From Candidatus Limnocylindrales bacterium (GTDB taxonomy: Bacteria > Chloroflexota > Limnocylindria > Limnocylindrales > CSP1-4): 49,031 nucleotides of DNA. This document shows, piece after piece, positions 1 to 49,031 of the stretch; positions within the stretch are counted from its first letter, which is position 1, and each line of letters begins with the position of its first letter. The translations under genes were made by a program, and so were the position numbers. The notes beneath the pieces were generated by a model. It saw only the letters and a program-made list of their open reading frames with translations, did not search any database and was not told the origin of the DNA. The DNA lies in assembly GCA_036277775.1 (NCBI GenBank), contig DASUMJ010000217.1, positions 1-49,031 on the forward strand, read 5' to 3'.

Positions 1-107
1 GACGAGCGCGCCGCCCGGCGTCCGAGCCGGTCGGTCCAGGCCTGCATGGCCCCGGCTTGGTCCTCCGTCGTCCCCGGCATGCGGCCGCCGTGGTGGGTGA
101 GCAGCAA
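1..107 (-). CDS. Partial hypothetical protein (N-terminus only; the gene runs off the left edge)
   Basis: The minus-strand frame is open from 206 to 1 with no stop. A TTG at 107 sits 10 nt after GAGGA and gives 'LLLTHHGGRMPGTTEDQAGAMQAWTDRLG', which looks like the start of a small alpha/beta-barrel protein. In-frame alternative starts are ATG 203 and GTG 206. It lies divergent to the promoter at 229-258. Confidence 0.3.
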   Translation of the reverse strand, partial: MLLTHHGGRMPGTTEDQAGAMQAWTDRLGRRAARS

Positions 108-228
108 GTCCGCAGTGTCCTCGGGTCCTCGCTGCGGCCACGCGGTTCGTCGCTCCCCTGCCTTGACGGTGGAGCGGGGACCCCGGGAATCGACAGGCCG
201 CATCACTGTCGGCGAGCCGTCCCACGGC

Positions 229-273
229 TTGACGCCGGACTGCAGCCCCTCGTATCCTCGATAATCGATGATC
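229..273 (+). promoter_or_regulatory. Promoter plus operator box A upstream of the SDR operon
   Basis: TTGACG (229-234), 18-nt spacer, TATCCT (253-258). The box TCGATAATCGATGATC (258-273) follows immediately. This is an AT-rich island in GC-rich DNA, and the same 21-nt string TATCCTCGATAATCGATGATC recurs at 16984-17004. Confidence 0.7.
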
Positions 274-349
274 TGTCGACGCTCCGCGCGGCGCGAGGCG
301 CCCCCGACGACGGACGTGACACGGGACCACCGCCCCGGAGGGACGACGC

Positions 350-1201
350 ATGCGCGACGAGGCAGCCACGCCCCCTGACGAGGAGGTCCGACGCGAGGGC
401 GAGCCGGCCGCTGCCTTCGCACCCGACGCCCGCTTCCGCCTCGACGGTCGCGTCGCGCTCATCGCCGGTGGCGGCGGCGCCATCGGCTCGGCGATCGGAG
501 CGGCATTCGCCGGCGCCGGCGCCCGCGTGGTCGTCGTCGATCGGACCCCGGACCGCGCTGCCGAGTCGGCGGAGCGGGCCTGCGCGCTCGGTGGCATCTG
601 CAAGGGCGTGACTGCGGACCTGACCGACGAGGCCGATGCGGAACGGATCGTGCAGGAGGCGGTCGATGCCTTCGGCCGGCTCGACATCATCGTGAACGCC
701 GTGGGTGGGGGCGCCGGCAAGGTCCTGTTCGACGCTGAGGTCTACCCGCGCGATGCCTGGGACTGGATCTTCGAGCTGAACGTGCGGAGCACCCTCGTCG
801 CGACGCAACCCGCCGTCCGCGCGATGATCGCCGGTGGTCGTGGCGGCCGGGTTCTCAACATCAGCTCGGTCCGGGCGTCGCTCGGGATCAACGCCGGCTA
901 CTCCGCCTACGTCGCTGCGAAGGGGGCCGTCAGCTCGCTCACCCGCCAGTGGGCGACGGAGTGGGCCAAGCACGGCATCACCGTCAACGCCATCGCCCCG
1001 ACGTTCGTCGACACGCCGCAGGTCGCGATGCTGCTCGGGGATCCAGCATTCAAGGCCGGGATCGTCAGCCGGATTCCGCTCGGCCGGGTCGGCACGACGG
1101 CCGACCTCACCGGCCCGGCGCTCTTCTTCTGTTCCGATGCCGCGGGCTTCGTCACCGGCCAGATCCTCGGGATCGACGGTGGCCTGACCGCGACGCAGTA
1201 G
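350..1201 (+). CDS. SDR family NAD(P)-dependent oxidoreductase
   Basis: GGAGGGA lies 6 nt before the ATG. It has the Rossmann motif 'IAGGGGAIGSAIG', 'IVNAVG', and the catalytic YxxxK 'YSAYVAAKGAV'. Confidence 0.93.
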   Translation: MRDEAATPPDEEVRREGEPAAAFAPDARFRLDGRVALIAGGGGAIGSAIGAAFAGAGARVVVVDRTPDRAAESAERACALGGICKGVTADLTDEADAERIVQEAVDAFGRLDIIVNAVGGGAGKVLFDAEVYPRDAWDWIFELNVRSTLVATQPAVRAMIAGGRGGRVLNISSVRASLGINAGYSAYVAAKGAVSSLTRQWATEWAKHGITVNAIAPTFVDTPQVAMLLGDPAFKAGIVSRIPLGRVGTTADLTGPALFFCSDAAGFVTGQILGIDGGLTATQ

Positions 1202-1219
1202 CCCGGAGGACCTGGTCCG

Positions 1220-2131
1220 ATGCTCGAGGCCGTCTCGATGATGGAATCGGTGACGCCGAACGTCTTCACGACGACGAAGCTCCGGGGCTGCAACCCGAGC
1301 TTCGTCACGACCGCCGACGGCGTCGTCGTGATCGACACGCCACAGCTGCCGACGAAGGCCGTCGCGATGCGGGCCGAGGCCGAGTCCCACGGACCGATCC
1401 GCTACCTCGTCAACACCGAACATCACGTCGATCACATCTTCGGCAACTACTTCTTCAAAGGTGCCGGCCGGGTCGTCAACCACCGGGGCCTGTACGAGCG
1501 GTTCATGGTCGTGTTCCCCGAGCTCGATCCGTTCGCCTACGCGTATGAGTCGGTGCCCGGCGACAACCCGAAGGGGACCGACCTCGACGCCCCCGAGGCA
1601 CTTGCGCTCTGGCCCGATCGCGACGAGTACTACCGCGACCCGAACAAGGGAACGATCATCTTCACCGGCGACCTGACGCTGCGGGTCGGCGACCACACCT
1701 TCAACTGCCTGCACACGCCCGGCCATACGCCCGGCCAGCTGGCCGTCCACGTTCCTGAGGAGCGGGTCGTCTTCACCGGGGACACGATCTTCTCCGGCTG
1801 CCAGACGTGGCTGATGACCTCGGACGTCCCGCAGTGGCTCGAGGCCCTCGAGCGGATCCGGACCCTCGATGTCGACTGGATCGTGCCGGGCCACGGCCCG
1901 GTCGTCTCGAAGCAGTACCTCGACGTCCAGCGCTCCCACCTCCTCGAGTGGACGAGTGCCGTCGCCGCCGCGATCGCGAAGGGCTGGAGTCGCGAGGAGA
2001 CGATGGCCAGGGTGCACTTCCGGGACCGCTTCGGGCCGGTCGACATCGGGCAGGGCTACATGCTCGACTACATCCAGACGCGGAACGCCGGTGCCCTCTA
2101 CGACAAGCTGACGGCACCCGCCGGCGCCTGA
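1220..2131 (+). CDS. MBL-fold metallo-hydrolase
   Basis: It has the HxHxDH motif 'EHHVDHIFGN', downstream metal ligands 'HTPGHTPG' and 'VPGHGP', and a GGAGGA RBS. Confidence 0.9.
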   Translation: MLEAVSMMESVTPNVFTTTKLRGCNPSFVTTADGVVVIDTPQLPTKAVAMRAEAESHGPIRYLVNTEHHVDHIFGNYFFKGAGRVVNHRGLYERFMVVFPELDPFAYAYESVPGDNPKGTDLDAPEALALWPDRDEYYRDPNKGTIIFTGDLTLRVGDHTFNCLHTPGHTPGQLAVHVPEERVVFTGDTIFSGCQTWLMTSDVPQWLEALERIRTLDVDWIVPGHGPVVSKQYLDVQRSHLLEWTSAVAAAIAKGWSREETMARVHFRDRFGPVDIGQGYMLDYIQTRNAGALYDKLTAPAGA

Positions 2132-2178
2132 ACGGCGCATCACCCGATTCTGAGCCGGCAGGCAGGAGTGCCGCTGCG

Positions 2179-4368
2179 GTGAGCCTCGTCTACGACTGCG
2201 ACCATCGCCACGACCGGCCGGCCGCCGAGGTCACCGCCCTCGTGGGCGGAAAGGCCGCCAACCTCGCGATCATGGCCGGCGACCTCGGGTTGCCCGTGCC
2301 GCCGGCCTTCACTGTCACGACCGAGGCCTGCCGCGAGTACCTGGCCACGGGCTGGCCGCCGAGCCTCGACATGGAGCTTCGCGAACGCATGGCCCGCATG
2401 GAGGAGTTGGCCGGGCACAGCTTCGGCGACCCCGCCGACCCACTCCTCGTGAGCGTTCGGTCCGGGGCGCCGGTGTCCATGCCCGGGATGATGGACACGA
2501 TCCTGAACCTCGGACTCAACGACGCCACGACGGCCGGCCTCGCGGCCGCTTCGGGCAGCCCCCGCTTCGCGGCCAACTGCCGCGAGCGCTTCGAGACGAT
2601 GTTCCGCGAGACCGTCGGGGTCGCCGAGATTCCCGCCGACCCGTGGCAGCAGCTTCGGGCCGCGATCGAGGCCGTCTTCCGATCGTGGAACGGCGATCGC
2701 GCCCGCGCCTACCGGCAACGCGAGGGCATCCCGGACGACCTCGGTACCGCGGTGACGGTCCAGGCCATGGTCTACGGGAATCGCTCGGTCGACTCGGCGA
2801 CCGGTGTGCTGTTCACTCGCAACCCCGCGACCGGCGAGCCCGTGCTCTACGGCGACATCCTCTTCAATGCCCAGGGCGAGGACGTCGTGGCGGGAACCCA
2901 TCCGACCGAGCCGATCTCGGTCCTCGGCGAGCGCATGCCGGCGGTGGCGCGGGAGCTTCGCGCTGCGGCGGATCGACTCGAGCGCCACCACGCGGACCTC
3001 TGCGACATCGAATTCACGATCGAGCACGGTCGCCTGTGGCTCCTCCAGTGCCGCATCGGGAAGCGGAGCCCGCGGGCGGCGCTGCGGATCGCGCGCGACA
3101 TGGCCGAGACCCCGGACTTCCCGCTGACGCGGGCCGAGGCCGTCGCGCGGGTTGCCCACCTCCTCGCCGACCCACCGCGGATCGCGATCGACCCCGTAGG
3201 CGTGACGCCGATCGCGACCGGCCTGCCCGCCTCGCCGGGCCGCGCCGGTGGCGACCTGGTCGTGACTCCCGAGGGCGCCATCGCCGCGGCGGAGGCCGGT
3301 CGCGCCGTCATCCTGGCCCGCGCGGAGACCTCGCCCGACGACGTCCACGGCATGGCCGTCGCCGCCGGCATCCTCACCTCGACCGGCGGGCTCGCCAGCC
3401 ACGCGGCGGTGGTGGCGCGGGGCTGGGCGATCCCGGCGGTGGTCGGGGCTCGTGAGGTGCGAGTCGATGGCGACGGCATCGAGGTCGCCGGGCGTCGCTT
3501 CGACCTCGGCGCGGCGATCACGGTCGACGGCGACACCGGCGAGGTCTTCGCCGGCCTCATCGACGGGGCGTACGTCGTGGTCCCCGAGGCCCCGGTCCTC
3601 CGGGCCTGGGCCGACGAGCTCGGGATTCCGGTCGGCGGCCAGCCCGCATCGCCGTCACCGGTCGCTGGGGCGAGGGAAGACGAAGCCCACGACGCGGCAC
3701 GCGACGGTTCACTCGAGTCCCCGCCCGCGCCGGGCGAGGCGGTGCTCGAGCTGCTGACCGATGACGTGCTGACGATGCTCCTCGTGAAGGGCTACACGAC
3801 GGCCGAAGGCGCAGCCGTGGCCCTCGCCACCGGTGTCGACCGAGCGACAGCGGCGATCGATGCCCTCGTGGCGGACGGGCTCGCGGAACCGGCGGCGGGC
3901 GCGTTCCGGCTGACTGCCGAAGGACGCGAACGGGCTCGCGCGGCGGTTGCCCGGACCGCCGCCGCGTGGGGTCCGGCAGCCGCCGCCGCCGCGCTCGATG
4001 CCTTCTTGGCCCTCGACCAGCGAATGAAGGCGACCGTCACCCACTGGCAGGTCCGCGAGGACGGCGACGAGCAGGTCCTGAACGACCACACCGACCCCGA
4101 GTACGACGCCGGCGTGCTCGCGGAGCTGTCCTCCCTTCACGCCGATGCGATCGAGTGGCTGGGACCGGTCGCCGAGGGCCTCCCTCGGCTCCGGACCTAC
4201 GTCGACCGCCTCGAGCGGGCGTTCGCCGCCGCCCGCGCCGGAGACGGTCGGTACGTCGCCTCGCCGCGGGTCGACAGCTATCACGGCTGCTGGTTCGAGC
4301 TCCACGAGGACCTCATCCTCCACGCCGGCCGGACGCGGGCGGACGAGGTCGCGGCCGGTCGGGCGTGA
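2179..4368 (+). CDS. Pyruvate,phosphate dikinase-like protein: ATP-grasp nucleotide domain plus phosphohistidine swivel domain, no PEP/pyruvate TIM barrel, and a winged-helix-like C-terminal region
   Basis: The start is trimmed to the in-frame GTG at 2179 (GCAGGAG 10 nt upstream), because the longer ORF overlaps the MBL gene. The N-terminus 'VYDCD..LVGGKAANLAIMAGDLGLPVPPAFTVTTEACREYL' matches PPDK_N. The swivel motif is 'TSTGGLASHAAVVARGWAIPAVVG'. The last ~230 aa ('LLVKGYTTAEGAAVALATGVDRATAAIDALVADGLAE..FRLTAEGRERA') look like a MarR-type wHTH rather than the TIM barrel. Confidence 0.85.
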   Translation: MSLVYDCDHRHDRPAAEVTALVGGKAANLAIMAGDLGLPVPPAFTVTTEACREYLATGWPPSLDMELRERMARMEELAGHSFGDPADPLLVSVRSGAPVSMPGMMDTILNLGLNDATTAGLAAASGSPRFAANCRERFETMFRETVGVAEIPADPWQQLRAAIEAVFRSWNGDRARAYRQREGIPDDLGTAVTVQAMVYGNRSVDSATGVLFTRNPATGEPVLYGDILFNAQGEDVVAGTHPTEPISVLGERMPAVARELRAAADRLERHHADLCDIEFTIEHGRLWLLQCRIGKRSPRAALRIARDMAETPDFPLTRAEAVARVAHLLADPPRIAIDPVGVTPIATGLPASPGRAGGDLVVTPEGAIAAAEAGRAVILARAETSPDDVHGMAVAAGILTSTGGLASHAAVVARGWAIPAVVGAREVRVDGDGIEVAGRRFDLGAAITVDGDTGEVFAGLIDGAYVVVPEAPVLRAWADELGIPVGGQPASPSPVAGAREDEAHDAARDGSLESPPAPGEAVLELLTDDVLTMLLVKGYTTAEGAAVALATGVDRATAAIDALVADGLAEPAAGAFRLTAEGRERARAAVARTAAAWGPAAAAAALDAFLALDQRMKATVTHWQVREDGDEQVLNDHTDPEYDAGVLAELSSLHADAIEWLGPVAEGLPRLRTYVDRLERAFAAARAGDGRYVASPRVDSYHGCWFELHEDLILHAGRTRADEVAAGRA

Positions 4369-5168
4369 ACGCGGCCACCGTGCCCCGCGGGATCGGCGTG
4401 ACGCTGGCCGACGGCCGCTTCGTCGTGACGGGTGCCTCGAGCGGACTTGGCGCGGCGATCGTCCGGCACCTCGCCCTCCTCGGCGCACCGATCGTGGCAG
4501 CGGCACGCCGGATCGACCGGCTGGAGGCCCTCGCGGCGGAGCTCGAGGCGGCCCCCGGTCGGGTCGTCCCGGTGCGGGCCGACGTCACCGACGAGGACGA
4601 CGTGGCGGCGCTCATCGAGGCGGCAGTGAAGGCCCTCGGCGGCATCGATGTCCTCGTGAACAACGCCGGCAGCGAGGTCCAGGGCCCGATCGACACGCTG
4701 CCGGACGAGGCCTTCGAGGGCATGCTGAGGGCGAACGTCCTGAGCATCGTGCGCGTGACGCGGGCCGCCCTCCCGGCGCTCCGCGAATCCCGCGGGATGG
4801 TCGTCAATCTCGGCTCGACGGTCGTCAGCCGCCCTCCTCGCAACCGCTTCGGCTACGTCGCGAGCAAGGGTGCGGTCGAGGCGATGAGCCGGGCCCTCGC
4901 GCTCGACCTCGGCCGGGAAGGCATCCGGGTCAACGTCATCCGGCCCGGGATCATCCCGTCCGAGCTCCGGGGCCTGTCCGAGGACGAGGAGCGGGCTCGT
5001 TTCGCGACCGGGGTCGCGTTCGGACGGCAGGCCCTGTCGGTGGTCGGGGATGGTCGTGACGTCGCCGAGGCAGTGGCATGGCTCGCCGGACCGGGCGGGC
5101 GCTGGATCACGGGGGCCGTGATCGACGTGGACGGGGGCTACGTGCTTGGGGCGGCTGACGCGATCTGA
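4365..5168 (+). CDS. SDR family oxidoreductase
   Basis: The GTG start overlaps the upstream stop (GTGA at 4365-4368). Motifs are 'VVTGASSGLGAAIVRHL', 'NNAG' and the YxxxK 'YVASKGAVEAM'. Confidence 0.9.
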   Translation: MNAATVPRGIGVTLADGRFVVTGASSGLGAAIVRHLALLGAPIVAAARRIDRLEALAAELEAAPGRVVPVRADVTDEDDVAALIEAAVKALGGIDVLVNNAGSEVQGPIDTLPDEAFEGMLRANVLSIVRVTRAALPALRESRGMVVNLGSTVVSRPPRNRFGYVASKGAVEAMSRALALDLGREGIRVNVIRPGIIPSELRGLSEDEERARFATGVAFGRQALSVVGDGRDVAEAVAWLAGPGGRWITGAVIDVDGGYVLGAADAI

Positions 5169-5210
5169 CCCTCGGGGGTGTCGGGCGCGGCCTCGAGCCG
5201 TGCGGCAGGG

Positions 5211-6266
5211 TCAGTCCGGGGCGACGATGATCTTGATGGCGCCGCTGCCTCGGTCGTTGAACGTGCTGAGGGCCTCCTGGTAGGCCGACAGCGGGAAGCG
5301 ATGGGTGATGACCTCGTTGACCCGGATCCGCCCCTGCTCCACGAGGGGCATGACGCGGCGCATCTCGCCGGCCGTCGCCCGTGATCCGACGAGCTCCAGC
5401 TCGTCGAGGACGAGCCGCTGCAGTGCGATCTCCACACCGCTGGTCGGGATGCCGACGGCAGCGCAGCGGCCGCCCCGGCGGAGCATGCGGATCGCCCAGC
5501 CGATCGTCTCGGGCGTCCCGGCGCACTCAAGCACGACGTCCGCCCCGACACCGGTCAGCTCCCGAACGGCTTGGACCGGGTCGCCGTCGGCAGTGTCCAC
5601 GGTCTCGGAGCCCATGGCGGCCGCCTTGGCAAGTCGCCCGCCACGGCCGACGACGATGACCCGTGCGGCACCCCGGACGCGGGCGGCGTCGGCTCCGAGC
5701 AGTCCGATCGCACCAGCGCCGGTGATGGCGACGGTGTCGCCCGGGGAGATCCCGCCGCGGTTCGCGACGTGGAGGGCGATCGACGCCGGGTCGACGACCG
5801 CGCCGGCCTCGAAGCTCAGGCCATCGGGGAGCCGGAAGATCGTCTTGATCCCCTGGACGACGTACGTCGCGTCGGCGCCCTGGACGGTGTGGCCGTACTG
5901 CTTGTGGAGTCCCGCCACCCCGTAGTTCTCGCAGAGGTTGTAGCGGCCCTCGACGCACTTCTGACAGGCGCCGCAGGCGTCGTGGCTGGTGCCCGCCACG
6001 CGGTCGCCCACCCGCCACCCGTACCGGTCGGCGCCGGGACCCAGCTCGACGAGCTCGCCGGCCCACTCGTGGCCCGGGGTGAACGGGAAGGCCGGCGGCC
6101 AGAAGCCCGGGTAGTCGCCGCGGATGAGATGGGCGTCGGTGCCGCAGATCGAGACCGCCCGGACCCGGGCTCGGACCTCGTTGAACCCGGGGCTCGGTAC
6201 CGGGACTTCCCGGATCTCGAAGCGGTTCGGCTCGAGGACGACGAGCGCCTCCATGGTCTCGGGCAC
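5211..6266 (-). CDS. Zinc-dependent alcohol dehydrogenase (MDR family, sorbitol/threonine-DH-like)
   Basis: It has the catalytic Zn motif 'GHEWAGELVELG', the structural Zn cysteines 'CGACQKCVEGRYNLC', and the Rossmann motif 'ITGAGAIGLLG'. Confidence 0.93.
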   Translation of the reverse strand: MPETMEALVVLEPNRFEIREVPVPSPGFNEVRARVRAVSICGTDAHLIRGDYPGFWPPAFPFTPGHEWAGELVELGPGADRYGWRVGDRVAGTSHDACGACQKCVEGRYNLCENYGVAGLHKQYGHTVQGADATYVVQGIKTIFRLPDGLSFEAGAVVDPASIALHVANRGGISPGDTVAITGAGAIGLLGADAARVRGAARVIVVGRGGRLAKAAAMGSETVDTADGDPVQAVRELTGVGADVVLECAGTPETIGWAIRMLRRGGRCAAVGIPTSGVEIALQRLVLDELELVGSRATAGEMRRVMPLVEQGRIRVNEVITHRFPLSAYQEALSTFNDRGSGAIKIIVAPD

Positions 6267-6281
6267 GGGCCGGCCTCCTCC

Positions 6282-7169
6282 TCAGACGACGGCGACGGGG
6301 TCGACCATCGACCCGGTCGCGCCGCGGATCTTCACGGGCAGGGCGACGAACAGGAACTCGTAAAGTCGCTGGCTTGCGAGCGCCTCGAGGTCGAGGCTCT
6401 CGAGCAGGTAGATCCCGTTCTCGATGAGCAGCAGCGTGTGGACCGGCTGGGGGTTGCCGGTGGGGCCGGGATCCGGGGCCGGCTGGACCTCGTAGGTCTC
6501 GGTGTCCGTCCCGGTCGCGACGATCCCGCGTTCCAGGAGCCAGCGCGCGGCGGAGATGTCCGGGCCGGGCGTCCGGTGGGCGGCCATCCGCTCGGCGTCG
6601 GGCCACAGCGACATGTAGCCGGTCCGGATGACCACGACGTCCCATGGCCGGACCTCGACACCTTCCGCGTCCGCGATCGCCTCCAGCTCCGCCGCGTCGA
6701 TCGGGGCGCCCCTCGGCAGGCAGGCCAGGCCCCGGTGGCCCGCCGCGTCGAGGAGCACGCCCCGGGTGAAGAACGGCGGCAGCGTCGAGGCGTCGAGGTG
6801 GTTCGGGCCGAAGTCCGTCAGGTGGTCGTCTGCCCGTCCCCCGCCGAACCAGTGCATGTCCTCGCCGACGGTCATGTGGGCGAGCGCGTCGACGTGAGCG
6901 CCGGAGTGGGACGTCGCCATGACGTACTCGGCCATGTAGCCGAGACCCGCGTCGTTGACTGGTCCCCATGGGCGGGCGCCGGTGACGCGGATGCCGCGCG
7001 GGGTCCGGGCGTTGAGGACCTGGAACGGCGGGTGCCCGGGGAAGAGCGGCATGCCGGGGAACCGCGCCGCGGCGAGCGAGATCGTCCGGCCCTCGCGGAC
7101 GAGACCCGCGGCGCGCACGACCTGGTCGGCGGGGAGTCGGCCGATCGGGCCGATGTCCGGGGCGGTCAT
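6282..7169 (-). CDS. Cyclase family protein (kynurenine formamidase / isatin hydrolase-like metal amidohydrolase)
   Basis: It has the HxGxHxDxxxH motif 'HSGAHVDALAHM'. The start overlaps the stop of the Mo subunit gene (ATGA at 7166-7169). Confidence 0.88.
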   Translation of the reverse strand: MTAPDIGPIGRLPADQVVRAAGLVREGRTISLAAARFPGMPLFPGHPPFQVLNARTPRGIRVTGARPWGPVNDAGLGYMAEYVMATSHSGAHVDALAHMTVGEDMHWFGGGRADDHLTDFGPNHLDASTLPPFFTRGVLLDAAGHRGLACLPRGAPIDAAELEAIADAEGVEVRPWDVVVIRTGYMSLWPDAERMAAHRTPGPDISAARWLLERGIVATGTDTETYEVQPAPDPGPTGNPQPVHTLLLIENGIYLLESLDLEALASQRLYEFLFVALPVKIRGATGSMVDPVAVV

Positions 7170-9457
7170 GCGTCGTCCTCCGTGTGCTCCTCCGACCCGG
7201 ACGCGGCGCCGGAGTCGTCCCGATCGCGCTCCCGGAGTGCCCGCCAGACGCGCTCCGGCGTCAGCGGCAGGTCACGAATCCTGATCCCCGCTGCATCACG
7301 GACCGCGCCTGCCACGGCGGCCGAGACGCACAGCAGCGCGCCCTCGCTCATGCCCTTGGAGCCGTACGGCCCGGGGCCATCCTCGTTCTCGACGAAGTCA
7401 CTCACCATCTCGACGGGCAGGTCCATGCTCGTGGGAATGCGATAGTCGATCGCCCCGAGGTTCCGGATCCGGCCGGCGTCGTCGAGGATGTAGTGCTCCA
7501 TCAGGGTGTGTCCCAGGCCCTGGATCGCGGCGCCCTCGTCCTGCATCCGGACCTGCAGCGGGTTGATCGCCTTGCCCACGTCGGACACCGTCACGTGGCG
7601 GGTGAGCGTCACGTCGCCGGTCGCCTCGTCGACCTCGGCCTCGATGGCCGTGCAGTTGAACTCGAAGAACGCCGGTGCCCCGCCGAGCGGGTGTTCCGGC
7701 GCGGCGTCGAGCCGTGTCTCGCCGACCCCGATGAGCTCCCCGCCGAGCCGGCCCAGGCCGGGCCCGAGGAGCTCGCGGATCGGGATCTCCCGATCGGGCA
7801 GGACGGCGACACCTCGCTCAACCCGGATCGCCGCCTCGTCCACGCCGTGGACCCGGGCGGCGATCGCCCGGAGCCGCGCCTGAATGTCGCGGCAGGCGGC
7901 AAGGACGGCATTGCCCATCAGGACCGTGGAGCGGCTGGCCGAGGTCTGCTGGTCGTACGGAACGACCGCCGTGTCGCCCATGACGACCGTCACCCAGTCC
8001 AGCGGCGCGCCGAGCTCGTCGCCGGCGATCTGGGCGAGGACCGTCCGGGCACCCTGGCCCATGTCGGAGGTCCCGGCGTAGACCACGACGCTGCCGTCGG
8101 CGAGCAGCCGGACGGTCGAGTACGAGAGGCCCGTCGTGGGGCCGGACTTGATGCCGACGGCGATCCCGCGGCCGCGGCCGCGAACCGCGGGCCGGTCCCA
8201 GCCCACGAGCTCGGCGGCCCGCCGGACCACCTGCGCCCAGTCGCCGTCGGCCGGCGTGTCCCAGGGAATGAACGCCTCCCCCTTCCGGGCGAGGTTCATG
8301 AGCCGGATCTCCAGCCGATCGATGCCGAGACGGAGGGCGGCCTCGTCGAGGTTCGACTCGACCGCCCAGTTGACCTGGGGGTTGCCGAATCCACGGAAGG
8401 CCGTGGACGGCACGGTGTGGGACAGGATCGGCCGGGCGACGACCCGCGCGGACGGCATCCGGTAGGGCCCCGCGGCAAGGTAGCTGCCCTTGCCCACGAC
8501 CCGGTCGGCGATGTCGACGTACGCCCCGATGAGGTAGTCGGCCCTGACGTCCTGGAAGCAGAGGGTGCCGTCGAGCCTGAGGCCCGTGCGGACGTGGACC
8601 TCGGCCGCCGCGCGGCGGACGGCCAGGAACGTCTCCTCGAGGCTCAGCACGAGCCGGACCGGCCGGCCGGCCCGGAGGGCCATGAGCGCGACGAGCGGCT
8701 CGTACTTGGCGTGCTGCTTGCCGCCGAAGCCGCCGCCTGGGTCAGGGGCGAAGACACGGACCCGCGAGAGCGGCAGGCCGGTCAGCCCGGCGATGATCCG
8801 CTGCAGCCAATTCGGGTGCTGGATCGTGCTCCAGACGGCGATCCCGCCGTCGTCCGGCGCCGCGATGAAGGCGTGCGGCTCGATCGCGAAGTGGGTCACC
8901 ATCGGGAACGTCCAGGTCCCCTCGACGACGACGTCGGCCGGCGTCGAGTCGACGTCGCCCCAGCCGACCCGGTGTTCGCGGAGCACGTTCGTCCCGGCGA
9001 GCGGGTCGCCCGGTCGCAGGGACGGATCCTGGACGAGCGGCGCGCCGGGGGCGAGGGCCGCGGCGACGCTCGTCACCGCCGGCAGCTCCTCGTAACGGAC
9101 CGTCACGAGCGCGGCCGCGGCCTCCGCCGCGTCGCGGGACTCGGCGGCCACGGCCGCAACCGGTTGCCCGTGGTAGGTGATCTCGCCGTCGGCGAGGACG
9201 GGCCGGTCCCGGTACTGGGGCCCGAACCGCGGCATCGGTGCGGGCAGGTCGGCCGCGCTCATCACGAGGTGGACACCCGGCACCGCCCGGGCTGCAGCCG
9301 CGTCGATCCCGAGCACCCGTGCGTGGGCGACGGGAAGCGTGACGAGCTTCGCGTGGAGCTCGCCTGGGAGGTGGATGTCAGCGACGTACGCCTGGCCGCC
9401 CGTCACCCGGCCGATGCCGCCGACTCGGTTCGGCGAGCCTCCGACGCGGGCCGTCAT
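7166..9457 (-). CDS. Xanthine dehydrogenase family, molybdopterin-binding large subunit
   Basis: 763 aa. The N-terminus 'NRVGGIGRVTGGQAYVADI' is typical of aldehyde oxidase/XDH a/b hammerhead domains. The three-subunit gene order is conserved, and the start overlaps the FeS subunit stop (ATGA at 9454-9457). Confidence 0.93.
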   Translation of the reverse strand: MTARVGGSPNRVGGIGRVTGGQAYVADIHLPGELHAKLVTLPVAHARVLGIDAAAARAVPGVHLVMSAADLPAPMPRFGPQYRDRPVLADGEITYHGQPVAAVAAESRDAAEAAAALVTVRYEELPAVTSVAAALAPGAPLVQDPSLRPGDPLAGTNVLREHRVGWGDVDSTPADVVVEGTWTFPMVTHFAIEPHAFIAAPDDGGIAVWSTIQHPNWLQRIIAGLTGLPLSRVRVFAPDPGGGFGGKQHAKYEPLVALMALRAGRPVRLVLSLEETFLAVRRAAAEVHVRTGLRLDGTLCFQDVRADYLIGAYVDIADRVVGKGSYLAAGPYRMPSARVVARPILSHTVPSTAFRGFGNPQVNWAVESNLDEAALRLGIDRLEIRLMNLARKGEAFIPWDTPADGDWAQVVRRAAELVGWDRPAVRGRGRGIAVGIKSGPTTGLSYSTVRLLADGSVVVYAGTSDMGQGARTVLAQIAGDELGAPLDWVTVVMGDTAVVPYDQQTSASRSTVLMGNAVLAACRDIQARLRAIAARVHGVDEAAIRVERGVAVLPDREIPIRELLGPGLGRLGGELIGVGETRLDAAPEHPLGGAPAFFEFNCTAIEAEVDEATGDVTLTRHVTVSDVGKAINPLQVRMQDEGAAIQGLGHTLMEHYILDDAGRIRNLGAIDYRIPTSMDLPVEMVSDFVENEDGPGPYGSKGMSEGALLCVSAAVAGAVRDAAGIRIRDLPLTPERVWRALRERDRDDSGAASGSEEHTEDDA

Positions 9458-9984
9458 CGGGCTGCGTCCGGATCGCTGGCCGGCCCGTTTAGGAGCGTGT
9501 CATCAGCATGCCCGGCGGCGGCCAGCACGGCGCCCACGATCTGCTCGTAGCCGGCGCAGCGACAGAGATTGCCGGCGAGGCCCTCCTGGACCTCCGCGAC
9601 CGTCGGGTCGGCGATCCGGTCGAGGAGGTCCTGGGCCGCCATCAGTTGCCCAGGGATGCAGAAACCGCATTGGGCCGCGCCGCGGTCGAGGAAGGCCTGC
9701 TGAAGCCGGCTCAGCCTGGCCCCGTCCGCCAGGCCCTCGACCGTCGTCACGCTTCCGCCGTCGGCCTCGACCGCGAGGACGAGGCACGAGTCCACGATCC
9801 GGCCGTCCAGGCTGACGGTGCAGGCCCCGCACTCTCCGACGAGGCAGCACTCCTTCGTTCCGGTCAAGGCGAGATCGTCGCGGAGGACCTCAAGGAGCGT
9901 ATGGTGGGCGGCCACTTCGACGGCCCGACCCCGGCCGTTGACCGTCAGCTCGATCGCCACGCGGGTTTCTCCGGGCGCCGTCAC
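9454..9984 (-). CDS. (2Fe-2S)-binding small subunit of the Mo-hydroxylase
   Basis: Trimmed to the GTG at 9984, which overlaps the FAD subunit stop (GTGA). Two 2Fe-2S motifs are present: 'CLVGECGACTV' and 'CGFCIPG...CRCAGY'. Confidence 0.93.
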   Translation of the reverse strand: MTAPGETRVAIELTVNGRGRAVEVAAHHTLLEVLRDDLALTGTKECCLVGECGACTVSLDGRIVDSCLVLAVEADGGSVTTVEGLADGARLSRLQQAFLDRGAAQCGFCIPGQLMAAQDLLDRIADPTVAEVQEGLAGNLCRCAGYEQIVGAVLAAAGHADDTLLNGPASDPDAAR

Positions 9985-10859
9985 GGCCGCGCCCCTCCCC
10001 CGCCCGCCGCGAGCCGCGCGACCGCGGTCGCGAGCGCCCGGCGCGCCAGGACCCCGAGCATCGCGAGGCGGTACTCGGGGCTTGCCCGCATCGATCGGGG
10101 CGAGGGGCTGGCTCCTGCGAGCAGCTGCTCGAGGACGACGTCGCGGGCGGCGGCCGTCGCCGTCGGATCGGCCAGCGTGCCGCTCGGGTCGACGCCGAGC
10201 ACCGGGCGGGGCCCGAGGCTGCCGTACGCAAGGCGCGTGACCCCGGCCCCGTCCACCGAGCAGGCGAGCGTGACCGAGGCGAGATCGTGGCCCCGCCGGC
10301 GGGTCCGGCGGACGTGCGTCGATCCGAGGGGGCCGGCGGGCAGCGGCAGCTCGATGCTCGTGACGAGCTCCCCGGGACGGAGGGTCGTCTCGCCGGATCG
10401 GACGAAGAGCTCGTCGATCGGGACCCGCCGCGCACCGTCCGGGCCCACCGCCACGATCTCGGCGCCGAAGACGAGAAGGGCCGGTGCAGTATCGGCGGCC
10501 GGCGAGGCGTTGCAGAGGTTCCCGGCCAGCGTCGCCCGGTTCCTGATCTGAACGGAGCCGACGACCATCGCCGCTTCGGCCAGGGCCGTGAACCGCTGCC
10601 GGATCCGCTCGTCCGCGCCGATGTCGGTCATGACCGCCGTCGCCGGCACCACGAGCCGACCGCCGATCTCGCGGATGGCCGGGTCGAGCTCCGGGATCCG
10701 CTTCAGGTCGACGACGACGGCCGCGCGGGCCGAGCCGTCGCGGAGGCGGATGATGAGATCCGTTCCGCCGGCCAGGACTCGGGCATCGGGCCCGTGGGTG
10801 GCGAGCAGCGCCACGGCCTCGGCGATGCTGGCGGGGCGGGCGTAGCTGAACGGTCGCAT
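9981..10859 (-). CDS. FAD-binding medium subunit of the Mo-hydroxylase (CoxM/XdhB-like)
   Basis: 'MRPFSYARPASIAEAVALL...RVLAGGTDLIIRLR' is a typical FAD_binding_5 N-terminus. The start shares 1 nt with the upstream gene's stop (TGATG at 10859). Confidence 0.9.
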   Translation of the reverse strand: MRPFSYARPASIAEAVALLATHGPDARVLAGGTDLIIRLRDGSARAAVVVDLKRIPELDPAIREIGGRLVVPATAVMTDIGADERIRQRFTALAEAAMVVGSVQIRNRATLAGNLCNASPAADTAPALLVFGAEIVAVGPDGARRVPIDELFVRSGETTLRPGELVTSIELPLPAGPLGSTHVRRTRRRGHDLASVTLACSVDGAGVTRLAYGSLGPRPVLGVDPSGTLADPTATAAARDVVLEQLLAGASPSPRSMRASPEYRLAMLGVLARRALATAVARLAAGGGGARP

Positions 10860-11761
10860 CAGCCGGCCGAGAGGACCTTCTCGACCTCGTCGAGCAGCAC
10901 CTGCGGCGTGGCCGCCCGGATGAAGAAGAACGGCCGCTCACAGAAGCGGGCGACGAACTCCGCCCGTCGCCGCCGGAGGGCGTCGGTGTCGAGGAGGGGC
11001 ATGACGTGGCCGGGGGCCAGCAGCTCGTTCGTCAGGAAGTAGTTCTGGAGGGAGTGCAGGAACTGGAACTGGGCCTCGAATGGGATGAGCCGGTTGGTGG
11101 CGGGGTCGAAGTTGCCATCGATGGCGGGCACGACCACGAGGTCGATCTCGGGCGTCCCGTCGTAGAAGCCCCAACTCGGCATGTCGCCCCAGAACTTCTC
11201 CACGCCTCGGTTCGGTGCGGCCTTGTCGGACCGCTCGGTCCCCTCCGTCCGCTTGACGAGGAACGGCTCGACCGAGCCCATGACGGCCCGTCCCGCCTCG
11301 TCGATCACGGTCGTCTCGGATGCGACCTGGAGGCCGCCCCGGAGCCCGGTCTCGATCAGGCCCATGCTCTTGCCGTGGTTGGACTCGCCGCCGAGGAAGA
11401 GGATCGTTCGGCCCTGGTAGTGGACCGCCGCGCTGTGCGATGGGTGCAGGCCCGCGGCCTCCATCCGAAGAGCCAGGACCGCCACGATCACCTTCTGGAT
11501 CGGGCCCGCCGGCCAGTCGCCGCTGAACCTCACGACCCCCGCGTCGTATGTGATGTCCTTCGGGCCGTCGACGAGCCACACGATGTCCGGCGTGGGAAGG
11601 GTCACCTCCGGGGAGATCCGGACGTCGGCAAGTCGGTAGTTGAGGAAGCTGAGGTCGTCGAGGACGTGGGCCCTCGGCGGCCCGCCGACGACGTCGACCC
11701 GGAGGCGGGCCGCGCCCGCCGAGAACTCTTCGGTGAGCTGGGGCTGGACCTGGGCGTTCAT
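10859..11761 (-). CDS. Hypothetical P-loop protein, HPr kinase/phosphorylase C-terminal-domain-like
   Basis: Start set to ATG 11761 (AAAGGAA RBS). 'ILFLGGESNHGKSMGLIETGLRGGLQVASETTVID' parallels the HprK Walker-A region (GxSGxGKSExALELxxRGHxLxADD). No other recognisable domain. Confidence 0.65.
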   Translation of the reverse strand: MNAQVQPQLTEEFSAGAARLRVDVVGGPPRAHVLDDLSFLNYRLADVRISPEVTLPTPDIVWLVDGPKDITYDAGVVRFSGDWPAGPIQKVIVAVLALRMEAAGLHPSHSAAVHYQGRTILFLGGESNHGKSMGLIETGLRGGLQVASETTVIDEAGRAVMGSVEPFLVKRTEGTERSDKAAPNRGVEKFWGDMPSWGFYDGTPEIDLVVVPAIDGNFDPATNRLIPFEAQFQFLHSLQNYFLTNELLAPGHVMPLLDTDALRRRRAEFVARFCERPFFFIRAATPQVLLDEVEKVLSAG

Positions 11762-11783
11762 CGATTCCTTTCGCGTGGTGCGG

Positions 11784-12527
11784 TCAGGCGGGCTGCCTGG
11801 TGAGCTGGGGCAGGGACGCCGCATCGCCGTCGCCGCGCGCGTCCGATGGGGGCGTTACGGCGTCGCCGGTCCGGCTGGTCGCCCAGTGGCGGGCGAGTCC
11901 CGCCGCCGCGTCCTGGAAATGGCGGACGATGACATCGGCCGCCCGGCCCGCCTCGCGGCGGCGAAGGGTCTCCAGGATCACGAGGTGGCCGTCGGCGATC
12001 TGCCGGCGATCGGCGCCGGAGGCGCCGATGGTGATGTAGGTGCGGGAGAACGGCTCCAGCGTCCGCCAGACGCGGACAAGCGTAGCGTTGCCGGCGGCCT
12101 CGACGATCCGCCCGTGGAACGCGGCATCCGCGGTGGCTTCCGCGTAGACGTCGCCCGCGTCGGCCGCGTCCTGCATCCGTCCGATATCGACGGCGAATGC
12201 CTCGAGGTCGTCGTCGCCGAGCCGGGGGATTGCCAGCTCGATCGCGAGCGACTCGAGCGCCGCGCGGACCGCGAAGGCCTCGAGGAGCTCGTCCGCCGAT
12301 GGGCGGCGGACGCGAGCTCCCCGAAATGCCGCGGTCACGACAAGGCCAAGACCCTCCAGGTCGCGGAGCGCCTCCCGGACCGGCGCCTGGCTCGTGCCGA
12401 GCTCCCGGGCGACCCGGGTCTCGACGATCCGGGCGCCCGGCGGGTAGCGGCCGTCGAGGATCGCCTGGAGGAGGCGGTCCTTGACCTGGTCGCTGAGGAC
12501 GCTCCGCGAAACAGCCTGGCGAGTCAT
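11784..12527 (-). CDS. GntR family transcriptional regulator (FadR-type, FCD effector domain)
   Basis: Trimmed to ATG 12527. The wHTH is 'RIVETRVARELGTSQAPVREALRDLEGLGLVV', followed by a helical C-terminal domain. The gene is embedded in the catabolic operon. Confidence 0.9.
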   Translation of the reverse strand: MTRQAVSRSVLSDQVKDRLLQAILDGRYPPGARIVETRVARELGTSQAPVREALRDLEGLGLVVTAAFRGARVRRPSADELLEAFAVRAALESLAIELAIPRLGDDDLEAFAVDIGRMQDAADAGDVYAEATADAAFHGRIVEAAGNATLVRVWRTLEPFSRTYITIGASGADRRQIADGHLVILETLRRREAGRAADVIVRHFQDAAAGLARHWATSRTGDAVTPPSDARGDGDAASLPQLTRQPA

Positions 12528-12537
12528 CGTCGCGACG

Positions 12538-14316
12538 TCAGTCGCGCATCCCGACCGGGGCCACCGTCGCCACGGCGGCAAGGATCTCGACGACCCCGGT
12601 GCTCCCGTCCACGCGGATCTTGTCGCCGGTCTTGATCCGTGTCGTCGCGACGGACGTGCCGACGACGGCCGGGATTCCGTACTCGCGGGCCAGGACGGCC
12701 GGGTGCGAGACGGTTCCGCCGGCGTCCGTGACGACCGCCGTGATCTTCCCGTACAGAACCTGCCAGGCCGGGTTCGTCATCTCGCAGACGAGGACCTCGC
12801 CGACCTGGAGGCTGTCGAACTCGGCCTCGGACATGACGACGCGGGCCGTGCCCTCGACGACGCCGGGCGAGCCGGCGATGCCCTTGACCTTGCCGAACTC
12901 CTGTTCCTTCGAGCGGTAGAACTTGTCCGGGAAGCCCCACAGGTTCAGGTACGGGAAGGCGAGCTGGGTGGCGGTCACGGTTCCGACCCAGTCCTTCGGC
13001 CGGATCTTCTCGGCCTCGGCCCGCTTGGCCCGGGCTGCGGCCACGATCGCCCGGCCGTCGATGCCGGTCGGGTTGCCGATGAAGGCCCGCAGCTCGTTGT
13101 AGTGGAAGAGGATCACGTCGTCCGGGCGATCGAGAACGCCCATCTCGACGAGCTTCTCGCCGATGGCCATGAGGACGAGCCGGACGTGGGCGTTGGCGCC
13201 CTGGTCGATGTAGAAGTGATGATCCGGGGTGAGCGGGGCCATCTTCAGGTTGATCTCGTTGGCCGCACGCATCTCCTCGAGCGCCTCGCCCTCGAGACCC
13301 TCGAGGATCTCGACCGAGGCCGCGTCGATGTCGGCCTTGAGCTTCGCGACTGCAGCCGGGTAGTCGTAGCCCGACGCGTACTGATCGCGGACGAGCTGGA
13401 CGACCGGGGTCATGTCCTCCCGGAAGCTCGGGAAGATGAACTCGTGGCTCCAGACGGCGTGCCAGCCGAACTCCTTCTGGTACGGCACGACCCGCTCGTC
13501 GATGAACCGCCGCCCACGCTCGCTCGCCTGGAGCCGCGGGACGATCTCGGTCGCGGACGGGCTGTCGAAGGCCTTCGCCAGCTCGGCGTCGCCGCGGACC
13601 TCCTCCTGCATCTGCCAGAGGGACCGGATCTTGTCCCAGTTGCGGTCGTTGGCCGAGCTCTGGAGCCGGCCCAGCAGGACCTCGTCGATCTTGCCGTGGG
13701 TCTTCTCCATGACCGCCCGGAGGTTGAGCGTCGCGCTGAGCTGCGCGAAGTTCAGCATCCAGTGGATCTTCCAGTGGCGGTCGTGCATGTCGATGGCGTC
13801 CTCGAGGAGGACGGCCGTGTCGGCCAGGCTGAGCTCGGCCTTCTTGTCGAGCATGCCCTCGATGTAGTCGAAGTTCCGCTGCATCTCGGGCACGAACCGC
13901 GTCCGCCACCAGTGGACGAAGTTGTGGCCGTAGACGGGCAGGACCGCGCCCAGGTACGCCCCGATCTTGCCTGCGTAGCCGGCGTCGTCGCCCTGGGGAA
14001 CGATCGCGCGCGTCGCCAGGTCGTACTCCTGCGTCACGAGCTCGAGCCCGGCTTCGGCCGGGATCGCCGCGGTGTACAGGTAGCCGTTGATCTTCTTGTA
14101 GATCCAGTCCGTCGCGAACGGCGTCCCGAAGCGGCGGAACATGTGGTCGCAGGACAGCCACCAGCCGCCGATGTCCTCGTACATCGGGCTGAGCGGCTTC
14201 GGGCAGTGGAGGTCGTCGTAGACCCAGAAGAGCAACTTCTCGGTCTCCGACGTCCAGGCGATGGGGAATTCCTCGGTCCCGAGGTACTGGTCGAGGATCT
14301 CTTCCTTCAATGGCAC
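12538..14316 (-). CDS. PEP-utilising-enzyme family protein: large helical N-terminal domain plus C-terminal phosphohistidine swivel domain (PpsA / rifampin-phosphotransferase-like, no ATP-grasp)
   Basis: Start set to GTG 14316 (GAAGGAG 9 nt upstream). The C-terminal 'GSPGVVEGTARVV...VLVCEMTNPAW...TDAGGTVSHPAVLAREYGIPAVVG' is the mobile His domain. The N-terminal ~480 aa have no nucleotide-binding motif. Confidence 0.85.
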   Translation of the reverse strand: MPLKEEILDQYLGTEEFPIAWTSETEKLLFWVYDDLHCPKPLSPMYEDIGGWWLSCDHMFRRFGTPFATDWIYKKINGYLYTAAIPAEAGLELVTQEYDLATRAIVPQGDDAGYAGKIGAYLGAVLPVYGHNFVHWWRTRFVPEMQRNFDYIEGMLDKKAELSLADTAVLLEDAIDMHDRHWKIHWMLNFAQLSATLNLRAVMEKTHGKIDEVLLGRLQSSANDRNWDKIRSLWQMQEEVRGDAELAKAFDSPSATEIVPRLQASERGRRFIDERVVPYQKEFGWHAVWSHEFIFPSFREDMTPVVQLVRDQYASGYDYPAAVAKLKADIDAASVEILEGLEGEALEEMRAANEINLKMAPLTPDHHFYIDQGANAHVRLVLMAIGEKLVEMGVLDRPDDVILFHYNELRAFIGNPTGIDGRAIVAAARAKRAEAEKIRPKDWVGTVTATQLAFPYLNLWGFPDKFYRSKEQEFGKVKGIAGSPGVVEGTARVVMSEAEFDSLQVGEVLVCEMTNPAWQVLYGKITAVVTDAGGTVSHPAVLAREYGIPAVVGTSVATTRIKTGDKIRVDGSTGVVEILAAVATVAPVGMRD

Positions 14317-14419
14317 CGCAGTCTTCTCCTTCGGCTCGTGGCTCGCGTCGCCGGCCGGGCGACGTCTTCCGGCTCGTCCCTCGTCCGCGGCCCTGGCCGC
14401 GGCCCGCATCCGCCTCCCT

Positions 14420-15676
14420 TCAGCACCTCCCGGCCACGGCCGCCGGCAGGGGTTCGGCCCACACGCGATAGAGGTCGTCGAGGCGCTCGGCCATCGCGCG
14501 CCCGAACGCCGGGTCGTTGATATCGGTGGCCACCTCGACCACCTCGATGCCCGGGCGAAGCCCTGCCTTCAACTCCCGGGTCAGGGCTGCGTCGGCAGCC
14601 GGATCGTGGAACGGCCGCCCGGGGGCATCGAGCATCGACAGCCCGTCGCCTGGGACGAACACGACCAGCGGGCCGGTCGCCTCGTTCAGCTTCCGGGCCA
14701 GCACGCGACCGAGCTCCGCGCACTCCGCCTCGCTGGTCCGCATGAGCGTGACCGCGGCGTTGTGCTCCACGAGGGTGCGGCCGCGGAACCGGCGCGGGAC
14801 GGTGTCGAGCGGCCCGAAGTTCACCATGTCGAGGGCGCCGAGAGATACCACCTGCGGCAGTCCGAGTGTGCCGGCCGCTTCGAGCCGGTCGGGGCCGGCG
14901 GAGCAGACCCCGCCGACGAGGTCGTCGGCCAGCTCGCTCGTGGTCACGTCGAGGACACCGGTAATGACGCCTGAACGGATGAGGTCCTCCATGGCGCGTC
15001 CGCCCGTGCCGGTCGCATGGAAGACGAGGACCTCGTAGCCGCGCGACTCGAGGACCTCGCGGGCGGCGGTCACGCAGGGTGTCGTCACGCCGAACATCGT
15101 CGCCCCGATGCATGGTCGGCCGTCGGGTCGGTCGTCGGCTCGCGAGGCTTGCCGGGCCATGCCGGCGGTGGCGGCGGCAGCGTTGGCGAGGACCCGGCGC
15201 GAAATTCGGTTGAGCCCGGCGATGTCGACGATCGAGTGCATGAGCGTGACGTCACTCGTGCCGACATACGGCCGCGTGTCGCCGGAGGCCATCGTCGAGA
15301 CGAGGAGCTTCGGGACACCGATCGGGAGGGCGCGCATGGCCGCGGCCACGAGCGCGGTGCCGCCGGAGCCGCCGAGCCCGGCGATGGCGTCGAGTCGGCC
15401 TTCAGCATGGAGCTGCCGGACGACCTCGATCGCACCGCGTGTCATCGACGCAATCGCGTGCCCCCGGTCGCCGCCGGCAGCGAGGGCGGTCCGGTCGGCC
15501 CCGCCGGCGGCTGCCACGACGTCCGACGAGACGTCCGCAAGCGATGACGGTTCGAGGACACCCGCGTCCACGAGGATGGTGTCGCATCCGGCCCTGCGAA
15601 CCTCGTCCCGCACGAAGCGGAACTCGGGACCCTTGGTATCGAGCGTGCCCAGGAGGACGACCGTGGCCACGTGCAT
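14420..15676 (-). CDS. UPF0261 / Tm-1-like ATP-binding domain protein
   Basis: 'MHVATVVLLGTLDTKGPEFRFVRDEV' matches the family N-terminus (GTxDTKG). An alternative GTG start at 15670 lies 6 nt after GGAG. The 817-aa ORF in the track is an artefactual extension that runs antisense through the transaldolase gene. Confidence 0.85.
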   Translation of the reverse strand: MHVATVVLLGTLDTKGPEFRFVRDEVRRAGCDTILVDAGVLEPSSLADVSSDVVAAAGGADRTALAAGGDRGHAIASMTRGAIEVVRQLHAEGRLDAIAGLGGSGGTALVAAAMRALPIGVPKLLVSTMASGDTRPYVGTSDVTLMHSIVDIAGLNRISRRVLANAAAATAGMARQASRADDRPDGRPCIGATMFGVTTPCVTAAREVLESRGYEVLVFHATGTGGRAMEDLIRSGVITGVLDVTTSELADDLVGGVCSAGPDRLEAAGTLGLPQVVSLGALDMVNFGPLDTVPRRFRGRTLVEHNAAVTLMRTSEAECAELGRVLARKLNEATGPLVVFVPGDGLSMLDAPGRPFHDPAADAALTRELKAGLRPGIEVVEVATDINDPAFGRAMAERLDDLYRVWAEPLPAAVAGRC

Positions 15677-15700
15677 CTCCAGCTCGCCACGGGACGCACA

Positions 15701-15750
15701 TCGATAATCGATTGTCGATGACAGTAGCCCCGATGCCGGGGACGCGTCAA
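15701..15750 (-). promoter_or_regulatory. Promoter plus operator box B for the minus-strand nine-gene operon
   Basis: Read on the minus strand: TTGACG (15750-15745), 18-nt spacer, TACTGT (15726-15721), then the 18-bp near-palindrome TCGACAATCGATTATCGA (15718-15701), which has one mismatch. Confidence 0.65.
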
Positions 15751-15776
15751 GGCAGAATCGCGGGGCTCGCGCGGGC

Positions 15777-15806
15777 TTGCCACTGAACAATCGATGATCG
15801 ATGATA
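15777..15806 (+). promoter_or_regulatory. Promoter plus operator box C upstream of transaldolase
   Basis: TTGCCA (15777-15782) is followed by the box TCGATGATCGATGATA (15791-15806), which overlaps the expected -10 position. The box contains the 13-bp palindrome ATCGATgATCGAT. Confidence 0.55.
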
Positions 15807-15835
15807 CAAGGAACGATACCCCGGAGGTGACGGTC

Positions 15836-16933
15836 ATGGTGGTCGCGGCGGCGCTCGACAGCCCCCTCCTGCAGATGACCCAGGAGACGCGCACCCAGTA
15901 CTGGAACGACTCCTGCGCGGTGGACGAGCTCGCCTACGCCGTCGAGCGCGGGGCCACCGGTGCGACGTCGAACCCCAGCATCGTCCTCGAGGTCCTCCGG
16001 AAGGAGCGAGCGTACTGGGCCCGCCGCGTCGAGCAGCTCGCCGAAGCGGAGCCGACCGCCTCGGAGGTGGACCTCACCTGGGCAGTCGTCGAAGAGATGG
16101 CTGTGCGCGGCGCCGCCGTGCTCGGGCCGGTCCATGAGCGGACCAAGGGCAAGGCCGGCCGCCTCTCGCTGCAACTCAACCCTGCCAACCACCGCAACCC
16201 GAAACGGATGGTCGAGCAGGCCGTTCGATTCCACGGTCTCGCGCCGAACATGCAGGTGAAGTTCCCCTGCACGGCCGCGGGCATCGTCGGGATGGAGGAG
16301 GCGACGGCCCAGGGCATCAGCATCAACTCGACCGTCAGCTTCACGGTGCCCCAGGCGCTCGCCGCCGCGGAGGCTGTGGAGCGCGGCCTCACCCGTCGCG
16401 AGTCCGCCGGCCTCGACACGTCCTCGATGTCGCCGATCGTGACGATCATGATCGGCCGGCTCGACGACTGGTTGAAGGTCGTCGTGGAACGTGACCGCCT
16501 GTCCGTCCACCCCGACGCGGTGAACTGGGCCGGGATCGCGGCGTTCAAGCGGACGTATGCCCTCTTCCGCGAGCGGGGCTACCGATCCCGCTTGCTCGCG
16601 GCGGCCTATCGTCACCGGCTCCACTGGACCGAGCTCGTCGGCGGCGACGTGAGCTTGACGATGCCCCATGCCTGGCAGGTCCGGTTCAACGCCAGCGGCA
16701 TCCGGCCCGAGCCACGGATGGACGTCCCGGTCGACGCCGACCTCATCGAGGATCTCGAGCAGCGGATCCCCGACTTCCGTCGGGCCTACGAGCCCGATGG
16801 GCTGGCGCCCGAGGCGTTCGAAGGCTTCGGGGCGAGTGCCCGGACACTCCGCGCCTTCATTGCCGCCTATCACGACCTCCAGGGCGCGATCCGGGACCTG
16901 GTCCTCCCCGATCCCGACGCTCCGAGCCGCTGA
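15836..16933 (+). CDS. tal: Transaldolase family protein
   Basis: Start set to ATG 15836 (GGAGGTG 6 nt upstream). It has the 'GATGATSNPSIV' motif and the Schiff-base lysine context 'MQVKFPCTAAGI'. Confidence 0.9.
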   Translation: MVVAAALDSPLLQMTQETRTQYWNDSCAVDELAYAVERGATGATSNPSIVLEVLRKERAYWARRVEQLAEAEPTASEVDLTWAVVEEMAVRGAAVLGPVHERTKGKAGRLSLQLNPANHRNPKRMVEQAVRFHGLAPNMQVKFPCTAAGIVGMEEATAQGISINSTVSFTVPQALAAAEAVERGLTRRESAGLDTSSMSPIVTIMIGRLDDWLKVVVERDRLSVHPDAVNWAGIAAFKRTYALFRERGYRSRLLAAAYRHRLHWTELVGGDVSLTMPHAWQVRFNASGIRPEPRMDVPVDADLIEDLEQRIPDFRRAYEPDGLAPEAFEGFGASARTLRAFIAAYHDLQGAIRDLVLPDPDAPSR

Positions 16934-16958
16934 GGGGTGGCCGCGGTCGCGATCCCCG

Positions 16959-17004
16959 CGCTCCCGGCTTGCAAATTGCGGCCCTTGACCTACTATCCTC
17001 GATA
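16959..17004 (+). promoter_or_regulatory. Promoter plus operator box D upstream of the ABC transporter operon
   Basis: TATCCT (16984-16989) is fused to TCGATAATCGATGATC (16989-17004), a 21-nt string identical to site A. The candidate -35 TTGCAA (16959-16964) gives a long 19-nt spacer. Confidence 0.65.
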
Positions 17005-17091
17005 ATCGATGATCCGCCTCACCGGCGGAGATCGACGGTCAGTTCGTCCCAGAGTGGTGCGTCCCCTGCTCCGTTCGGAGGCGGTCGCGCG

Positions 17092-17205
17092 ATGACCAAC
17101 CGGCCAGTGTTCGATGGGGGCGACACGCGGAGCCCCATCGATCCCGCAGCGCCCTTGGCGGGCGGCGGGGAGAGGCCACGGCCACCGGTGCCGGCGGCCG
17201 GCTGA
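17092..17205 (+). CDS. Candidate 37-codon upstream ORF / leader peptide
   Basis: ATG 17092 has GGAGG 10 nt upstream. Its TGA stop overlaps the permease ATG (TGATG at 17203-17207). GC3 is high, but the peptide is Pro/Gly-rich and unrecognised. Confidence 0.3.
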   Translation: MTNRPVFDGGDTRSPIDPAAPLAGGGERPRPPVPAAG

Positions 17206-18077
17206 TGGAGTTCATCACCCAGAGCCTCGTCATCGGGCTCACCGAGCACGCCCCGCTGGTCCTTGCCGCGATCGGCTTCGCCCTGCTCTACCGCCTCACC
17301 GGTCTCATCAACGTCGCCTACTCGGAGACGATCACGCTCGGCGCGTACTTCGGGATGTGGGCCAACACGACGTTCGAGCTGAACTTCTACACGGTCCTCC
17401 TTCCCGCGGGGCTGCTCGCCGGGCTCGTGAGCGTGGCGAGCTATCTGCTGGTCTTCCGGCCCGCCAAGCAGCGCGGGGTGGGCGTGCTGGAGCTCATCAT
17501 CATCTCGTTCGGGCTGTCGATCTTCCTGCGGCACGGCCTCCAGTTCATCTTCGGCTACCCCGTCCGTTTCTACGACGTCCCGCCACCCGACACGATCCCG
17601 GTTCTCGGCGTCGGCGTCAGCTCGTTCCGGCTGCTCGCCCTCGTCAGCGTCGCCGTGCTGGCACTGCTGCTCTACCTGTTCATCCAGCGTTCCAGCCTCG
17701 GCCTCAAGATCCGGGCCCTGGCCAGCGACGAGGGCCTGGCCCAGGTGAGCGGCATCCGGCCGCTCGTGGTGACGGTCCTGATCTGGTTCATCGCCGGTGT
17801 CGCGGGCGGGCTGGCCGGCGCCTTCTACGGCGTCGGGTCGAACGTTGCGCCGCTGCTCGGCTGGCGCCAGTTCCTGATGATCCTGATGGTCGCGCTCGTG
17901 GGCGGAACGTGGGGGCTGGGCGGGGTCATCCTCGTCGGGGTCGGCACGAGCGTGGCGCTGGCTGCCATGGCGCTCCAGTTCGACCAGGTCCTGTATGCGC
18001 AGCTGGTGCTGATCGTCGCGTTCGTCGTCGTCCTGAAGATCCGTGGGCGGCGGGTCGCCGAGACGGCGAAGGTGTAG
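17205..18077 (+). CDS. Branched-chain amino acid-type ABC transporter permease (LivH-like)
   Basis: 290 aa, polytopic and hydrophobic. 'ITQSLVIGLTEHAPLVLAAIGFALLYRLTGLINVAY' is typical of the BPD_transp_2 family. Confidence 0.9.
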   Translation: MEFITQSLVIGLTEHAPLVLAAIGFALLYRLTGLINVAYSETITLGAYFGMWANTTFELNFYTVLLPAGLLAGLVSVASYLLVFRPAKQRGVGVLELIIISFGLSIFLRHGLQFIFGYPVRFYDVPPPDTIPVLGVGVSSFRLLALVSVAVLALLLYLFIQRSSLGLKIRALASDEGLAQVSGIRPLVVTVLIWFIAGVAGGLAGAFYGVGSNVAPLLGWRQFLMILMVALVGGTWGLGGVILVGVGTSVALAAMALQFDQVLYAQLVLIVAFVVVLKIRGRRVAETAKV

Positions 18078-18081
18078 GCAG

Positions 18082-19032
18082 ATGAACCTCGACTGGCTCG
18101 ACGCCTTCCTGATCACCGGGCTGTTCCAGGTCGTGATGGTGATCGGCCTCGGGCTGCTCCTCCATCTCCAGCTGGGGCTCGCCCGAATCGCCAACTTCGG
18201 CGTCGTCGGGTTCTGGGGCCTCGGGATGTACGCCTTCGGCGTGCTGTACGTCCGGGTCGACTGGCCGTTCGGGGAGCCTTGGCAGTTCCTCGTCTGCGCC
18301 GCCGCCGCAACGCTCATCGCCGGCCTCGCCGGACTCCTCGTCGGCTGGCTGATCGCCGACCTCGACACCGACGGCGTGCTCGTGGGCACACTCGGGTTTG
18401 CTACCGCGGTCCAGCTCCTGGCGACGACCGAGGACGACCTCACCGGCGGCGCGCGCGGCATGGGGGGACTCGGCTTCCCGTACGACATCGGCCGGGTCAA
18501 GGAGGACGAGCTGCTGTGGCTGGTGATCACGGCGGTCGTCGTCGTCGCGATCTTCCTTTATGCCTGGCGGGTCCACCGCTCGCCCTACGGGCGGCTACTC
18601 ATCGCCGTCGGTGGCAACGAGCCCCTGACCCGCAGCCTCGGGAAGTCGACATTCCGAGCCAAGCTCTGGCTGTTCACCGTCACGTCGGCTGCGATGGGCC
18701 TCCTCGGCGCGATGAACGGGGTCATGGTGCGCTACCTCGACATCGGCAACGTGGGGGTCGGCGTCACCCTCGCCGCGATGGTCGGGCTCGTGCTGGGCGG
18801 CACCGCACGCGTCTGGGGAGCGGTGGTCGGGGTGATCCTCACCGTGGGGCTGTTCGACATCGTGGTCCAGTCCTACCTGCCGCTCCCCCAGGATTGGTAC
18901 ACGCAGGCGATCCCGGTCCTGCGGGAGGCCGCGTTCGGCCTGACCCTGATGGTCGTCCTGCTGTTCCGGCCGCTCGGCCTGCTCGGGGACATGCGGCGCG
19001 ACGAGCTGATGCGGAAGCTCCATGGTCGCTGA
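18082..19032 (+). CDS. Branched-chain amino acid-type ABC transporter permease (LivM-like)
   Basis: Trimmed to ATG 18082, 4 nt after the LivH-like stop. The protein is hydrophobic and polytopic, and is the second permease of the Liv-type order. Confidence 0.9.
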   Translation: MNLDWLDAFLITGLFQVVMVIGLGLLLHLQLGLARIANFGVVGFWGLGMYAFGVLYVRVDWPFGEPWQFLVCAAAATLIAGLAGLLVGWLIADLDTDGVLVGTLGFATAVQLLATTEDDLTGGARGMGGLGFPYDIGRVKEDELLWLVITAVVVVAIFLYAWRVHRSPYGRLLIAVGGNEPLTRSLGKSTFRAKLWLFTVTSAAMGLLGAMNGVMVRYLDIGNVGVGVTLAAMVGLVLGGTARVWGAVVGVILTVGLFDIVVQSYLPLPQDWYTQAIPVLREAAFGLTLMVVLLFRPLGLLGDMRRDELMRKLHGR

Positions 19033-19816
19033 AGCCGCCGACGCGCCGGCCATCACCCGTCCCCGGCTTCGCGTGAAAGGGGCGGTGAAGAGCTTCTCGG
19101 GTCGCATCGTCGTGGACGTCGACGATCTCGTCCTCGGCGACCGGCCGATCGAGGGCCTCATCGGCCCAAACGGTGCCGGCAAGACGACGCTGATGCGCAT
19201 GATCATGCACTCGACCTCGCTCGATCGGGGCACCATCTCGCTCCTGCCGAGTGACGGTGGCGAAGTGGTCCTGTCGACGCTGCCGGCCTACCGGCTGGCG
19301 CGCCTCGGCGTCGTCAAGAGCAACCAGGTGATCATGGACTTCCCCAAGCTGACCATCTGGGACTCGCTCCTGCTCGCGGTCGCCGGGTCCCGGTACGAGC
19401 AGCCGCACCGGATCTTCAGTGAACGAGCGGTCTTCGAGCAGCACGAGTCCGAGATCCGGCAGTACCTCGACTACTTCGGGTTCAGGGACCCGACGCTGTA
19501 CGCGATGTCGGCCGGCGAGAAGAAGCTCCTCGACATCGTCCGCTGCCTGCTCCTGAAACCCAGGTTCCTCCTGCTCGATGAGCCCACGGCCGGCCTGCCT
19601 GCCGACCTGACCGACAAGGTCATGGCCGTGGTCCGGGACCTGGCGGCGGCGGGGACGTCGGTCGTGGTCGTCGAGCACGACCTCAACGTCATCTGGAACC
19701 TCTGCGACGAGGTCCTCTTCATGGCCGAGGGCAGCGTCATCCTGCGCGGCGACCCCAAGACGATCCGCGAGAACCGGACCGTCGTCGAAAAGTACCTCGG
19801 AGAGGGCCATGTCTGA
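19022..19816 (+). CDS. ABC transporter ATP-binding protein (LivG-like)
   Basis: It has Walker A 'GPNGAGKTT', the signature 'MSAGEKKLL' and Walker B 'LLLDEPTAGL'. It overlaps the upstream gene by 11 nt. Confidence 0.92.
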   Translation: MVAEAADAPAITRPRLRVKGAVKSFSGRIVVDVDDLVLGDRPIEGLIGPNGAGKTTLMRMIMHSTSLDRGTISLLPSDGGEVVLSTLPAYRLARLGVVKSNQVIMDFPKLTIWDSLLLAVAGSRYEQPHRIFSERAVFEQHESEIRQYLDYFGFRDPTLYAMSAGEKKLLDIVRCLLLKPRFLLLDEPTAGLPADLTDKVMAVVRDLAAAGTSVVVVEHDLNVIWNLCDEVLFMAEGSVILRGDPKTIRENRTVVEKYLGEGHV

Positions 19817-20525
19817 GATGGCCCGACCCGTCACCCTCGAGGTCCAGGGGTTGCGCAGCGGCTACCACGGGGTCACCGTCCTCAAAGGCCTCGACTTCAG
19901 CGTCGGCGACGAGATCTTCGCGATCCTGGGAGCCAACGGTGCCGGCAAGACGACGCTGCTCGCGACGCTGGCGCGGCTCATCCCCCTCATGGCCGGGTCG
20001 ATCCGGTTCCAGGGCGAGGACGTGTCGGCGCTGCCGCCGTACGAGACCGCGAGTCGGGGGGTTGGCTACGTGCCCCAGGAGAAGGGCACCTTCGCCGACC
20101 TCAGTGTCATCGAGAACCTCAACATCGGCGGAATGATCGGCCGGCGCCCGCGCGATGAGCGGCTGGCCGAGGTCTTCGAGCTGTTTCCCGCCCTGAAGGA
20201 GCACCAAGCCCAGCCCGCGGGCACGCTCAGCGGGGGTGAGTCACGGATGCTGGCGTGCGCGCGGGCCCTGATGCAGGACCCGAAGGTGTTGCTGCTCGAC
20301 GAGCCGACGGCCGGACTGTCGCCCCTCTACGTCGAGATGTTCTTCGAGAAGGTCAGGGAGATCCACGAGTCCCGGGGGGTCGCCATCGTCCTTGCCGAGC
20401 AGAACGCCACGAAGGCGCTCCAGGTGGCCGACCGGGTGATGGTCCTGAGCCTCGGTGAGGCATTTGCGGTGATGCAGGCATCTGATCTGACAACCCAGCA
20501 GCTCAAGGAGGGATACCGGATCTGA
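19809..20525 (+). CDS. ABC transporter ATP-binding protein (LivF-like)
   Basis: It has Walker A 'GANGAGKTT', the signature 'LSGGESRML' and Walker B 'LLLDEPTAGL'. An alternative in-frame ATG lies at 19818. Confidence 0.92.
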   Translation: MSEMARPVTLEVQGLRSGYHGVTVLKGLDFSVGDEIFAILGANGAGKTTLLATLARLIPLMAGSIRFQGEDVSALPPYETASRGVGYVPQEKGTFADLSVIENLNIGGMIGRRPRDERLAEVFELFPALKEHQAQPAGTLSGGESRMLACARALMQDPKVLLLDEPTAGLSPLYVEMFFEKVREIHESRGVAIVLAEQNATKALQVADRVMVLSLGEAFAVMQASDLTTQQLKEGYRI

Positions 20526-20564
20526 CGTACCGCGCAAGAGTTAGCAAGGATGAGGAGGAACGGA

Positions 20565-21959
20565 ATGACGGTCGGTAGAACGAACTGGGCCCGCACCATG
20601 ATCGGGATCACGGTGCTTGCCCTGGCCGCCGGCGCATGCGGCGGCGGCAGCAGCGCGTCGCCCGACACATCGGCGGTCGCCACGGGCACGCCGGGCACGA
20701 CCGAGCCGCCCTCGACCGAGCCCGTGGTGGTCTGCGAGCTGGCGTACTACACCGGCTCGTTCGCCGCCTACGGCAAGTCGCTCACCGAGGACGTGGCCTT
20801 CCCGATCAACGAGGTCATCAACGAGGACCCGCCGCTGGGCCGGACCTGGACCCTCGTGTCGGAGGACATCGGGGATGACAAGGAAGGCCAGGCGGCGAAG
20901 ACCTGTCTCGAGCAGCGCGGCGCCGAGATCGTCGTGAGCATCGCGCACCAGTACCGGACGTACCGCGAGTACATGATGGAGTACTGGCAGGACAACGACT
21001 CGCCGCTCGGGCCGTCGGTCCACGGCGGGGCCATCCCCGCCAACCTCGGCGGGAAGGCGGCGGAGCCGATCTTCCGCGCACAGGGCCTCGACGAGGCGCT
21101 CGGCATGTCCGGGATCCTGTATGCCGAGACGATCAACGCCGAGAAGATCGTCATCTTCGCCACGCAGGTCGAGGGCTTCCAGCTCGCGGCGAATGCGGCG
21201 GAGAAGGCCGCCGAGGCCGTCGGCATGGAGGTCCTGGCACGAATCGACGTTCAGGCGGAGCAGGCGTCCTACGGCGCCGAAGCCCAGCGGATCGCCACGC
21301 TCGACCCGGACGCCGTCATCGTCCAGGCCGGGTCGGTCGAGTCGGCCGCCCTGATCAAGGCGGCAGCCGAGGCCGGCCTGTCGCTCAACTGGATCGGCGA
21401 AACCGGGTGGATCCAGACCGAGTTCATCGGCACGCTGGGCACCGAGCCCATTGCCTCGCAGAAGGGGATCGGCTTCGCGGCGTTCTCGTACGACGACACC
21501 ACCCCGGCCTGGGACTTCTTCTCGGAGGCATGGACGAACGCGGATCACACAGCGCCCGAGGACGAGGACCCGAAGGGCCTCTACCACTTCTCGACCTACG
21601 ACCTGCTCGTCCAGACGGCCCTGGCCGTCGAGTGGGGCGGGTCGTACAAGGCGAGCGACTGGGCGCCCGCCATGCACGAGGTCGGCGAGGCCCCCGGTGA
21701 GGTCTGCTACACGTATGCCGAGTGCCTGGAGCTCATCCGGGCCGGAACGGACGTGGACTACGAGGGAATCACCGGCAACGGCACCTACACCGACGGTGGC
21801 GTGAACCACGTCGTCCAGTCGTACACACCGTTCGGACTCGACGGCAAGGCCGGCACGCCGGTCATCCTCGACGCCGAGCGGGCGATCGAGATCATGGAGC
21901 AGATCGTGACCAGGGCGGAGTGCGAGCCCGAGGATCCGCCCAACGAGTGTGAGTGGTAA
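20565..21959 (+). CDS. ABC transporter substrate-binding lipoprotein (type I periplasmic-binding fold, Liv family)
   Basis: ATG 20565 lies 6 nt after GAGGAGG. The lipobox is 'LALAAGAC-GG'. The size and gene context fit a Liv-type solute-binding protein. Confidence 0.88.
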   Translation: MTVGRTNWARTMIGITVLALAAGACGGGSSASPDTSAVATGTPGTTEPPSTEPVVVCELAYYTGSFAAYGKSLTEDVAFPINEVINEDPPLGRTWTLVSEDIGDDKEGQAAKTCLEQRGAEIVVSIAHQYRTYREYMMEYWQDNDSPLGPSVHGGAIPANLGGKAAEPIFRAQGLDEALGMSGILYAETINAEKIVIFATQVEGFQLAANAAEKAAEAVGMEVLARIDVQAEQASYGAEAQRIATLDPDAVIVQAGSVESAALIKAAAEAGLSLNWIGETGWIQTEFIGTLGTEPIASQKGIGFAAFSYDDTTPAWDFFSEAWTNADHTAPEDEDPKGLYHFSTYDLLVQTALAVEWGGSYKASDWAPAMHEVGEAPGEVCYTYAECLELIRAGTDVDYEGITGNGTYTDGGVNHVVQSYTPFGLDGKAGTPVILDAERAIEIMEQIVTRAECEPEDPPNECEW

Positions 21960-21989
21960 GGGCGGGCGACAGTCCGTCGACCTGATGAA

Positions 21990-22024
21990 GGGGTCCTCCC
22001 GCCACCCGGCGGAGGACCCCTTTT
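21990..22024 (+). terminator. Rho-independent terminator after the ABC operon
   Basis: GGGGTCCTCCCGCC-ACC-CGGCGGAGGACCCC forms a 13-bp stem with one bulge, followed by TTTT (22021-22024), 30 nt after the stop. Confidence 0.8.
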
Positions 22025-22036
22025 CCATCCCGCCTC

Positions 22037-22080
22037 TTGACCGGGGAATCCATCGTGCCTATTCTCGATAATCGATTATC
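22037..22080 (+). promoter_or_regulatory. Promoter plus operator box E upstream of the cupin/transketolase operon
   Basis: TTGACC (22037-22042), 17-nt spacer, TATTCT (22060-22065). This is fused to TCGATAATCGATTATC (22065-22080), which contains the perfect 14-bp palindrome GATAATCGATTATC (22067-22080). Confidence 0.75.
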
Positions 22081-22121
22081 AGTCGGCGACCCACCGGTCA
22101 GGTGGATGGCGAGGTGATCGG

Positions 22122-22490
22122 ATGATCAAGCGCGTGGCCAGATCCGAGTCCGAGGTGGTTCCCCTCCCCGGCCGGACCTGGCACTCCTACTTCGGCCCTC
22201 GGAACAGCGCGGCGCGGAACGTCTCGATGGGCGTCTCTGTGTTCCCGCCTGGGTCCCGCCCCGCAGGCCACGTCCACCCGGCCGAGGAGGAGACGATCTA
22301 CTGTGCCGCGGGCCGCGGCCGGATCGTGACCCCCGACGGCACGGCCGAGGTCGAGCCGGGCGTCGTCGTCCATGTCTCGCCCGGAACCTTCCACGCGACC
22401 GAGAGCGACGGGCCCGGCGATCTCGAGCTCGTGTGCGTCTTCTCGCCGCCGGTCGTGCCCGGCTCGTACGAGGCGAAGCCGGCGTCGTGA
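22122..22490 (+). CDS. Cupin domain protein
   Basis: GAGGTGA RBS. The cupin motifs are 'GHVHPAEEETIYCAAGRG' and 'VHVSPGTFH'. Confidence 0.85.
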   Translation: MIKRVARSESEVVPLPGRTWHSYFGPRNSAARNVSMGVSVFPPGSRPAGHVHPAEEETIYCAAGRGRIVTPDGTAEVEPGVVVHVSPGTFHATESDGPGDLELVCVFSPPVVPGSYEAKPAS

Positions 22491-23392
22491 CGACCGCGAT
22501 CGGCGCCGCGCCGCCCGACCTCGGCCACCTCCGGGAGATGGCCCGGCGGATCCGGGTCGAGGTGATCCGATCCGTCAACCACGCCCGGGCCGGCCACATC
22601 GGCGGGCCCCTCTCGGCCGCGGACATCCTCGCGGTCCTGTACTTCCACGTGCTCCGGATCCGTCCCGACCACCCGGCCTGGCCGGACCGCGATCGATTCA
22701 TCCTGTCGAAGGGCCACTCGTCGATCGGCCTGTACGCGGCGATGGCGCTGCGGGGCTACTTCCCGGTCGAGGAGCTGCTGACGTTCGACGCTGCGCGCTC
22801 GCGGCTCCAGGGCCATCCCGACATGACCCGACTCCCGGGGCTCGACATGTCGACCGGCTCGCTCGGGATGGGTATCTCGGCGGCCATGGGGATCGCCCTC
22901 GGGGCCCGACTCACCGGTCGCGACGTCCGGGCGTTCGTCATGCTCGGCGACGGCGAGTGCCAGGAAGGGGAGGTCTGGGAGGCCGCCATGTCCGCGCCCC
23001 GGTACGGCCTCGACAACCTCATCGCGATCGTCGACGCGAATCGGCTCCAGCAGTACGGCTGGCCCGGCGATGGCCCCGACGGCCGGATCCCACCGCAGCG
23101 CGAGGGCGAGCTCGCGGCGAAGTGGGCGGCCTTCGGCTGGCGGGTCCTCGAGGTCGACGGCCATGACGTCGGCGAACTCGTCCGGATCCTCGGGCAGGCC
23201 GTTGCCGGCGACGGCCGGCCATGTGTCGTCATCGCCCACACCGTGAAGGGCAAGGGCGTGTCGTTCATGGAGGGCCACTACTTCTGGCACACCCGGGCGA
23301 TCAAGCCTGAGGAGCTCTCCGCGGCGATGGCCGAGCTCGGGGAGCCGCCGCCGGACGTCGGCGGCCCGGCGACGACCGAGGCCGGGCGATGA
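22487..23392 (+). CDS. Transketolase, N-terminal (TPP-binding) subunit
   Basis: The GTG start overlaps the cupin stop (GTGA). Motifs are 'AGHIGGPLSAADILAVLYF' and 'GDGECQEGEVWEAA'. Confidence 0.92.
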   Translation: MTTAIGAAPPDLGHLREMARRIRVEVIRSVNHARAGHIGGPLSAADILAVLYFHVLRIRPDHPAWPDRDRFILSKGHSSIGLYAAMALRGYFPVEELLTFDAARSRLQGHPDMTRLPGLDMSTGSLGMGISAAMGIALGARLTGRDVRAFVMLGDGECQEGEVWEAAMSAPRYGLDNLIAIVDANRLQQYGWPGDGPDGRIPPQREGELAAKWAAFGWRVLEVDGHDVGELVRILGQAVAGDGRPCVVIAHTVKGKGVSFMEGHYFWHTRAIKPEELSAAMAELGEPPPDVGGPATTEAGR

Positions 23393-24342
23393 CGCTCACG
23401 ACGCCGCTGCCGACCGGCCGGCCGATGCGCGAGATCTTCGGCGAAACGGTCGCCGAGCTGGCCGCGGAGGACCCCCGGATCTACATGCTCGATGGGGACG
23501 TCGGCAGCTCGACCCGAGCCGACATCTTCGAGAAGGCCCACCCCGACCGCTACCTCCAGATGGGCATCGCCGAGCAGAACATGCTCGGCGTAGCCGCCGG
23601 GATGGCCACGATGGGCCTCGTCCCGTTCATCAGCACGTTCGTCTCGTTCGCGGTGGTCCGCCCGCTCGACCAGATCCGGGTCCTGATCGCCCAGCCCCGC
23701 CTGAACGTGAAGATCACGCCGAGCTACGCCGGGCTGTTCACCGGCCAGACGGGGATGAGCCACATCATCGTCGACGACCTGGCCATCATGCGATCGCTGC
23801 CGAACATGGTCTGCGTTGCCCCGGCCGACCACGTCGAGGCCCGGCTCGCGCTTCGCTGGGCCGCCGGGTACGACGGGCCGTGCTACGTACGGCTCGGTCG
23901 CGACGCGACCGCCCAACTGTTCGACGACGACCACCGCTTCGAGCTCGGCCGGGCGCTCTGGATCCGGGAAGGGCGCGACGTCACGCTCGTCTCGACGGGG
24001 GCCCAGACGACCCGGACCGTCGAGGCCGCCGAGCTCCTGGCGGCCGAGGGCATCTCGGCCGGGGTCCTCCACGTCGCGACCGTCAAGCCGCTCGACGTCG
24101 AGGCTCTCGTCGCGGCGGCCGAGCGAACCGACCACGTCGTCACGGTCGAGGAGCACACGATCCTCGGCGGGCTCGGGGGCGCGGTCGCCGAGGTCCTGTC
24201 GGAGCACCGGCCGACGCGGATCCATCGGATCGGTCTCCGGGACGTGGACGTCGAGTCGGGCCCGAACGCCGAGCTCCTCGACCTCTACGGCCTGTCGTCG
24301 GAGCGGGTGGCCGAGCAGGTCCGGGCGCTGGTCCGGGCCTGA
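23389..24342 (+). CDS. Transketolase, C-terminal (pyrimidine-binding) subunit
   Basis: ATGA overlap with the N-terminal subunit gene. 'GIAEQNMLGVAAGMA' is typical of the transketolase Pyr domain. Confidence 0.92.
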   Translation: MTLTTPLPTGRPMREIFGETVAELAAEDPRIYMLDGDVGSSTRADIFEKAHPDRYLQMGIAEQNMLGVAAGMATMGLVPFISTFVSFAVVRPLDQIRVLIAQPRLNVKITPSYAGLFTGQTGMSHIIVDDLAIMRSLPNMVCVAPADHVEARLALRWAAGYDGPCYVRLGRDATAQLFDDDHRFELGRALWIREGRDVTLVSTGAQTTRTVEAAELLAAEGISAGVLHVATVKPLDVEALVAAAERTDHVVTVEEHTILGGLGGAVAEVLSEHRPTRIHRIGLRDVDVESGPNAELLDLYGLSSERVAEQVRALVRA

Positions 24343-24359
24343 GCCCTCCCGGCCCGTCG

Positions 24360-25028
24360 TCAGGCCGGCTTCGACCCCTCGTCGTGCCACGGCTCGGTGA
24401 GATGGCTGCTGGCCTGTTCGAAGTGGTCACGAAGCGCGGCCACCACGGCCTCCGGGTCCCGGGTCCGGAGGGCCTCGACGATTTGCGGATGGAGACCCGC
24501 CGTCCAGTGCGTATCGGCCCCCACGACCGAGATGTACGTCCGGGAGTAGGGCTCGAGCGAGCGCCAGACCCGGGCGAGCGTCGCGTTGTCCGACAGCTGC
24601 AGGAGTCGCCCGTGGAAGGTCGCGTCGGCGAGGGCCACGGCGTGTCGGTCGCCCGTGTCGGCGGCGCGCTCCATCTCGGCGAGGAGGTCTTCGATGTCGG
24701 CCAGGTCACGATCCGTCATCATCGGCACGCCGAGCCTGGCGCCGAGCGCCTCGAGCTCGGCGCGGATCGTGTACGCCTCGAGCAGCTCGCTTCGGGACGG
24801 ATGGCGCACTCGAGCGCCTCGGAAGGGCAGGATCTCGACGACGCCAAGCGCCTCGAGGCCTCGAAGCGCCTCACGGACGGGGGCCTGGCTCGTACCAAGC
24901 TCGCGCGCCACGCGGGTCTCGATGATCCGTGACTTCGCCGGGTACCGACCGGACAGGATGTCCTCGAGGAGCCGGTCCTTCACCTGTTCCGCAAGGACGT
25001 TGCGCGAGACAACCCGAGCGTCGGTCAT
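24360..25028 (-). CDS. GntR family transcriptional regulator (FadR-type), paralog of 11784-12527
   Basis: Trimmed to ATG 25028 (GGGAG RBS). The wHTH 'RIIETRVARELGTSQAPVREALRGLEALGVVE' is nearly identical to the first GntR. Confidence 0.9.
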   Translation of the reverse strand: MTDARVVSRNVLAEQVKDRLLEDILSGRYPAKSRIIETRVARELGTSQAPVREALRGLEALGVVEILPFRGARVRHPSRSELLEAYTIRAELEALGARLGVPMMTDRDLADIEDLLAEMERAADTGDRHAVALADATFHGRLLQLSDNATLARVWRSLEPYSRTYISVVGADTHWTAGLHPQIVEALRTRDPEAVVAALRDHFEQASSHLTEPWHDEGSKPA

Positions 25029-25104
25029 CTGGGCTCCCGTGGCGGACTGGGCTGCTCCGCAGTCTAGCGCCGCGCCGGTCGCCTCGCGGCACGTGCGCCT
25101 GTGC

Positions 25105-25638
25105 TCATCGACCCTCCCCGGCCGGGCCGATCCGAGGATCGGCGGCCGGTTCCGCGGGCCTGGCGCGGCGGTCCCGCCCGAGATCGTCGGCAAGCGGACC
25201 GACACGCCCGACGACGAACTCGAGCTGCCGGAGGCATGCGGTGCGCCAGGCCCCAGAAGCCAGGAACGCGTCGTGCCCGCCCGGGGCCCGGAGGTCGACG
25301 CCCGTCAGGGATCGGCAATCGACGGCGCCGAACTCGGTCTCGAAGTCGTCGAGGAGGGCTGCCACGGCCCCACGGGCCATCAGCTTCGCTTCCTGGTGAT
25401 CCGGCAGGCGGCGCGCCGCGAGGAGGCCGATCGCCAGGGCGGCGCCGGTCACCGCGCCGCACGGCCCGCCGCTGTAGGCAAGCCCGCCGTTCAGGGCCAT
25501 CGCGGCGGCGGAGTCGGCGGGGTCAGGGAGACCGTAGCGAGCCTTCAGGACCATGAACGCCGTCTCGGCACAACCGTGCAGACCTCCCTCGGCCAGGAAG
25601 ATCGATCGAACGGCCTGGGTCGCGGCGACCTGGTCCAT
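25105..25638 (-). CDS. C_GCAxxG_C_C family protein (putative redox-active)
   Basis: It has 'LHGCAETAFMVL', 'GGPCGAVTGA', 'VDCRSLTG' and 'ACLRQLEF', in the cysteine pattern of that family. ATG 25638 lies 4 nt after GGGGAGG. Confidence 0.75.
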   Translation of the reverse strand: MDQVAATQAVRSIFLAEGGLHGCAETAFMVLKARYGLPDPADSAAAMALNGGLAYSGGPCGAVTGAALAIGLLAARRLPDHQEAKLMARGAVAALLDDFETEFGAVDCRSLTGVDLRAPGGHDAFLASGAWRTACLRQLEFVVGRVGPLADDLGRDRRARPAEPAADPRIGPAGEGR

Positions 25639-25723
25639 CACGCCTCCCCGGGCGCCATCCGCGGTTCCGCAAGTCGGACGACACCCCCTGCTTGATCTCG
25701 CAAGATTATGCTACGATCTGCGC

Positions 25724-26530
25724 GTGGCGCAAGCAGTCCTGCAAGTTTCTGACACCGACGAGCCCCGCCAGGAGCTGGCTGTCCACCGCCGCCAGCGACT
25801 GGTCCATCTCGTCGAGGCGCGCGGCGCGGCGCGCCTGGAGGAACTGAGCGCGGCACTCGGGGTTTCGCAGGCGACGGTGCGTCGCGATCTCAACGCCGTC
25901 AGCGAGGCAGGCCGCCTGCGGCGGGTCCACGGCGGCGCGGTCGCGGTCGACCAGCGGCTCGACGAGCTTCACTTCGACGTGAAGGCCGGCGCCGCTGCGG
26001 CCGAGAAGGGCCGGATCGCGGCGGCCGCGGCCAGGCTCCTCTCGCCGACGGACACCGTCTACCTCGACAGCGGCAGCACCGTACTGGCCCTCGCCCGCCT
26101 GCTCCACGGCTGGACGCGCCTGACGGTCGTCACGAACAGCCTTCCCGTCGCGATGGAGCTCGTGGGTCGGGGACCGCGCCTGATCCTGCTCGGCGGCGAG
26201 CTTCGGGCGACGAGCCGGGCGATCGTCGGGCCGCTGACCCGCCACCTGCTCGAGGACCTCCACGTCGACCGCGCGGTGATGGGCACGTTCGCCCTGTCGC
26301 TCGAGGAGGGGCTCATGACGACCGATCCGGCGGAGGCCTTCACGAAGCAGCTCGTCCTGTCGCGAGCTCGCGAGGTCATCCTGCTGGCCGACAGCTCGAA
26401 GCTCGGAACGCGGTCCTTCGTCGGAGCCGGCCGCCTCGCGGACATCGACGTCTTCGTGACCGACTCGGCGATCGAAGCCGGGGTGGCGCGGAAGCTCGGT
26501 CGCCGTGGCATCCGGGTGATCACGGCATGA
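25724..26530 (+). CDS. DeoR/GlpR family transcriptional regulator
   Basis: The HTH is 'RLEELSAALGVSQATVRRDLNAV', followed by a sugar-phosphate-binding DeoR C-terminal domain ('VYLDSGSTVLALA','TNSLPVA'). The GTG start at 25724 is an inference. Confidence 0.85.
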   Translation: MAQAVLQVSDTDEPRQELAVHRRQRLVHLVEARGAARLEELSAALGVSQATVRRDLNAVSEAGRLRRVHGGAVAVDQRLDELHFDVKAGAAAAEKGRIAAAAARLLSPTDTVYLDSGSTVLALARLLHGWTRLTVVTNSLPVAMELVGRGPRLILLGGELRATSRAIVGPLTRHLLEDLHVDRAVMGTFALSLEEGLMTTDPAEAFTKQLVLSRAREVILLADSSKLGTRSFVGAGRLADIDVFVTDSAIEAGVARKLGRRGIRVITA

Positions 26531-26558
26531 CGCGGGATCGCGCTGCTGGCAGGGCCCG

Positions 26559-28889
26559 ATGACTCGGAGGACGCCGGCCATCGTAGCTCCGACGTATCGC
26601 AGCGACGCGCGTCCGGACTTCGCACCGTTCGAGGAAGCGTGCGGGATGGTCCGGGGTTTCAGCTTCGACGGGACCGTCGCAGCGGAGGTCGCGGCGGGCC
26701 GCCTGACGGATGTCGATGCCCTGGCGCTGCTCGACGACATGCTCGCGATCCGGGAGCTCGAGGAGATGATCGTGCAGCTCCGGTCGGGTGGCTACGATCC
26801 GCTGCCGGGCTTCGACTACCGCGGCCCAACCCACGTGTCGATCGGCCAGGAGGCGGCGGCGGTGGGTACCGCCTCGGCGCTCCAGGCCGGCGACTACATC
26901 ACGAGCAGCCATCGCGGCCATGGCGACGCCATCGCCAAAGGCTTCGCCGCGATCCGGGGGATGACCGTGGACGGGCTCCGTGCTCGGGTCCCCGGCGCGG
27001 CCACGACGCGCGGTGAGCTCCTGGACGCCGCCCTCGAGGAGCACGTCTACCGGACCATCGCCGAGCTGTTCGGCAAGGAGGAGGGGTACTGCCGGGGGCG
27101 CGGCGGCGGGATGCACATCGGCGACTTCGCGACAGGCCACCTCGGGGCCAATGCGATCGTCGGCGGCAGCGTCCCGATCGCGACGGGCGCAGCGATGGCC
27201 GTCCGCTACCAGGGGACGGGCCAGGTCGTGTGCTGCATGGCCGGTGACGGAGCGTACGCCAACGGGGTGGTCCTCGAATCGCTGAACTGGGCGGCCCAGC
27301 ACCAGTGGACGAACCACCTCGCCGGCGACCGGGCCGCCGGTCTGCCGATCATCTACGTCATCCAGAACAACCACTACGGGATGACCCATCGGACCGACGA
27401 GGAGGTGATGGGGGTCCGCCACCTCGCTCGACGGGCGGCCGGCTTCGCCGAGAACAACATGCACGCGGAGGTCGTGAACGGGATGGACGTCCTCGCGGTC
27501 CGGGACGCGGTCGCTCGCGCGGCGGCGATCTGCCGGGCCGGCGAGGGGCCGGTCCTCCTCGAGCTGAGCACCTACCGCTACTACGGCCACTCCCTGTCCG
27601 ATCCCCGAAACGAGTACCGCACCCGGGAGGAGGAGGCCGCGTGGCGGGCGGTCGATCCGATCGAGCGGCTGCGGGGGCAGATCATCGAGGCGGGCGCCGC
27701 CGACCGCGGAGCCGCCGAAGCCGCCCTCGCCGCGGTCGCGTCCCGGGCGGCCGATCGCAACGCGCGGGCGGCCGTCCGCGCCGCAGCGGCGACCGACCCC
27801 GATCCGGCGGACCTCCTGGCCCACCTCTACACCGACACGGTCGCGGATGTCGTTCCGGAAGGCTCGCGCGCGGTCACGATCGAGGCCGACCCGCCCGTCG
27901 CCGTGCGCGACGCGGCGGGCCAGATCAGCTACCGCGACGCGCTCCGCGAAGCGCTCGCCGAGGAGATGGCCCGCGACAGTCGGATCATCCTCTACGGCGA
28001 GGACATCGCCGACTACGGCGGAGCTTTCAAGCTGACGAAGGGTCTCCTCGAGACCTTCGGGCGAGCGCGCGTCTTCAACACGCCGATCTCCGAGGCCGCG
28101 ATCTGCGGCACGGCCGTCGGGGCAGCGATCGTCGGGCTCCGCCCCGTCGTGGAGCTCATGTACATGGACTTCGCGCTGATGGCCTCGGACCAGATCGCGA
28201 ACCAGGCCGCGAAGTGGCACTTCATGAGTGGCGCGCAGGTCGAGGTCCCGCTCGTCATCCGGGCCTCGGTCGGGGCCGGCAAGGGGTACGGCGGCCAGCA
28301 CTCCCAGTCGCTCGAGAGCCTCTTCACGCACATGCCGGGCCTGTACGTCCTCTACCCGGCCACGCCCGAGGACGCCAAGGGCCTCCTGAAGTCGGCGATC
28401 CGGACGAACAACCCCGTGCTCTTCGTCGAGAGCCAGGGGCTGTACGGCACGAAGGGCGTCGTGCCCGACGAGGAGACCCTCACCCCGATCGGGGTGGCCC
28501 GCGTCGCTCGCCGCGGGACCGACGTGACCCTCGTCGGCTGGGGGCCGGCCGTCCCGGACCTGCTCACGGCCGCCGCGGCGCTGGAGGCGGAGCACGGCAT
28601 CTCATGCGAGGTCATCGACCTCCGGAGCCTCGTGCCGCTCGACATCGGGACGGTCCTGGACTCCGTCCGCCGGACCGGCCGCTGCGTGGTGGCGAGCCAG
28701 GCGGTCCTCATCGGCAGCTTCGTGAACGAGCTCATCGCCCGGATCCAGGCCGAGGCGTTCGACGATCTCGACGGGCCGATCGGTCGGGTCGGCGCCGCGA
28801 ACGGCATCTCGCCCCAGGCGGAGGGCCTGGAGCGGGCCTTCCTCCCGGGACCGGACGACATCGTGCGCGCCGTCCTCGCGATCGGCTGA
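26559..28889 (+). CDS. 2-oxoacid (acetoin/pyruvate/BCKA-type) dehydrogenase E1 component, fused alpha-beta
   Basis: 776 aa. The alpha part has the TPP motif 'GDGAYANG...NNHYGM'. The beta part has 'RVFNTPISEAAICGTAVGAA' and 'FVESQGLYG'. Confidence 0.9.
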   Translation: MTRRTPAIVAPTYRSDARPDFAPFEEACGMVRGFSFDGTVAAEVAAGRLTDVDALALLDDMLAIRELEEMIVQLRSGGYDPLPGFDYRGPTHVSIGQEAAAVGTASALQAGDYITSSHRGHGDAIAKGFAAIRGMTVDGLRARVPGAATTRGELLDAALEEHVYRTIAELFGKEEGYCRGRGGGMHIGDFATGHLGANAIVGGSVPIATGAAMAVRYQGTGQVVCCMAGDGAYANGVVLESLNWAAQHQWTNHLAGDRAAGLPIIYVIQNNHYGMTHRTDEEVMGVRHLARRAAGFAENNMHAEVVNGMDVLAVRDAVARAAAICRAGEGPVLLELSTYRYYGHSLSDPRNEYRTREEEAAWRAVDPIERLRGQIIEAGAADRGAAEAALAAVASRAADRNARAAVRAAAATDPDPADLLAHLYTDTVADVVPEGSRAVTIEADPPVAVRDAAGQISYRDALREALAEEMARDSRIILYGEDIADYGGAFKLTKGLLETFGRARVFNTPISEAAICGTAVGAAIVGLRPVVELMYMDFALMASDQIANQAAKWHFMSGAQVEVPLVIRASVGAGKGYGGQHSQSLESLFTHMPGLYVLYPATPEDAKGLLKSAIRTNNPVLFVESQGLYGTKGVVPDEETLTPIGVARVARRGTDVTLVGWGPAVPDLLTAAAALEAEHGISCEVIDLRSLVPLDIGTVLDSVRRTGRCVVASQAVLIGSFVNELIARIQAEAFDDLDGPIGRVGAANGISPQAEGLERAFLPGPDDIVRAVLAIG

Positions 28890-28908
28890 CTCGGGACAGG
28901 CGGGAGCG

Positions 28909-30183
28909 ATGGCACACGCGGTCCGGATGCCGAAACCCGGACAGATGACCGAGGAATGCCTGCTCACCCTGTGGCGGAAGGCCGAGGGCGAGCTCGTGGC
29001 CAAGGGCGACGTCCTGTTCGAGATCGAGACCGACAAGTCGACGATGGAGGTCGAGTCCTTCCACGACGGCGTACTCCTGCGGCACGTCGTCCCGGCCGGC
29101 GAGTTCGTGCCCGTGAACGCCGTATGCGCCTGGATCGGGGATCCGGGGGAATCGATTCCGGACGGTGCGTCGGCCCTGGACGCAGCCGCACCGACGCAGA
29201 CGGAGCCCGAGCCGACGGCAGACACGGCCAGGGCCCCGGCAACGCAGCGAGCGGCGCCTGCCGGGGCGGCGGCCGCAGCCGCATCACCGCAAGAGCCGAG
29301 TCGCGATCCGGACGGTCCCGTCCCGGCCATCAGCCCGCGGGCCCGCCGGCTCGCTTCCGCGAGCGGCCTGGATCCGCGCTCGGTTGCCGGCTCCGGTCCC
29401 GGCGGCCGGATCGTCGAGCGCGACGTGCAGGCAGCCCTCGCGGCCGGCGCAGCGCTCGCACGGAACGGCGAGCTCGCTGGACCGACCGAGGACGAGGCCG
29501 CACCCCGCCCGCTAAGCCGGATGCGTCGTGTCATTGCCGAGCGCCTGACCCTCAGCGCGACCACGATCCCGACGTTCTCGGTCACGGTCACGGCCGACGT
29601 CAGCCGCCTCCTCGCGCTCCGGGACGAGCTGCGGGCGGCCGGTGTCCACCTGACGGTGACCGATGTGGTCCTGTTCGCCACCGCGCAGACCCTGGCGGAG
29701 TTCCCGGACGTCAACTCTCGCACGGACGGCGTCCAGGTCTGGCCGAGGCGGCGGGTCCATCTCGGCCTGGCCATCGCGCTGCCGGCCGGCCTCGTCGTCG
29801 CGGTGCTCCGGGATGCCGATCGGCTTGGGGTCGTCGAGATCCATGACCAGGCTGCCGCTCTGGTCACCGCGGCCCGTGCCGGGACGCTGGGCGTCGACGA
29901 CCTCCGCGGCAGCACGTTCACCGTGAGCAACCTCGGGATGTACGGCGTCGACGACTTCACGGCCATCGTCAACCCGGGTGAATCCGGGATCCTCGCGGTT
30001 GCCGCTGCCGTCCCGACCCCGGTCGTGATCGGCGACGGAATCGCCGTGAGGACGCTCATGAAGCTGACGCTGTCGGCCGACCACCGGCTTGTCGACGGGG
30101 AGCTCGGCGCCAGGTTCCTCAACGCGGTCCGGCGTCGGCTCGAGGACGCGACCGCCGTGCGTCGGGAGCTCGCGAGCAGCTAG
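28909..30183 (+). CDS. Dihydrolipoamide acyltransferase (E2 component)
   Basis: It has the lipoyl motif 'EIETDKSTMEVES', a subunit-binding domain 'ISPRARRLASASGLD', and the catalytic motif 'LSADHRLVDG'. Confidence 0.92.
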   Translation: MAHAVRMPKPGQMTEECLLTLWRKAEGELVAKGDVLFEIETDKSTMEVESFHDGVLLRHVVPAGEFVPVNAVCAWIGDPGESIPDGASALDAAAPTQTEPEPTADTARAPATQRAAPAGAAAAAASPQEPSRDPDGPVPAISPRARRLASASGLDPRSVAGSGPGGRIVERDVQAALAAGAALARNGELAGPTEDEAAPRPLSRMRRVIAERLTLSATTIPTFSVTVTADVSRLLALRDELRAAGVHLTVTDVVLFATAQTLAEFPDVNSRTDGVQVWPRRRVHLGLAIALPAGLVVAVLRDADRLGVVEIHDQAAALVTAARAGTLGVDDLRGSTFTVSNLGMYGVDDFTAIVNPGESGILAVAAAVPTPVVIGDGIAVRTLMKLTLSADHRLVDGELGARFLNAVRRRLEDATAVRRELASS

Positions 30184-30225
30184 CCCCGCGGGCGGCCCCG
30201 GCTGCCCGGGTCCCGAGCGTCCGGG

Positions 30226-30546
30226 CTACTCGCGGGCGTAGGTGACGACGATCGGCCCGGTTGCGTCACCCCTGCGAGCGTCGCCCGCGGTGCCGGGGGC
30301 TCCGTCGCCGCCCCCGAGCTCCATCACCGCCGTGTAGCCGTGGGTCTGGAGGACGGCCGCCTCGTCCATGCGGCGTCGACGCGCCCCGGCGTCATAGCGG
30401 CGCACGATGAGCGGCGCGGTCCAGCGGTCCGTCTCCCGTGCCAGCTCATGCCGGACCTCCCAGTCGGACGAGGCGCTCATGACGATCGCCACGGTCCCGA
30501 CGATGGCGACGAGGATGATCGCAGTCAGGCCCGGATCGGCGGTCAC
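30226..30546 (-). CDS. Hypothetical small membrane protein
   Basis: GTG 30546 lies 8 nt after GGAGG. One TM helix ('LTAIILVAIVGTVAIVM'). It sits downstream of the cytochrome c gene on the same strand. No recognised family. Confidence 0.45.
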   Translation of the reverse strand: MTADPGLTAIILVAIVGTVAIVMSASSDWEVRHELARETDRWTAPLIVRRYDAGARRRRMDEAAVLQTHGYTAVMELGGGDGAPGTAGDARRGDATGPIVVTYARE

Positions 30547-30643
30547 GCGTCGCACCTCCGTTCCATCGGTGGCGGGTACGTTCGAGCGTACCCCTCGGAT
30601 CGGGTTGCCGCCGCCGGCCGTGCCGGCGGACCGCCCGCTGCCG

Positions 30644-31528
30644 CTACCCGCCCGGGAACGGCAGGGTCGGGAGCCTGGCGCCGGCGGAGGGCGGGGTCGC
30701 GTTGATCTCGTGGCAGAGGAGGCAGGTCGAGTCCTCGCGGAGCGCGTGGTCGATCGGCAGCCCGCCCGTCTGGGCCGACTGGTGGCACTCCCGGCAGCCG
30801 ATCGCCGGCTCCAGCACGTGCGGGTACTCGGGCGGTGGCAGCTCCGTCGGCCGGTGGCAGAGCCAGCACTCGTTCTCGTCCTTCGCGACCATGCTCGTGG
30901 GCAGGTGGGCGAACGTCCCGTGGCAGTCGAGGCACTGCTGGTCCTGGAGCTCCGAGTGCGGCTGGGTGATCGACGGGCCTTCCGGCGGGAGCTTGTGGCA
31001 GTTCAGGCACTCGACCTCGGGGATGTCGGTGTGGCCCGGAGCGCTCCGACCGAGGTCCTCGTCGGTGTGGCAGGTGACGCAGCGGCGCCAGCCCTCGAGG
31101 GGATGGCCGATCGCCGGGATCGTCTTCAACCCGCCCGATCCGCCGGTCTCGTGACAGAGGAGGCAGCTGCTGCTCGTCGGGATGTGGGCGAGGCCCATCG
31201 ACATGAGGTCGATCGACGGTTCGGCGGTCGCCCGGTCGGGGCGGCCGGCCGGGTCGGCGAACGAAGTCAGGAAGACGATCGCGAGCAGCCCGATGACGAG
31301 GGCGTTCGCGACGAGGAGCGCCCGGATCGCGAGCTCGATCGGGCCGCGGACGCCCCGGATCCGGAACCGCCGGATGCCGCGCCGGGCAGGCTTCGCCGGC
31401 GGCGTCGCCGCGTCGAGCTCGGGCGCCGTCGCGGACGGCGGCCCGGGCGGCGTCCCGGGCGGCGGCTCGGGGGCCGCGTCGGGGAGCGGCTCGTCCGCGG
31501 GCGGCGGGGGCAGCTCCGGGTCGGTCAT
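30644..31528 (-). CDS. Membrane-anchored heptaheme c-type cytochrome
   Basis: There are seven CxxCH motifs: CLLCH, CVTCH, CLNCH, CLDCH, CWLCH, CRECH, CLLCH. The N-terminus is Pro-rich and followed by one TM helix ('ALLVANALVIGLLAIVFL'). The ATG overlaps the cytochrome b stop (ATGA at 31525-31528). Confidence 0.85.
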   Translation of the reverse strand: MTDPELPPPPADEPLPDAAPEPPPGTPPGPPSATAPELDAATPPAKPARRGIRRFRIRGVRGPIELAIRALLVANALVIGLLAIVFLTSFADPAGRPDRATAEPSIDLMSMGLAHIPTSSSCLLCHETGGSGGLKTIPAIGHPLEGWRRCVTCHTDEDLGRSAPGHTDIPEVECLNCHKLPPEGPSITQPHSELQDQQCLDCHGTFAHLPTSMVAKDENECWLCHRPTELPPPEYPHVLEPAIGCRECHQSAQTGGLPIDHALREDSTCLLCHEINATPPSAGARLPTLPFPGG

Positions 31529-32343
31529 TCGACCTTCTCCAGGAGCTCCGGCCCGCCGTCGCGCGCCTCGAGGATCTCCTCGCGGGTCACGTACTTGAAG
31601 CCGCTGAAGATGCTCGAGAGGAGCCCGTTCTTCTCGAGATGGTCCACGAGGACGCAGCTGTAGAGATGGAAGAGGGAGATCGCGAGGATCGCCCACATCG
31701 CCAGGTGGTGGATGAGCCGGACGAGCTGCGGTCCGAGGACGCCGAGCACCCAGCCGAAGCCCGTCGCACCGGGCTCGGAGCCGAGCAGGCCGTCGAGGGC
31801 GAAGCCGGTGATCGTCTCGACGAGGAGCAGCCCCCAGAGGATCAGGTACGCCGAGGCGGCCAGCTGGTTGTGGCCGAGGATCCGCGGGATCTCCTTGCGC
31901 AGGAACGCGTAGAACGCGGCCTGCCGGAAGACCTCGGTCGCCTGGTTCCAGGTCGTCGGGATGAATGCCGACCAGCGCGCGAACCGGTTACCGGTGAGGA
32001 GCCAGATCACCCGCAGGAGCCCGGACGCGAGCAGGGTGAACGCGGCAATCATGTGGACGAGGCGGACGGTCGTCATCACCGCGCCGCCGGGCGGCAGGAG
32101 GAACGGATCGGCGATGTAGAGCCCGGTGACGCTGAGGACGACGATGCAGGCCGCCGTCACCCAGTGGGTGATCCGGACGGGCACCTCCCAGACGTAGAGG
32201 CGGAAGCGCTCCTCCGCCCGGCCGGCGCCGTGGCCGTGGGCAGGCGCTGCCAGCGTCCCCGGTGCCGCGGTCGTGGCCGGCGTTGCCGGGGCGGGCACGA
32301 CGATGGGCTCGGCGGTGGCGGTCATCGGGGCGACGTCCTCCAT
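31525..32343 (-). CDS. Ni/Fe-hydrogenase b-type cytochrome subunit (HyaC/HupC-like)
   Basis: 'RFRLYVWEVPVRITHWVTAACIVVLSVTGLYI' matches the family N-terminus, and the protein has four TM helices. The ATG shares 1 nt with the large-subunit stop (TGATG at 32341-32345). An alternative start lies at 32325. Confidence 0.85.
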   Translation of the reverse strand: MEDVAPMTATAEPIVVPAPATPATTAAPGTLAAPAHGHGAGRAEERFRLYVWEVPVRITHWVTAACIVVLSVTGLYIADPFLLPPGGAVMTTVRLVHMIAAFTLLASGLLRVIWLLTGNRFARWSAFIPTTWNQATEVFRQAAFYAFLRKEIPRILGHNQLAASAYLILWGLLLVETITGFALDGLLGSEPGATGFGWVLGVLGPQLVRLIHHLAMWAILAISLFHLYSCVLVDHLEKNGLLSSIFSGFKYVTREEILEARDGGPELLEKVE

Positions 32344-34046
32344 CACTGCACCGCGCAGGCCGGGCACGGGTCGAACGAGTGGACCGTCCGAAGGACCTCG
32401 ATCGGATTCGCGAGGTCGGGCACGGGCGTGCCGACGAGGGCCTCCTCGAGCGCGCCCCGGCGGCCCCGGCTGTCGCGCGGCGAGAGGTTCCAGGTGCTCC
32501 CGTCGACGACCTGGTACGCGGTGACGCGGCGGTCCCGGATCCGGAGCCAGTGGCCCACGGTGCCCTTCCCGGACTCGCCGAGCGACCAGCCCTCGGCCTC
32601 GGCCGGCCAGGTGGCGGGATCCCAGCGCGAGATGTCGGCGAACGCGAGGTCGCCCGCCGCGAGGTTCGCGACGAGGTCCGCGAGCCAGGCGTCGAGGCGG
32701 TCGGCCACGATCTTCGCTTCGATCGCCCGGGCGACGGTCCGGCCGAGCGTGCTCGAGAAGGCGTCCAGGTCGAGGTCGAGGTTCTCGAGGACCCGGGCGA
32801 CGGTCCGGCCGGCATCGCCGCCGACGGCGTGGGCGACGAGCAGCCGGGCGGCCGGCCCCACCTCCACCGGGTCGTCGAAGTAGCGCGGCGCCTTCGACCA
32901 GCTGTACCGGGCGGCGCCCTGGAGCGTGGTGACCGGCGGCGGCGGGCCCTGGTAGTGGGGGTCGGTGGATCCGTCATACGGGTGCCGGACCTCGGCGCCC
33001 GAGCCGCGGTCGTGGGTCGTGGCGACGCCCTCGCCGAATCCCGCCTGGTCGACCGTGTCGAGCTCGTCGAGGACCCCGTCCATCAGGCGCCCGCGGGGCA
33101 GCAGGAGGGCCGGATCGTCCTCGTCATCCTCCGGGAACTCTCCGGCCGCGAGGTAGTTGCCGATGCCCCGCCCGACACCCGCCTGGTCGCGATAGATGTC
33201 GGCGAGGTAGAGGACGTCCGGCAGGTAGACCTCGTCGACGAACGCCCTCGTGCGGGTGACGAGATCGGCGATCTGGGCGAGCCCGCGCTCCCCGAGCGCC
33301 GCGGGCGCTTCCGACTGCGGCCGGCGCGGGTGCTCGCCCGTCGTGGCCCGGGCGGGGCCGCCCCACGGCGGCGTCAGGGCGAGACCGCCGACGAGGAAGG
33401 TCTGCGGGTGGGGGCTCTTGCCGCCGAAGAAGGTGTGGAGCCGGGTCATGCCACGGCGCCAGTCCAGCGCCTCGAGGGCGTGGGCCGCGACCATGAGATT
33501 CGCCGACGACGTGAGGCGGTGCGCGGCCCCGCCGGCCCCGGCCCGCCCGAACGTCCCGAGGTCGCCCGACGCGACGAGGCTCGCCAGCCGCTCGCGCGCC
33601 CGACGGAAGTAGACGAGGTCGGTGCGCGGCCCCTCGGCGACGGAGCGCGCGATCCCGGACGCCGTCGCCGGATCCCCCGATGCCCCGGCGACGAGATCCG
33701 CCCAGTCCGGAGCGTGCCGCTGGTAGAAGCCGGTCACGTGGCTCGTCACGAGCTGCGACCCGGCCACGAGGTTCCGGACGAGCCGCGCATTCGGTGGGAT
33801 GCGGATCTTCAGCGCCCGTTCGACGGCCCGGACCGACGCGAGGCCGTGGACCCCGTTGCAGGACCCGCAGATCCGCTCCGCGAGGAGCCAGGCGTCGCGC
33901 GGGTCGCGCCCCACGAGCGACCGCTCGATCCCGCGGAACATCGTGGCGGCGCTCCAGGCGTCGACGACGACGCCCCGCTCGACCTCGACCTCGATTCGGA
34001 GCTGGCCGCCGACCCGCGTCACGGGATCGATGACGAGGCGGGTCAT
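32343..34046 (-). CDS. [NiFe]-hydrogenase large subunit (group 1-like, atypical motifs)
   Basis: It has 'FRGIERSLVGRDPRDAWLLAERICGSCNGVH' (the N-terminal Ni-Cys pair), 'GGKSPHPQTFLVGG', and the C-terminal 'LRTVHSFDPCPACAVQ' followed directly by the stop. ATGA overlap with the small subunit gene. Confidence 0.93.
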   Translation of the reverse strand: MTRLVIDPVTRVGGQLRIEVEVERGVVVDAWSAATMFRGIERSLVGRDPRDAWLLAERICGSCNGVHGLASVRAVERALKIRIPPNARLVRNLVAGSQLVTSHVTGFYQRHAPDWADLVAGASGDPATASGIARSVAEGPRTDLVYFRRARERLASLVASGDLGTFGRAGAGGAAHRLTSSANLMVAAHALEALDWRRGMTRLHTFFGGKSPHPQTFLVGGLALTPPWGGPARATTGEHPRRPQSEAPAALGERGLAQIADLVTRTRAFVDEVYLPDVLYLADIYRDQAGVGRGIGNYLAAGEFPEDDEDDPALLLPRGRLMDGVLDELDTVDQAGFGEGVATTHDRGSGAEVRHPYDGSTDPHYQGPPPPVTTLQGAARYSWSKAPRYFDDPVEVGPAARLLVAHAVGGDAGRTVARVLENLDLDLDAFSSTLGRTVARAIEAKIVADRLDAWLADLVANLAAGDLAFADISRWDPATWPAEAEGWSLGESGKGTVGHWLRIRDRRVTAYQVVDGSTWNLSPRDSRGRRGALEEALVGTPVPDLANPIEVLRTVHSFDPCPACAVQ

Positions 34047-35257
34047 GCCGGCGCTCCCGGAGTGCCCGCCGGTTCATCGGGCGGCGGCACCGGTGCCGGA
34101 GCCTCCGCGACGACCTCGTCCGCTGCACGGGCCGCCCGGGCCGCCTGCGCGGCCCGCCGCCGGGCGATGAACCCGTTCCGGACCTCGCGGGCGTAGGTCG
34201 CGGCGCCGTGGGCGACCGTGACCGCCCCGACCGCACCGACGAGCCCGAGGCCGATCTGGTCCGCGGTCAGGTTCGGGACGAACGGGATCGTCGCCGGGAG
34301 CCGAGCGTAGGCCGGGCCCATCGAGTCCCAGAACCGGGGCATGACGCAGCCGACGCAGCCGTGGCCGGCCTTGATGTTCCAGCTCGTCTTCGACGCGTAC
34401 TGCGCGGTCGCGCAATTCGCGAACGTCTCGGGTCCCTTGCACCCGAGCTTGTAGAGGCACCAGCCCTTCTGGGCTCCCTCGTCGCCCCAGGCCAAGGCGA
34501 ACTCGCCGAACTCGTAGTGGGCCCGCCGTTCGCACTGGTTGTGGATCAGGTCGCCGTACGCGAAGTACGGCCGGCGGCGCCCGTCCGCGGGCGGCAGCTC
34601 GCCGAACGTGAGGTAGTGGACGATCGTCGCCACGAGGTTGTCGACGTTCATCGGGCTGCCGGGCAGGACGATGAGCCGGGACGTGTCGACGACGTCCGCG
34701 ACGCCGACGGACCGGGTCAGGTCGGGGCTCGCCGCGGCCGCGCCGCCGTCGAACGCGCACGACCCGACCGCGATCGTCGCGATCGCGCCGTCGGAGACCT
34801 CGCGGACGAGGTCGCGGAACGGGCGGCCGCCGATCGCGCAGGCCATCCCGTCCTCGGCCGTCGGGATGGCACCCTCGACGATCGCGAGGTAGCCGTTCGG
34901 GTGGCGCGTCATCGTCGTGGTCCGGGCGAGGGTCGCGGCTTCGCCGGATTCCGCCATGAGCGATTCGAGGTAGCCGACCGAGACGACCTCGAGCAGCAGT
35001 TCCCCGATCGTCGGCTTCGCCGCGGCGAGGAACGCCTCCATCTCGCCGCCGCAGCCCTGCCCCCGGAGCCAGATGACCGGGAAGCGCGGCGCGGCCTCGA
35101 CCGCGGCCGCGATCCGCGGGGCGTAGGTGGCCGGAAGCGCGAGCGCGGCCGCCATGGCGGCGCTGAACCGGAGGAACGCCCGGCGCGTCATCCCGTGGCG
35201 GACGAGCGCGGCATAGAGCCCGTCATCCGGCCTGGTCATCGGTTCCACGTCACTCAT
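34043..35257 (-). CDS. [NiFe]-hydrogenase small subunit, Tat-exported, with C-terminal membrane anchor
   Basis: The twin-arginine signal is '[20 protein letters not shown]'. Distal and medial cluster motifs are 'HNQC','[12 protein letters not shown]','ANC','GHGCVGC'. The C-terminal TM helix is '[19 protein letters not shown]'. An alternative start lies at 35239. Confidence 0.93.
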
Positions 35258-35528
35258 CGGTCGGCCGCCGTCGAGCCGGACCCGGAGGTGGGTCGCAGCA
35301 GTCGGGCCGGCAGCCCTTCCGTGGCTCGATGATGGGCGGCGGATCGGGCCCGGCCACGAGCCGTCGGTCCGCAACGACCGGGCCAAACGGCATCGAGCAG
35401 GTGGCCGAACGGCCGGGGCGGCCGGGCGCATGGGCGGCCCGGCGCCGCGGCCCCGCGGCGGCGCCCTCGCTTCATGGCGCCTAGACTCGGTTCGGCAGGT
35501 CCCCGGCCTCCATGACCAGGAGGATGAC

Positions 35529-37964
35529 GTGACGAAGACCCACGACGCGGTCGACGCAGCCGGAACAGCCGGCGCAGCCGGGACAGCCGGTGCAGCCGGT
35601 GCAGCCGGCCCCCTCTCCCCCGCCGAGCTCGACCGGATCGACGCCTGGTGGCGGGCCGCCAACTACCTGTCCGTCGGCCAGATCTACCTCCTCGACAACC
35701 CGCTCGTCCGGGAGCCGCTGCGCCCCGAGCACGTGAAGCCCCGGCTCCTTGGCCACTGGGGCACGACGCCGGGAATCAACTTCATCTACGCCCACATGAA
35801 TCGCGTGATCCGGAGCTGGGACCTCGATGCGATCTACGTCATCGGGCCCGGCCACGGGGGCCCGGCGACGGTCGCCAACGCGTACCTCGAGGGGACCTAC
35901 TCGGAGGTCTACCCGAGCATCACCCGCGACCTCGACGGCCTGCGGCGGCTCTTCCGCCAGTTCTCGTTCCCGGGCGGCATCCCGAGCCACGTCGCGCCCG
36001 AGACGCCCGGTTCCATCCACGAGGGCGGCGAGCTCGGGTATGCGCTGTCGCACGCCTACGGGGCCGCCTTCGACAACCCCGATCTCGTCGTCTGCTGCGT
36101 CGTCGGGGACGGCGAGGCGGAGACGGGTCCGCTCGCCACGAGCTGGCACTCGAACAAGTTCCTCAACCCGGTGACGGACGGCGCGGTCCTGCCGATCCTC
36201 CACCTGAACGGCTACAAGATCGCGAACCCGACGGTCCTCGCGCGGATCCCCGAGTCGGAGCTCCGGTCGCTCCTCGAGGGTTACGGACACCACCCGTACT
36301 TCGTGACCGGCGACGAGCCGGCGGTGGTCCACCAGCAGATGGCGGCGGTCATGGACACCGTCATCGAGGAGATCCACGCGATCCAGCGAGCGGCCCGCGA
36401 GGAGGGGGCGACCGCGCGACCGGCCTGGCCGATGATCGTCCTCCGGACGCCGAAGGGCTGGACCGGCCCGAAGGAGATCGACGGGAAGCCCGTCGAGGGG
36501 ACGTGGCGCTCCCACCAGGTCCCGATGGGCGAGGTCCGGACCAACGCCGCGAACCGCCAGGTCCTCGAGGACTGGCTCCGGAGCTACCACCCCGAGGAGC
36601 TGTTCGACGAGGCCGGGACGCTCGTGCCGGACCTGGCGTCGCTCCCGCCCCGCGCGCACCGGCGGATGAGCGCAAACCCGAACGCCAACGGCGGGCTCCT
36701 GCTTCGCGACCTCGCCATGCCCGACTTCCGGGACTACGCGGTCGACGTCCCAGCGCCGGGAACGACGACGAGCGAGGCGACGCGGGTCCTCGGCGGGTTC
36801 CTTCGCGACGTCATGCGGCGGAACAGCTCGAGCTTCCGGGTGTTCGGGCCGGACGAGACGGCCTCGAACCGGCTCGGCGCGCTGTTCGAGGCCACGGACA
36901 AGGCGTGGATGGCCGAGGTCCTGCCGACCGACGAAGGCCTGGCGCCCGACGGCCGGGTCATGGAGGTGCTCTCGGAGCACCAGTGCCAGGGCTGGCTGGA
37001 GGGCTACCTGCTCACCGGCCGGCACGGCCTCTTCAACTGCTACGAGGCCTTCATCCACATCATCGATTCGATGTTCAACCAGCATGCGAAGTGGCTGAAG
37101 GTGACGGCCGACATCCCGTGGCGCCGCCCGATCGCGTCGCTCAACTACGTCCTGAGCTCGCTCGTCTGGCGCCAGGACCACAACGGCTTCAGCCACCAGG
37201 ACCCAGGCTTCATCGACCACGTCGTGAACAAGAAGGCCGAGCACATCCGGGTCTACCTGCCGCCCGACGCGAACACCCTCCTGTCGGTCGGCGACCACTG
37301 CCTCCGGAGCCGCAACTACGTCAACGTGATCATCGCGGGGAAGCAGGCGGCACCGAACTGGCTGCCGATGGACCAGGCGATCCTCCACTGCTCGCGGGGC
37401 ATCGGGATCTGGGAGTTCGCGAGCAACGACGAGGGCGGCGAGCCGGACGTCGTCCTGGGCTGCGCGGGCGACATCCCGACCCTCGAGACGCTCGCCGCGG
37501 TCGACATCCTCCGGCGCGAGCTGCCCGAGCTGAAGGTCCGGGTCGTCAACGTCGTCGACCTCATGCGACTCCAACCGCCCTCGGAGCACCCGCACGGCCT
37601 GTCGGACGGCGAGTTCGACTCGCTGTTCACGACCGACAAGCCGATCGTGTTCGCCTACCACGGCTACCCGTGGCTGATCCACCGGCTCACGTATCGCCGC
37701 CGGAACCACGGCAACCTCCACGTCCGCGGGTACAAGGAGGAGGGCACGACGACGACCCCGTTCGACATGGTCATGCTCAACGACCTCGATCGGTTCCACC
37801 TCGTGCTCGACGTCATCGACCGGGTGCCGGGGCTCGCCGACCGGGCCGGCCGCCTCCGCCAGCGGATGGTCGACCGGCGGCTCGAATGCCGGGCGTATAC
37901 CCGCCTCGAGGGTGAGGACGCCCCGGAGATCAGAACATGGGCCTGGCCCGGCGACGGCCAATGA
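35529..37964 (+). CDS. xfp: Phosphoketolase (xylulose-5-P/fructose-6-P phosphoketolase)
   Basis: GTG 35529 lies 4 nt after AGGAGGA. It has '[15 protein letters not shown]', '[10 protein letters not shown]' and '[15 protein letters not shown]'. 811 aa. Confidence 0.95.
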
Positions 37965-39136
37965 GCGACGGCGACGGCTCGGCGCCGACCGGCCACGGGG
38001 TCGCGGGTCCGACCGGCGACGGGGCCGCGGGGCCGATCCTCGTCGTCAATGCCGGCTCGAGCAGCCTGAAGCTCCGGCTCCTCGACGCGCTCGACGCCGT
38101 CGTCGGCACGGCGGACCTGCCGGCACCGCGCGGCGCCGCCGACGCATCCGCGATCGCGGGTGCGATCGCCGGCTTCGGGGCGCCCGGGTCGATCCGCGCG
38201 GTCGGTCACCGGATCGTCCACGGCGGCACCCGGTACCGGACCGCGGTCCGCCTCGACGCCGAGGTGGAGGCCGGGATCCGGGCCCTCACGGACCTGGCGC
38301 CGCTCCACCAGCCGAAGTCGCTCGCCGCGCTCGCCGCGGTTCGCGCGGCGCTTCCAGAGACGCCGGCGGTCGCCTGCTTCGACACCGCGTTCCACGCGAC
38401 GATGCCGCCCGCCGCCACGACCTACGCGATCCCGCCGGAGTGGCGGAAGCGCTGGGCGCTCCGCAAGTACGGCTTCCACGGCCTGTCCCACGCGTACGCC
38501 TCCCGGCGGGCGGCGGCCATCGTCGGGCGGCCCCTCGAGGAGCTCCGGATCGTGACCTGCCACCTCGGGGCGGGCGCCTCGCTCGCGGCGGTCCAGGGCG
38601 GCCGCTCGGTCGACACGACGATGGGCTTCACGCCCCTCGACGGGCTCGTCATGGCGACCCGCTCCGGGACGATCGACCCGGGGCTCGTGCTGTGGCTGGC
38701 GTCGCACGTCGGCATGCCGCCCGAGGAGCTCGCGGCGACGCTCGAACATCGGTCCGGGCTGCTCGGGCTCGCCGGGACCGACGACATGCGCGAGATCCTC
38801 GCGGCCGAGGCGAGCGGCGACGAGGCCGCGGCGCTCGCGATCGCCGTCTACCTCCACCGCCTCACGGCCTCGATCGCGGCGATGGCGGCCGCGATGGACG
38901 GCCTCGACGTCATCGTGTTCACGGGCGGTGTCGGCGAGCGGTCGGCGCCGATCCGCGAGCGGGCTGCGGCCGGCCTCGGGTTCCTCGGCGTCGCCCTGGA
39001 CGCGGCGAAGAACACCGAGGTGGCGGGCGACGCCGAGATCGGGCGGGCCGGCGCCACGGTCCGTGCGGTCGTCGTCGTTGCCCGCGAGGACCTCGAGATC
39101 GCGCGCGAGGTCCGGGCGGTGCTCGACCCCGGCTGA
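37961..39136 (+). CDS. ackA: Acetate kinase
   Basis: The ATG overlaps the xfp stop (ATGA at 37961-37964). It has '[15 protein letters not shown]', 'HRIVHGG' and 'GFHGLSH'. Confidence 0.93.
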
Positions 39137-39158
39137 GGCGGCGCTTCCCGCCAGTCGC

Positions 39159-39764
39159 TCAGTCGGGTGCCGGAGTCGTCGGGGGCGGCAGCCCGAGCCC
39201 GAGGCGGATGGCCGATCCCGCGGCGAACACGGTCGCGACCGCGTCCGCGAGGCGCGTGTCGATCGTCGGGTCGGGGTCCTGCGGATCGACGACGAGCTGC
39301 TCGTAGACCTCCTTGACCGTGGTCAGGGCCTCGATCATCGTGTCCCGGTGGACCGCGAGGTCGGCGGGCAGGTCGATCCGCCCGAGCGCCTCGATCGCGG
39401 CCGCATCAGCCTCGACGTAGAGCTGATAGGCCGCGCTCGCCTCCGCGTCGTTCGTCGCCGCACCCACCGCGGCGCTCGCCACCGCCTGGGCTGCCCCGAA
39501 GTCGGCGACGTACTCGAGGTACTGCTCGGCGAGCGCCTCGAGGTCCGGCGTGGGTTCAGGTGTCGGCGTGGGCGGAGCGGTCGGGGCGGCCGTCGGTGTC
39601 GCCATGGGCGTCGGGGTCGGCGTCGTCGCCGGCGCCTCGCTCGCGGCCCCGCCACAGCCAGCGAGGGCGATCGACAGGAGCAGCGTGGCTCCGGCGATCC
39701 GGGCGGCGCGCGTCGAACCCCGGCCCAGCGGCGAGCGACGGCGTTCCGGATGCGGTCGTGACAT
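39159..39764 (-). CDS. Hypothetical lipoprotein
   Basis: ATG 39764 follows an AGGAGGA RBS. It has the signal/lipobox 'LLLSIALAGC-GG' and a Thr/Pro-rich linker. No recognised family. Confidence 0.7.
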   Translation of the reverse strand: MSRPHPERRRSPLGRGSTRAARIAGATLLLSIALAGCGGAASEAPATTPTPTPMATPTAAPTAPPTPTPEPTPDLEALAEQYLEYVADFGAAQAVASAAVGAATNDAEASAAYQLYVEADAAAIEALGRIDLPADLAVHRDTMIEALTTVKEVYEQLVVDPQDPDPTIDTRLADAVATVFAAGSAIRLGLGLPPPTTPAPD

Positions 39765-39949
39765 GGAATCCTCCTGCCGGCGCCACGTCGGGTTCGGGGT
39801 CCGGGCGCGCGATGCGTCCATGGTCCGTTCCCTGCCGCGCCGCCCGCATGGGGTGGTTGCCCTAGATCGGGCGGTGAGCGCTCCTCATTCCGACGCCCGA
39901 GGGGCGGCGAATGTCGACATCGACGTCGAGCGCCATCGCCTCGGTGCGG

Positions 39950-42055
39950 CTACGGTGACGGCCAACCCTCGGCGATGAGGTTCGCGACGAGCGCCGTCCA
40001 GCCGGCCTGGGCGTCCGCGCCGAGGCCCTCACCCGTGTCGCCGTCGAAGTACTCGTGGAAGCGGCCGGTGGCCGCCCAGTCCGCCTCGACCATCGCCACG
40101 ACCCGTTCGCGGAGGTCGGCCGCGAGCGCCGGGTCGACCGCCTCCAGGGCGTGGACGAGGAGGTAGTTGATCGGCACCCAGACCGGGCCGCGCCAGTTCG
40201 AGTTCACGCCGCCGCTTCGGGCGTAGCCGGGCTCGTAGATGACGCTGAACGCCGAGGTCGACCGGACGCCGCCCTCGGACAGGAACTGCGCCGGGTCGCG
40301 CAGCGCGTCGACGACGGGCCCGAGGCGGTCCGCCGGGACGATCCCGGCGATGAGCGGGATGAGCCCCGTGTACGACTTCGTGGGGATGAAGCCCTGGCCG
40401 TCCTCGTCGATGTCGTAGTAGAAGCCGGAGCCCTCGTCCCAGAGGTGCGCGTTGACGGCCGCGGCGATCACCTCGATGTCCGCCTCGTACGCCGCCGCGG
40501 CGCCGTCGTCGCCGAGCGTTCGGGCGATGGCCGCGAGGTCGCGGGCGAAGAACGCCATCCAGGCGCTGGCATCGGCCTGGGCCCGGCCGTCGCCGCCCCG
40601 CGGCAGGTTGTCCATGCCGAGGAAGCCGCCGCTGAACAGTCCCGCGGGCTCGACCGCATTCGCGACCCACCAGTAGTCGTAGAGCGACCGCAGCCCCGGG
40701 TAGACGTCCCGGAGGAAGTCCGTCCCGGCCCCGGCGTCCGCGACCCGCCGCGCCGCCCAGGCGAAGACCGGCGGGCACTCGGTGGCCATGACCCACTCGG
40801 CGCATGGGAGGTGGCCATCGGGCTGCTGCCAGTCACCGGAGAAGAGGAACCGCAGCTGATCGGCGCCCAGCTGCGGGTCGACAAGCGCCGCGGTGACCGC
40901 GTGGAAGCCCGTATCCCAGGTCGCGAGCCACGGGAACTCCCACTTGTCCGGCAGGATCAGGACGTCGTCCGCGTCGACCTTCCCGGCCCAGCCCTCGTCG
41001 TACGACGACGTGCCGTCCCAGGTGTAGAGGGCCTGGCTCCAGAGGAGGCCCTCGAGGGCGGCACGGTAGAGGTCCTCGTGCGCGGTGACCTCGCCGCGGA
41101 AGAGGCCGTCCGCCTCGGTTCGTCGGAACCCGAGAATCGCGTCCGCGGCGCCGACGAGGCCACGGGCCCGGTCTTCGGCGGCGCCCGGATCGGCATCCTC
41201 GGCCCAGGCCAGCCGGATCGTGCCGGAGCCCGCCGCCGCGAGGTCGAGCCGGTACGCGAGCGCCCCGATGTGCCCCGGGCCCTCCCCGACGAGGGCGCCG
41301 TCGCGGAGGTTGCCGTCGATCGCCCGCTTCTCGGCGCTGACCTGGGCGCTCGCCGGCGCGGGTCCGACGATGGCCACGCTCGTGGCGCTGCCGCGGAGGA
41401 GGAGGCCGCCGTCGTCGAGGAGCTCGACCCGGAGCGCCGGATCGTGGAACCAGCCCTTGAGGACCACGTGGAGCTCGGCCGTGCCGTCGCCGGTGTTCGT
41501 CGCGGTGGCCCGCAGGATGCCGGACGTGTCGTCGACGCGCGCGCTCTCGAAGTCGATGTCGAAGACCGGGTCCTGGTTCGGGTAGCGGAGCTCGGCGCTC
41601 GTGTAGCTCGAGGTCGGCGTGTTTGCCCCGAACGTCCGGAGATCGACGATCGCCTCGCCGTGCTCCCCGACCGGGTTGCTCCAGCCGAAGAGGCGCTCGA
41701 TGACCCGGACCCCCTTGCCGTCCCAGACCGCCCAGCCGAGGTTGAACGCCCCGTCCCGCGTCGTGAGGCCGGCGATGCCGTCCTCGCCCGTGGCGTATTC
41801 CCGGCGGATCGCGTCGAGGTAGTCGAGGCCCCAGCCGTCGCCCCCGATCGCCTCGCGCGGTGTGCCCCACTGGCGTTCGGGGAGATACGTCCCCCAGCGC
41901 GCGTCGAGCTCGTTCCAAGCCGCCAGGTCGCGGAGCGGGTCGTTCGCCAGCCGCTGCCAGAAGACCCCGGCCGCCACCATGAGGACGGCGACCGCCGCCA
42001 GGATCGTGAGGAAGAGGCGGGTGGTCGGGCGGGCGGGATTCTCTGTCGACGTCAT
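39950..42055 (-). CDS. GH63-like (alpha/alpha)6-barrel glycoside hydrolase (YgjK / MGH1-like glucosidase) with N-terminal TM anchor
   Basis: 701 aa. It has 'WEFPWLATWDTGFH', 'QPDGHLPCAEW', 'GMDNLPRGG', 'GGVRSTS' and 'NWRGPVWVPINYLLVHAL'. The N-terminal TM helix is 'LFLTILAAVAVLMVAAGVF'. Confidence 0.8.
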   Translation of the reverse strand: MTSTENPARPTTRLFLTILAAVAVLMVAAGVFWQRLANDPLRDLAAWNELDARWGTYLPERQWGTPREAIGGDGWGLDYLDAIRREYATGEDGIAGLTTRDGAFNLGWAVWDGKGVRVIERLFGWSNPVGEHGEAIVDLRTFGANTPTSSYTSAELRYPNQDPVFDIDFESARVDDTSGILRATATNTGDGTAELHVVLKGWFHDPALRVELLDDGGLLLRGSATSVAIVGPAPASAQVSAEKRAIDGNLRDGALVGEGPGHIGALAYRLDLAAAGSGTIRLAWAEDADPGAAEDRARGLVGAADAILGFRRTEADGLFRGEVTAHEDLYRAALEGLLWSQALYTWDGTSSYDEGWAGKVDADDVLILPDKWEFPWLATWDTGFHAVTAALVDPQLGADQLRFLFSGDWQQPDGHLPCAEWVMATECPPVFAWAARRVADAGAGTDFLRDVYPGLRSLYDYWWVANAVEPAGLFSGGFLGMDNLPRGGDGRAQADASAWMAFFARDLAAIARTLGDDGAAAAYEADIEVIAAAVNAHLWDEGSGFYYDIDEDGQGFIPTKSYTGLIPLIAGIVPADRLGPVVDALRDPAQFLSEGGVRSTSAFSVIYEPGYARSGGVNSNWRGPVWVPINYLLVHALEAVDPALAADLRERVVAMVEADWAATGRFHEYFDGDTGEGLGADAQAGWTALVANLIAEGWPSP

Positions 42056-42068
42056 CGGCGGGCCGGGG

Positions 42069-42644
<576 letters not shown>

Positions 42645-42994
42645 GCGGTCCCTCCCTGGCGGCTGATGGTAGCCGACGTCCCCGCCACGCTCATTGCGGC
42701 AGATCGGGGACCCGGTCGACCGACGAGCGGCGGGGACGTCAGACTCGCTCGTCCGCCGGCGAGGCGCCGGCGTTGCGCGAGTGCGGCACCACGAATCTCA
42801 GCCGATCACGGTGCTCGCCCGTGCCTGGGATTCCTGAGGCGGGATCACCGAGATGACGAGCACGGCAATCGCCGCGAGGTCACTGCTCGAGCGCCCTGAT
42901 GTAGAGGTCGATGAGGGGCGCGAGCCAGTCGACGAAGGAGTCGACGAAGGAGTCGATGCCACGACCGGTAGGTCGACGGCCCTTCCGCAGACGC

Positions 42995-43024
42995 GCGAGA
43001 GGGCCGGCCCGCCGGCCCTCTCGC
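42995..43024 (-). terminator. GC-rich hairpin (putative terminator) after the small secreted-protein gene
   Basis: GCGAGAGGGCCGG-cccg-CCGGCCCTCTCGC forms a perfect 13-bp stem, 20 nt downstream of the stop at 43044. There is no clear U-tract. Confidence 0.55.
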
Positions 43025-43043
43025 CTGTTCGACCGTCGGGCGG

Positions 43044-43337
43044 TCAGTCGCCGTGGACCTGGCCACCGGGATTCGGGACGGCTGGGCACGGCAGGGCCGC
43101 ACCGGGGCGGAACGCCACGACCCCGTTCGACGCGTCGTCGACGATGGCGGGCGAGGCGGCATGGCAATGGGCCTGGGCCCAGGGGTTCGAAATGGGGCCC
43201 GCGACGACGGGTGCGTCCATCGACGGCGGCTGGACGACCTGGGAGTGGGCCAGGGTCGAGCCGGCGAGGGCGATCAGGAGGAGCGAGGCGCCGGCCGTGG
43301 CGGCGAGGACGCGGCGGATGGTGCTCGAGGGACGCAT
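43044..43337 (-). CDS. Small secreted hypothetical protein
   Basis: AAAGGAG lies 6 nt before the ATG. The signal peptide is 'LAATAGASLLLIALAGSTLAHS'. The mature ~70 aa contain 'HCH' and a second Cys. Confidence 0.7.
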   Translation of the reverse strand: MRPSSTIRRVLAATAGASLLLIALAGSTLAHSQVVQPPSMDAPVVAGPISNPWAQAHCHAASPAIVDDASNGVVAFRPGAALPCPAVPNPGGQVHGD

Positions 43338-43349
43338 GGGTAGCTCCTT

Positions 43350-43868
43350 TCAGACGAGGGTTGAGGCGGGACGCGCCGACGCGACGCGGCTGGTGAGGGC
43401 CACGCCGTTCGGCCGCAGCAGGGCCAGGTAGATCGGGCATCGCGCGCGCCACGCGGCGAGCATCGATTCGACGTCCTCCGCCGGGTCTGGCGAGTGGATC
43501 TCGATGTCGAGCTCGAGGGAGGTCAGCTCAGCCGATGTGTCGTCGATCCCGAGGAGCCCGCGCGCGTCCGACGCGCAGCGGGCCGTCGCGGTTACGGCGT
43601 CCACCCGAACGCCGAACTGGGGGGCAAGCGTGTCGCTGAGGAATGCCACGGCGCAGCCGGCCAGGGCACCGAGGAGGTAGGCCGTGGGGCTTGGAGCAAG
43701 GTTGCCGCCGCCCAGCGAGGCGGGCAGGTCGGCGTCCCAGTTGAAGGCGCCGGCCGAGAGGCGGGCGTGGCCGTTGACGAGGGTGGCCGTGACAGTAGGA
43801 GTCGAGCGGGCGGCGGACGGATCCCCGCGGAATCGCTCGAGTGTGTCGGCGATCGCCGGACTGAGCAT
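43350..43868 (-). CDS. OsmC family protein (peroxiredoxin-like)
   Basis: Trimmed to ATG 43868 (GAAGGAG RBS). It has 'GGGNLAPSPTAYLLGALAGCAV' and 'ARCPIY', the conserved Cys contexts of OsmC/Ohr. Confidence 0.82.
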   Translation of the reverse strand: MLSPAIADTLERFRGDPSAARSTPTVTATLVNGHARLSAGAFNWDADLPASLGGGNLAPSPTAYLLGALAGCAVAFLSDTLAPQFGVRVDAVTATARCASDARGLLGIDDTSAELTSLELDIEIHSPDPAEDVESMLAAWRARCPIYLALLRPNGVALTSRVASARPASTLV

Positions 43869-44008
43869 CGGCGCTCCTTCGCGCTGGTCCGCGACGTGCG
43901 GGATGCGCCGAACGCTACGCGCGGGCAGCGCGTCGGCGGAACCGCGCCACCACGCAGTCGCCACGACGCCCGACCCGCCGGATGGCGGGATGCACGCAAC
44001 GGCCCTTG

Positions 44009-45118
44009 TCAGGCCAGCCCGCGCCGGATCACCTCCGCGACCGCGCCGGCGCGAGCCGCCTTGCCGGAGGTCCCGAGCTTGCCGTAGGCGTTCGAAAGGT
44101 GGCGTTCGACGGTCCGGATGCTCAGCCCCAGCGAGGCGGCAATCTCGGCGTTCGCGAGACCCTTGGCGGCCGCGCGGATGACATCCAGCTCGCGTGGCGA
44201 GAGCGACTCGACTCCCGGCTCGCCGGAGTCGGCGAGCGTCCGTCGATCTGGCTCCAGGAAGGCCGTCATCTCGGCCATGAAGACCGGCCAGGCGGGCTCG
44301 TCGGCGAGGAGGATGTGGTTCCGGCTCTCGAGGGGCACCATGCGAGCGTTCGAGATTCGCGATGCTGCCGCCACCGCAGCCGTGAACGGGGTTGCCCGCT
44401 CGCCGACGGCATGGAGGATGAGCGTCGGCGCCTCGATCTTCGGCAGCTCGTCCCAGACGTCGGTCTGCTGTCGCGCGATCCGCGCGCTGACGGCGTTCTC
44501 CGGCGAGGTCGACATTCGCTGGAGGGCGTCGAACCACTGCATCTGCGGCTCGTCGGCGTCAGGAATGTAGATCGAGGTGAAGACGCGGCGGAAGATCGGG
44601 TCCTCCTTGGCCCAGCCCACTCGGATCATGCTCCGGTAGGTCTCCTCCTCGGGGAGCGCCTCGGGGTCGAACGTTCGAAGTCGGCCCGATCCCGAGCCGT
44701 AGAGCGCCAGCCGGGTCACGCGATCCGGATTCCGAGCCGCGTAGGCCAGCGCCACGACCGAGCCACCGGACATGCCCAGGAGCGCGAACCGCTCCAAACC
44801 CGCGCTCTCGATCACCGCCTCCAGGTCGCGGAGGCGCGGCTCGAGCGAGAAGTCGGCGACCGCCCAGTCCGACATCCCGAAGCCGCGCTCGTCGTAACGC
44901 ACGAGCGTGGAGATCGCGCCCAGGTCATCGAGGAAGTGGCGCCAGACGGGGCTCTGCCAATCGTGCTGGAGGTGGCTCAGCCAGCAGGAGACCACGACGA
45001 GTGGCGGTCCGCTGCCGTGCGCCGACCAGGCGATCCGGACGCCGTCGTCGCTCGCGGCGAACCGAACCTGCTGGCCGGGGTCGGTGCGAGGGTGCCTGGA
45101 CGGACGCGCGACGACCAT
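44009..45118 (-). CDS. Alpha/beta hydrolase domain fused to a LuxR-type C-terminal HTH
   Basis: Trimmed to ATG 45118. The hydrolase part has 'PPLVVV', '[10 protein letters not shown]' and the nucleophile elbow 'LLGMSGGS'. The C-terminal part has '[44 protein letters not shown]'. Confidence 0.85.
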
Positions 45119-45269
45119 GGTCGGCCCATCGTACCGGCCGGCGTCCAGCGACGGGCTTTCGCGGCATCGGGATCTGTCGCGGCCGCGGCGCGCGGAGGGT
45201 CCCGCACACCGAGACGGCAGATCCACCACGCGCAACCCCCGGGTGCGGGCTCGGACGGCTGCCGCCACC

Positions 45270-46802
45270 ATGTGGGCAATGCGGCCCACCCTGCGCGTCC
45301 TGGAGCCCGAGCTCATCGACCGCATCCTCGACGAGGCACTGCGCGTCCTCGCGACCTCGGGCATGGAGGTCCGCGGGGCGGAGCTGCGACGCCGACTCCT
45401 GGCAGCCGGGCTGCCCCTCGACGCCGCCGGCGAGCGGGTCCTCTTCCCGCGCGACGTCGTCGAGGCGGCGATCGCGAGCGCACCGTCGTCCTTCACGCTC
45501 TTCGATCGCGACGGCAGTCCCCACGCCGACCTCGGTGGGGATCGCGTCCACTTCGTCCCCGGCTCGTCGGGGCTGAAGGTCCAGGACCATCGGACCGGCG
45601 AGGTCCGGCTGGCCGGGACGACCGACTTCGTCGAGTACGTCCGGCTCGCAGACGGGCTCCGGAACATCGCCTACCTCGCGACGGCCTTCTCGACGAACGA
45701 CGACATCGAGGTCGCGGTCGCCGATGCGTGGCGGCTCTTCCTCGTCCTCACGAACTCGAAGCGGCCGGTCGTCTCGGGCGCGTTCACCGAGCATGGCGTC
45801 GAGCGGATGGTCGAGATGCAGCAGCTCTTCCGCCGCGACCGGGCGGACCTCGTCGCCCGCCCGATGTCGATCTTCACGATCACCGCATCGGGCAACTTTC
45901 GGTACAGCGAGGACTCCTGCCAGAACCTCATCGACTGCGTCGAGGCCGGGATCCCGGTCGAGATCGTGCCGGTCACGCTCCAGGGGCTGATCGCCCCCGT
46001 GACGACCGTCGGCGCGACGGTCTTCCACGCGGTCGACGTCCTCGCCGGGATCACGATGGCCCAGGTCGTCCGCCCGGGGGCGCCGGTGCTGTTCGGTGGC
46101 GCGCCGGCCACGTTCCACATGAAGATCGCGAGCTCGCCGATGGCGGCCATCGAGGCGCTCCAGCTCGACGTCGCCTACGTCGAGGTGGCCAAGGCCCTGG
46201 GCCTGCCCTGCCAGTCGTACATGGCGCTCTCGGACGCGAAGGTCCTGGACGCCCAGGCCGGAGCCGAGACGTTCGGGAGCGCGCTGCTCGCGGCGCTGGC
46301 CGGCGTGAACAGCGTGTCGGGCCCCGGGATGCTCGACTTCCTCCTCGTCTTCAGCCTGCCGAAGCTGCTCTTCGACGACGAGGTCTGCGGGCAGGTCCTC
46401 CACTTCGTCCGGGACGTCCATCCGGTCGACGACCTGCCCGTCGACGCCCTCCTCGACCAGCTCCGCGCAGACCAGCACCTGATCATGGCCGAGCACACCA
46501 CCGCGCACTGGCCGACGGAGCTCTACCTTCCGTCGCGGCTCTGGGAGCGCGACAACCGCGAGAACTGGGTGAAGGCCGGCGCCGCCGACACAGCGGAACG
46601 GGCCGCGGTCGAGGTGGACCGCCGCCTCGCGGCGTACCAGCCGGTCGAGACGGACCCGGTCGCCGTCGCGGAGCTCGAGCGGATCATCCGGAGCGGCCTG
46701 CAGGACCAGACCGAGCTGCCTCTTGTGCCGCCCGCCGACGCACCGGTGGCGCTGGCCGAGGCGGGCGACGCCCGCCGACGGAACCGCCGCCGCGGGGGCT
46801 GA
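45270..46802 (+). CDS. Trimethylamine methyltransferase (MttB) superfamily protein, non-pyrrolysine type
   Basis: The N-terminus '[24 protein letters not shown]' and the overall ~500-aa length fit the MttB family. There is no in-frame TAG. An alternative start lies at 45279. Confidence 0.8.
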
Positions 46803-46865
46803 GCGGTCCCCGGAATCGGGACGAATCGCCCGTAACCGACGCCGGGTGCGTGGCGTCGCATCACC

Positions 46866-48221
46866 ATGAGACGACTGACCGCAGTCCTGGCGTCCGTCAT
46901 CCTCGTCGCGGCCTGTGCCGGCGGCACCTCGCCGAGCCCGTCGCCGACCCAGGCGCCCACCGCCACGCCAGGCGACACGGCAGCTCCGGCGCCGTCGCCG
47001 ACCGAGCCCTCCGCGTCGACGATCGAGCTCGCCCGATCTGACGTCGCTCGGCTCGCGGGCGACCCGGCCCGTGCTGCCGCCGCCGCGGCGGCCCTGAACG
47101 CCTTCGGCCTCGACGTCTATGGACGCCTGGCCGCGGCGCCGGGCAACGTCGTGGTGTCGCCGGCGAGCATCGCCATCGCCCTGTCGATGGCCCGCGCCGG
47201 CGCCCGCGGGGCGACCGCCGCCGAGATGGACGCTGTCCTGCGGAACCTTGGGGCCGAGGATCTGGCGGATGCGGCCAGCGCCCTCGACGCAGCGCTTGCC
47301 GCCCGAACCGGCACCTTCGAGGACGCGGCCGGTGACGCACACGAGGTCACCCTCCGGATCGCGAACGCGCTCTTCGCGCAGCGGGACATGGCGCTCGTGT
47401 CGGCCTTCCTCGACGCGATGGCCGCGCGCTACGGGGCCGGCATCTGGACGGTCGACTTCATGACCGATCCGGAGGCCGCGCGCGTGGCGATCAACGCCTG
47501 GGTCGCCGAACAGACAGAGGACCGGATCGAGGAGATCCTCAAGCCAGGCCAGATCACCGCCGCGACCCGCCTGGCGATCGCCAACGCCATCTACCTCAAG
47601 GCGCCGTGGTTCTACCCGTTCGACGAGGACGAGACCGTGGGCGGGACGTTCACGGCGATGGACGGCAGCACGGTCCAGGCGCCGTTCATGCACCTCGTCA
47701 GCACCCATGTCAGCGGGGCCAAGGGCAGCGGCTGGGTCGCCGTGGAGCTGCCGTACGTCGGACGCAGCCTTGCGATGACCCTCATCCTGCCCGACGACCT
47801 CGGAGCCTTCGAGTCGACGTTCGATGCCGCAGCCTTCGGCGCGATCACGGGCGCGCTCCAGCCGGCCCAGGTCGACCTGAGGATGCCGGCCTTCGACACC
47901 GAATCACGGGTCGAGCTCTCGTCCTTGCTCGCGGCCCTCGGGATGCCGACGGCATTCGACGCCGCCGCCGACTTCTCCGGCATGACCACCGAGGAGAAGC
48001 TCCACATCGGCTTCGTCATCCACCAGGCGAACATCACCGTCGACGAGGCGGGTACCGAAGCGGCGGCCGCCACGGTCGTGGGCATGGACACGAGCGGCGG
48101 CGGGCCGACCCTGGAGATCGACCTCACGCTCGACCACCCGTTCCTGTTCGTGCTCCGAGACGTTCCGACCGGCGCGATCGTGTTCATGGGCCGCGTCGAC
48201 GACCCCGGCACGACGCCGTGA
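46866..48221 (+). CDS. Serpin family protein with lipoprotein signal
   Basis: The lipobox is 'ILVAAC-AGG'. The serpin core has 'NVVVSPASIAIALSMA'. The hinge/RCL is 'EAGTEAAAATVVGMDTSGG', and the C-terminal motif is 'DHPFLFVLRD'. Confidence 0.9.
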   Translation: MRRLTAVLASVILVAACAGGTSPSPSPTQAPTATPGDTAAPAPSPTEPSASTIELARSDVARLAGDPARAAAAAAALNAFGLDVYGRLAAAPGNVVVSPASIAIALSMARAGARGATAAEMDAVLRNLGAEDLADAASALDAALAARTGTFEDAAGDAHEVTLRIANALFAQRDMALVSAFLDAMAARYGAGIWTVDFMTDPEAARVAINAWVAEQTEDRIEEILKPGQITAATRLAIANAIYLKAPWFYPFDEDETVGGTFTAMDGSTVQAPFMHLVSTHVSGAKGSGWVAVELPYVGRSLAMTLILPDDLGAFESTFDAAAFGAITGALQPAQVDLRMPAFDTESRVELSSLLAALGMPTAFDAAADFSGMTTEEKLHIGFVIHQANITVDEAGTEAAAATVVGMDTSGGGPTLEIDLTLDHPFLFVLRDVPTGAIVFMGRVDDPGTTP

Positions 48222-48237
48222 CGGCCTGAGCGACCTT

Positions 48238-49031
48238 CTAGCCGTCGAGGTCCGCCGCGAGCACGGCCGGGTTGCCTTCCGGGGCACCCACAGGCTCGAG
48301 GCTGACGCCGAACGTCCCACCGTCGTCGAACGAGATCGTCGCCCACTCGTCGAGGGAGCCGTTCCAGAACGCCGTCCCGCCGGCGAACCACATCTTCCCG
48401 ACGGGAGAGCGGGAGCCGCCCTTCTCGAGCCAGCAGCGGTACTCGCGGTCGGCCGGCGGGGCATCGAGTGACTTCGTGAGCACGACGATGTCATGGCGCG
48501 ACCAGGCGAGCGAGCCGCGGGCGATGCCGTCGGCCCCGACGAGCGCGACGACCTTGTGGTCCGGGTCCCGGAGGATCCGGTCCACGGTCGCGGCCACGGA
48601 CTCGAGGGCCGCCGTCTCCGCGCCGGCGCGGTCGAGGCGGGCCACCTGGTCGAGGAGGAGCGCGCCGCCGACGGCCACGACCGCGAGGACGGCGACGAGC
48701 GGCAGGACGAGGCGAGCAACGCGACGGGGCCGCGGCTCGGCGGCCCGGTCCACGACTCCGGCCCCGGCCGGTGGCTGGGCCGCGGGACCCGAAGCCACGA
48801 CGAGAGCTGGGCGTGCGGCGGTTCGGTCCGCGGCGATCGCCGCGGCGTCGGGGGCCCGTCGAATCGCCTCCGCGACGGCGGCGCGGAGGCCGGGTGGCGC
48901 GGGGATCGGGGCGTCGGCGGCAAGGTCGGCAAGGTCGAGGCGTTCCGGCCCGGATCCCCGGGCGACCTCGATCACCGCCGCCGTGCGGCGCCAGGCCTCC
49001 ACGTCGCGGGTGCAGACCTCGCAGGTCGCGA
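48238..49031 (-). CDS. Anti-sigma factor (RskA-like extracytoplasmic domain), partial: the N-terminus lies beyond the window
   Basis: The C-terminal part 'YRCWLEKGGSRSPVGKMWFAGGTAFWNGSL...FGVSLEP' is RskA-like, with a TM helix 'VLPLVAVLAVVAVGGALLL'. The frame stays open to 49031, where 'CEVCTRD' resembles a zf-HC2 anti-sigma N-terminus. Confidence 0.75.
   Translation of the reverse strand, partial: ATCEVCTRDVEAWRRTAAVIEVARGSGPERLDLADLAADAPIPAPPGLRAAVAEAIRRAPDAAAIAADRTAARPALVVASGPAAQPPAGAGVVDRAAEPRPRRVARLVLPLVAVLAVVAVGGALLLDQVARLDRAGAETAALESVAATVDRILRDPDHKVVALVGADGIARGSLAWSRHDIVVLTKSLDAPPADREYRCWLEKGGSRSPVGKMWFAGGTAFWNGSLDEWATISFDDGGTFGVSLEPVGAPEGNPAVLAADLDG

Follow-up and report, generated by a model that had tools for sequence, protein, structure and literature searches.

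A conserved AT-rich palindrome at five promoters of a Chloroflexota gene cluster is a probable operator of FadR-subfamily GntR repressors

Introduction

One of the questions raised by this Candidatus Limnocylindrales contig is whether a short palindrome, repeated in front of five transcription units, ties those units into a single regulon, and which protein would read it. The window, by which we mean the whole analysed stretch of 49,031 bases, was the subject of a preliminary description that proposed five copies of one 16-mer, a regulon of about 25 genes, and either of two GntR paralogs or a DeoR regulator as the repressor. The contig DNA is 72% GC.

From sequence comparison, the five promoters and 22 genes are well supported as one predicted local repressor regulon, conventional in kind. 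The box is likely to be the operator of an FCD-type (FadR-subfamily) GntR repressor, GntR1, and very probably of its paralog GntR2 as well. The regulon is unpublished; literature searches on AATCGATT together with GntR, and on ATCGATTATCGA, returned unrelated matches only.

Results

The box and its five copies

The element common to all five sites is the perfect 11-bp palindrome TCGATNATCGA, found at 258-268, 15701-15711, 15791-15801, 16999-17009 and 22065-22075, and a scan of all 49,031 bases found no further perfect copy. With up to one mismatch allowed there are 12 matches in the window against 2.6 expected, a number that none of 100 shuffles attained. The preliminary description was thus right about five sites, but the exact 16-mer TCGATAATCGATKATC is present at only three of them (258-273, 16999-17014 and 22065-22080; shuffles expect none). 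The sequence at 15701-15716, TCGATAATCGATTGTC, differs from it by one mismatch and that at 15791-15806, TCGATGATCGATGATA, by two. The fourth site had been placed at 16989-17004, ten bases short of its actual position, and the identical 21-nt string TATCCTCGATAATCGATGATC does occur twice, at 253-273 and at 16994-17014 rather than 16984-17004. The perfect 14-bp palindrome noticed in the last copy, GATAATCGATTATC, is present at 22067-22080.

The core unit can be written TCGAT-N-ATCGA, and in most sites a second, weaker unit lies 7 bp off; two 11-mers with a 7-bp offset make up the ideal site, an 18-bp palindrome (TCGATAATCGATTATCGA). As first described, every copy is intergenic (5/5, by GC3-based gene calls and Pfam annotation) and the sites are among the most AT-rich segments, taking ranks 1, 2, 4, 5 and 7 when the contig is ordered by AT content in 30-nt windows. 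The boxes, none of which is assigned a strand, and their predicted promoters are as follows.

Box 1, 258..273: TCGATAATCGA (258-268) plus a partial second unit, at the SDR operon promoter; TTGACG 229-234, 18-nt spacer, TATCCT 253-258, then the box
Box 2, 15701..15718: 18-mer TCGATAATCGATTGTCGA, directly downstream of the minus-strand promoter of the nine-gene operon; TTGACG 15750-15745, 18-nt spacer, TACTGT 15726-15721, then the box
Box 3, 15784..15801: TGAACAATCGATGATCGA, with the perfect 11-mer at 15791-15801, at the transaldolase promoter; TTGCCA 15777-15782, 17-nt spacer, GATGAT 15800-15805, the box lying within spacer and -10
Box 4, 16999..17014: TCGATAATCGATGATC, overlapping the final base of the -10; TTGCAA 16970-16975, 18-nt spacer, TATCCT 16994-16999
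Box 4, alternative promoter: TTGACC 16985-16990, 17-nt spacer, GATGAT 17008-17013, the box filling the spacer
Box 5, 22065..22080: TCGATAATCGATTATC, containing the 14-bp palindrome (22067-22080), after the -10; TTGACC 22037-22042, 17-nt spacer, TATTCT 22060-22065

The promoter hexamers were read by consensus, and promoters of the phylum Chloroflexota are poorly mapped; on these predictions the -10 hexamer is abutted or overlapped by the box at all five sites. The original observation that the box abuts or follows a -10 with a TTGxxx -35 holds at four promoters, with spacers of 17-18 nt, and the fifth box lies inside the spacer and -10. In relatives too, the box is on or beside the predicted -10.

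Such a position, together with self-complementarity, would also suit a promoter element (extended or alternative-sigma) or a 5'-leader RNA hairpin, since at four promoters the box is in contact with the -10 and would become part of the transcript. We consider it extremely improbable that the box is either of these instead of a protein operator. Its position relative to the -10 varies, being downstream at four promoters and in the spacer and -10 at the transaldolase promoter, where the greater part of it would stay outside the transcript. It is found in both orientations relative to transcription, other promoters in the contig lack it, and an Rfam scan of the window gave zero matches. Furthermore, clusters that have no GntR gene, described below, have kept the same genes and dropped the box.

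Genes predicted to be controlled by the box

The putatively box-controlled units comprise 22 genes (4+9+1+5+3), rather than the 25 or so first estimated.

Operon 1, 350..5168, plus strand: four genes (Pfam and gene calls)
350-1201, plus: SDR
1220-2131, plus: metallo-beta-lactamase fold protein
2179 or 1807 to 4368, plus: PPDK_N and PEP-utilizers protein
4365-5168, plus: second SDR
Operon 2, 5211..15676, minus strand: nine genes with intergene gaps of at most 22 nt (Pfam, NCBIfam)
14420-15676, minus: UPF0261 kinase-family protein, first gene
12538-14409, minus: 623-aa protein with a PEP-utilizers mobile domain
11784-12527, minus: GntR1, GntR wHTH plus FCD
10859-11761, minus: 300-aa protein of no recognised family
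9981-10859, minus: molybdenum hydroxylase FAD subunit
9454-9960, minus: molybdenum hydroxylase 2Fe-2S subunit
7166-9457, minus: molybdenum hydroxylase MoCo subunit
6282-7169, minus: cyclase-family protein
5211-6266, minus: Zn-ADH, last gene
Unit 3, 15827..16933, plus strand: transaldolase
Unit 4, 17205..21959, plus strand: Liv-type ABC importer, five genes (Pfam)
17205-18077 and 18082-19032, plus: permeases
19022/19085-19816 and 19809-20525, plus: ATPases
20550-21959, plus: binding protein
Unit 5, 22122..24342, plus strand: cupin and split transketolase (Pfam)
22122-22490, plus: cupin
22487-23392 and 23389-24342, plus: split transketolase

The 300-aa protein of operon 2 has no match in a PDB sequence search, Pfam or NCBIfam. 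The sole reported catalytic activity of a UPF0261 domain is the phosphorylation of aromatics by MarK (PMC12624787).

Conservation in related loci

Related loci, each consisting of the query gene with up to 10 kb on either side, were collected from genomes and metagenomes. A GTDB scan with the UPF0261 protein returned mostly non-orthologous paralogs, with only L001 and L011 fully syntenic and L002 partly so; the PEP-utilizer scan returned at least 578 relatives, and of 8,000 candidates scored in the GntR search, 4,111 proteins reached E <= 1e-20. Soil, sediment and wetland metagenomes are rich in both the cluster and its GntR.

In about 80 related loci the box is retained in front of the same operons, with divergent DNA around it. 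Each of the five units has orthologs with an upstream box: the PEP-utilizer/UPF0261 operon, transaldolase, cupin-transketolase, the transporters and the SDR operon. In a seven-locus alignment of the divergent region, where mean column identity is 40%, the invariant blocks are the two boxes and the -35 (TTGAC) of the operon promoter, and the operon -10 is partly conserved.

The comparison set of 816 kb of related loci, 90% of it coding, holds 99 perfect box copies in intergenic DNA versus 12 in coding DNA, a density about 70 times higher in the former, and the coding copies are without exception of the TCGATGATCGA variant. An unbiased count of 8-mers in the relatives, with the window excluded, gave top enriched intergenic words that are almost all fragments of the box, such as ATTATCGA (74 intergenic, 0 coding) and AATCGATT (56 intergenic, 0 coding). 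The preliminary description had looked to intergenic enrichment and to conservation upstream of orthologous operons for confirmation, and both are seen, dozens of related loci keeping the box. Its proposal of one operator at five promoters, forming a single regulon through occlusion of RNA polymerase, gains support from this conservation as a prediction.

GntR1 and GntR2 as candidate binders

Both GntR proteins combine a PF00392 wHTH, scoring above gathering, with a PF07729 FCD domain (E = 1.8e-13 and 1.2e-22 for GntR1; 3.3e-13 and 5.8e-26 for GntR2). They are 54% identical overall and have an identical recognition helix, ETRVARELGTSQAPVREALR. GntR2 and its neighbour are located as follows.

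24360..25028, minus strand: GntR2, FCD-type paralog of GntR1, downstream of the C_GCAxxG_C_C gene
25105-25641: C_GCAxxG_C_C gene, upstream neighbour of GntR2

In this contig no box with up to one mismatch is found upstream of the GntR2/C_GCAxxG_C_C pair. The ATCGAT at 25601 was considered as a GntR2 box and rejected, as it lies inside the C_GCAxxG_C_C gene.

No regulator gene other than that of GntR is a consistent member of the cluster in related loci, and in most of these loci a GntR/FCD gene comes after the PEP-utilizer gene. Two independent lineages of GntR-less cluster variants (L142/L160 and L151) have the same genes and a homologous intergenic region without the box, whereas L145 and L148 share their architecture and have both the GntR gene and the box. 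The actinobacterial MAG locus L054 encodes a GntR that is 41% identical with the same helix, and has a box-like site, TCGAGAATCGATAGTCGA, upstream of its GntR-UPF0261 pair. The recognition helix hardly varies among the GntR homologs that the related loci yielded, and a test of helix-box covariation is uninformative for that reason.

A rival reading assigns the box to a regulator whose gene lies elsewhere in the genome, LacI-type or another HTH protein, with the local GntRs binding something else. LacI-family operators such as the cre/CcpA and PurR boxes have a central CG, as does the box, which in its LacI-like aspect is an even palindrome of 14-18 bp around a central CG (GATAATCGATTATC). Three loci (L128/L129 and L144) have the box with no GntR gene in the retrieved DNA; their GntR paralog may lie outside it. 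The half-site also lacks the GT/AC signature of GntR operators (PMC4494728). We nevertheless consider an outside regulator improbable. The most conserved unit of the box, unlike LacI operators, is an odd-centred 11-mer offset from the CG centre, and neither a linked cognate LacI-family regulator, with a PF00356 HTH and a periplasmic-binding-protein-like domain, nor any other candidate regulator was found among the Pfam-scanned window ORFs. A LacI-type operator was rejected on the grounds that these ORFs include no LacI-family protein. The 8-mer count left no second conserved palindrome in the relatives' intergenic regions that would fit as a GntR site, the GntR gene is the cluster's sole consistent regulator, and L054 retains helix and box despite its divergent GntR. 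The earlier remark that no LacI gene is present thus stands for the scanned ORFs, and the LacI resemblance it came with is superficial, the geometry being that of the FadR subfamily (PMC4494728). Since the related loci span 10 kb on each side of the query, a second, unlinked regulator may act in addition.

The DeoR-family regulator encoded at 25724-26530, also named at first as a candidate, has GntR2 as its neighbour in the window as well as in L115 and L133, two of the related loci. A TCGAT/ATCGA-like centre is present in certain operators of its family, that of E. coli GlpR among them, which counts toward DeoR as the protein that binds the box and controls the whole cluster. This is very unlikely, because the DeoR gene in the window, in L115 and in L133 is preceded by a different conserved motif, GCAAGATTRTGCTA, and in none of the three does a box lie next to that motif. 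The gene is directly upstream of E1/E2 2-oxoacid dehydrogenase genes that have no box in the window. GntR2 adjoins a gene other than DeoR in L001, L090, L118 and L127, and where the GntR gene is lost the box is lost with it. No box marks the DeoR/E1-E2 promoter in the window, and co-occurrence of box and DeoR gene was not found, in a comparison where DeoR adjacency is seen in 3 loci and the majority of loci stop short of showing whether DeoR is present. The two GntR paralogs of the preliminary list are well supported as the candidate repressors.

Comparison with known operators

FadR-subfamily operators are A/T-rich palindromes with conserved TKGT/ACMA boxes (TKGT-N3-ACMA), GT and AC being 2-3 nt apart, and are often accompanied by weaker additional half-sites at a distance of 7-12 nt (Suvorova et al. 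2015, PMC4494728). FCD-type repressors such as E. coli FadR, PdhR, LldR and DgoR have the same pairing of GntR wHTH and FCD as GntR1 and GntR2 (PMC4494728). As in that subfamily, the GntR genes here are next to or inside the putative target catabolic operon, the box is A/T-rich, palindromic around an odd centre and about 11 bp long, a second unit lies 7 bp off, and box 2 is in the promoter of GntR1's own operon. The paired sites in the divergent region are a further likeness, and their position fits repression.

The box departs from the subfamily consensus in its half-site, which is TCGA(T) instead of TKGT, so that the GT/AC signature is missing and GA/TC takes its place; the outer T..G / C..A, the length and the symmetry fit, and the inner T/A is replaced by A/T. 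BioR and NanR are subfamily members with motifs lacking GT-N-AC, that of BioR being the AT-rich palindrome TTATMKATAA (cited in PMC4494728). They are precedents for non-canonical FCD GntR motifs that differ from the box in sequence and length, and BioR controls biotin genes. The closest solved relative of GntR2 is a GntR/FCD protein described as a 'probable transcriptional regulator' (PDB 7xp0/7xp1; E = 9e-20, residues 11-207), a distant homolog that belongs by sequence to the same two-domain fold family. Its recognition helix reads ISRGPLREAI, with Arg in place of the Gln of TSQAPVREAL here.

Discussion

We propose a model in which the repressor is GntR1, the main candidate, and very probably also GntR2 with its identical DNA-reading helix. 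The binding unit would be the 11-bp TCGAT-N-ATCGA, extended by the 7-bp-offset weaker unit toward the 18-bp ideal. Each site touches or overlaps the -10 and expected transcription start of one of the five predicted promoters, so that a bound dimer would block RNA polymerase. GntR1 is encoded within a putatively box-controlled operon, which implies autoregulation, and it would hold down its own expression. Judging from other FCD regulators, the repressor may be released when a substrate or intermediate of the pathway binds its C-terminal domain. Release would turn on the 22 genes together: the Liv-type importer, two kinase/dikinase-like systems, the molybdenum hydroxylase, dehydrogenases, transaldolase and transketolase.

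A more speculative extension, which we think rather unlikely as a whole, is that two paralogous FCD repressors with identical helices and differing ligand domains share one non-canonical operator. With the operator common to both, the cluster would open only on two signals, or via a heterodimer. The 22 genes would then constitute an undescribed, environmentally widespread catabolic route, in which the MarK-like UPF0261 kinase and PEP-utilizer dikinase-like proteins first phosphorylate a phenolic or heteroaromatic compound at the expense of ATP. The route would then pass through the molybdenum hydroxylase and end in transketolase and transaldolase reactions.

The regulator-operator pair itself would be a local gene switch of a common type. 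The box/GntR pair would add one FCD regulator with a half-site departing from the GT/AC rule. At the level of sequence, the box is evidence for joint action of 22 genes from an uncharacterised breakdown pathway, and it can be used as a genome-scanning handle for further pathway members in uncultured Chloroflexota and Actinomycetota. Ligand screening of the GntR proteins could lead to the inducer and therefore offers a route to the substrate.

The five box sites and the units they precede

A palindromic putative operator, called the box here, stands at five sites in the window, whose base composition is 72% GC over 49,031 bases. The preliminary description reported the 16-mer TCGATAATCGATKATC at all five, but exact matches number only three (258-273, 16999-17014 and 22065-22080); shuffled sequence has none. 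The second of these had been placed 10 nt off, at 16989-17004, and the 21-nt string TATCCTCGATAATCGATGATC said to be shared by it and the first site is indeed identical in both, at 253-273 and at the corrected position 16994-17014. The sites at 15701-15716 (TCGATAATCGATTGTC) and 15791-15806 (TCGATGATCGATGATA) depart from the 16-mer. Common to all five is the perfect 11-bp palindrome TCGATNATCGA, starting at 258, 15701, 15791, 16999 and 22065, with no further perfect copy in the contig; at up to one mismatch the contig has 12 matches versus 2.6 expected, a number reached in none of 100 shuffles. The 14-bp palindrome proposed within the last site is present at 22067-22080, and the AT-richness seen by eye is borne out by ranks of 1, 2, 4, 5 and 7 among the 30-nt windows of the contig.

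Gene calls by codon-position GC, annotated with Pfam and NCBIfam, recover the five units that had been assigned to the box, with a total of 22 genes rather than about 25. These units and two regulators encoded outside them are as follows.

Units and regulators of the window
350-5168, + strand: unit 1, SDR, MBL-fold protein, PPDK_N+PEP-utilizers protein, SDR
15676-5211, - strand: unit 2, nine tightly packed genes
15827-16933, + strand: unit 3, transaldolase
17205-21959, + strand: unit 4, Liv-type ABC importer, five genes
22122-24342, + strand: unit 5, cupin and split transketolase
24360-25028, - strand: GntR2, regulator outside the five units
25724-26530: DeoR regulator

Unit 2 begins with the UPF0261 gene (14420-15676, - strand), continues with the gene for a 623-aa protein with a C-terminal PEP-utilizers mobile domain (the PEP-utilizer gene; 12538-14409, - strand) and with GntR1 (11784-12527, - strand), and then encodes a 300-aa protein, three molybdenum hydroxylase subunits, a cyclase-family protein and a Zn-ADH. 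Pfam, NCBIfam and PDB sequence searches found no match for the 300-aa protein (10859-11761, - strand); it is kept in nearly all related clusters at 66-85% identity, between GntR1 and the molybdenum hydroxylase genes. Many related loci have a PEP_hydrolase-like gene (PF09370, E about 1e-132; L114:9182-10021, L119:1665-2504), the usual partner of UPF0261, flanked by the UPF0261 gene on one side and the PEP-utilizer gene on the other. The corresponding gap in the window, 14409-14420, is only 10 nt, and this partner is therefore absent from the window operon.

As proposed, a TTGxxx element, a 17-18-nt spacer and TAnnnT lie immediately upstream of the box at four promoters. The spacer of the transaldolase promoter is filled by the box, which also overlaps the -10.

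Conservation of the box in related loci

The UPF0261 protein was searched against GTDB, each species being represented by a single genome; its best match there is only 70% identical, and the search found two loci with full synteny (L001 and L011, Chloroflexota MAGs, 70-83% protein identity) and one partly related locus (L002, a Thermomicrobiaceae MAG). From metagenomes the 623-aa protein retrieved, among the matches listed, 80 loci at 65-87% identity, most of them with the same gene set. Most of these loci contain the box; where the upstream region is included, nearly all do.

The proposed regulon implied a box conserved upstream of orthologous operons and rarer in coding than in intergenic DNA, and both are found in the relatives. 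The box precedes the PEP-utilizer/UPF0261 operon in 67 instances, transaldolase in 33 and cupin-transketolase in 13; it also lies before the SDR operon, before either the first permease gene of the importer or an EamA or DUF1097 membrane protein gene and, in several loci, before GntR2. Over 816 kb of loci, 90% of it coding, there are 99 intergenic and 12 coding perfect 11-mers, a density difference of about 70-fold. The 12 copies in coding DNA are without exception of the TCGATGATCGA variant. Most lie at conserved positions, either inside UPF0261 genes (L001:11036, L114:8964, L119:1450 and others) or near the cyclase/ADH junction, by the end of the cyclase gene (L094:12031, L128:13391, L145:10579, L150:14547), and so probably reflect a conserved peptide, not regulation. 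An unbiased 8-mer count, blind to the box and comparing intergenic with coding DNA of the relatives without the window, placed box fragments at the top: ATTATCGA (74 intergenic, 0 coding), AATCGATT (56 and 0) and ATAATCGA (101 and 1).

When the divergent transaldolase/operon region of seven loci was aligned, both boxes were invariant, as was TTGAC at the -35 of the operon promoter, the operon -10 was conserved in part only, and mean column identity was 40%. The predicted -10 likewise adjoins the box in the relatives.

A DUF1097 membrane protein gene is the first after the box, directly before the PEP-utilizer gene, in a subgroup of clusters (L142:5667-6380, L145:1539-2150, L151:2619-3191 and others). 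Elsewhere a box adjoins a gene for an EamA transporter, for an aldehyde dehydrogenase (L001:4999-6531) or of the URO-D family (L118:12489-13640). Since box-adjacent genes differ among loci, the transporter and accessory content of the regulon is variable.

GntR proteins as candidate binders

Comparison of the loci points to the GntR proteins as the putative binders of the box. The PEP-utilizer gene is followed by a GntR/FCD gene in most loci. GntR1 and GntR2 are 54% identical overall and have in common the HTH stretch ETRVARELGTSQAPVREALR, a helix that is nearly invariant among the GntR homologs recovered from the loci, consistent with the near-invariant box. In the clusters without a GntR gene (L142, L160 and L151) the homologous intergenic region has no box, whereas L145 and L148, of the same architecture, possess both gene and box; L142 and L160 are near-identical to each other, and this evidence comes from two independent lineages only. 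In an actinobacterial MAG (L054) the GntR protein is only 41% identical and its gene adjoins a UPF0261 gene, yet the TSQAPVREALR helix is kept and TCGAGAATCGATAGTCGA lies 5' of GntR. No box accompanies the unrelated GntR of L014, whose helix reads VSRTPLREA. GntR2 is divergent from the operon with a box in between in L001, L118 and L127, and boxes or near-boxes lie 5' of GntR2 or its C_GCAxxG_C_C partner in L087, L090, L114 and L133. As a limit to this evidence, L128/L129 and L144 have the box but no GntR gene in the retrieved DNA.

The box is unlikely to be only a part of the promoter instead, or a hairpin of the RNA. Its position and orientation relative to the -10 vary, it precedes the start point of transaldolase transcription, and it is lost from GntR-less clusters that retain the same genes; the window has no Rfam match.

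DeoR had been named with the GntR paralogs as a candidate repressor, and here the comparative evidence favors the paralogs. Upstream of the DeoR gene stands another conserved motif, GCAAGATTRTGCTA, which is shared by the window, L133 and L115 and has a box beside it in none of the three, and the gene is located before E1/E2 2-oxoacid dehydrogenase genes that themselves lack a box. Few loci extend far enough to reveal co-occurrence with DeoR, which for this reason counts as disfavored and no more. The short region between the C_GCAxxG_C_C gene and DeoR (25690-25720) contains the motif GCAAGATTATGCTACGATC, kept 5' of DeoR in L133 and L115, which is probably the DeoR promoter or operator. The C_GCAxxG_C_C family gene itself (25105-25641, - strand) lies 5' of GntR2 and probably forms one operon with it; the same pair occurs in L114 with a degenerate box in front. 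Further regulators of the contig are a LuxR-hydrolase fusion and an anti-sigma factor, and the window ORFs scanned with Pfam include no LacI-family protein.

Comparison with FadR-subfamily operators

By domain content, GntR1 and GntR2 are members of the FadR subfamily. The operators of this subfamily are A/T-rich palindromes with TKGT and ACMA boxes, the GT and AC usually being 3 nt apart; an additional, weaker half-site is frequent at 7-12 nt from the centre, and divergent regions have paired sites, one per operon, with BioR (TTATMKATAA) and NanR among the exceptions to the consensus (Suvorova et al., PMC4494728). Alignment of the non-redundant sites of the box gives the 18-bp ideal TCGAYAATCGATTATCGA, in which the arm AATCGATTATCGA is almost invariant and the opposite arm weaker. 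The 18-mer is composed of two 11-bp palindromes, TCGATAATCGA and TCGATTATCGA, which have four bases in common, and this sets their centres 7 bp apart. The box therefore agrees with the subfamily description in its palindrome, extra half-site and paired divergent sites, but it has TCGA instead of TKGT, and A/T in place of the inner T/A of the GT/AC signature. It departs from the GT/AC consensus and keeps its geometry. A literature search found no paper with the box sequence. Judged from sequence, the system appears to behave like a FadR-subfamily local repressor system, with an ordinary mechanism and strong comparative support.

Other genes of the contig

Genes for NiFe hydrogenase large and small subunits, a cytochrome b561-type subunit and a multihaem c-type cytochrome (30644-35257, - strand) have the appearance of a hydrogenase cluster of the uptake type, immediately next to the catabolic island. 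A further pair consists of a phosphoketolase (XFP) gene and, after it with a 4-nt overlap, an acetate kinase gene (35529-39136, + strand); with the nearby transketolase and transaldolase, several pentose-phosphate-type carbon-rearranging enzymes are concentrated in the contig. An alpha/beta-hydrolase fused to a LuxR/GerE HTH (44009-45118, - strand) is divergent from an MttB-family (trimethylamine methyltransferase-like) gene (45279-46802, + strand), after which a bacterial serpin is encoded (47151-48221, + strand).

A possible mechanism and pathway

The box overlaps the predicted -10 and start region at five promoters, and the GntR1 gene is inside one of the controlled operons. A bound GntR dimer would occlude RNA polymerase, an effector on the FCD domain would cause its release, and GntR1 would be autoregulated. 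GntR2, with the same helix and a diverged effector domain, may contribute another signal. The UPF0261 family includes the ATP-dependent aromatic (acetovanillone) kinase MarK, whose activity was the first catalysis reported for the domain (PMC12624787). The 623-aa protein, for its part, is similar to the C-terminal portion of PigC, RedH and rifampicin-phosphotransferase-type enzymes. Together, these two likenesses hint, speculatively and by analogy, at a pathway in which a phenolic or heteroaromatic compound might be phosphorylated. In practical terms, the box delimits an uncharacterized gene set that is common in the environment.

Follow-up and report, generated by a model that had tools for sequence, protein, structure and literature searches.

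The open reading frame at positions 2179..4368 (+ strand) of the window, the 49,031-nucleotide stretch of Candidatus Limnocylindrales DNA analysed here, combines, in one natural fusion, two proteins that many other bacteria encode separately. Its 729-aa product joins a VadK-type truncated pyruvate, phosphate dikinase (PPDK) to an Rv1126c-type module. Judged by sequence, the N-terminal part belongs to the truncated-PPDK family of M. tuberculosis Rv1127c (VadK), the C-terminal module belongs to the Rv1126c family, and the module takes the place of the lost TIM barrel. We consider it probable that, in a small-molecule dikinase made of three parts, this protein is the one that performs the ATP loading; the dikinase would also include an H-type protein and would serve a molybdenum-hydroxylase catabolic cluster.

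An Intact and Conserved Fusion

The frame opens with a GTG start, has GGCAGGAG 11 nt upstream and continues unbroken to its stop. Codon-position GC analysis gave GC3 values of 0.74–0.96 along the ORF and an unchanged frame at the domain junction. Furthermore, a homologue search recovered the fused architecture in at least 120 full-length homologues (711–750 aa, 66–71% identity, 100% coverage), which preserve both the catalytic motif and that of the module, and the fusion is in frame in ~72 of the 82 species-level loci of the comparative set. A search of the plasmid collection found no fused form, and the matches listed did not include the E. adhaerens 3hpd plasmid.

These results bear on the preliminary description, which had been made from the letters alone and had recognized this architecture; each motif that it quoted lies where it had placed it, and the architecture is genuine. 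At a few loci (L001, L002, L066 and L074, mostly long-read metagenome bins), the two parts are found in different frames, as would be expected if the fusion had arisen through faulty assembly or a frameshift, or if a decaying ppdK pseudogene were being read through into the gene of a neighbouring regulator. However, the even coding statistics and the conserved in-frame fusions rule out a sequencing or assembly frameshift and, together with the retention of both motifs, make any explanation of this kind vanishingly improbable.

A PPDK-Type ATP-Grasp and Swivel Domain of the VadK Family

The ATP-grasp nucleotide-binding domain (approximately residues 1–340; 2179..3198, +) is of the PPDK type. 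It matches PF01326 (PPDK_N) at E 2e-47, it aligns with C. symbiosum PPDK (11–155 and 178–~385), and it scores 499.4 bits against TIGR01828, the canonical PPDK model, which is under the cutoff of 843.45 but far above the 85 bits obtained with the PEP synthase model (PEP_synth). The swivel phosphohistidine domain follows (approximately residues 345–461; 3211..3561, +); residues 377–454 match the PEP-utilizers mobile domain PF00391 at E 4e-19, and the central domain of PDB 2fm4 aligns to residues 345–461. Because the motif GGLASHAAVVAR begins at residue 403, the catalytic histidine, within GGLASHAAVVARG, is His408 (codon 3400–3402). The pattern GGLASHAAV[VI]AR is present in 120/120 full-length homologues.

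The similarity to PPDK ends soon after the swivel domain. PDB PPDK chains cover only residues 15–480 of the target (1ggo, E 7e-119), and the PPDK alignment stops at residues 480–499. The stretch at 3562..3729 (+) holds a remnant of the PPDK inter-domain linker helix, PEAPVLRAWADELGIP, and then a Pro/Ala-rich linker that is disordered in the AlphaFold2 model (pLDDT <50–60 at residues ~481–517). Pfam matches are limited to PPDK_N and the PEP-utilizers mobile domain, and the PEP-utilizers_C TIM barrel was not found by Pfam at E ≤ 10 in the C-terminal 266 aa. The target thus resembles canonical PPDK (EC 2.7.9.1), to which its ATP-grasp and swivel domains are ~45% identical and with which it shares the catalytic His motif, but without the C-terminal PEP/pyruvate TIM barrel it is unable to make PEP. 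Databases label the whole truncated family "pyruvate, phosphate dikinase".

Within this truncated family, residues 17–478 score above the cutoff of NF004531/PRK05878 (487.5 bits against 456), the NCBIfam family that also holds VadK, and the N-terminal part shares 43% identity with the VadK orthologue of M. basiliense. VadK is a virulence determinant of M. tuberculosis that keeps the ATP-grasp and catalytic-His domains, lacks the PEP/pyruvate domain and autophosphorylates at His422 in an ATP/Mg-dependent manner (Pascoe et al., EMBO Rep 2026, PMC13400623). It pulled down methylcitrate enzymes, its loss left the transcription of the methylcitrate genes unchanged, and the published model is protein-level regulation of these enzymes, not small-molecule phosphorylation (PMC13400623).

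A Winged Helix and a New Helical Bundle in Place of the TIM Barrel

No part of the C-terminal 266 aa matched Pfam, even at E ≤ 10. The AlphaFold2 model built with 121 homologues (pLDDT 88.8, pTM 0.80) places after the disordered linker a winged helix-turn-helix (wHTH; residues 518–579; 3730..3915, +) of three helices and a beta-wing, and then a helical bundle with a beta-hairpin (residues 580–729; 3916..4365, +), which was modelled with even higher confidence on its own (pLDDT 94.5, pTM 0.86). A degenerate TIM barrel was rejected as an identity for this region, since the confident all-alpha/wHTH model lacks beta/alpha repeats and PEP-utilizers_C is missing. The earlier proposal that the barrel had been replaced by a wHTH and a helical module is thereby borne out by Pfam, AlphaFold2 and Foldseek.

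The wHTH gave local Foldseek matches to IdeR, MntR, MarR and O-methyltransferase wHTHs (60–75 columns, rmsd 1.5–3 Å) and a profile match to IdeR at E 1.4e-4. The preliminary description had called it MarR-type; the winged-helix fold stands as a model-based assignment, whereas the MarR label is too specific, the nearest relatives being, weakly, of the DtxR/IdeR/MntR type. No curated Pfam or NCBIfam HTH model scored above threshold for the module of the window, and a few relatives gave sub-threshold matches. The recognition helix is acidic, with a median net charge of −3 and no conserved basic residue; the conserved positions of the helix and wing are Asp, Leu, Val, Ala and Gly. The wHTH is also less conserved than the bundle, and both properties make DNA binding doubtful.

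The bundle is the best conserved part of the protein (0.74 overall and 0.87 in the last 45 aa). Its invariant polar residues are K617, Q624, N635, H637, D639, Y674, R677, S695 and D699, followed by H702, W705, E707, H709, E710, R720, E723 and R728. Foldseek searches with the whole module and with the bundle alone found no PDB match for the bundle fold (best E 0.23, TM ≤ 0.48), so that generic four-helix bundles such as OspC/Vsp and Tar-like 4HB, which reached only these values, were rejected. Whole-length structural matches of the module to GntR/FCD proteins were weak (E 0.03, TM 0.2), no similarity to rifampin phosphotransferase (RPH) was found by Foldseek, and a profile search of PDB sequences matched just the wHTH and the PPDK linker.

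Over its full 200 aa, the module shares 36% identity (E 5e-31) with a 201-aa protein of M. basiliense, which served as the Rv1126c reference and was picked by synteny in place of the H37Rv sequence. The gene of this protein overlaps the stop of the VadK orthologue, and the M. basiliense order EphC-Rv1125-Rv1126c-ppdK agrees with the Mtb table in the supplement of the VadK paper (PMC13400623). The Rv1126c-type family, for which neither Pfam nor NCBIfam has a model, comprises at least 1,952 clusters at 50% identity. In M. tuberculosis, Rv1126c is operonic with VadK, co-purifies with it and raises its solubility, and 2 M NaCl is required to separate the two; it was treated purely as a solubility aid, with no fold or function assigned (PMC13400623). 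The order of the two genes, VadK then Rv1126c, is the order of the domains in the target, in which the two proteins form one polypeptide. On the other hand, the target comes from an uncultured high-GC soil lineage, with its best relatives in Limnocylindria/Chloroflexota MAGs, and its context is a Mo-hydroxylase/H-type dikinase catabolic cluster, not a methylcitrate-cycle neighbourhood; none of the annotated genes of the window is a prp gene (prpR, prpD or prpC).

A Molybdenum-Hydroxylase Cluster with an H-Type Partner

Immediately upstream of the target, in the same orientation, lie genes for an SDR (350–1201) and a metallo-beta-lactamase-fold protein (1220–2131), identified by Pfam (350..2131, +) and found at 73% of the 45 well-flanked loci that serve as the base for all neighbour percentages given here. 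A further SDR oxidoreductase (4365..5168, +; Pfam adh_short) follows, the GTG start of which overlaps the TGA stop of the target (GTGA). The remaining genes are on the opposite strand. A Zn-dependent alcohol dehydrogenase (5211–6266) and a PF04199 cyclase/formamidase-like protein (6282–7169), both assigned by Pfam (5211..7169, −), occur at 31% of loci. A three-subunit molybdenum hydroxylase of the xanthine-dehydrogenase family (7166..10859, −; Pfam and NCBIfam), with its large (7166–9457), 2Fe-2S (9454–9984) and FAD (9981–10859) subunits, occurs at 78–87%. A GntR/FCD-family transcription regulator of the cluster (11784..12581, −; Pfam GntR and FCD) is present at 62%. Between the GntR and FAD subunit genes, a conserved 300-aa protein (10859..11761, −; 69%) had no Pfam, NCBIfam or PDB match, and no homology was found between it and the DUF7064/7065 proteins that accompany the trio described below elsewhere. 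In most loci, the target gene either is coupled in translation to the Mo-hydroxylase genes or lies immediately downstream of them.

The gene at 12538..14409 (−) encodes a 623-aa H-type dikinase component, an assignment that draws on Pfam, NCBIfam, PDB RPH structures, synteny and fusions. It consists of an RPH/PigC-like substrate domain and a C-terminal swivel with His569 in GGTVSHPAVLAREYGIP. The swivel matches PF00391 at E 2e-22 (residues 536–605, motif GGTVSHPAV), residues 410–610 match residues 681–866 of PDB RPH 5fbs/5hv1, and partial NCBIfam matches were obtained to PRK08296, RedH and RPH. No ATP-grasp domain (PPDK_N) was found in it by Pfam. The swivel region was also matched by the NCBIfam family PRK05865. 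Within 8 kb of VadK/Rv1126c, Mtb-type loci have no H-type gene.

The association of the H-type gene with the target is strong. It lies in the same cluster at 36 of the 45 well-flanked loci (80%), usually in the same operon orientation, and is not nearby in the other nine. Furthermore, every fusion permutation of the three parts (H, VadK and module) occurs in nature. Triple H-VadK-module fusions of 1230–1256 aa are found on independent contigs. At one locus (L088), an H-module fusion is followed by a separate VadK-like gene, so that the module is joined to the H-type swivel, not the VadK swivel. In Mycolicibacterium, Rhodococcus and Diaphorobacter, the three parts are separate but adjacent. The trio recurs in unrelated catabolic clusters (P450/ALDH, Rieske and Mo-hydroxylase), and no second ATP-grasp gene was seen in the trio clusters examined. 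The synteny and the natural fusions strongly support the earlier choice of this ATP-grasp-less swivel protein as the functional partner of the target; the accompanying claim that the two share a regulon is not supported, and in the window their genes lie in convergent transcription units.

Comparison with Known Dikinases and Catabolic Clusters

The phenylphosphate synthase PpsAB, CreHI, HpeHI and AcvAB are two-component phenolic dikinases (Dexter et al., JBC 2025, PMC12167813). They share with the window an H component with a RIF-binding-like domain, a C-terminal swivel His and no ATP-grasp, a separate ATP-grasp protein and a location within aromatic catabolic clusters, and their known chemistry proceeds via phosphohistidine. 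In PpsAB, CreHI and HpeHI, the ATP-grasp site directly loads the swivel His of the partner itself (PMC12167813), whereas the preliminary description would have the phosphoryl group pass to the partner from the swivel of the target. The known I components, however, are ATP-grasp-only proteins of ~340 aa that need no third protein in vitro, whereas the target carries its own swivel His domain and a wHTH/helical-bundle module, and its ATP-grasp is PPDK-derived where that of HpeI-type proteins is PEP-synthase-like (PMC12167813). The PPDK-like target holds the only ATP-grasp of the cluster, in which no stand-alone PEP-synthase-like I component was found. RPH, PigC and RedH resemble the target as PEP-utilizing enzymes in which the TIM barrel is swapped for another acceptor-binding domain, but each of them is one chain that combines a single swivel domain with a large helical substrate domain, and none has a wHTH and bundle module.

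The 3hpd cluster of Ensifer adhaerens HP1, which acts on 3-hydroxypyridine, shares several components with the window: a GntR regulator, a Mo hydroxylase of the XDH family that includes FAD and 2Fe-2S subunits, and PPDK-like and PEP-utilizing-mobile genes. In 3hpd, two adjacent genes, orf9 ("pyruvate-phosphate dikinase") and orf10 ("PEP-utilizing mobile subunit"), have proved genetically indispensable to the step that depends on the Mo hydroxylase (bioRxiv 10.1101/2020.01.08.898148), a requirement that may, by analogy, parallel the one proposed here. 3hpd encodes a separate SRPBCC fourth subunit, HpdA3, of which no recognisable counterpart was found in the window; the conserved 300-aa protein encoded beside the FAD subunit gene gave no Pfam, NCBIfam or PDB match. 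The maleamate-pathway genes hpdBCDE were not found by Pfam among the window cluster genes scanned, and SDRs, the MBL-fold protein, the Zn-ADH and the PF04199 cyclase are present in their stead. Therefore, the substrate probably differs from that of the 3-hydroxypyridine system.

Proposed Mechanism and Alternatives

Could the truncated dikinase, its module and the H-type protein be the parts of one phosphotransfer machine? In the three-part dikinase that we propose, the target would supply the sole ATP-grasp site and would autophosphorylate with ATP, His408 being the predicted phosphoryl-accepting residue of its swivel. The phosphoryl group would end on His569 of the H-type swivel, and from there it would pass to the substrate, a hydroxylated (hetero)aromatic compound that the neighbouring molybdenum hydroxylase handles. 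The module is most likely a docking or third-site domain for the swivel and not a DNA-binding regulator; it might be a scaffold for the H component, a relay for the phosphoryl group or a regulatory site. An ATP-grasp-only I component suffices for the two-component dikinases characterised to date, so that a second swivel and a module have no evident place in such a scheme. This counts against the proposal, as do the PPDK-like nature of the ATP-grasp, the missing H-type gene near Mtb VadK, the published Mtb model of protein-level regulation, the nine loci that lack an H-type gene nearby and the failure to find hpdBCDE among the cluster genes scanned.

A bolder version holds jointly that the bundle is a new phosphoryl-relay or third-site domain and that Mtb VadK/Rv1126c is the ATP-loading half of a small-molecule dikinase with its H-type partner encoded elsewhere, for which the Rv2047c-like PRK05865 family would be a candidate. 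The phosphoryl group would then run from ATP to the VadK swivel His, the module, the H-type swivel His and finally a small-molecule substrate, and the bundle might be HPt-like, with His637, His702 or His709 as the acceptor, or might form a metal or phosphate site. We regard this combination as unlikely.

Could the protein instead be a regulatory histidine kinase, as suggested for Mtb VadK? Autophosphorylation of His408 would then sense ATP or energy, and through the module the protein would bind and modulate enzymes of the neighbouring pathway, for example the Mo hydroxylase, by protein–protein contact or by phosphorylating them, with no small molecule as the acceptor. The autophosphorylation of VadK, its pull-down of methylcitrate enzymes in the face of unchanged transcription, its tight binding to Rv1126c, the shared NCBIfam family and the coupling of the target to Mo-hydroxylase genes all fit such a role. 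However, it offers no reason why 80% of loci should carry an H-type protein with an intact catalytic His, or why several lineages should have this protein fused to VadK and the module, and the recurrence of the trio in unrelated catabolic clusters argues for a generic chemical step and against the regulation of one enzyme. A regulatory kinase is therefore quite unlikely. Somewhat more doubtful still is that the bundle itself is the acceptor-substrate domain, with a small anionic or metal-bound substrate taking the phosphoryl group from His408 and no part played by the H-type protein. The module does sit C-terminal to a swivel domain, the position of the TIM barrel, in every fusion, and its best conserved part contains 18 residues that never vary; these are mostly polar, count 3 His, 4 Arg/Lys and 5 Asp/Glu among them, and are distributed across several helices, like a buried active site. 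On the other hand, PDB searches found no fold or sequence similarity to any enzyme, Rv1126c behaves like a tightly bound subunit, and the H-type protein already offers a substrate domain, the module at L088 being attached to the swivel of that protein.

The fold of the wHTH raises the further alternative of a DNA-binding one-component regulator of the MarR or DtxR kind, in which the phospho-His state of the dikinase would switch DNA binding and thereby control the catabolic cluster. The best structural matches are such regulators, standalone members carry the label "MarR family transcriptional regulator" in pipeline annotations, and DtxR/MntR also bear a helical metal-binding domain after the wHTH. 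Yet the acidic recognition helix, a wHTH less conserved than the bundle (the opposite of typical regulators), the sub-threshold scores of all Pfam/NCBIfam HTH models, the GntR/FCD regulator already in the cluster and the lack of a transcriptional effect on the methylcitrate genes upon VadK loss (PMC13400623) make this very unlikely.

Implications

The three-part dikinase, with a loader that derives from PPDK, would widen the recently recognised group of two-component small-molecule dikinases; it occurs in Mo-hydroxylase, P450 and Rieske-oxygenase clusters of Chloroflexota, Actinomycetota and Proteobacteria. The module defines a large uncurated family, with no Pfam, NCBIfam or PDB relative and with a confident model of a new helical bundle. 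The analysis also points to systematic mis-annotation, in which thousands of proteins are called "pyruvate, phosphate dikinase" or "MarR family regulator". Finally, the fusions give a comparative-genomic ("Rosetta stone") framework for VadK and Rv1126c, a pair whose importance for M. tuberculosis virulence was demonstrated in 2026: from synteny and fusions together, this pair is predicted to work with an RPH/HpeH-type swivel protein.

Domain Architecture and Fold of the C-Terminal Module

The target ORF (2179–4368, + strand) lies in a window of ~72% GC, starts with GTG ~11 nt downstream of a ribosome-binding site (GGCAGGAG), and encodes a protein of 729 aa. Pfam recognizes PPDK_N (E 2e-47) and a PEP-utilizers mobile domain at residues 377–454 (E 4e-19) and no further domain, and the C-terminal 266 aa give zero Pfam matches even at E ≤ 10. 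Only residues 15–480 align with solved PPDKs (1ggo, E 7e-119), and the catalytic motif, GGLASHAAVVAR, identifies His408 as the phospho-accepting histidine. Pfam, the limits of the PDB alignment, and the histidine motif thus agree with the preliminary description, which had placed here a PPDK-like protein that keeps the ATP-grasp and phosphohistidine domains and replaces the PEP/pyruvate TIM barrel with a winged-helix-like module.

Could the C-terminal part nevertheless be a degenerate TIM barrel? The structure predicted for residues 481–729 from an alignment of 121 homologues is confident (pLDDT 88.8, pTM 0.80). In this model, residues ~481–517 are disordered, residues 518–579 form a three-helix winged helix (wHTH) with a beta-wing, and residues 580–729 form a long-helix bundle with a single beta-hairpin; the bundle predicted on its own reaches pLDDT 94.5 and pTM 0.86. 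A Foldseek search of the PDB with the module returned nothing at E ≤ 1e-3; its best local matches, over 60–75 columns at rmsd 1.5–3 Å, were wHTHs from regulators of the IdeR/MntR and MarR types and from O-methyltransferase dimerisation domains. For the bundle alone, the matches were limited to generic four-helix bundles (E ≥ 0.23, TM ≤ 0.48). Similarly, a profile search of PDB sequences matched the IdeR wHTH (E 1.4e-4) and MarR (E 0.015) and found no match for the bundle. The model and both searches rule out a degenerate barrel, and the claimed loss of the TIM barrel is borne out.

The wHTH is of an unusual kind: with a median net charge of −3, its recognition helix is acidic and carries no conserved basic residue. 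The mean top-residue frequency is 0.62 in the wHTH, compared with 0.74 in the bundle and 0.87 in the last 45 residues, and 18 bundle residues are invariant (K617, Q624, N635, H637, D639, Y674, R677, S695, D699, H702, W705, F706, E707, H709, E710, R720, E723, and R728).

Distribution of Fused and Split Forms

At least 120 clusters match the target over its full length (711–750 aa, 66–71% identity, 100% coverage); a source name is given for about half of them and reads "pyruvate, phosphate dikinase". The histidine motif is kept in 120 of 120 of these homologues and the module motif SYHxxWFELHE in 119. When one genome per species was scanned, at least 502 module relatives turned up; the best 80 belong to MAGs of Limnocylindria/Chloroflexota, Dormibacterota, and Acidimicrobiia, and the organism of the window probably lies close to these lineages. 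Among 1.84 billion representatives, a profile search detected the module in 1,952 clusters, 524 of them at E ≤ 1e-30, and the best 149 include 56 stand-alone proteins of 190–230 aa, 18 fusions of 700–800 aa, and 4 above 1,000 aa. Neither Pfam nor NCBIfam holds a model for the module. JGI and NCBI label fused members, and even isolated module fragments, "pyruvate, orthophosphate dikinase", and stand-alone modules are labelled "MarR family transcriptional regulator" in databases; as statements of function, both labels are likely wrong.

In-frame fusion of the VadK part with the module is found in ~72 of 82 related species-level loci. The two lie in different frames in four (L001, L002, L066, and L074), and in L001 the N-terminal part was entirely missed by the gene caller. 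Since three of these four contigs carry names in long-read metagenome-bin style, some seemingly stand-alone Chloroflexota modules (e.g., the proteins P0019 and P0118) may result from artefactual frameshifts rather than true splits. In the target itself, GC3 stays at 0.74–0.96 throughout the ORF and the frame is unchanged at the end of the PPDK homology. This steady GC3, the prevalence of in-frame fusions, and the full-length homologue clusters rule out an artefactual architecture, to which we assign a negligible probability.

Relationship to VadK and Rv1126c of Mycobacterium tuberculosis

The N-terminal 478 aa of the target score 487.5 bits on NF004531/PRK05878 (curated cutoff, 456) and fall far under the cutoff of the true PPDK model. 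Rv1127c of M. tuberculosis, long annotated as PpdK, is without a PEP/pyruvate domain and has been renamed VadK; it is autophosphorylated at His422 with ATP/Mg, and both virulence and growth on propionate/cholesterol depend on it (Pascoe et al. 2026, PMC13400623). According to the Methods of that paper, the "operonic partner Rv1126c" raises VadK solubility, and its removal needs a 2 M NaCl wash; the paper assigns Rv1126c no function.

With a mycobacterial stand-alone module as the query, we retrieved proteins of 201 aa from slow-growing mycobacteria. The corresponding gene of M. basiliense has a 4-nt overlap with the stop of a gene for PPDK_N and PEP-utilizers domains, and Rv1125-like and EphC-like genes come after it, the same order as EphC-Rv1125-Rv1126c-ppdK in M. 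tuberculosis (supplement of PMC13400623). The window module and the M. basiliense Rv1126c orthologue align from end to end (36% identity, E 5e-31), so that the DSYHxxWFELHE motif and the C-terminus are covered, and the N-terminal parts of the target and the M. basiliense VadK orthologue share 43% identity. Together with the NF004531 score and the gene order, these alignments identify the target, at the level of sequence, as a natural VadK-Rv1126c fusion.

Gene Neighborhood and the Proposed H-Type Partner

On the + strand, the target follows genes for an SDR (350–1201) and an MBL-fold protein (1220–2131) and overlaps a second SDR gene (4365–5168) by a GTGA start/stop. The convergent unit on the − strand encodes a Zn-ADH (5211–6266), a PF04199 cyclase (6282–7169), the MoCo large (7166–9457), 2Fe-2S (9454–9984), and FAD (9981–10859) subunits of a Mo hydroxylase, a 300-aa protein without a Pfam, NCBIfam, or PDB-sequence match (10859–11761), a GntR/FCD regulator (11784–12581), and the 623-aa H-type protein (12538–14409). 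The adjoining UPF0261 (Tm-1-like) gene (14420–15676, −) has homologues flanking the VadK-module gene in ~10 of the 82 related loci. The 300-aa gene, present in 69% of the 45 loci flanked by ≥9 kb on both sides, always lies between the GntR and FAD-subunit genes, a position analogous to that of HpdA3, the SRPBCC subunit in the 3hpd hydroxylase; its product may be a fourth Mo-hydroxylase subunit or a maturation factor.

Elsewhere in the window, 22487–24342 (+) and 26559–30183 (+) hold a split transketolase, whose N- and C-terminal halves are encoded by two distinct genes, and a 2-oxoacid dehydrogenase of the fused-E1 type together with its E2 acyltransferase. A [NiFe]-hydrogenase large subunit is encoded at 32343–34046 (−), near minus-strand ORFs that are probably its small subunit and maturation genes. 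A phosphoketolase (XFP) gene directly followed by an acetate kinase gene forms a compact phosphoketolase-pathway pair (35430–39136, +), and a 631-aa MttB-family (trimethylamine methyltransferase-like) protein is followed by a 451-aa bacterial serpin (44907–48221, +).

The H-type protein has a C-terminal swivel domain (motif GGTVSHPAVLAREYGIP, His569), preceded by a region that matches rifampin phosphotransferase (5fbs/5hv1, 681–866) and the PigC/RedH/PRK08296 models; it contains no ATP-grasp. Gene order is highly conserved across the 82 loci, mostly on one strand: H-type, GntR, the 300-aa gene, FAD, 2Fe-2S, MoCo, (cyclase, Zn-ADH), and VadK-module. The H-type gene occurs in 80% of the 45 well-flanked loci, the Mo-hydroxylase subunits in 78–87%, and MBL/SDR genes in 73%. 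Furthermore, triple fusions of H-type, VadK, and module (1230–1256 aa) occur on independent contigs, and one of them (P0269) keeps both catalytic histidines. The gene for one Solirubrobacteraceae protein, an H-type-module fusion, is immediately followed by a separate VadK-like gene, and separate neighboring genes encode the three parts in Mycolicibacterium, Rhodococcus pyridinivorans (in a cre-like P450/ALDH cluster), and Diaphorobacter. As judged from gene structure, these independent fusions tie the three parts together. No other ATP-grasp gene was seen in the clusters with the fused or separate trio. The conserved synteny, the fusions, and this absence give good support to the preliminary choice of the H-type protein as the partner, although the two genes belong to convergent units in this window and a regulon common to both is at most putative.

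Genes for DUF7064/DUF7065 proteins of ~300–330 aa adjoin the trio in Mycolicibacterium, Diaphorobacter, and a metagenomic Rieske/P450 cluster (L083 7042–7989, L087 7053–7967, and L089 5753–6736). The window has none of them; they could add an accessory component to the versions without Mo hydroxylase.

Proposed Mechanism and Alternatives

HpeHI, CreHI, and PpsAB are two-component small-molecule dikinases, in which the H component, a RIF-binding-like domain with a swivel histidine, receives a pyrophosphoryl group at the ATP site of a distinct I component, an ATP-grasp-only protein of ~340 aa, before it phosphorylates its phenolic substrate (Dexter et al. 2025, PMC12167813). In a 3-hydroxypyridine cluster, orf9 ("pyruvate-phosphate dikinase") and orf10 ("PEP-utilizing mobile subunit") lie beside a GntR gene and the genes of a multi-subunit Mo hydroxylase and are essential for the hydroxylase-dependent conversion (Wang et al. 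2020, bioRxiv 10.1101/2020.01.08.898148); the window cluster shares this logic but has different accessory genes.

We consider it reasonably probable that the target is the ATP loader of a three-part dikinase. ATP would be bound by its PPDK-type ATP-grasp, the phosphoryl group would pass to His569 of the H-type protein, and its final acceptor would be a hydroxylated aromatic or heteroaromatic compound linked to the Mo hydroxylase. That a loader autophosphorylates the histidine of its own swivel is known only for the relative VadK (PMC13400623). The presence of the module co-varies with that of a loader swivel, and in every fusion the module is C-terminal to a swivel domain, at the position of PPDK's TIM barrel. 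We therefore favor a docking or third-site role, whether as a scaffold toward the H component, as a relay, or as a regulatory site for phosphate or metal.

The kinship to VadK might instead suggest a regulatory kinase acting on proteins, which seems unlikely alongside the recurrent pairing with an H-type gene. Somewhat less likely still is that the bundle, with its invariant residues at the barrel position, is the true acceptor-substrate domain; in the trio, the H-type protein brings a substrate domain of its own. The wHTH matches would suit a DNA-binding regulator switched by phosphorylation, the most doubtful of these three readings, and the conservation of the module looks like that of a functional site rather than of a DNA-reading head.

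The domain parts, the VadK/Rv1126c pairing, and two-component dikinases are already published. Our literature search did not find Rv1126c described as a conserved family of wHTH plus novel bundle, its large-clade fusion with VadK, the VadK, Rv1126c, and H-type dikinase trio in all its fusion permutations, or the placement of the trio in diverse catabolic clusters.

The H-type swivel region also matches residues 654–840 of NF004520/PRK05865, an 854-aa "sugar epimerase family protein" model, which we take to be a mycobacterial, Rv2047c-like family. If so, M. tuberculosis has an ATP-grasp-less swivel protein of its own, a possible client of VadK.

Follow-up and report, generated by a model that had tools for sequence, protein, structure and literature searches.

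A conserved gene unit in a soil Chloroflexota genome combines a molybdenum oxidoreductase with a predicted split dikinase and a predicted P-loop mini-kinase

Characterised phenol dikinases include CreHI, HpeHI/AcvAB and PpsAB. Among regulatory proteins, PDRP/PSRP switch PPDK and PEP synthase, and HprK/P switches HPr. For phenol and acetovanillone, phosphorylation followed by carboxylation is known. MarK, a UPF0261 family member, has demonstrated phenol-kinase activity (PMC12624787). Both it and HpeHI use phenolic aldehydes and ketones as substrates. In the 3hpd cluster of Ensifer adhaerens, the Mo hydroxylase HpdA genetically requires orf9 and orf10, and its partners are described as a 'PEP-utilizing protein' and a 'pyruvate-phosphate dikinase'.

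Gene organisation and conservation

The window analysed here, a 49,031-nucleotide stretch of a soil Chloroflexota (Limnocylindrales) genome, carries nine minus-strand genes between positions 5211 and 15676 (Table 1). Pfam and NCBIfam searches bore out all nine, with the domains named in a preliminary description made from the sequence alone. The junctions reported there were also correct, comprising a 1-nt overlap at 10859 (FAD/P-loop), three 4-nt overlaps at 9981-9984 (FAD/FeS), 9454-9457 (FeS/Mo) and 7166-7169 (Mo/cyclase), and gaps of 15 nt (ADH/cyclase), 22 nt (P-loop/GntR) and 10 nt (GntR/swivel). The remaining gap, of 103 nt between the UPF0261 and swivel-His genes, is the site at which 30 of the 36 UPF0261-carrying relatives have a PEP-hydrolase-family gene. 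The proposed operator-bearing promoter was likewise found, with a promoter-like TTGACG (15750-15745) and TACTGT (15726-15721) separated by 18 nt and followed by a 22-bp palindrome. The nine genes are one translationally coupled, conserved unit and, on these features, a predicted operon.

Table 1. Features of the window discussed in the text
Feature	Position	Strand	Basis or comment
Operator-like site CTCGATAATCGATGATC	257-276		Same motif as nine-gene operator; upstream of SDR1-MBL-short-PPDK-SDR2
SDR1, SDR-family dehydrogenase	350-1201	+	Pfam adh_short_C2; ATG at 350 with GGAGG ribosome-binding site
Metallo-beta-lactamase-fold (MBL) hydrolase	1220-2131	+	Pfam Lactamase_B
Short PPDK: PPDK-type ATP-grasp, own swivel-His domain (TSTGGLASH), C-terminal extension	2179-4368	+	Pfam PPDK_N and PEP-utilizers
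SDR2, SDR-family dehydrogenase	4365-5168	+	Pfam adh_short; GTGA start overlaps short-PPDK stop
Zn-dependent alcohol dehydrogenase (Zn-ADH), last operon gene	5211-6266	-	Pfam ADH_N and ADH_zinc_N
Cyclase-family (PF04199) metal hydrolase	6282-7169	-	Pfam; HxGxHxDxxxH motif intact
Mo subunit: molybdopterin-binding large subunit, xanthine dehydrogenase family	7166-9457	-	Pfam
2x[2Fe-2S] small subunit (FeS)	9454-9984	-	Pfam Fer2 and Fer2_2
FAD-binding medium subunit	9981-10859	-	Pfam FAD_binding_5 and CO_deh_flav_C
P-loop protein, 300 aa, PEPCK/HprK fold, predicted kinase	10859-11761	-	AF2/Foldseek, motifs
GntR/FCD (FadR-type) transcription regulator	11784-12527	-	Pfam GntR and FCD
Swivel-His protein, PEP-utilizers domain at residues 505-574	12538-14316	-	Pfam; NCBIfam; PDB
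UPF0261 (Tm-1/MarK-like), first operon gene	14420-15676	-	Pfam UPF0261 and UPF0261_C
Operator-like near-perfect 22-bp palindrome, CATCGACAATC/GATTATCGATG	15699-15720		Just downstream of TTGACG-18 nt-TACTGT
Second operator-like site of divergent intergenic region	15790-15802		Motif search; upstream of TAL-like gene
TAL/FSA-family (transaldolase-like) protein, divergent gene	15836-16933	+	Pfam TAL_FSA; start analysis
Operator-like site, ABC importer	16998-17010		Motif search; upstream of importer genes
Branched-chain-amino-acid-type ABC importer	17205-21959	+	Pfam: two permeases, two ATPases, Peripla_BP_6 binding protein
Operator-like site, cupin-transketolase operon	22064-22083		After TTGACC-17 nt-TATTCT promoter-like site
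Cupin-like protein	22122-22490	+	Own sequence; Cupin_2 gene at same position in a related locus (L003)
Transketolase-like N subunit (split)	22487-23392	+	Pfam, both subunits together: Transketolase_N, Transket_pyr and Transketolase_C; start analysis
Transketolase-like C subunit (split)	23389-24342	+	As for N subunit

A gene-neighbourhood comparison, the check proposed with the preliminary description, found the synteny conserved. In our sample of 80 species-level Chloroflexota genomes, drawn from 457 with a homologue, 51 loci had full flanks, and the order swivel-GntR-P-loop-FAD-FeS-Mo was kept in 48-51 of these (swivel and GntR 51, FAD 50, FeS 49, Mo 48). The ADH gene was present in 43 and the cyclase gene in 41. 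Synteny of the core is far beyond chance.

The gene association also survives rearrangement across phyla and domains. In Gaiellaceae, Swivel-GntR-Cyclase-PPDK_N-P-loop adjoins FAD-FeS-Mo-TAL and an ABC system, while in a Nitrososphaerales archaeon (35% GC) the swivel gene lies inside an FAD-FeS-Swivel-Mo operon, divergent from SCP2-P-loop-PPDK_N. The Thermomicrobium roseum megaplasmid has the order ABC-UPF0261-PEP hydrolase-GntR-cyclase-PPDK_N-HD protein-FAD-...-swivel-Mo-FeS, and a Thermococcus set comprises PPDK_N, cyclase, P-loop, cupin, UPF0261 and swivel genes. ABC transporters of the window's type stand beside the T. roseum, Gaiellaceae and subsurface versions. In T. roseum an HD-domain protein occupies the P-loop position and the P-loop protein is absent, indicating that the latter is not essential to the module.

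A predicted split dikinase and a wider putative regulon

Sequence comparisons support the swivel-His protein as the PpsA/HpeH/CreH/RPH-like component, predicted to bind the substrate, of a split small-molecule dikinase. It matches RPH, PEP-synthase, RedH and PRK08296 regions in NCBIfam and the RPH structures 5hv1/5fbs in the PDB, has a TxxGGxxxH motif and lacks an ATP-grasp domain; Pfam Rph_4th is found in its relatives. Its T. roseum and Thermococcus counterparts share 44% and 35% identity with it, respectively. The likely ATP-binding partner is the short PPDK (NCBIfam PRK05878, 487 bits against a cut-off of 456), which is convergent to the nine-gene operon and is encoded in 46 of the 51 full-flank relatives, where it mostly follows the cyclase or ADH gene in the same orientation. 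Its C-terminus forms a winged-helix and helical domain of ~210 aa (AF2 model, pLDDT 90.5), in which the winged helix is the sole recognisable part and whose counterpart in Diaphorobacter is a stand-alone gene. Unlike HpeI/PpsB, the short PPDK has its own swivel domain, which makes the phosphoryl route less clear (perhaps His to His).

The UPF0261 protein, a predicted MarK-like kinase, is optionally present as an accessory module (28/51 full-flank relatives). It matches Tm-1 and MarK (9MPY) in the PDB and keeps the ATP-site and phenol-site residues D13/T14/K15, G196, H220 and H305, whereas the counterpart of MarK H348 is Leu.

The unit is larger than positions 5211-15676, as both the ATP-grasp partner and further copies of the operator motif lie outside them; the nine genes of the preliminary description are real, but it had missed the short PPDK gene and four operator-marked regions. 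A motif search allowing up to 2 mismatches returned 26 sites where 9.2 would be expected; those that matched best, five sites with 0-1 mismatch, were all intergenic. The motif stands at five intergenic promoter regions, those of the nine-gene operon, the SDR-MBL-short-PPDK-SDR operon, the TAL-like gene, the ABC importer (for whose first permease the reading frame was corrected) and the cupin-split transketolase operon, in which successive genes overlap by 4 nt. Operator-motif positions are conserved in related loci, and the in-operon GntR/FCD regulator is the candidate binder. The TAL-like protein falls far under transaldolase equivalog cut-offs (108 bits vs 367, NCBIfam). In the full-flank relatives, the MBL gene occurs in 26 of 51 and SDR1 adjoins it in 14 of 51.

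Our preferred reading, to which we give slightly less than an even chance, is that these genes are the central part of a catabolic regulon, linked through the operator motif and degrading a hydroxylated aromatic or N-heteroaromatic compound via phosphorylation, with the split dikinase serving the Mo oxidoreductase. The ABC system would import the substrate, and the dikinase, by homology of the RPH/HpeHI/CreHI type, would phosphorylate its ring hydroxyl, the short PPDK charging the swivel histidine and the swivel-His protein handing the phosphate to the substrate. The MarK-like UPF0261 protein, which about half of the relatives encode, may act as an optional second phenol-type kinase. The three-subunit Mo/FAD/2Fe-2S enzyme would then oxidise or hydroxylate the compound, with a reliance on the dikinase that we infer from the requirement of Ensifer HpdA for orf9/orf10. 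The cyclase-family hydrolase could open the resulting lactam or ester, and the ADH, both SDRs, the MBL hydrolase and the cupin, TAL-like and transketolase-like enzymes would handle the fragments. More speculatively, the P-loop kinase may be a dikinase partner that shuttles phosphoryl groups between a phosphorylated intermediate and ADP/ATP, so that phosphate is removed or recycled or a second phosphate is added. Through the ATCGATNATCGAT operators, the GntR/FCD protein probably acts as the repressor of all five promoters. Dikinase homology, conserved MarK sites and Mo-subunit homologues in pyridine clusters make the ATP-dependent phosphorylation of a hydroxylated (hetero)aromatic, put forward in the preliminary description, a reasonable reading.

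Alternative readings of the P-loop protein and the molybdenum enzyme

The P-loop protein comes from a small family that lacks annotation, with no Pfam, NCBIfam or PDB sequence match and a mean identity of 81% across the 80 loci. It has a Walker A motif (GESNHGKS) and an invariant H109. The label 'HprK-like' given to it previously fits the local motif, but fold and motifs resemble PEP carboxykinase more closely. With the AF2 model (pLDDT 88), Foldseek placed 35 whole-length PEPCK matches ahead of HprK/P (E 3e-7 for PEPCK, 3e-4 for HprK/P). A profile comparison matched the protein to the active-site block of PEPCK, equating K90/H109/E149 with K213/H232/D269 and aligning K131/S132 with K254/T255.

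The protein could instead be a regulator within the same pathway, a bifunctional protein kinase/phosphorylase that toggles the swivel-His dikinase, which we regard as possible though unlikely. In the loci compared its gene is always accompanied by the swivel and/or ATP-grasp gene, like ppsR beside ppsA in E. coli, yet a profile comparison with E. coli PpsR gave no match (E 0.42), whereas PckA matches across the active-site block. The K131-to-E149 spacing (+18) equals that of HprK/P (K161 to D179), but in the structural search HprK/P stands behind PEPCK. High sequence identity would fit a protein-protein interface; however, the regulatory Thr of PPDK/PEPS, two residues before the catalytic His, is replaced by Val in the swivel-His protein and by Ala in the short PPDK. 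The C-terminal domain of PDRP is superimposable on HPrK/P (PMC9138534), but for such dikinases the HpeHI paper argues against Thr regulation of the PPDK/PEPS type.

A second alternative concerns the Mo enzyme. The preliminary description took a Mo hydroxylase with a cyclase as the logic of N-heteroaromatic degradation, and among annotated plasmid homologues of the Mo subunit, the nearest (41% identity) indeed lies in a pyridine-ring cluster of the maleamate-pathway type. Beside the Thermococcus set, however, lie a ferredoxin gene and two genes of the tungsten AOR family; together with the co-regulation of the TAL-like and transketolase-like genes, they suggest that the enzyme may oxidise an aldehyde rather than hydroxylate an N-heterocycle. 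Aldehyde oxidation, not heterocycle hydroxylation, is the reaction class common to the AOR and XDH families. The regulon would then act on a carbonyl compound, either phenolic (an aldehyde or ketone) or sugar-like, with the kinases producing phosphorylated intermediates and the TAL- and transketolase-like enzymes cleaving ketol products; we consider this unlikely. The TAL-like and transketolase-like enzymes under the same operator motif, the latter together with the cupin, point to ketol or sugar-like intermediates, and the TAL-like gene is the last of the Gaiellaceae FAD-FeS-Mo operon. Phenolic aldehydes and ketones are, as noted above, substrates of MarK and HpeHI, and the Mo subunit scores 327 bits against archaeal glyceraldehyde dehydrogenase alpha (NCBIfam). 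Its nearest solved structures, however, are 4-hydroxybenzoyl-CoA reductase alpha (318 bits) and then quinoline 2-oxidoreductase, with the aldehyde oxidoreductases PaoC and MOP behind both. No XDH-family gene was called in 21 kb of the Thermococcus locus, but the AOR genes there may be mere neighbours and not functional equivalents. The cyclase-family amidohydrolase, which matches 5ibz and isatin hydrolase in the PDB, belongs to the conserved core, and a cyclase gene is also part of the T. roseum, Gaiellaceae and Thermococcus sets. The FAD subunit has two Cys residues only and hence no [4Fe-4S] insert. Neither maleamate-pathway genes of the 3hpd cluster, among the scanned window genes, nor an SRPBCC subunit, in the window, were found, which counts against the preferred hydroxylated (hetero)aromatic pathway.

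It is improbable that dikinase and mini-kinase act in series, like PEP synthase and PEP carboxykinase, on a non-pyruvate substrate. Here the dikinase would yield an enol or aryl phosphate; the PEPCK-like enzyme would carboxylate it, or replace its phosphate in another way, and convert ADP back to ATP in the process, so that activation or carboxylation would be economical in ATP. Both proteins are homologous to PEP-handling enzymes and the residues corresponding to the Mn2+ ligands of PEPCK are conserved, but the P-loop protein has 300 aa against ~540, its match to PckA spans only ~65 residues of the active-site block, and the CO2/oxaloacetate-binding residues could not be aligned. In the Thermococcus and subsurface versions, the swivel and P-loop genes come immediately after HMGL-like genes (DRE-TIM, enolate/carboxyl-transfer family), and phosphorylation before carboxylation has its precedent in phenol and acetovanillone; the window, however, contains no HMGL gene or carboxylase-type partner. 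Adjacency through lineage-specific inertia, rather than one pathway, would fit the origin of most of the 80 loci in one Chloroflexota class and the varying presence of UPF0261, TAL, TK, ABC and SDR1/MBL, but it is largely refuted by translational coupling, the operator common to five promoters and the re-association of the same families, in other orders, in Gaiellaceae, Thermomicrobium, Nitrososphaerales and Thermococcus.

Comparison with described systems

Taken together, our results describe a real and strongly conserved gene unit, a predicted operon, that unites a Mo oxidoreductase with a predicted split swivel-histidine kinase and a predicted, unannotated mini-kinase. Its exact gene set is uncharacterised, in agreement with the preliminary description, which recognised no known pathway; the underlying idea, however, has precedents in the Ensifer 3hpd cluster and in CreHI/HpeHI/PpsAB. 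By analogy, the closest studied relative would be the 3-hydroxypyridine pathway, in which the reason for the kinase requirement is so far unexplained. With Ensifer as the example, the dependence of a Mo hydroxylase on a dikinase is not unprecedented.

Gene organization and operator-linked transcription units

Coding frames of the window, which has a GC content of 68-75%, were picked by third-position GC analysis, and their products were identified with Pfam and NCBIfam. The run of nine minus-strand genes delimited in the preliminary description has the junctions reported there: neighbouring genes overlap by 1 nt at 10859 (TGATG) and by 4 nt at 9981-9984, 9454-9457 and 7166-7169, three further junctions have gaps of 15, 22 and 10 nt, and UPF0261 is separated by 103 nt from the gene for the swivel-His protein, hereafter the swivel protein. 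The operator-bearing promoter proposed upstream of UPF0261 was likewise found, as a promoter-like site (TTGACG at 15750-15745, 18 nt, then TACTGT at 15726-15721) followed by a 22-bp near-perfect palindrome at 15699-15720. A consensus scan detected no promoter-like or terminator-like sites above chance inside the operon, and neither an Rfam nor a tRNA scan of the window gave a hit. The nine-gene arrangement is real and well beyond chance, and the genes are predicted to be co-transcribed.

Features of the window, and occurrence of their homologues in the 51 related loci with full 10-kb flanks
Feature	Position	Strand	Identification or remark	Loci (of 51)
SDR-MBL-short PPDK-SDR operon	350-5168	+	Operator-preceded; convergent with nine-gene operon	MBL 26
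Short PPDK (ATP-grasp protein)	2179-4368	+	PPDK_N	46
Zn-ADH	5211-6266	-	Pfam/NCBIfam	43
Cyclase-family hydrolase	6282-7169	-	Pfam/NCBIfam (PF04199)	41
Mo-binding subunit, XDH family	7166-9457	-	Pfam/NCBIfam	48
2Fe-2S subunit	9454-9984	-	Pfam/NCBIfam	49
FAD subunit	9981-10859	-	Pfam/NCBIfam	50
P-loop protein, 300 aa	10859-11761	-	Without family match	
GntR/FCD regulator	11784-12527	-	Pfam/NCBIfam	51
Swivel protein, 592 aa	12538-14316	-	Sole Pfam domain: C-terminal PEP-utilizers swivel domain	51
UPF0261	14420-15676	-	Pfam/NCBIfam	28
TAL/FSA-family gene	15836-16933	Divergent from nine-gene operon	Operator-preceded	24
Branched-chain-type ABC importer	17205-21959		Operator-preceded; first permease gene 17205-18077	
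Cupin-split-transketolase operon	22122-24342		Operator-preceded	Transketolase N 26
Second GntR/FCD regulator	24360-25205	-		
DeoR regulator	25553-26530			
Fused E1 alpha-beta	26559-28889		2-oxoacid dehydrogenase	
E2	28909-30183		2-oxoacid dehydrogenase	
ORF, 418 aa	30407-31663	+	No Pfam match	
[NiFe]-hydrogenase small subunit, large subunit, cytochrome b	31525-35662	-	Pfam Oxidored_q6/NiFe_hyd_SSU_C, NiFeSe_Hases, Ni_hydr_CYTB	
Phosphoketolase (XFP), then acetate kinase	35430-39136	+	Phosphoketolase route to acetate	
ORF, 220 aa	39159-39821	-	No Pfam match	
GH63/MGH1-like glycoside hydrolase	39950-42055	-		
MttB-family (trimethylamine methyltransferase-like) protein, then bacterial serpin	44907-48221	+		

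The boundaries first drawn at 5211-15676 proved too narrow, as four further transcription units outside them are marked by the operator. Its core, (C/A)TCGATNATCGAT, recurs at 257-276, 15790-15802, 16998-17010 and 22064-22083, and the sites of the ATCGATNATCGAT motif are candidate targets of the GntR/FCD regulator encoded in the operon. At two mismatches or fewer, 26 matches were found against 9.2 expected, and none of the shuffles attained 26; the five best (0-1 mismatch) are all intergenic, and the motif stands at corresponding positions in many related loci. The divergent TAL/FSA-family gene was rejected as a housekeeping transaldolase, since it scores 108 bits against an NCBIfam cut-off of 367 and carries the operator. 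The genes of 24360-30183 were left out of the regulon because no clear operator motif lies upstream of them; a TPP-dependent E1/E2 set is also found near the Thermococcus version of the cluster.

Phosphotransfer proteins encoded by the cluster

Rifampin phosphotransferase (RPH) is a single-chain relative of the two-component small-molecule dikinases. Residues ~140-581 of the swivel protein align to the NCBIfam models for PEP synthase, RPH, RedH/PigC and PRK08296, with the swivel domain PF00391 at residues 505-574; its PDB matches are RPH structures (5hv1/5fbs), and its orthologues carry Pfam Rph_4th. The catalytic-His motif T/SxxGGxxxH, which was defined together with the HpeH/CreH/PpsA architecture (PMC12167813), reads TDAGGTVSH in the swivel protein; the short PPDK has it as TSTGGLASH. 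Judged by these matches, the swivel protein is of the HpeH/CreH/PpsA architecture, with predicted RPH-like substrate-binding and swivel domains.

A separate ATP-grasp component is present in the form of the short PPDK, which the preliminary description overlooked because its gene, co-oriented within the operon in most relatives, is inverted in the window. This 729-aa protein combines a PPDK-type ATP-grasp, its own swivel-His and a C-terminal domain of ~210 aa, and passes the NCBIfam model PRK05878 'pyruvate, phosphate dikinase' (487 bits, cut-off 456). The predicted model of the C-terminal domain (pLDDT 90.5) comprises a winged helix and a helical bundle; it has no significant structural neighbour, and only the winged helix is recognisable. 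In Diaphorobacter the C-terminal domain is a separate gene beside the short PPDK and a PEP-utilizing enzyme, and on Rhodococcus, Mycobacterium and Streptomyces plasmids the matching stretch lies in the gene adjoining the short PPDK. On the Diaphorobacter sp. HDW4B plasmid (locus L086, 10236-15036), a four-gene set encoding a 304-aa hypothetical protein, the PEP-utilizing enzyme, the 206-aa winged-helix protein and the short PPDK adjoins ring-hydroxylating dioxygenase genes. At the level of gene arrangement, this set shows that short-PPDK systems repeatedly have a putative winged-helix protein as their third partner.

One activity has been demonstrated for the UPF0261 family, that of MarK from Novosphingobium aromaticivorans (Saro_1862, PDB 9MPY), which phosphorylates phenolic aldehydes and ketones in an ATP-dependent manner (PMC12624787). 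Both UPF0261 Pfam domains are present in the window protein, and alignment to 9MPY places the D-T-K ATP motif at D13/T14/K15 and matches G196, H220 and H305 to the MarK phenol-site residues G195, H219 and H304. The residue with which MarK binds the ketone oxygen, His348, is in contrast a Leu in the window protein, which is nearer tomato Tm-1 (328 bits) than MarK (245 bits). Unlike MarK, UPF0261 is paired in most relatives with a PEP-hydrolase-family gene, a Tm-1 C-terminal-like TIM barrel, which separates UPF0261 from the swivel gene in 30 of 36 UPF0261-bearing relatives. No homologue was found at 14317-14419 or elsewhere in the 49-kb window, which accounts for the gap of ~100 nt at this junction; the gene that usually partners UPF0261 has apparently been lost from the window.

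The P-loop protein had been described as HprK-like, which holds for its fold in Foldseek comparisons and for its local P-loop context but not for its family-level sequence matches, as it matched no Pfam or NCBIfam family, Hpr_kinase_C/N included, even at E up to 5. No PDB sequence match and no homologue on 72,556 plasmids were found, and the family is small, with 176 clusters at 50% identity in a set of 1.8 billion representatives. Its predicted model (pLDDT 88) matched ATP-dependent PEPCK over the whole length (E 3e-7), followed by HprK/P (1knx/1ko7/1kkl; E 3e-4 to 3e-3 over ~115-190 columns), with TM-scores that are modest in both cases (0.44 and 0.24). The Walker A motif GESNHGKS is preceded by an invariant H109, and in profile searches residues 75-140 align with the PEPCK active-site block (GTWYGGEMKK ... 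MHCSAN ... GLSGTGKT; GxW.xGxxxK...H...GxxxxGK[ST]). The E-value was 0.028 by hmmsearch against Thermus thermophilus PEPCK and 0.0024, with a probability of only 12%, by hhalign against residues 198-263 of E. coli PckA. K90, H109 and K131/S132 thereby correspond to PckA K213, H232 and K254/T255, while E149 was matched to D269 by manual alignment only; D269 completes the Mn2+ ligand set K213/H232/D269. A PDRP/PSRP (DUF299)-like identity was rejected (hhalign against E. coli PpsR, E 0.42, probability 0.1%). The protein has 300 aa, compared to ~540 in PEPCK, and a more fitting name for it is mini PEPCK/HprK-fold protein, with a predicted kinase role.

Conservation within and beyond the Limnocylindrales

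A pattern scan with one genome per species identified 457 genomes encoding relatives of the P-loop protein, of which the best 80 were sampled, nearly all labelled Chloroflexota/Limnocylindrales, and gene presence was determined by tblastn with the window proteins. Synteny is conserved: the order common among the sampled loci is Swivel-GntR-P-loop-FAD-FeS-Mo-(cyclase)-(ADH)-short PPDK-(SDR2). The P-loop protein is among the best-conserved members, with a mean identity of 81% compared to 65% for the GntR regulator. Two loci with other labels, NZ_JBFHHB010000086.1 (L082, Actinotalea sp.) and L031 (Candidatus Deferrimicrobiaceae), encode P-loop proteins of 71-85% identity together with cluster genes, and these labels could reflect mis-binning or recent transfer.

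The strongest evidence that the genes form a functional unit, as predicted from their arrangement, is their re-association outside the lineage. In Gaiellaceae (68% GC), Swivel-GntR-Cyclase-PPDK_N-P-loop adjoins a FAD-FeS-Mo-TAL operon and an ABC system, with identities to the window of 64% for Mo, 56% for TAL, 56% for the swivel and 53% for the P-loop protein. A Nitrososphaerales archaeon (35% GC) has the swivel gene between the FeS and Mo genes and a divergent SCP2-P-loop-PPDK_N unit. Among cultured organisms, the Thermomicrobium roseum DSM 5159 megaplasmid (cluster TRD_RS09580-09660) carries ABC-UPF0261-PEP hydrolase-GntR-cyclase-PPDK_N-HD-motif protein-FAD-FAH-ABM-swivel-Mo-FeS (identities: UPF0261 65%, swivel 44%, Mo 40%), and the P-loop protein is absent from this cluster. 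The slot that it occupies in Limnocylindria is taken in T. roseum by TRD_RS09610 (NC_011961.1; 11112-11729 of locus L085), a hypothetical protein of 205 aa that contains an HD-like motif (LTHDMERH) and whose gene runs into the start of the FAD-subunit gene. TRD_RS09610 may be a non-homologous replacement of the P-loop protein, a putative phosphatase in place of a putative kinase.

The cultured archaeon Thermococcus sibiricus (around WP_015849898.1) and its relatives cluster PPDK_N, cyclase, HMGL-like, P-loop, cupin, UPF0261 and swivel genes, adjoined by two tungsten AOR-family genes and a ferredoxin gene. Identity to the window is 33% for UPF0261 and 35%, over full length, for the swivel protein; the two cupins have the fold family in common and no detectable sequence similarity. 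No XDH-family gene was called in the 21 kb of the Thermococcus locus. A subsurface lineage has ABC-HMGL-Swivel-P-loop-Cupin-Cyclase, and in a further locus (L099) a COXG gene lies 3' of a distant P-loop homologue.

Proposed pathway and comparison with known systems

The best solved relative of the Mo subunit is the alpha subunit of 4-hydroxybenzoyl-CoA reductase (1rm6, 318 bits), followed by quinoline 2-oxidoreductase. HcrB, the FAD subunit of that reductase type (HcrABC), typically carries a Cys insert binding a [4Fe-4S] cluster that defines the family. The window FAD subunit, with 292 aa and only two Cys, is without the insert, its match to NCBIfam 4hydrxCoA_B is split and far below cut-off, and the Mo subunit scores 409 bits against an equivalog cut-off of 994; an HcrABC-type reductive dehydroxylase was rejected on these grounds. 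The nearest plasmid homologue of the Mo subunit (41% identity) belongs to a Variovorax cluster with SRPBCC, FAD monooxygenase, isochorismatase, alpha/beta hydrolase and 'leucyl aminopeptidase'-annotated genes, which we read as a probable maleamate-type pyridine pathway. In the cyclase-family protein the metal motif HxGxHxDxxxH is intact; relatives with solved structures are isatin hydrolase and a protein that is uncharacterised.

We propose that a hydroxylated aromatic or heteroaromatic compound would be imported and O-phosphorylated by the split dikinase, and in some genomes also by the UPF0261 kinase. The Mo enzyme would oxidise the compound in a dikinase-dependent manner, the cyclase-family hydrolase would open the ring, and the dehydrogenases, MBL hydrolase, cupin, TAL-like and TK-like enzymes would process the fragments. 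The scheme builds on family memberships, gene coupling, the common operator and synteny, all of which are shown; each of its reactions is a prediction. The least certain point is the P-loop protein, for which a PDRP/HprK-like regulator of swivel proteins is a serious rival. We prefer a role in phosphoryl transfer between the intermediate and ADP/ATP because T. roseum has a putative HD-motif phosphohydrolase in the same slot and the PEPCK-like metal ligands are conserved. As for the substrate, two observations speak against an N-heterocycle and for aldehyde/ketol chemistry: the tungsten AOR-family genes beside the Thermococcus set, which has no XDH-family gene called, and the predicted co-regulation, through the common operator, of TAL-like and transketolase-like enzymes in the window.

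It is also conceivable, though in our judgement improbable, that the swivel-His dikinase and the P-loop protein form an unrecognised enzyme pair spanning Bacteria and Archaea, which would apply the logic of PEP synthase followed by PEP carboxykinase to an enol or aryl substrate other than pyruvate. The dikinase would install a high-energy O-phosphate needed by a pterin (Mo/W) oxidoreductase, and the mini-PEPCK would return the phosphate to ADP with or without carboxylation. If so, phosphorylation would serve as a recyclable activating or protecting group, and the dikinase requirement of the Mo hydroxylase HpdA would be explained despite the lack of an accumulating phosphorylated intermediate.

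The suggestion that a hydroxylated intermediate is activated by phosphorylation is partly borne out and has direct precedent in dikinase-served catabolism, since CreHI, HpeHI/AcvAB, PpsAB and Ensifer HpdA are known. In CreHI (4-cresol), HpeHI/AcvAB (acetovanillone) and PpsAB (phenol), phosphorylation of the phenol is the first catabolic step, and the window resembles these systems in having a swivel-His component apart from the ATP-grasp component, the TxxGGxxxH motif and a catabolic-cluster setting. Whereas HpeI and PpsB are ATP-grasp only, the window short PPDK keeps its own swivel-His and a fused winged-helix/helical domain, and, unlike in those clusters, neither a biotin carboxylase nor a UbiD carboxylase comes next. 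Identity between the swivel protein and a Diaphorobacter CreH-like protein is 31%, in the C-terminal half only. The exact gene combination is uncharacterised, as the preliminary description had held: a literature search found no other description beyond the papers cited here, and the PEPCK-fold partner, the link of UPF0261 with TAL/TK and the cross-domain distribution are not described in the literature searched.

That aerobic aromatic catabolism can open with a phosphorylation has emerged only recently, as a theme that continues to grow (CreHI, HpeHI/AcvAB, MarK), in which Ensifer HpdA is the one reported Mo hydroxylase that needs such a dikinase, without a mechanism. The pairing of a Mo enzyme with a dikinase is not an isolated curiosity: its genes form a tightly conserved module, linked by the operator, in a class of soil and freshwater Chloroflexota that is abundant and uncultured, with recognisable versions in Gaiellaceae, Nitrososphaerales, T. 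roseum and T. sibiricus, and a new, unannotated family of predicted PEPCK/HprK-fold kinases travels with the dikinase. Concrete proteins and cultured organisms are thus available to probe why a pterin-dependent oxidoreductase needs phosphotransfer enzymes, and the module could be a source of enzymes that phosphorylate or hydroxylate aromatics selectively.

The closest published parallel to this pairing comes from Ensifer adhaerens HP1, where HpdA1-4 converts 3-hydroxypyridine to 2,5-dihydroxypyridine and strictly requires, for this activity, co-expression of orf9 ('pyruvate-phosphate dikinase') and orf10 ('PEP-utilizing protein mobile subunit') (bioRxiv 10.1101/2020.01.08.898148). Knock-out of either orf9 or orf10 abolishes growth, a phosphorylated intermediate was not detected, and the authors call the mechanism unresolved (bioRxiv 10.1101/2020.01.08.898148). 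Plasmid searches with the swivel, short-PPDK and Mo proteins returned no copy of the Ensifer 3hpd cluster. They yielded T. roseum, an HpeHI/AcvAB-type cluster in Rhizobium, PEP-utilizing/short-PPDK sets in Diaphorobacter and Rhodococcus, true PPDK genes in Rubrobacter and Azospirillum, and maleamate-type clusters without dikinases. Homologues of the Mo subunit on E. adhaerens plasmids reach only 33% identity, and HP1 was compared through its published description. Neither a CoxG-like fourth subunit (SRPBCC/COXG), among the proteins scanned from the operon and its neighbours, nor the maleamate-pathway genes hpdB-E (2,5-dihydroxypyridine dioxygenase, deformylase, amidase and isomerase), among the window genes scanned, were found. 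Common to 3hpd and the window are an XDH-family Mo/FAD/2Fe-2S enzyme, a PEP-utilizing swivel protein, a short PPDK that in the window passes the very model (PRK05878) that gives rise to the name 'pyruvate, phosphate dikinase', a GntR regulator and an ABC transporter. Beyond 3hpd, the window has the predicted PEPCK/HprK-fold kinase, UPF0261, the cyclase-family hydrolase, the ADH, SDRs, the MBL hydrolase and the TAL-like and TK-like enzymes.

What the first reader, a model, noticed from the sequence alone, without database searches (positions are those of the whole stretch)
10859..11761. HPr-kinase-like P-loop protein translationally coupled to the Mo-hydroxylase genes
'LFLGGESNHGKSMGLIETGLRGGLQVASETTVID' aligns by eye with the HprK/P Walker-A and following strand (GxSGxGKSExxLELxxRGxxLxADD). 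HprK-like kinases are known for phosphorylating protein or peptide serines (HPr, lasso peptides), not for sitting inside xanthine-dehydrogenase-family operons. The usual accessory genes for such enzymes (XdhC, MocA/MobA, CoxDEF) are absent from the window. This gene's stop shares a base with the FAD subunit start. It could be a new maturation or regulatory factor for the hydroxylase, or a small-molecule kinase of the pathway.
Basis: partly seen in the sequence, partly recalled or inferred. Interest (0 to 1): 0.65.

Follow-up and report, generated by a model that had tools for sequence, protein, structure and literature searches.

The report
Unannotated PEPCK/HprK-like kinase beside dikinase genes
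The gene encodes a strongly conserved, never-annotated phosphate-transfer enzyme related to PEP carboxykinase and HPr kinase. It always travels with a two-part "dikinase" that phosphorylates small (probably phenolic) molecules, and usually, but not always, with a molybdenum enzyme, so it is probably a step of a breakdown pathway and not a helper of the molybdenum enzyme.

Summary
Window 10859-11761 (-) is a real 300-aa gene with an invariant Walker-A loop (GESNHGKS, residues 125-132). Its stop overlaps the FAD-subunit start (TGATG).

No Pfam, NCBIfam or PDB sequence hit exists for the protein itself. Two independent AlphaFold models (pLDDT 87 and 91.5) place it in the PEPCK/HprK P-loop superfamily. 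ATP-PEPCK is the best match (Foldseek E 1e-6 to 8e-8) and HprK/P is second (about 1e-4). Half of 28 relatives give sub-threshold PEPCK_ATP hits; only one gives a noise-level HprK_C hit.

Linkage to xanthine-dehydrogenase-family genes is real: all 80 close species-level loci and about two thirds of divergent loci. It is not universal. In at least three branches of the family the Mo enzyme is replaced by tungsten AFOR enzymes.

The constant partners are a PPDK_N ATP-grasp protein and an HpeH/PpsA-like swivel-histidine protein, which together form a two-component small-molecule dikinase.

Best reading: a new family of Mg/Mn-dependent small-molecule phosphotransferases acting on a phosphorylated intermediate of a probably phenolic catabolic pathway. 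A regulatory protein-kinase role or a cofactor-maturation role is less likely. Function is untested.

The parts
10859..11761 (-). X: 300-aa P-loop protein, founding member of an unannotated family of the PEPCK/HprK superfamily
   Evidence: Translation. No Pfam, NCBIfam or PDB sequence hit. AF2 pLDDT 87, with Foldseek ranking PEPCK then HprK/P. Family conservation.
11366..11389 (-). Walker-A / P-loop codons, G125-S132 (GESNHGKS)
   Evidence: invariant G125, E126, N128, G130, K131. Aligns to E. coli Pck G248-T255.
11435..11521 (-). PEPCK-type motif G81-x-W-x-x-G86-x-x-Q89-K90 ... H109. K90 and H109 align with the Mn ligands K213 and H232 of E. coli PEPCK.
   Evidence: hhalign to E. coli Pck 197-264. 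hmmsearch to T. thermophilus PEPCK 177-239. The role of K213/H232 is from my own knowledge of PEPCK.
11766..11772 (-). Shine-Dalgarno-like GAAAGGA, 4 nt upstream of the ATG of X
10857..10861 (-). TGATG: stop of X overlaps the start of the FAD subunit by one base
9981..10859 (-). FAD-binding subunit of the XDH-family enzyme
   Evidence: FAD_binding_5 and CO_deh_flav_C.
9454..9984 (-). [2Fe-2S] subunit
   Evidence: Fer2 and Fer2_2; GTG start found.
7166..9457 (-). Molybdopterin subunit; best solved relative is 4-hydroxybenzoyl-CoA reductase alpha
   Evidence: Pfam; 1rm6_A at E 1.4e-93.
6282..7169 (-). Cyclase-family (PF04199) metal hydrolase
   Evidence: The family includes dihydrophloroglucinol cyclohydrolase (PMC10470551).
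5211..6266 (-). Zn-dependent alcohol dehydrogenase
11784..12527 (-). GntR/FCD regulator (probable ATG at 12527), 22 nt upstream of X
12538..14409 (-). HpeH/PpsA-like protein: unknown N-terminal 530 aa plus a C-terminal swivel phospho-histidine domain (GGTVSHPAVLAR)
   Evidence: PEP-utilizers domain. Best PDB relative is rifampin phosphotransferase 5fbs. Relatives carry Rph_4th. His motif.
14420..15676 (-). UPF0261 protein (family of the aromatic kinase MarK)
   Evidence: PMC12624787.
2179..4368 (+). PPDK_N ATP-grasp + swivel domain + unknown 275-aa C-terminal region. This is the ATP-grasp partner of the dikinase, convergent with the operon.
   Evidence: Conserved at the end of the cluster in relatives.
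15794..16933 (+). Transaldolase/FSA-family gene, conserved neighbour

Best explanation
X is a catalytically competent, divalent-metal-dependent P-loop phosphotransferase. It belongs to a new family that lies between ATP-PEP carboxykinase and HPr kinase/phosphorylase.

It is a fixed component of a catabolic gene set built around a two-component small-molecule dikinase. That dikinase consists of an HpeI/PpsB-like PPDK_N ATP-grasp protein and an HpeH/PpsA-like swivel-His protein. The other members are a dehydrogenase, a GntR/FCD regulator and a pterin-dependent oxidoreductase. The oxidoreductase is an XDH-family Mo enzyme here and a tungsten AFOR in anaerobic relatives.

Most likely X binds an adenine nucleotide in its P-loop and a small phosphorylated or enolisable pathway intermediate between its two domains, as PEPCK does. 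It would then move the phosphoryl group between the two. It would thus carry out the phosphate-handling step (removal or recycling of the phosphate tag put on by the dikinase) that HAD phosphatases perform in the Cre, Hpe and Acv pathways.

Shown: the fold class, the invariant catalytic-type residues and the gene linkage.
Inferred: a small-molecule substrate, the direction of transfer and a phenolic pathway substrate.
For: Fold. Two independent AF2 models, of X and of a 55%-identical relative (pLDDT 87 and 91.5), give ATP-PEPCK as the top 35 PDB matches. These span nearly the whole length (about 340-375 columns, TMq 0.41-0.49, E 1e-6 to 8e-8). HprK/P comes next (E 7e-5 to 1e-3, TMq 0.23-0.30).

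Sequence.
- A family profile hits T. thermophilus PEPCK (E 0.004) and hits no HprK.
- 14 of 28 relatives hit Pfam PEPCK_ATP, with a best score of 25.5 bits against a cut-off of 26.5.
- hhalign puts GDWPAGPIQK/H109/GESNHGKS on E. coli GTWYGGEMKK/H232/GLSGTGKT.

Enzyme-like conservation.
- 37 invariant columns include eight Arg and the P-loop. Invariant polar residues (R21, D23, Y42) sit in the N-terminal domain.
- Across 80 species, median identity is 81.7% for X. It is 71-77% for the three Mo-enzyme subunits and 64% for the regulator.

Linkage.
- PPDK_N is present in 16/16 divergent loci with >=5 kb flanks. It is the immediate neighbour in 31 of 80 loci. The gap to PPDK_N is about 11 nt in L084 and L089, and there is a 4-nt overlap in L095.
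- The oxidoreductase partner changes family several times.

No conserved phosphatase. None appears in the Pfam-annotated loci. Characterised dikinase pathways have one, for example HpeD (PMC9618137).

No regulatory target. The HpeH-like partners lack a conserved Ser/Thr at -2/-1 of the catalytic His.
Against: - There is no biochemical datum for any family member.
- The segment after the P-loop (helix, RG, strand ending in S-E) has the HprK/P spacing, not the PEPCK spacing. HprK/P is a protein kinase.
- PEPCK residues Y207 and K212 and the DD of kinase-2 are not conserved.
- TM-scores to PEPCK are only about 0.45, with rmsd 8-10 A.
- Phosphate could instead leave in the Mo/W-enzyme reaction, or stay on a product that enters the transketolase/transaldolase steps. 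In either case no phosphate-removing enzyme is needed.
- The cluster already holds two other kinases (the dikinase and UPF0261).
Confidence: 0.45

Rival explanations
1. X is a protein Ser/Thr kinase/phosphorylase that regulates the phospho-histidine carrier of the dikinase (the HpeH-like swivel domain or the PPDK_N protein). The analogy is HprK/P acting on HPr, and PSRP/PDRP acting on PEP synthase/PPDK.
For: - Fold relation to HprK/P (prob 0.97-1.0).
- The helix/RG/acidic-strand spacing after the P-loop is identical to real HprK/P sequences.
- Size and two-domain layout resemble HprK/P.
- X is constantly next to PPDK_N or swivel-domain genes.
- Regulation of phospho-His carriers by P-loop kinase/phosphorylases is an established theme (own knowledge; regulatory Thr in PEP synthase quoted in PMC12167813).
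Against: - The regulatory Thr at -2 of the catalytic His is absent, and position -1 is Ser or Ala in the partners.
- There is no PF07475 or PF03618 hit.
- The HprK signature ExRGxGI is absent.
- The global fold and profile matches favour PEPCK.
- X is more conserved than the enzymes it would regulate.
Confidence: 0.2
2. X is a third component of the dikinase itself. It would be a stimulatory or gamma-phosphate-handling subunit (compare PpsC of phenylphosphate synthase), or an alternative acceptor-substrate module that receives phosphate from the swivel histidine.
For: - Tight, repeatedly re-created adjacency to stand-alone PPDK_N genes in unrelated gene orders.
- Phenylphosphate synthase is known to have a third, stimulating protein (own knowledge).
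- HpeH alone can shuttle phosphate between substrates (PMC12167813 abstract).
Against: - Characterised two-component dikinases (HpeHI, CreHI, AcvAB, 3hpd orf9/10) work without any X-like protein.
- No X homologue is found in 72,556 plasmids, a collection in which the Ensifer 3hpd cluster was not checked for.
- No gene fusion of X with either component was found. The apparent fusions are read-through artefacts.
Confidence: 0.15
3. X is a maturation, cofactor-insertion or regulatory factor of the molybdenum (or tungsten) pterin enzyme.
For: - Stop/start overlap with the FAD subunit in the window.
- X lies directly upstream of the FAD subunit in nearly all 80 close loci (median gap 22 nt) and in 32 of 80 divergent loci.
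- Every locus with >=8 kb flanks carries some Mo/W-pterin enzyme (8/8).
- No XdhC/MocA/CoxDEF is present in the window.
Against: - The partner enzyme belongs to different cofactor classes (XDH family, AFOR, sometimes a DMSO-reductase-family gene alongside). In AFOR-type loci X sits 4-5 genes away from AFOR and next to PPDK_N.
- Known maturation factors are specific to one enzyme family (own knowledge).
- There is no similarity to any known Moco chaperone.
- The PEPCK-type metal and substrate motif is unexplained by a chaperone role.
Confidence: 0.1

Closest known systems
ATP-dependent phosphoenolpyruvate carboxykinase (PckA, Pfam PF01293)
   Same: - Best structural match for two independent models.
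- Shared order of G-x-W-x-x-G-x-x-x-K, then His, then the Walker-A loop.
- Both have a two-domain layout with the nucleotide loop in the C-terminal part.
- PEPCK is a small-molecule phosphotransferase using Mg-nucleotide plus Mn (own knowledge).
   Different: - X is 300 aa against about 530-540 aa. Most of the PEPCK N-terminal domain and its insertions are missing.
- Y207 and K212 equivalents and the kinase-2 DD are not conserved.
- Pfam scores stay below the gathering threshold and cover only profile positions 160-225 of 465.
- The gene context is catabolic, not gluconeogenic.
HPr kinase/phosphorylase (HprK/P, Pfam PF07475)
   Same: - Same superfamily fold (Foldseek prob about 1).
- The His-(21/22)-Lys spacing, and the helix + RG + strand ending in an acidic residue after the P-loop, line up residue for residue.
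- Similar overall length.
   Different: - No PF07475 hit.
- Walker A is GExNxGK[ST], not GxSGxGKS.
- No ExRGxGI signature.
- The acidic pair DD is S/T-E.
- No HPr/PTS genes were found in the window.
- The global fold match is weaker than to PEPCK.
Two-component small-molecule (phenolic) dikinase pathways: PpsAB(C), CreHI, HpeHI, AcvAB, and orf9/orf10 of the 3-hydroxypyridine (3hpd) cluster
   Same: - The partners of X have the same architecture: a PPDK_N ATP-grasp protein and a substrate-binding + swivel-His protein related to rifampin phosphotransferase (PMC12167813).
- The 3hpd cluster already shows an XDH-family Mo hydroxylase that needs such a dikinase in vivo (bioRxiv 10.1101/2020.01.08.898148).
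   Different: - None of these described systems is reported to contain an X-like P-loop protein. They end with a hydrolytic phosphatase, such as HpeD of the NagD/HAD type (PMC9618137).
- Here no conserved phosphatase is present and X is constant.
PEP synthase / PPDK regulatory proteins (PSRP/PDRP, DUF299, PF03618)
   Same: Conceptual analogue for the regulatory rival: a P-loop kinase/phosphorylase acting next to a swivel phospho-histidine (own knowledge).
   Different: - No sequence relation was detected (no Pfam hit at E<=10).
- The target Thr is not conserved in the partner proteins.

Membership tests
HPr kinase/phosphorylase (HprK/P) | Significant match to Pfam Hpr_kinase_C (PF07475) | tested here: not met
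   No hit at E<=10 for X. 1 of 28 relatives hits, at E=0.25. No HprK chain at E<=10 with family profiles.
HPr kinase/phosphorylase (HprK/P) | Walker A of the type GxSGxGKS followed by E-x-x-L-E-L-x-x-R-G and a strand ending in DD | tested here: inconclusive
   X has GESNHGKS-M-x-L-I-E-x-x-x-R-G ... A-S-E in the same register. The Ser/Gly of the loop and the DD pair are replaced, and the pairwise score is only z about 3.
HPr kinase/phosphorylase (HprK/P) | HprK signature E-x-R-G-x-G-[IV] (central loop) | tested here: not met
   No regex match in X. The motif is visible in L. casei HprK as LEIRGLGII.
HPr kinase/phosphorylase (HprK/P) | Fold of the C-terminal catalytic domain | tested here: met
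   1ko7, 1knx, 1kkl and 1jb1 at E 7e-5 to 7e-3, prob 0.89-1.0. This is superfamily level only.
HPr kinase/phosphorylase (HprK/P) | Phosphorylates Ser46 of HPr; occurs with PTS genes | not testable with these tools
   No PTS or HPr family was found among the window ORFs scanned. The rest of the genome is not available.
ATP-dependent PEP carboxykinase | Pfam PEPCK_ATP (PF01293) above the gathering score, over the full profile | tested here: not met
   No hit for X. Relatives reach 24-25.5 bits against a cut-off of 26.5, over profile positions 160-225 of 465 only.
ATP-dependent PEP carboxykinase | PEPCK-specific motif (GTxYxGExKK), Mn-ligand His, and the kinase-1a P-loop in the same order and spacing | tested here: met
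   hhalign X 74-141 = Pck 197-264 (E 1.8e-4, prob 48%). hmmsearch to 1j3b at E 0.004. K90 (K or R) and H109 are conserved. The Y207 and K212 equivalents are not.
ATP-dependent PEP carboxykinase | Kinase-2 motif with the Asp-Asp metal ligands 14-15 residues after the P-loop Lys | tested here: not met
   X has S148-E149 at +17/+18 (HprK spacing) and no [LIV][LIV]GDD.
ATP-dependent PEP carboxykinase | About 530-aa two-domain enzyme with a full N-terminal OAA/PEP-binding domain (R65, R333) | tested here: not met
   X and all full-length relatives are 293-315 aa. Equivalents of R65 and R333 could not be assigned.
ATP-dependent PEP carboxykinase | Overall fold | tested here: met
   Top 35 PDB hits for both models, about 340-375 aligned columns, TMq 0.41-0.49. 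The rmsd is high (8-10 A), so the relation is distant.
PSRP/PDRP (DUF299) regulators of PEP-utilising enzymes | Pfam Kinase-PPPase (PF03618) match, and a conserved target Thr two residues before the catalytic His of the partner | tested here: not met
   No Pfam hit. Partners read GG[TLVIF][VLA][SA]HP.
Mo-hydroxylase accessory proteins (XdhC/CoxI, MocA, CoxD/E/F) | Sequence membership of one of these families | tested here: not met
   No Pfam or NCBIfam hit for X.
Mo-hydroxylase accessory proteins (XdhC/CoxI, MocA, CoxD/E/F) | Strict co-occurrence with XDH-family enzymes | tested here: not met
   AFOR-only loci make up 4/16 (>=5 kb flanks) and 3/8 (>=8 kb flanks). The partner switch occurs in >=3 branches of the X family.

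The most novel reading that the evidence does not exclude
X closes a "phosphate-tag cycle". The dikinase spends ATP to phosphorylate a phenolic or enolic hydroxyl. The Mo/W enzyme and the dehydrogenase transform the tagged compound. X then works like PEPCK or pyruvate kinase run on an aryl/enol phosphate. It would return the phosphoryl group to ADP, possibly coupled to a tautomerisation or a (de)carboxylation. Phosphate would then be recovered as ATP instead of being hydrolysed as in the Cre/Hpe/Acv pathways. This would be a new enzyme activity. It would also explain why Mo hydroxylases such as HpdA depend on a dikinase.
Probability: 0.12. Interest if true: 0.8.

Novelty: new variant of a known kind. 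Interest (0 to 1): 0.55.

Why it matters
- Two-component phenolic dikinases are a recently recognised enzyme class. Why catabolism starts with phosphorylation, and why a Mo hydroxylase (HpdA) needs such a dikinase, are stated open questions (PMC12167813; bioRxiv 10.1101/2020.01.08.898148).
- X is an unannotated and very strongly conserved enzyme-like protein. It is the constant companion of these dikinases in hundreds of soil and sediment Chloroflexota (Limnocylindrales) and in some archaea (Nitrososphaerales, Bathyarchaeia).
- Assigning its activity would define a new family in the PEPCK/HprK superfamily that bridges its two known branches.
- It would also help decode a widespread, uncharacterised and probably polyphenol-degrading pathway in uncultured soil bacteria.
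- It gives a directly testable handle: three or four soluble proteins to express and reconstitute.

Tried and rejected
1. Direct annotation. Pfam, NCBIfam and PDB sequence searches of X gave nothing, even at E<=10.
2. Rosetta-stone fusions. Longer proteins containing X segments (P0127, P0222, P0229, P0253) carry pieces of the neighbouring FCD, FAD, FeS or Mo genes in genomic order. They are frameshift or read-through artefacts, not fusions. P0139, P0160, P0172 and P0179 had no Pfam domain.
3. Cultured or annotated homologues. tblastn against 72,556 plasmids found none. All named database members are "hypothetical protein" from MAGs.
4. Literature. Searches for PEPCK-like or HprK-like proteins found no paper on this family. 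A search combining HPr kinase, pyruvate phosphate dikinase, regulatory protein and P-loop returned no paper.
5. Transcription. Only short contigs (150-190 nt, 0-3 mismatches, depth 2-4) from RNA-labelled metagenome libraries lie on X. This is compatible with expression, but DNA carry-over cannot be excluded. No contig spans a gene junction.
6. Promoter and terminator scan of 4200-16200. One promoter-like and one terminator-like match, within chance expectation.
7. Pairwise alignment to HprK or Pck fragments. The register is correct but z is only about 3, so it was not used as evidence of homology on its own.
8. Cofactor-maturation reading. Rejected as the main explanation because the partner oxidoreductase changes family.
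9. Electron-transfer ATPase reading. Rejected because no Cys is invariant in the family.
Full report
**1. The observation**

- Window 10859-11761 (-) is an uninterrupted 300-codon ORF. GAAAGGA lies 4 nt before the ATG.
- Third-position GC is 0.92, like the neighbouring genes.
- The stop and the ATG of the next gene share a base: CCGGCTGATGCG.
- The quoted peptide is residues 121-154. GESNHGKS (125-132) is the only Walker-A match. Only 91 of 20000 shuffles of the protein contain one.
- In 28 relatives down to 36% identity, the P-loop (G125, E126, N128, G130, K131), M133, E137, R141, E149 and 28 further columns are invariant.
- So the feature is real and is not a chance match.

**2. The surroundings in the window**

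X sits in a nine-gene, same-strand array with gaps of -4 to 22 nt:

| Gene | Coordinates (-) |
|---|---|
| UPF0261 | 15676-14420 |
| Swivel-histidine (PEP-utilizers) protein, 623 aa | 14409-12538 |
| GntR/FCD regulator | 12527-11784 |
| X | 11761-10859 |
| FAD subunit | 10859-9981 |
| 2Fe-2S subunit | 9984-9454 |
| Mo subunit | 9457-7166 |
| Cyclase-family hydrolase | 7169-6282 |
| Zn-ADH | 6266-5211 |

- Convergent with the array is a PPDK_N ATP-grasp + swivel-domain gene (2179-4368 +).
- Upstream lie a transaldolase-family gene, a branched-chain-type ABC transporter, a split transketolase and an E1/E2 2-oxoacid-dehydrogenase-like set.
- No XdhC, MocA/MobA or CoxDEF family was found among the ORFs scanned.

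**3. What X is**

Sequence searches:
- Pfam, NCBIfam and PDB sequence searches of X give nothing, even at E<=10.
- The family is large but narrow. More than 2700 clusters at 90% identity were found, almost all 80-92% identical, from Chloroflexota/Limnocylindrales MAGs, and all named "hypothetical protein".
- Only 176 representatives exist at 50% identity, and most are fragments.
- Divergent full-length members (36-56% identity) come from Nitrososphaerales, Bathyarchaeia and unassigned metagenome contigs.

Structure:
- An AlphaFold2 model of X has pLDDT 87.2 and pTM 0.87.
- An independent model of the 55%-identical P0294 has pLDDT 91.5 and pTM 0.89.
- Both give the same Foldseek ranking against PDB. 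About 35 ATP-dependent PEPCK structures come first (E 8e-8 to 1e-5, roughly 340-375 aligned columns, TMq 0.41-0.49). HprK/P comes next (E 7e-5 to 7e-3, TMq 0.22-0.30). GTP-PEPCKs follow.

Profile evidence:
- A family profile finds T. thermophilus PEPCK at E 0.004, and finds no HprK at E<=10.
- 14 of 28 members hit Pfam PEPCK_ATP (best 25.5 bits, cut-off 26.5). Only one hits Hpr_kinase_C, at E 0.25.
- hhalign aligns X 74-141 with E. coli Pck 197-264. This puts G81-D-W-P-A-G-P-I-Q-K90 on GTWYGGEMKK, H109 on H232, and GESNHGKS on GLSGTGKT.
- From my own knowledge of PEPCK, K213 and H232 are Mn ligands and K254/T255 are the P-loop Lys and the Mg ligand.

The HprK-like part:
- After the P-loop, X follows the HprK/P pattern, not the PEPCK pattern.
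- Against real HprK sequences recovered from PDB, the helix (E137), R141-G142 and the strand ending in S148-E149 fall at exactly the positions of E, RG and DD.

Conclusion: X founds an unannotated family inside the PEPCK/HprK P-loop superfamily, with features of both branches. It fails the membership tests for either family.

**4. Linkage**

Close relatives:
- In one genome per GTDB species, 457 stretches encode a relative.
- In the 80 best loci (71-88% identity) the order is conserved: HpeH-like, GntR, X, FAD, FeS, Mo, (cyclase, ADH), PPDK_N-swivel.
- X is among the most conserved genes of the set. Median identity is 81.7% for X, 83.8% for the cyclase, 80.1% for the ADH, 78.6% for the HpeH-like protein, 76.7% for Mo, 73.9% for FeS, 71.4% for FAD and 64.1% for GntR.

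Divergent relatives are more informative:
- In a Nitrososphaerales MAG, FAD, FeS, HpeH-like and Mo form one operon. SCP2, X and PPDK_N form the divergent one.
- In L095 the order is HpeH-like, GntR, cyclase, PPDK_N, X, with the Mo-enzyme genes on the other strand.
- In L093 the order is PPDK_N, X, FAD, FeS, Mo.
- In L089/L090 and L092 there is no XDH-family gene at all. Tungsten-type AFOR genes are present instead, plus a DMSO-reductase-family gene in L092. X lies next to or near PPDK_N.

Counts over 80 further metagenome loci:

| Flank on both sides | n | PPDK_N | HpeH-like | XDH family | AFOR without XDH |
|---|---|---|---|---|---|
| >=5 kb | 16 | 16 | 13 | 11 | 4 |
| >=8 kb | 8 | 8 | 8 | 5 | 3 |

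- The genes lying within 300 nt of X over these 80 loci are GntR (37), FAD (32) and PPDK_N (31).
- In a clustering of X sequences, AFOR-type loci fall in at least three separate groups and XDH-type loci in four.
- The invariant partner of X is thus the PPDK_N / swivel-His pair. The pterin oxidoreductase is interchangeable.

**5. What the partners are**

- The 623-aa protein's best solved relative is rifampin phosphotransferase (5fbs, E 1e-25). Its relatives carry the Rph_4th domain.
- Together with a PPDK_N ATP-grasp protein, this is the architecture of the two-component phenolic dikinases PpsAB, CreHI, HpeHI and AcvAB (PMC12167813; PMC9618137).
- A precedent for coupling to an XDH-family enzyme exists. 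3-Hydroxypyridine dehydrogenase HpdA of Ensifer adhaerens needs a PEP-utilising protein and a PPDK-like protein in vivo, for unknown reasons (bioRxiv 10.1101/2020.01.08.898148).
- UPF0261 is the family of the aromatic kinase MarK (PMC12624787).
- The cyclase family includes dihydrophloroglucinol cyclohydrolase, which works with an SDR ring reductase (PMC10470551).
- The Mo subunit is closest to 4-hydroxybenzoyl-CoA reductase (1rm6, E 1e-93).
- Taken together, and as inference only, the cluster looks like a catabolic pathway for a phenolic compound that is phosphorylated early.

**6. How X most likely works**

Shown:
- A PEPCK/HprK-type nucleotide loop.
- Conserved equivalents of the PEPCK metal ligands.
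- An N-terminal domain with invariant polar residues (R21, D23, Y42).
- Eight invariant arginines.
- An invariant but flexibly modelled loop, R171-x-x-G-T-E-R-x-D179 (pLDDT 60-66), which could be lid-like.

Inferred:
- X is a Mg/Mn-dependent phosphotransferase with a small-molecule substrate bound between its domains. It transfers phosphate between an adenine nucleotide and a pathway intermediate.
- Characterised dikinase pathways end with a hydrolytic phosphatase such as HpeD. No phosphatase family is conserved in the eight Pfam-annotated X loci.
- The most economical role for X is therefore the phosphate-handling step. I give this 0.45.

**7. Rivals**

- (a) An HprK/P- or PSRP-like protein kinase that regulates the swivel-His carrier (0.2). 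This is supported by the HprK-like segment and the adjacency. It is weakened by the lack of a conserved Ser/Thr next to the catalytic His (GG[TLVIF][VLA][SA]HP), by the better PEPCK match, and by the very high conservation of X.
- (b) A third subunit of the dikinase (0.15). It is weakened because known dikinases work without such a protein.
- (c) A maturation or regulatory factor of the Mo/W enzyme (0.1). Every well-flanked locus does contain some pterin enzyme. However, the enzyme family and cofactor type change, and X tracks PPDK_N instead.
- The remainder is unknown.

**8. Novelty and verdict**

- The protein family is unannotated, and I found no literature on it.
- It is a new family of a known superfamily, in a new but partly precedented context (a dikinase plus a Mo hydroxylase).
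- The finding is real. Its "Mo-hydroxylase factor" idea is the less likely of its two options.
- Interest is moderate to high for specialists in aromatic catabolism and in P-loop kinase evolution. The function remains untested.

Noticed in passing
window 2179-4368 (+): The ATP-grasp partner is a 729-aa fusion here: PPDK_N, then a second swivel-His domain (GGLASHAAVVAR), then a 275-aa C-terminal region with no Pfam match. Other lineages have a stand-alone PPDK_N protein of 273-353 aa. The Limnocylindrales cluster therefore carries two swivel domains.
   Followed up: partly
window 7166-9457 (-): The best solved relative of the Mo subunit is 4-hydroxybenzoyl-CoA reductase alpha (318 bits). That is a reductive dehydroxylase, and it scores well above quinoline oxidoreductase (254 bits) and the CO dehydrogenases. 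In relatives the enzyme is replaced by AFOR-family genes. This hints at aldehyde or aromatic reduction chemistry instead of N-heterocycle hydroxylation.
   Followed up: partly
L084 4015-9521 (Nitrososphaerales MAG): The HpeH-like swivel-His gene lies inside the Mo-enzyme operon, between the 2Fe-2S and Mo subunit genes. This suggests that the dikinase and the Mo enzyme act on the same (phosphorylated) substrate, or even associate physically.
   Followed up: no
window 14420-15676 (-), 6282-7169 (-), 350-1201 (+): A UPF0261 (MarK-like aromatic kinase family) gene, a cyclase-family hydrolase and an SDR recur with X in many loci. An SDR plus a cyclase-family enzyme is the phloroglucinol reductase / dihydrophloroglucinol cyclohydrolase pair of anaerobic polyphenol degradation.
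   Followed up: partly
window 17205-30183: A branched-chain-type ABC transporter with a Peripla_BP_6 binding protein, a small cupin, a split transketolase, a second GntR/FCD, a DeoR regulator and a fused E1 plus E2 of a 2-oxoacid/acetoin-dehydrogenase-like complex. The same E2-E1-transketolase block follows X in the AFOR-type loci (L089, L097, L140). The conserved unit may therefore be much larger than the operon.
   Followed up: partly
L079 (contig labelled Actinotalea sp. MAG); P0057 (labelled Deferrimicrobiaceae), P0120 (labelled Dormibacteraeota): Close relatives of X (71-85% identity) sit in bins assigned to other phyla. L079 has a rearranged order (X, cyclase, ADH, FAD, FeS, Mo) and much more divergent Mo-enzyme genes (40-54%). 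This reflects either horizontal transfer or mis-binning.
   Followed up: no
window 31525-39136: A [NiFe] hydrogenase (small and large subunits plus cytochrome b) on the minus strand, followed by a phosphoketolase and acetate kinase pair on the plus strand.
   Followed up: no
window 44907-48221: An MttB-superfamily (trimethylamine methyltransferase-like) gene and a bacterial serpin gene lie next to each other.
   Followed up: no
window 11784-12581 (-): The mechanical ORF of the GntR gene starts at a TTG that overlaps the upstream gene by 44 nt. An ATG at 12527, 10 nt after the upstream stop, is the more likely start.
   Followed up: yes
window 10983-11541: Short contigs from four RNA-labelled environmental libraries match X with 0-3 mismatches at depth 2-4. 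This is a weak hint that the gene is transcribed in soils and sediments.
   Followed up: partly
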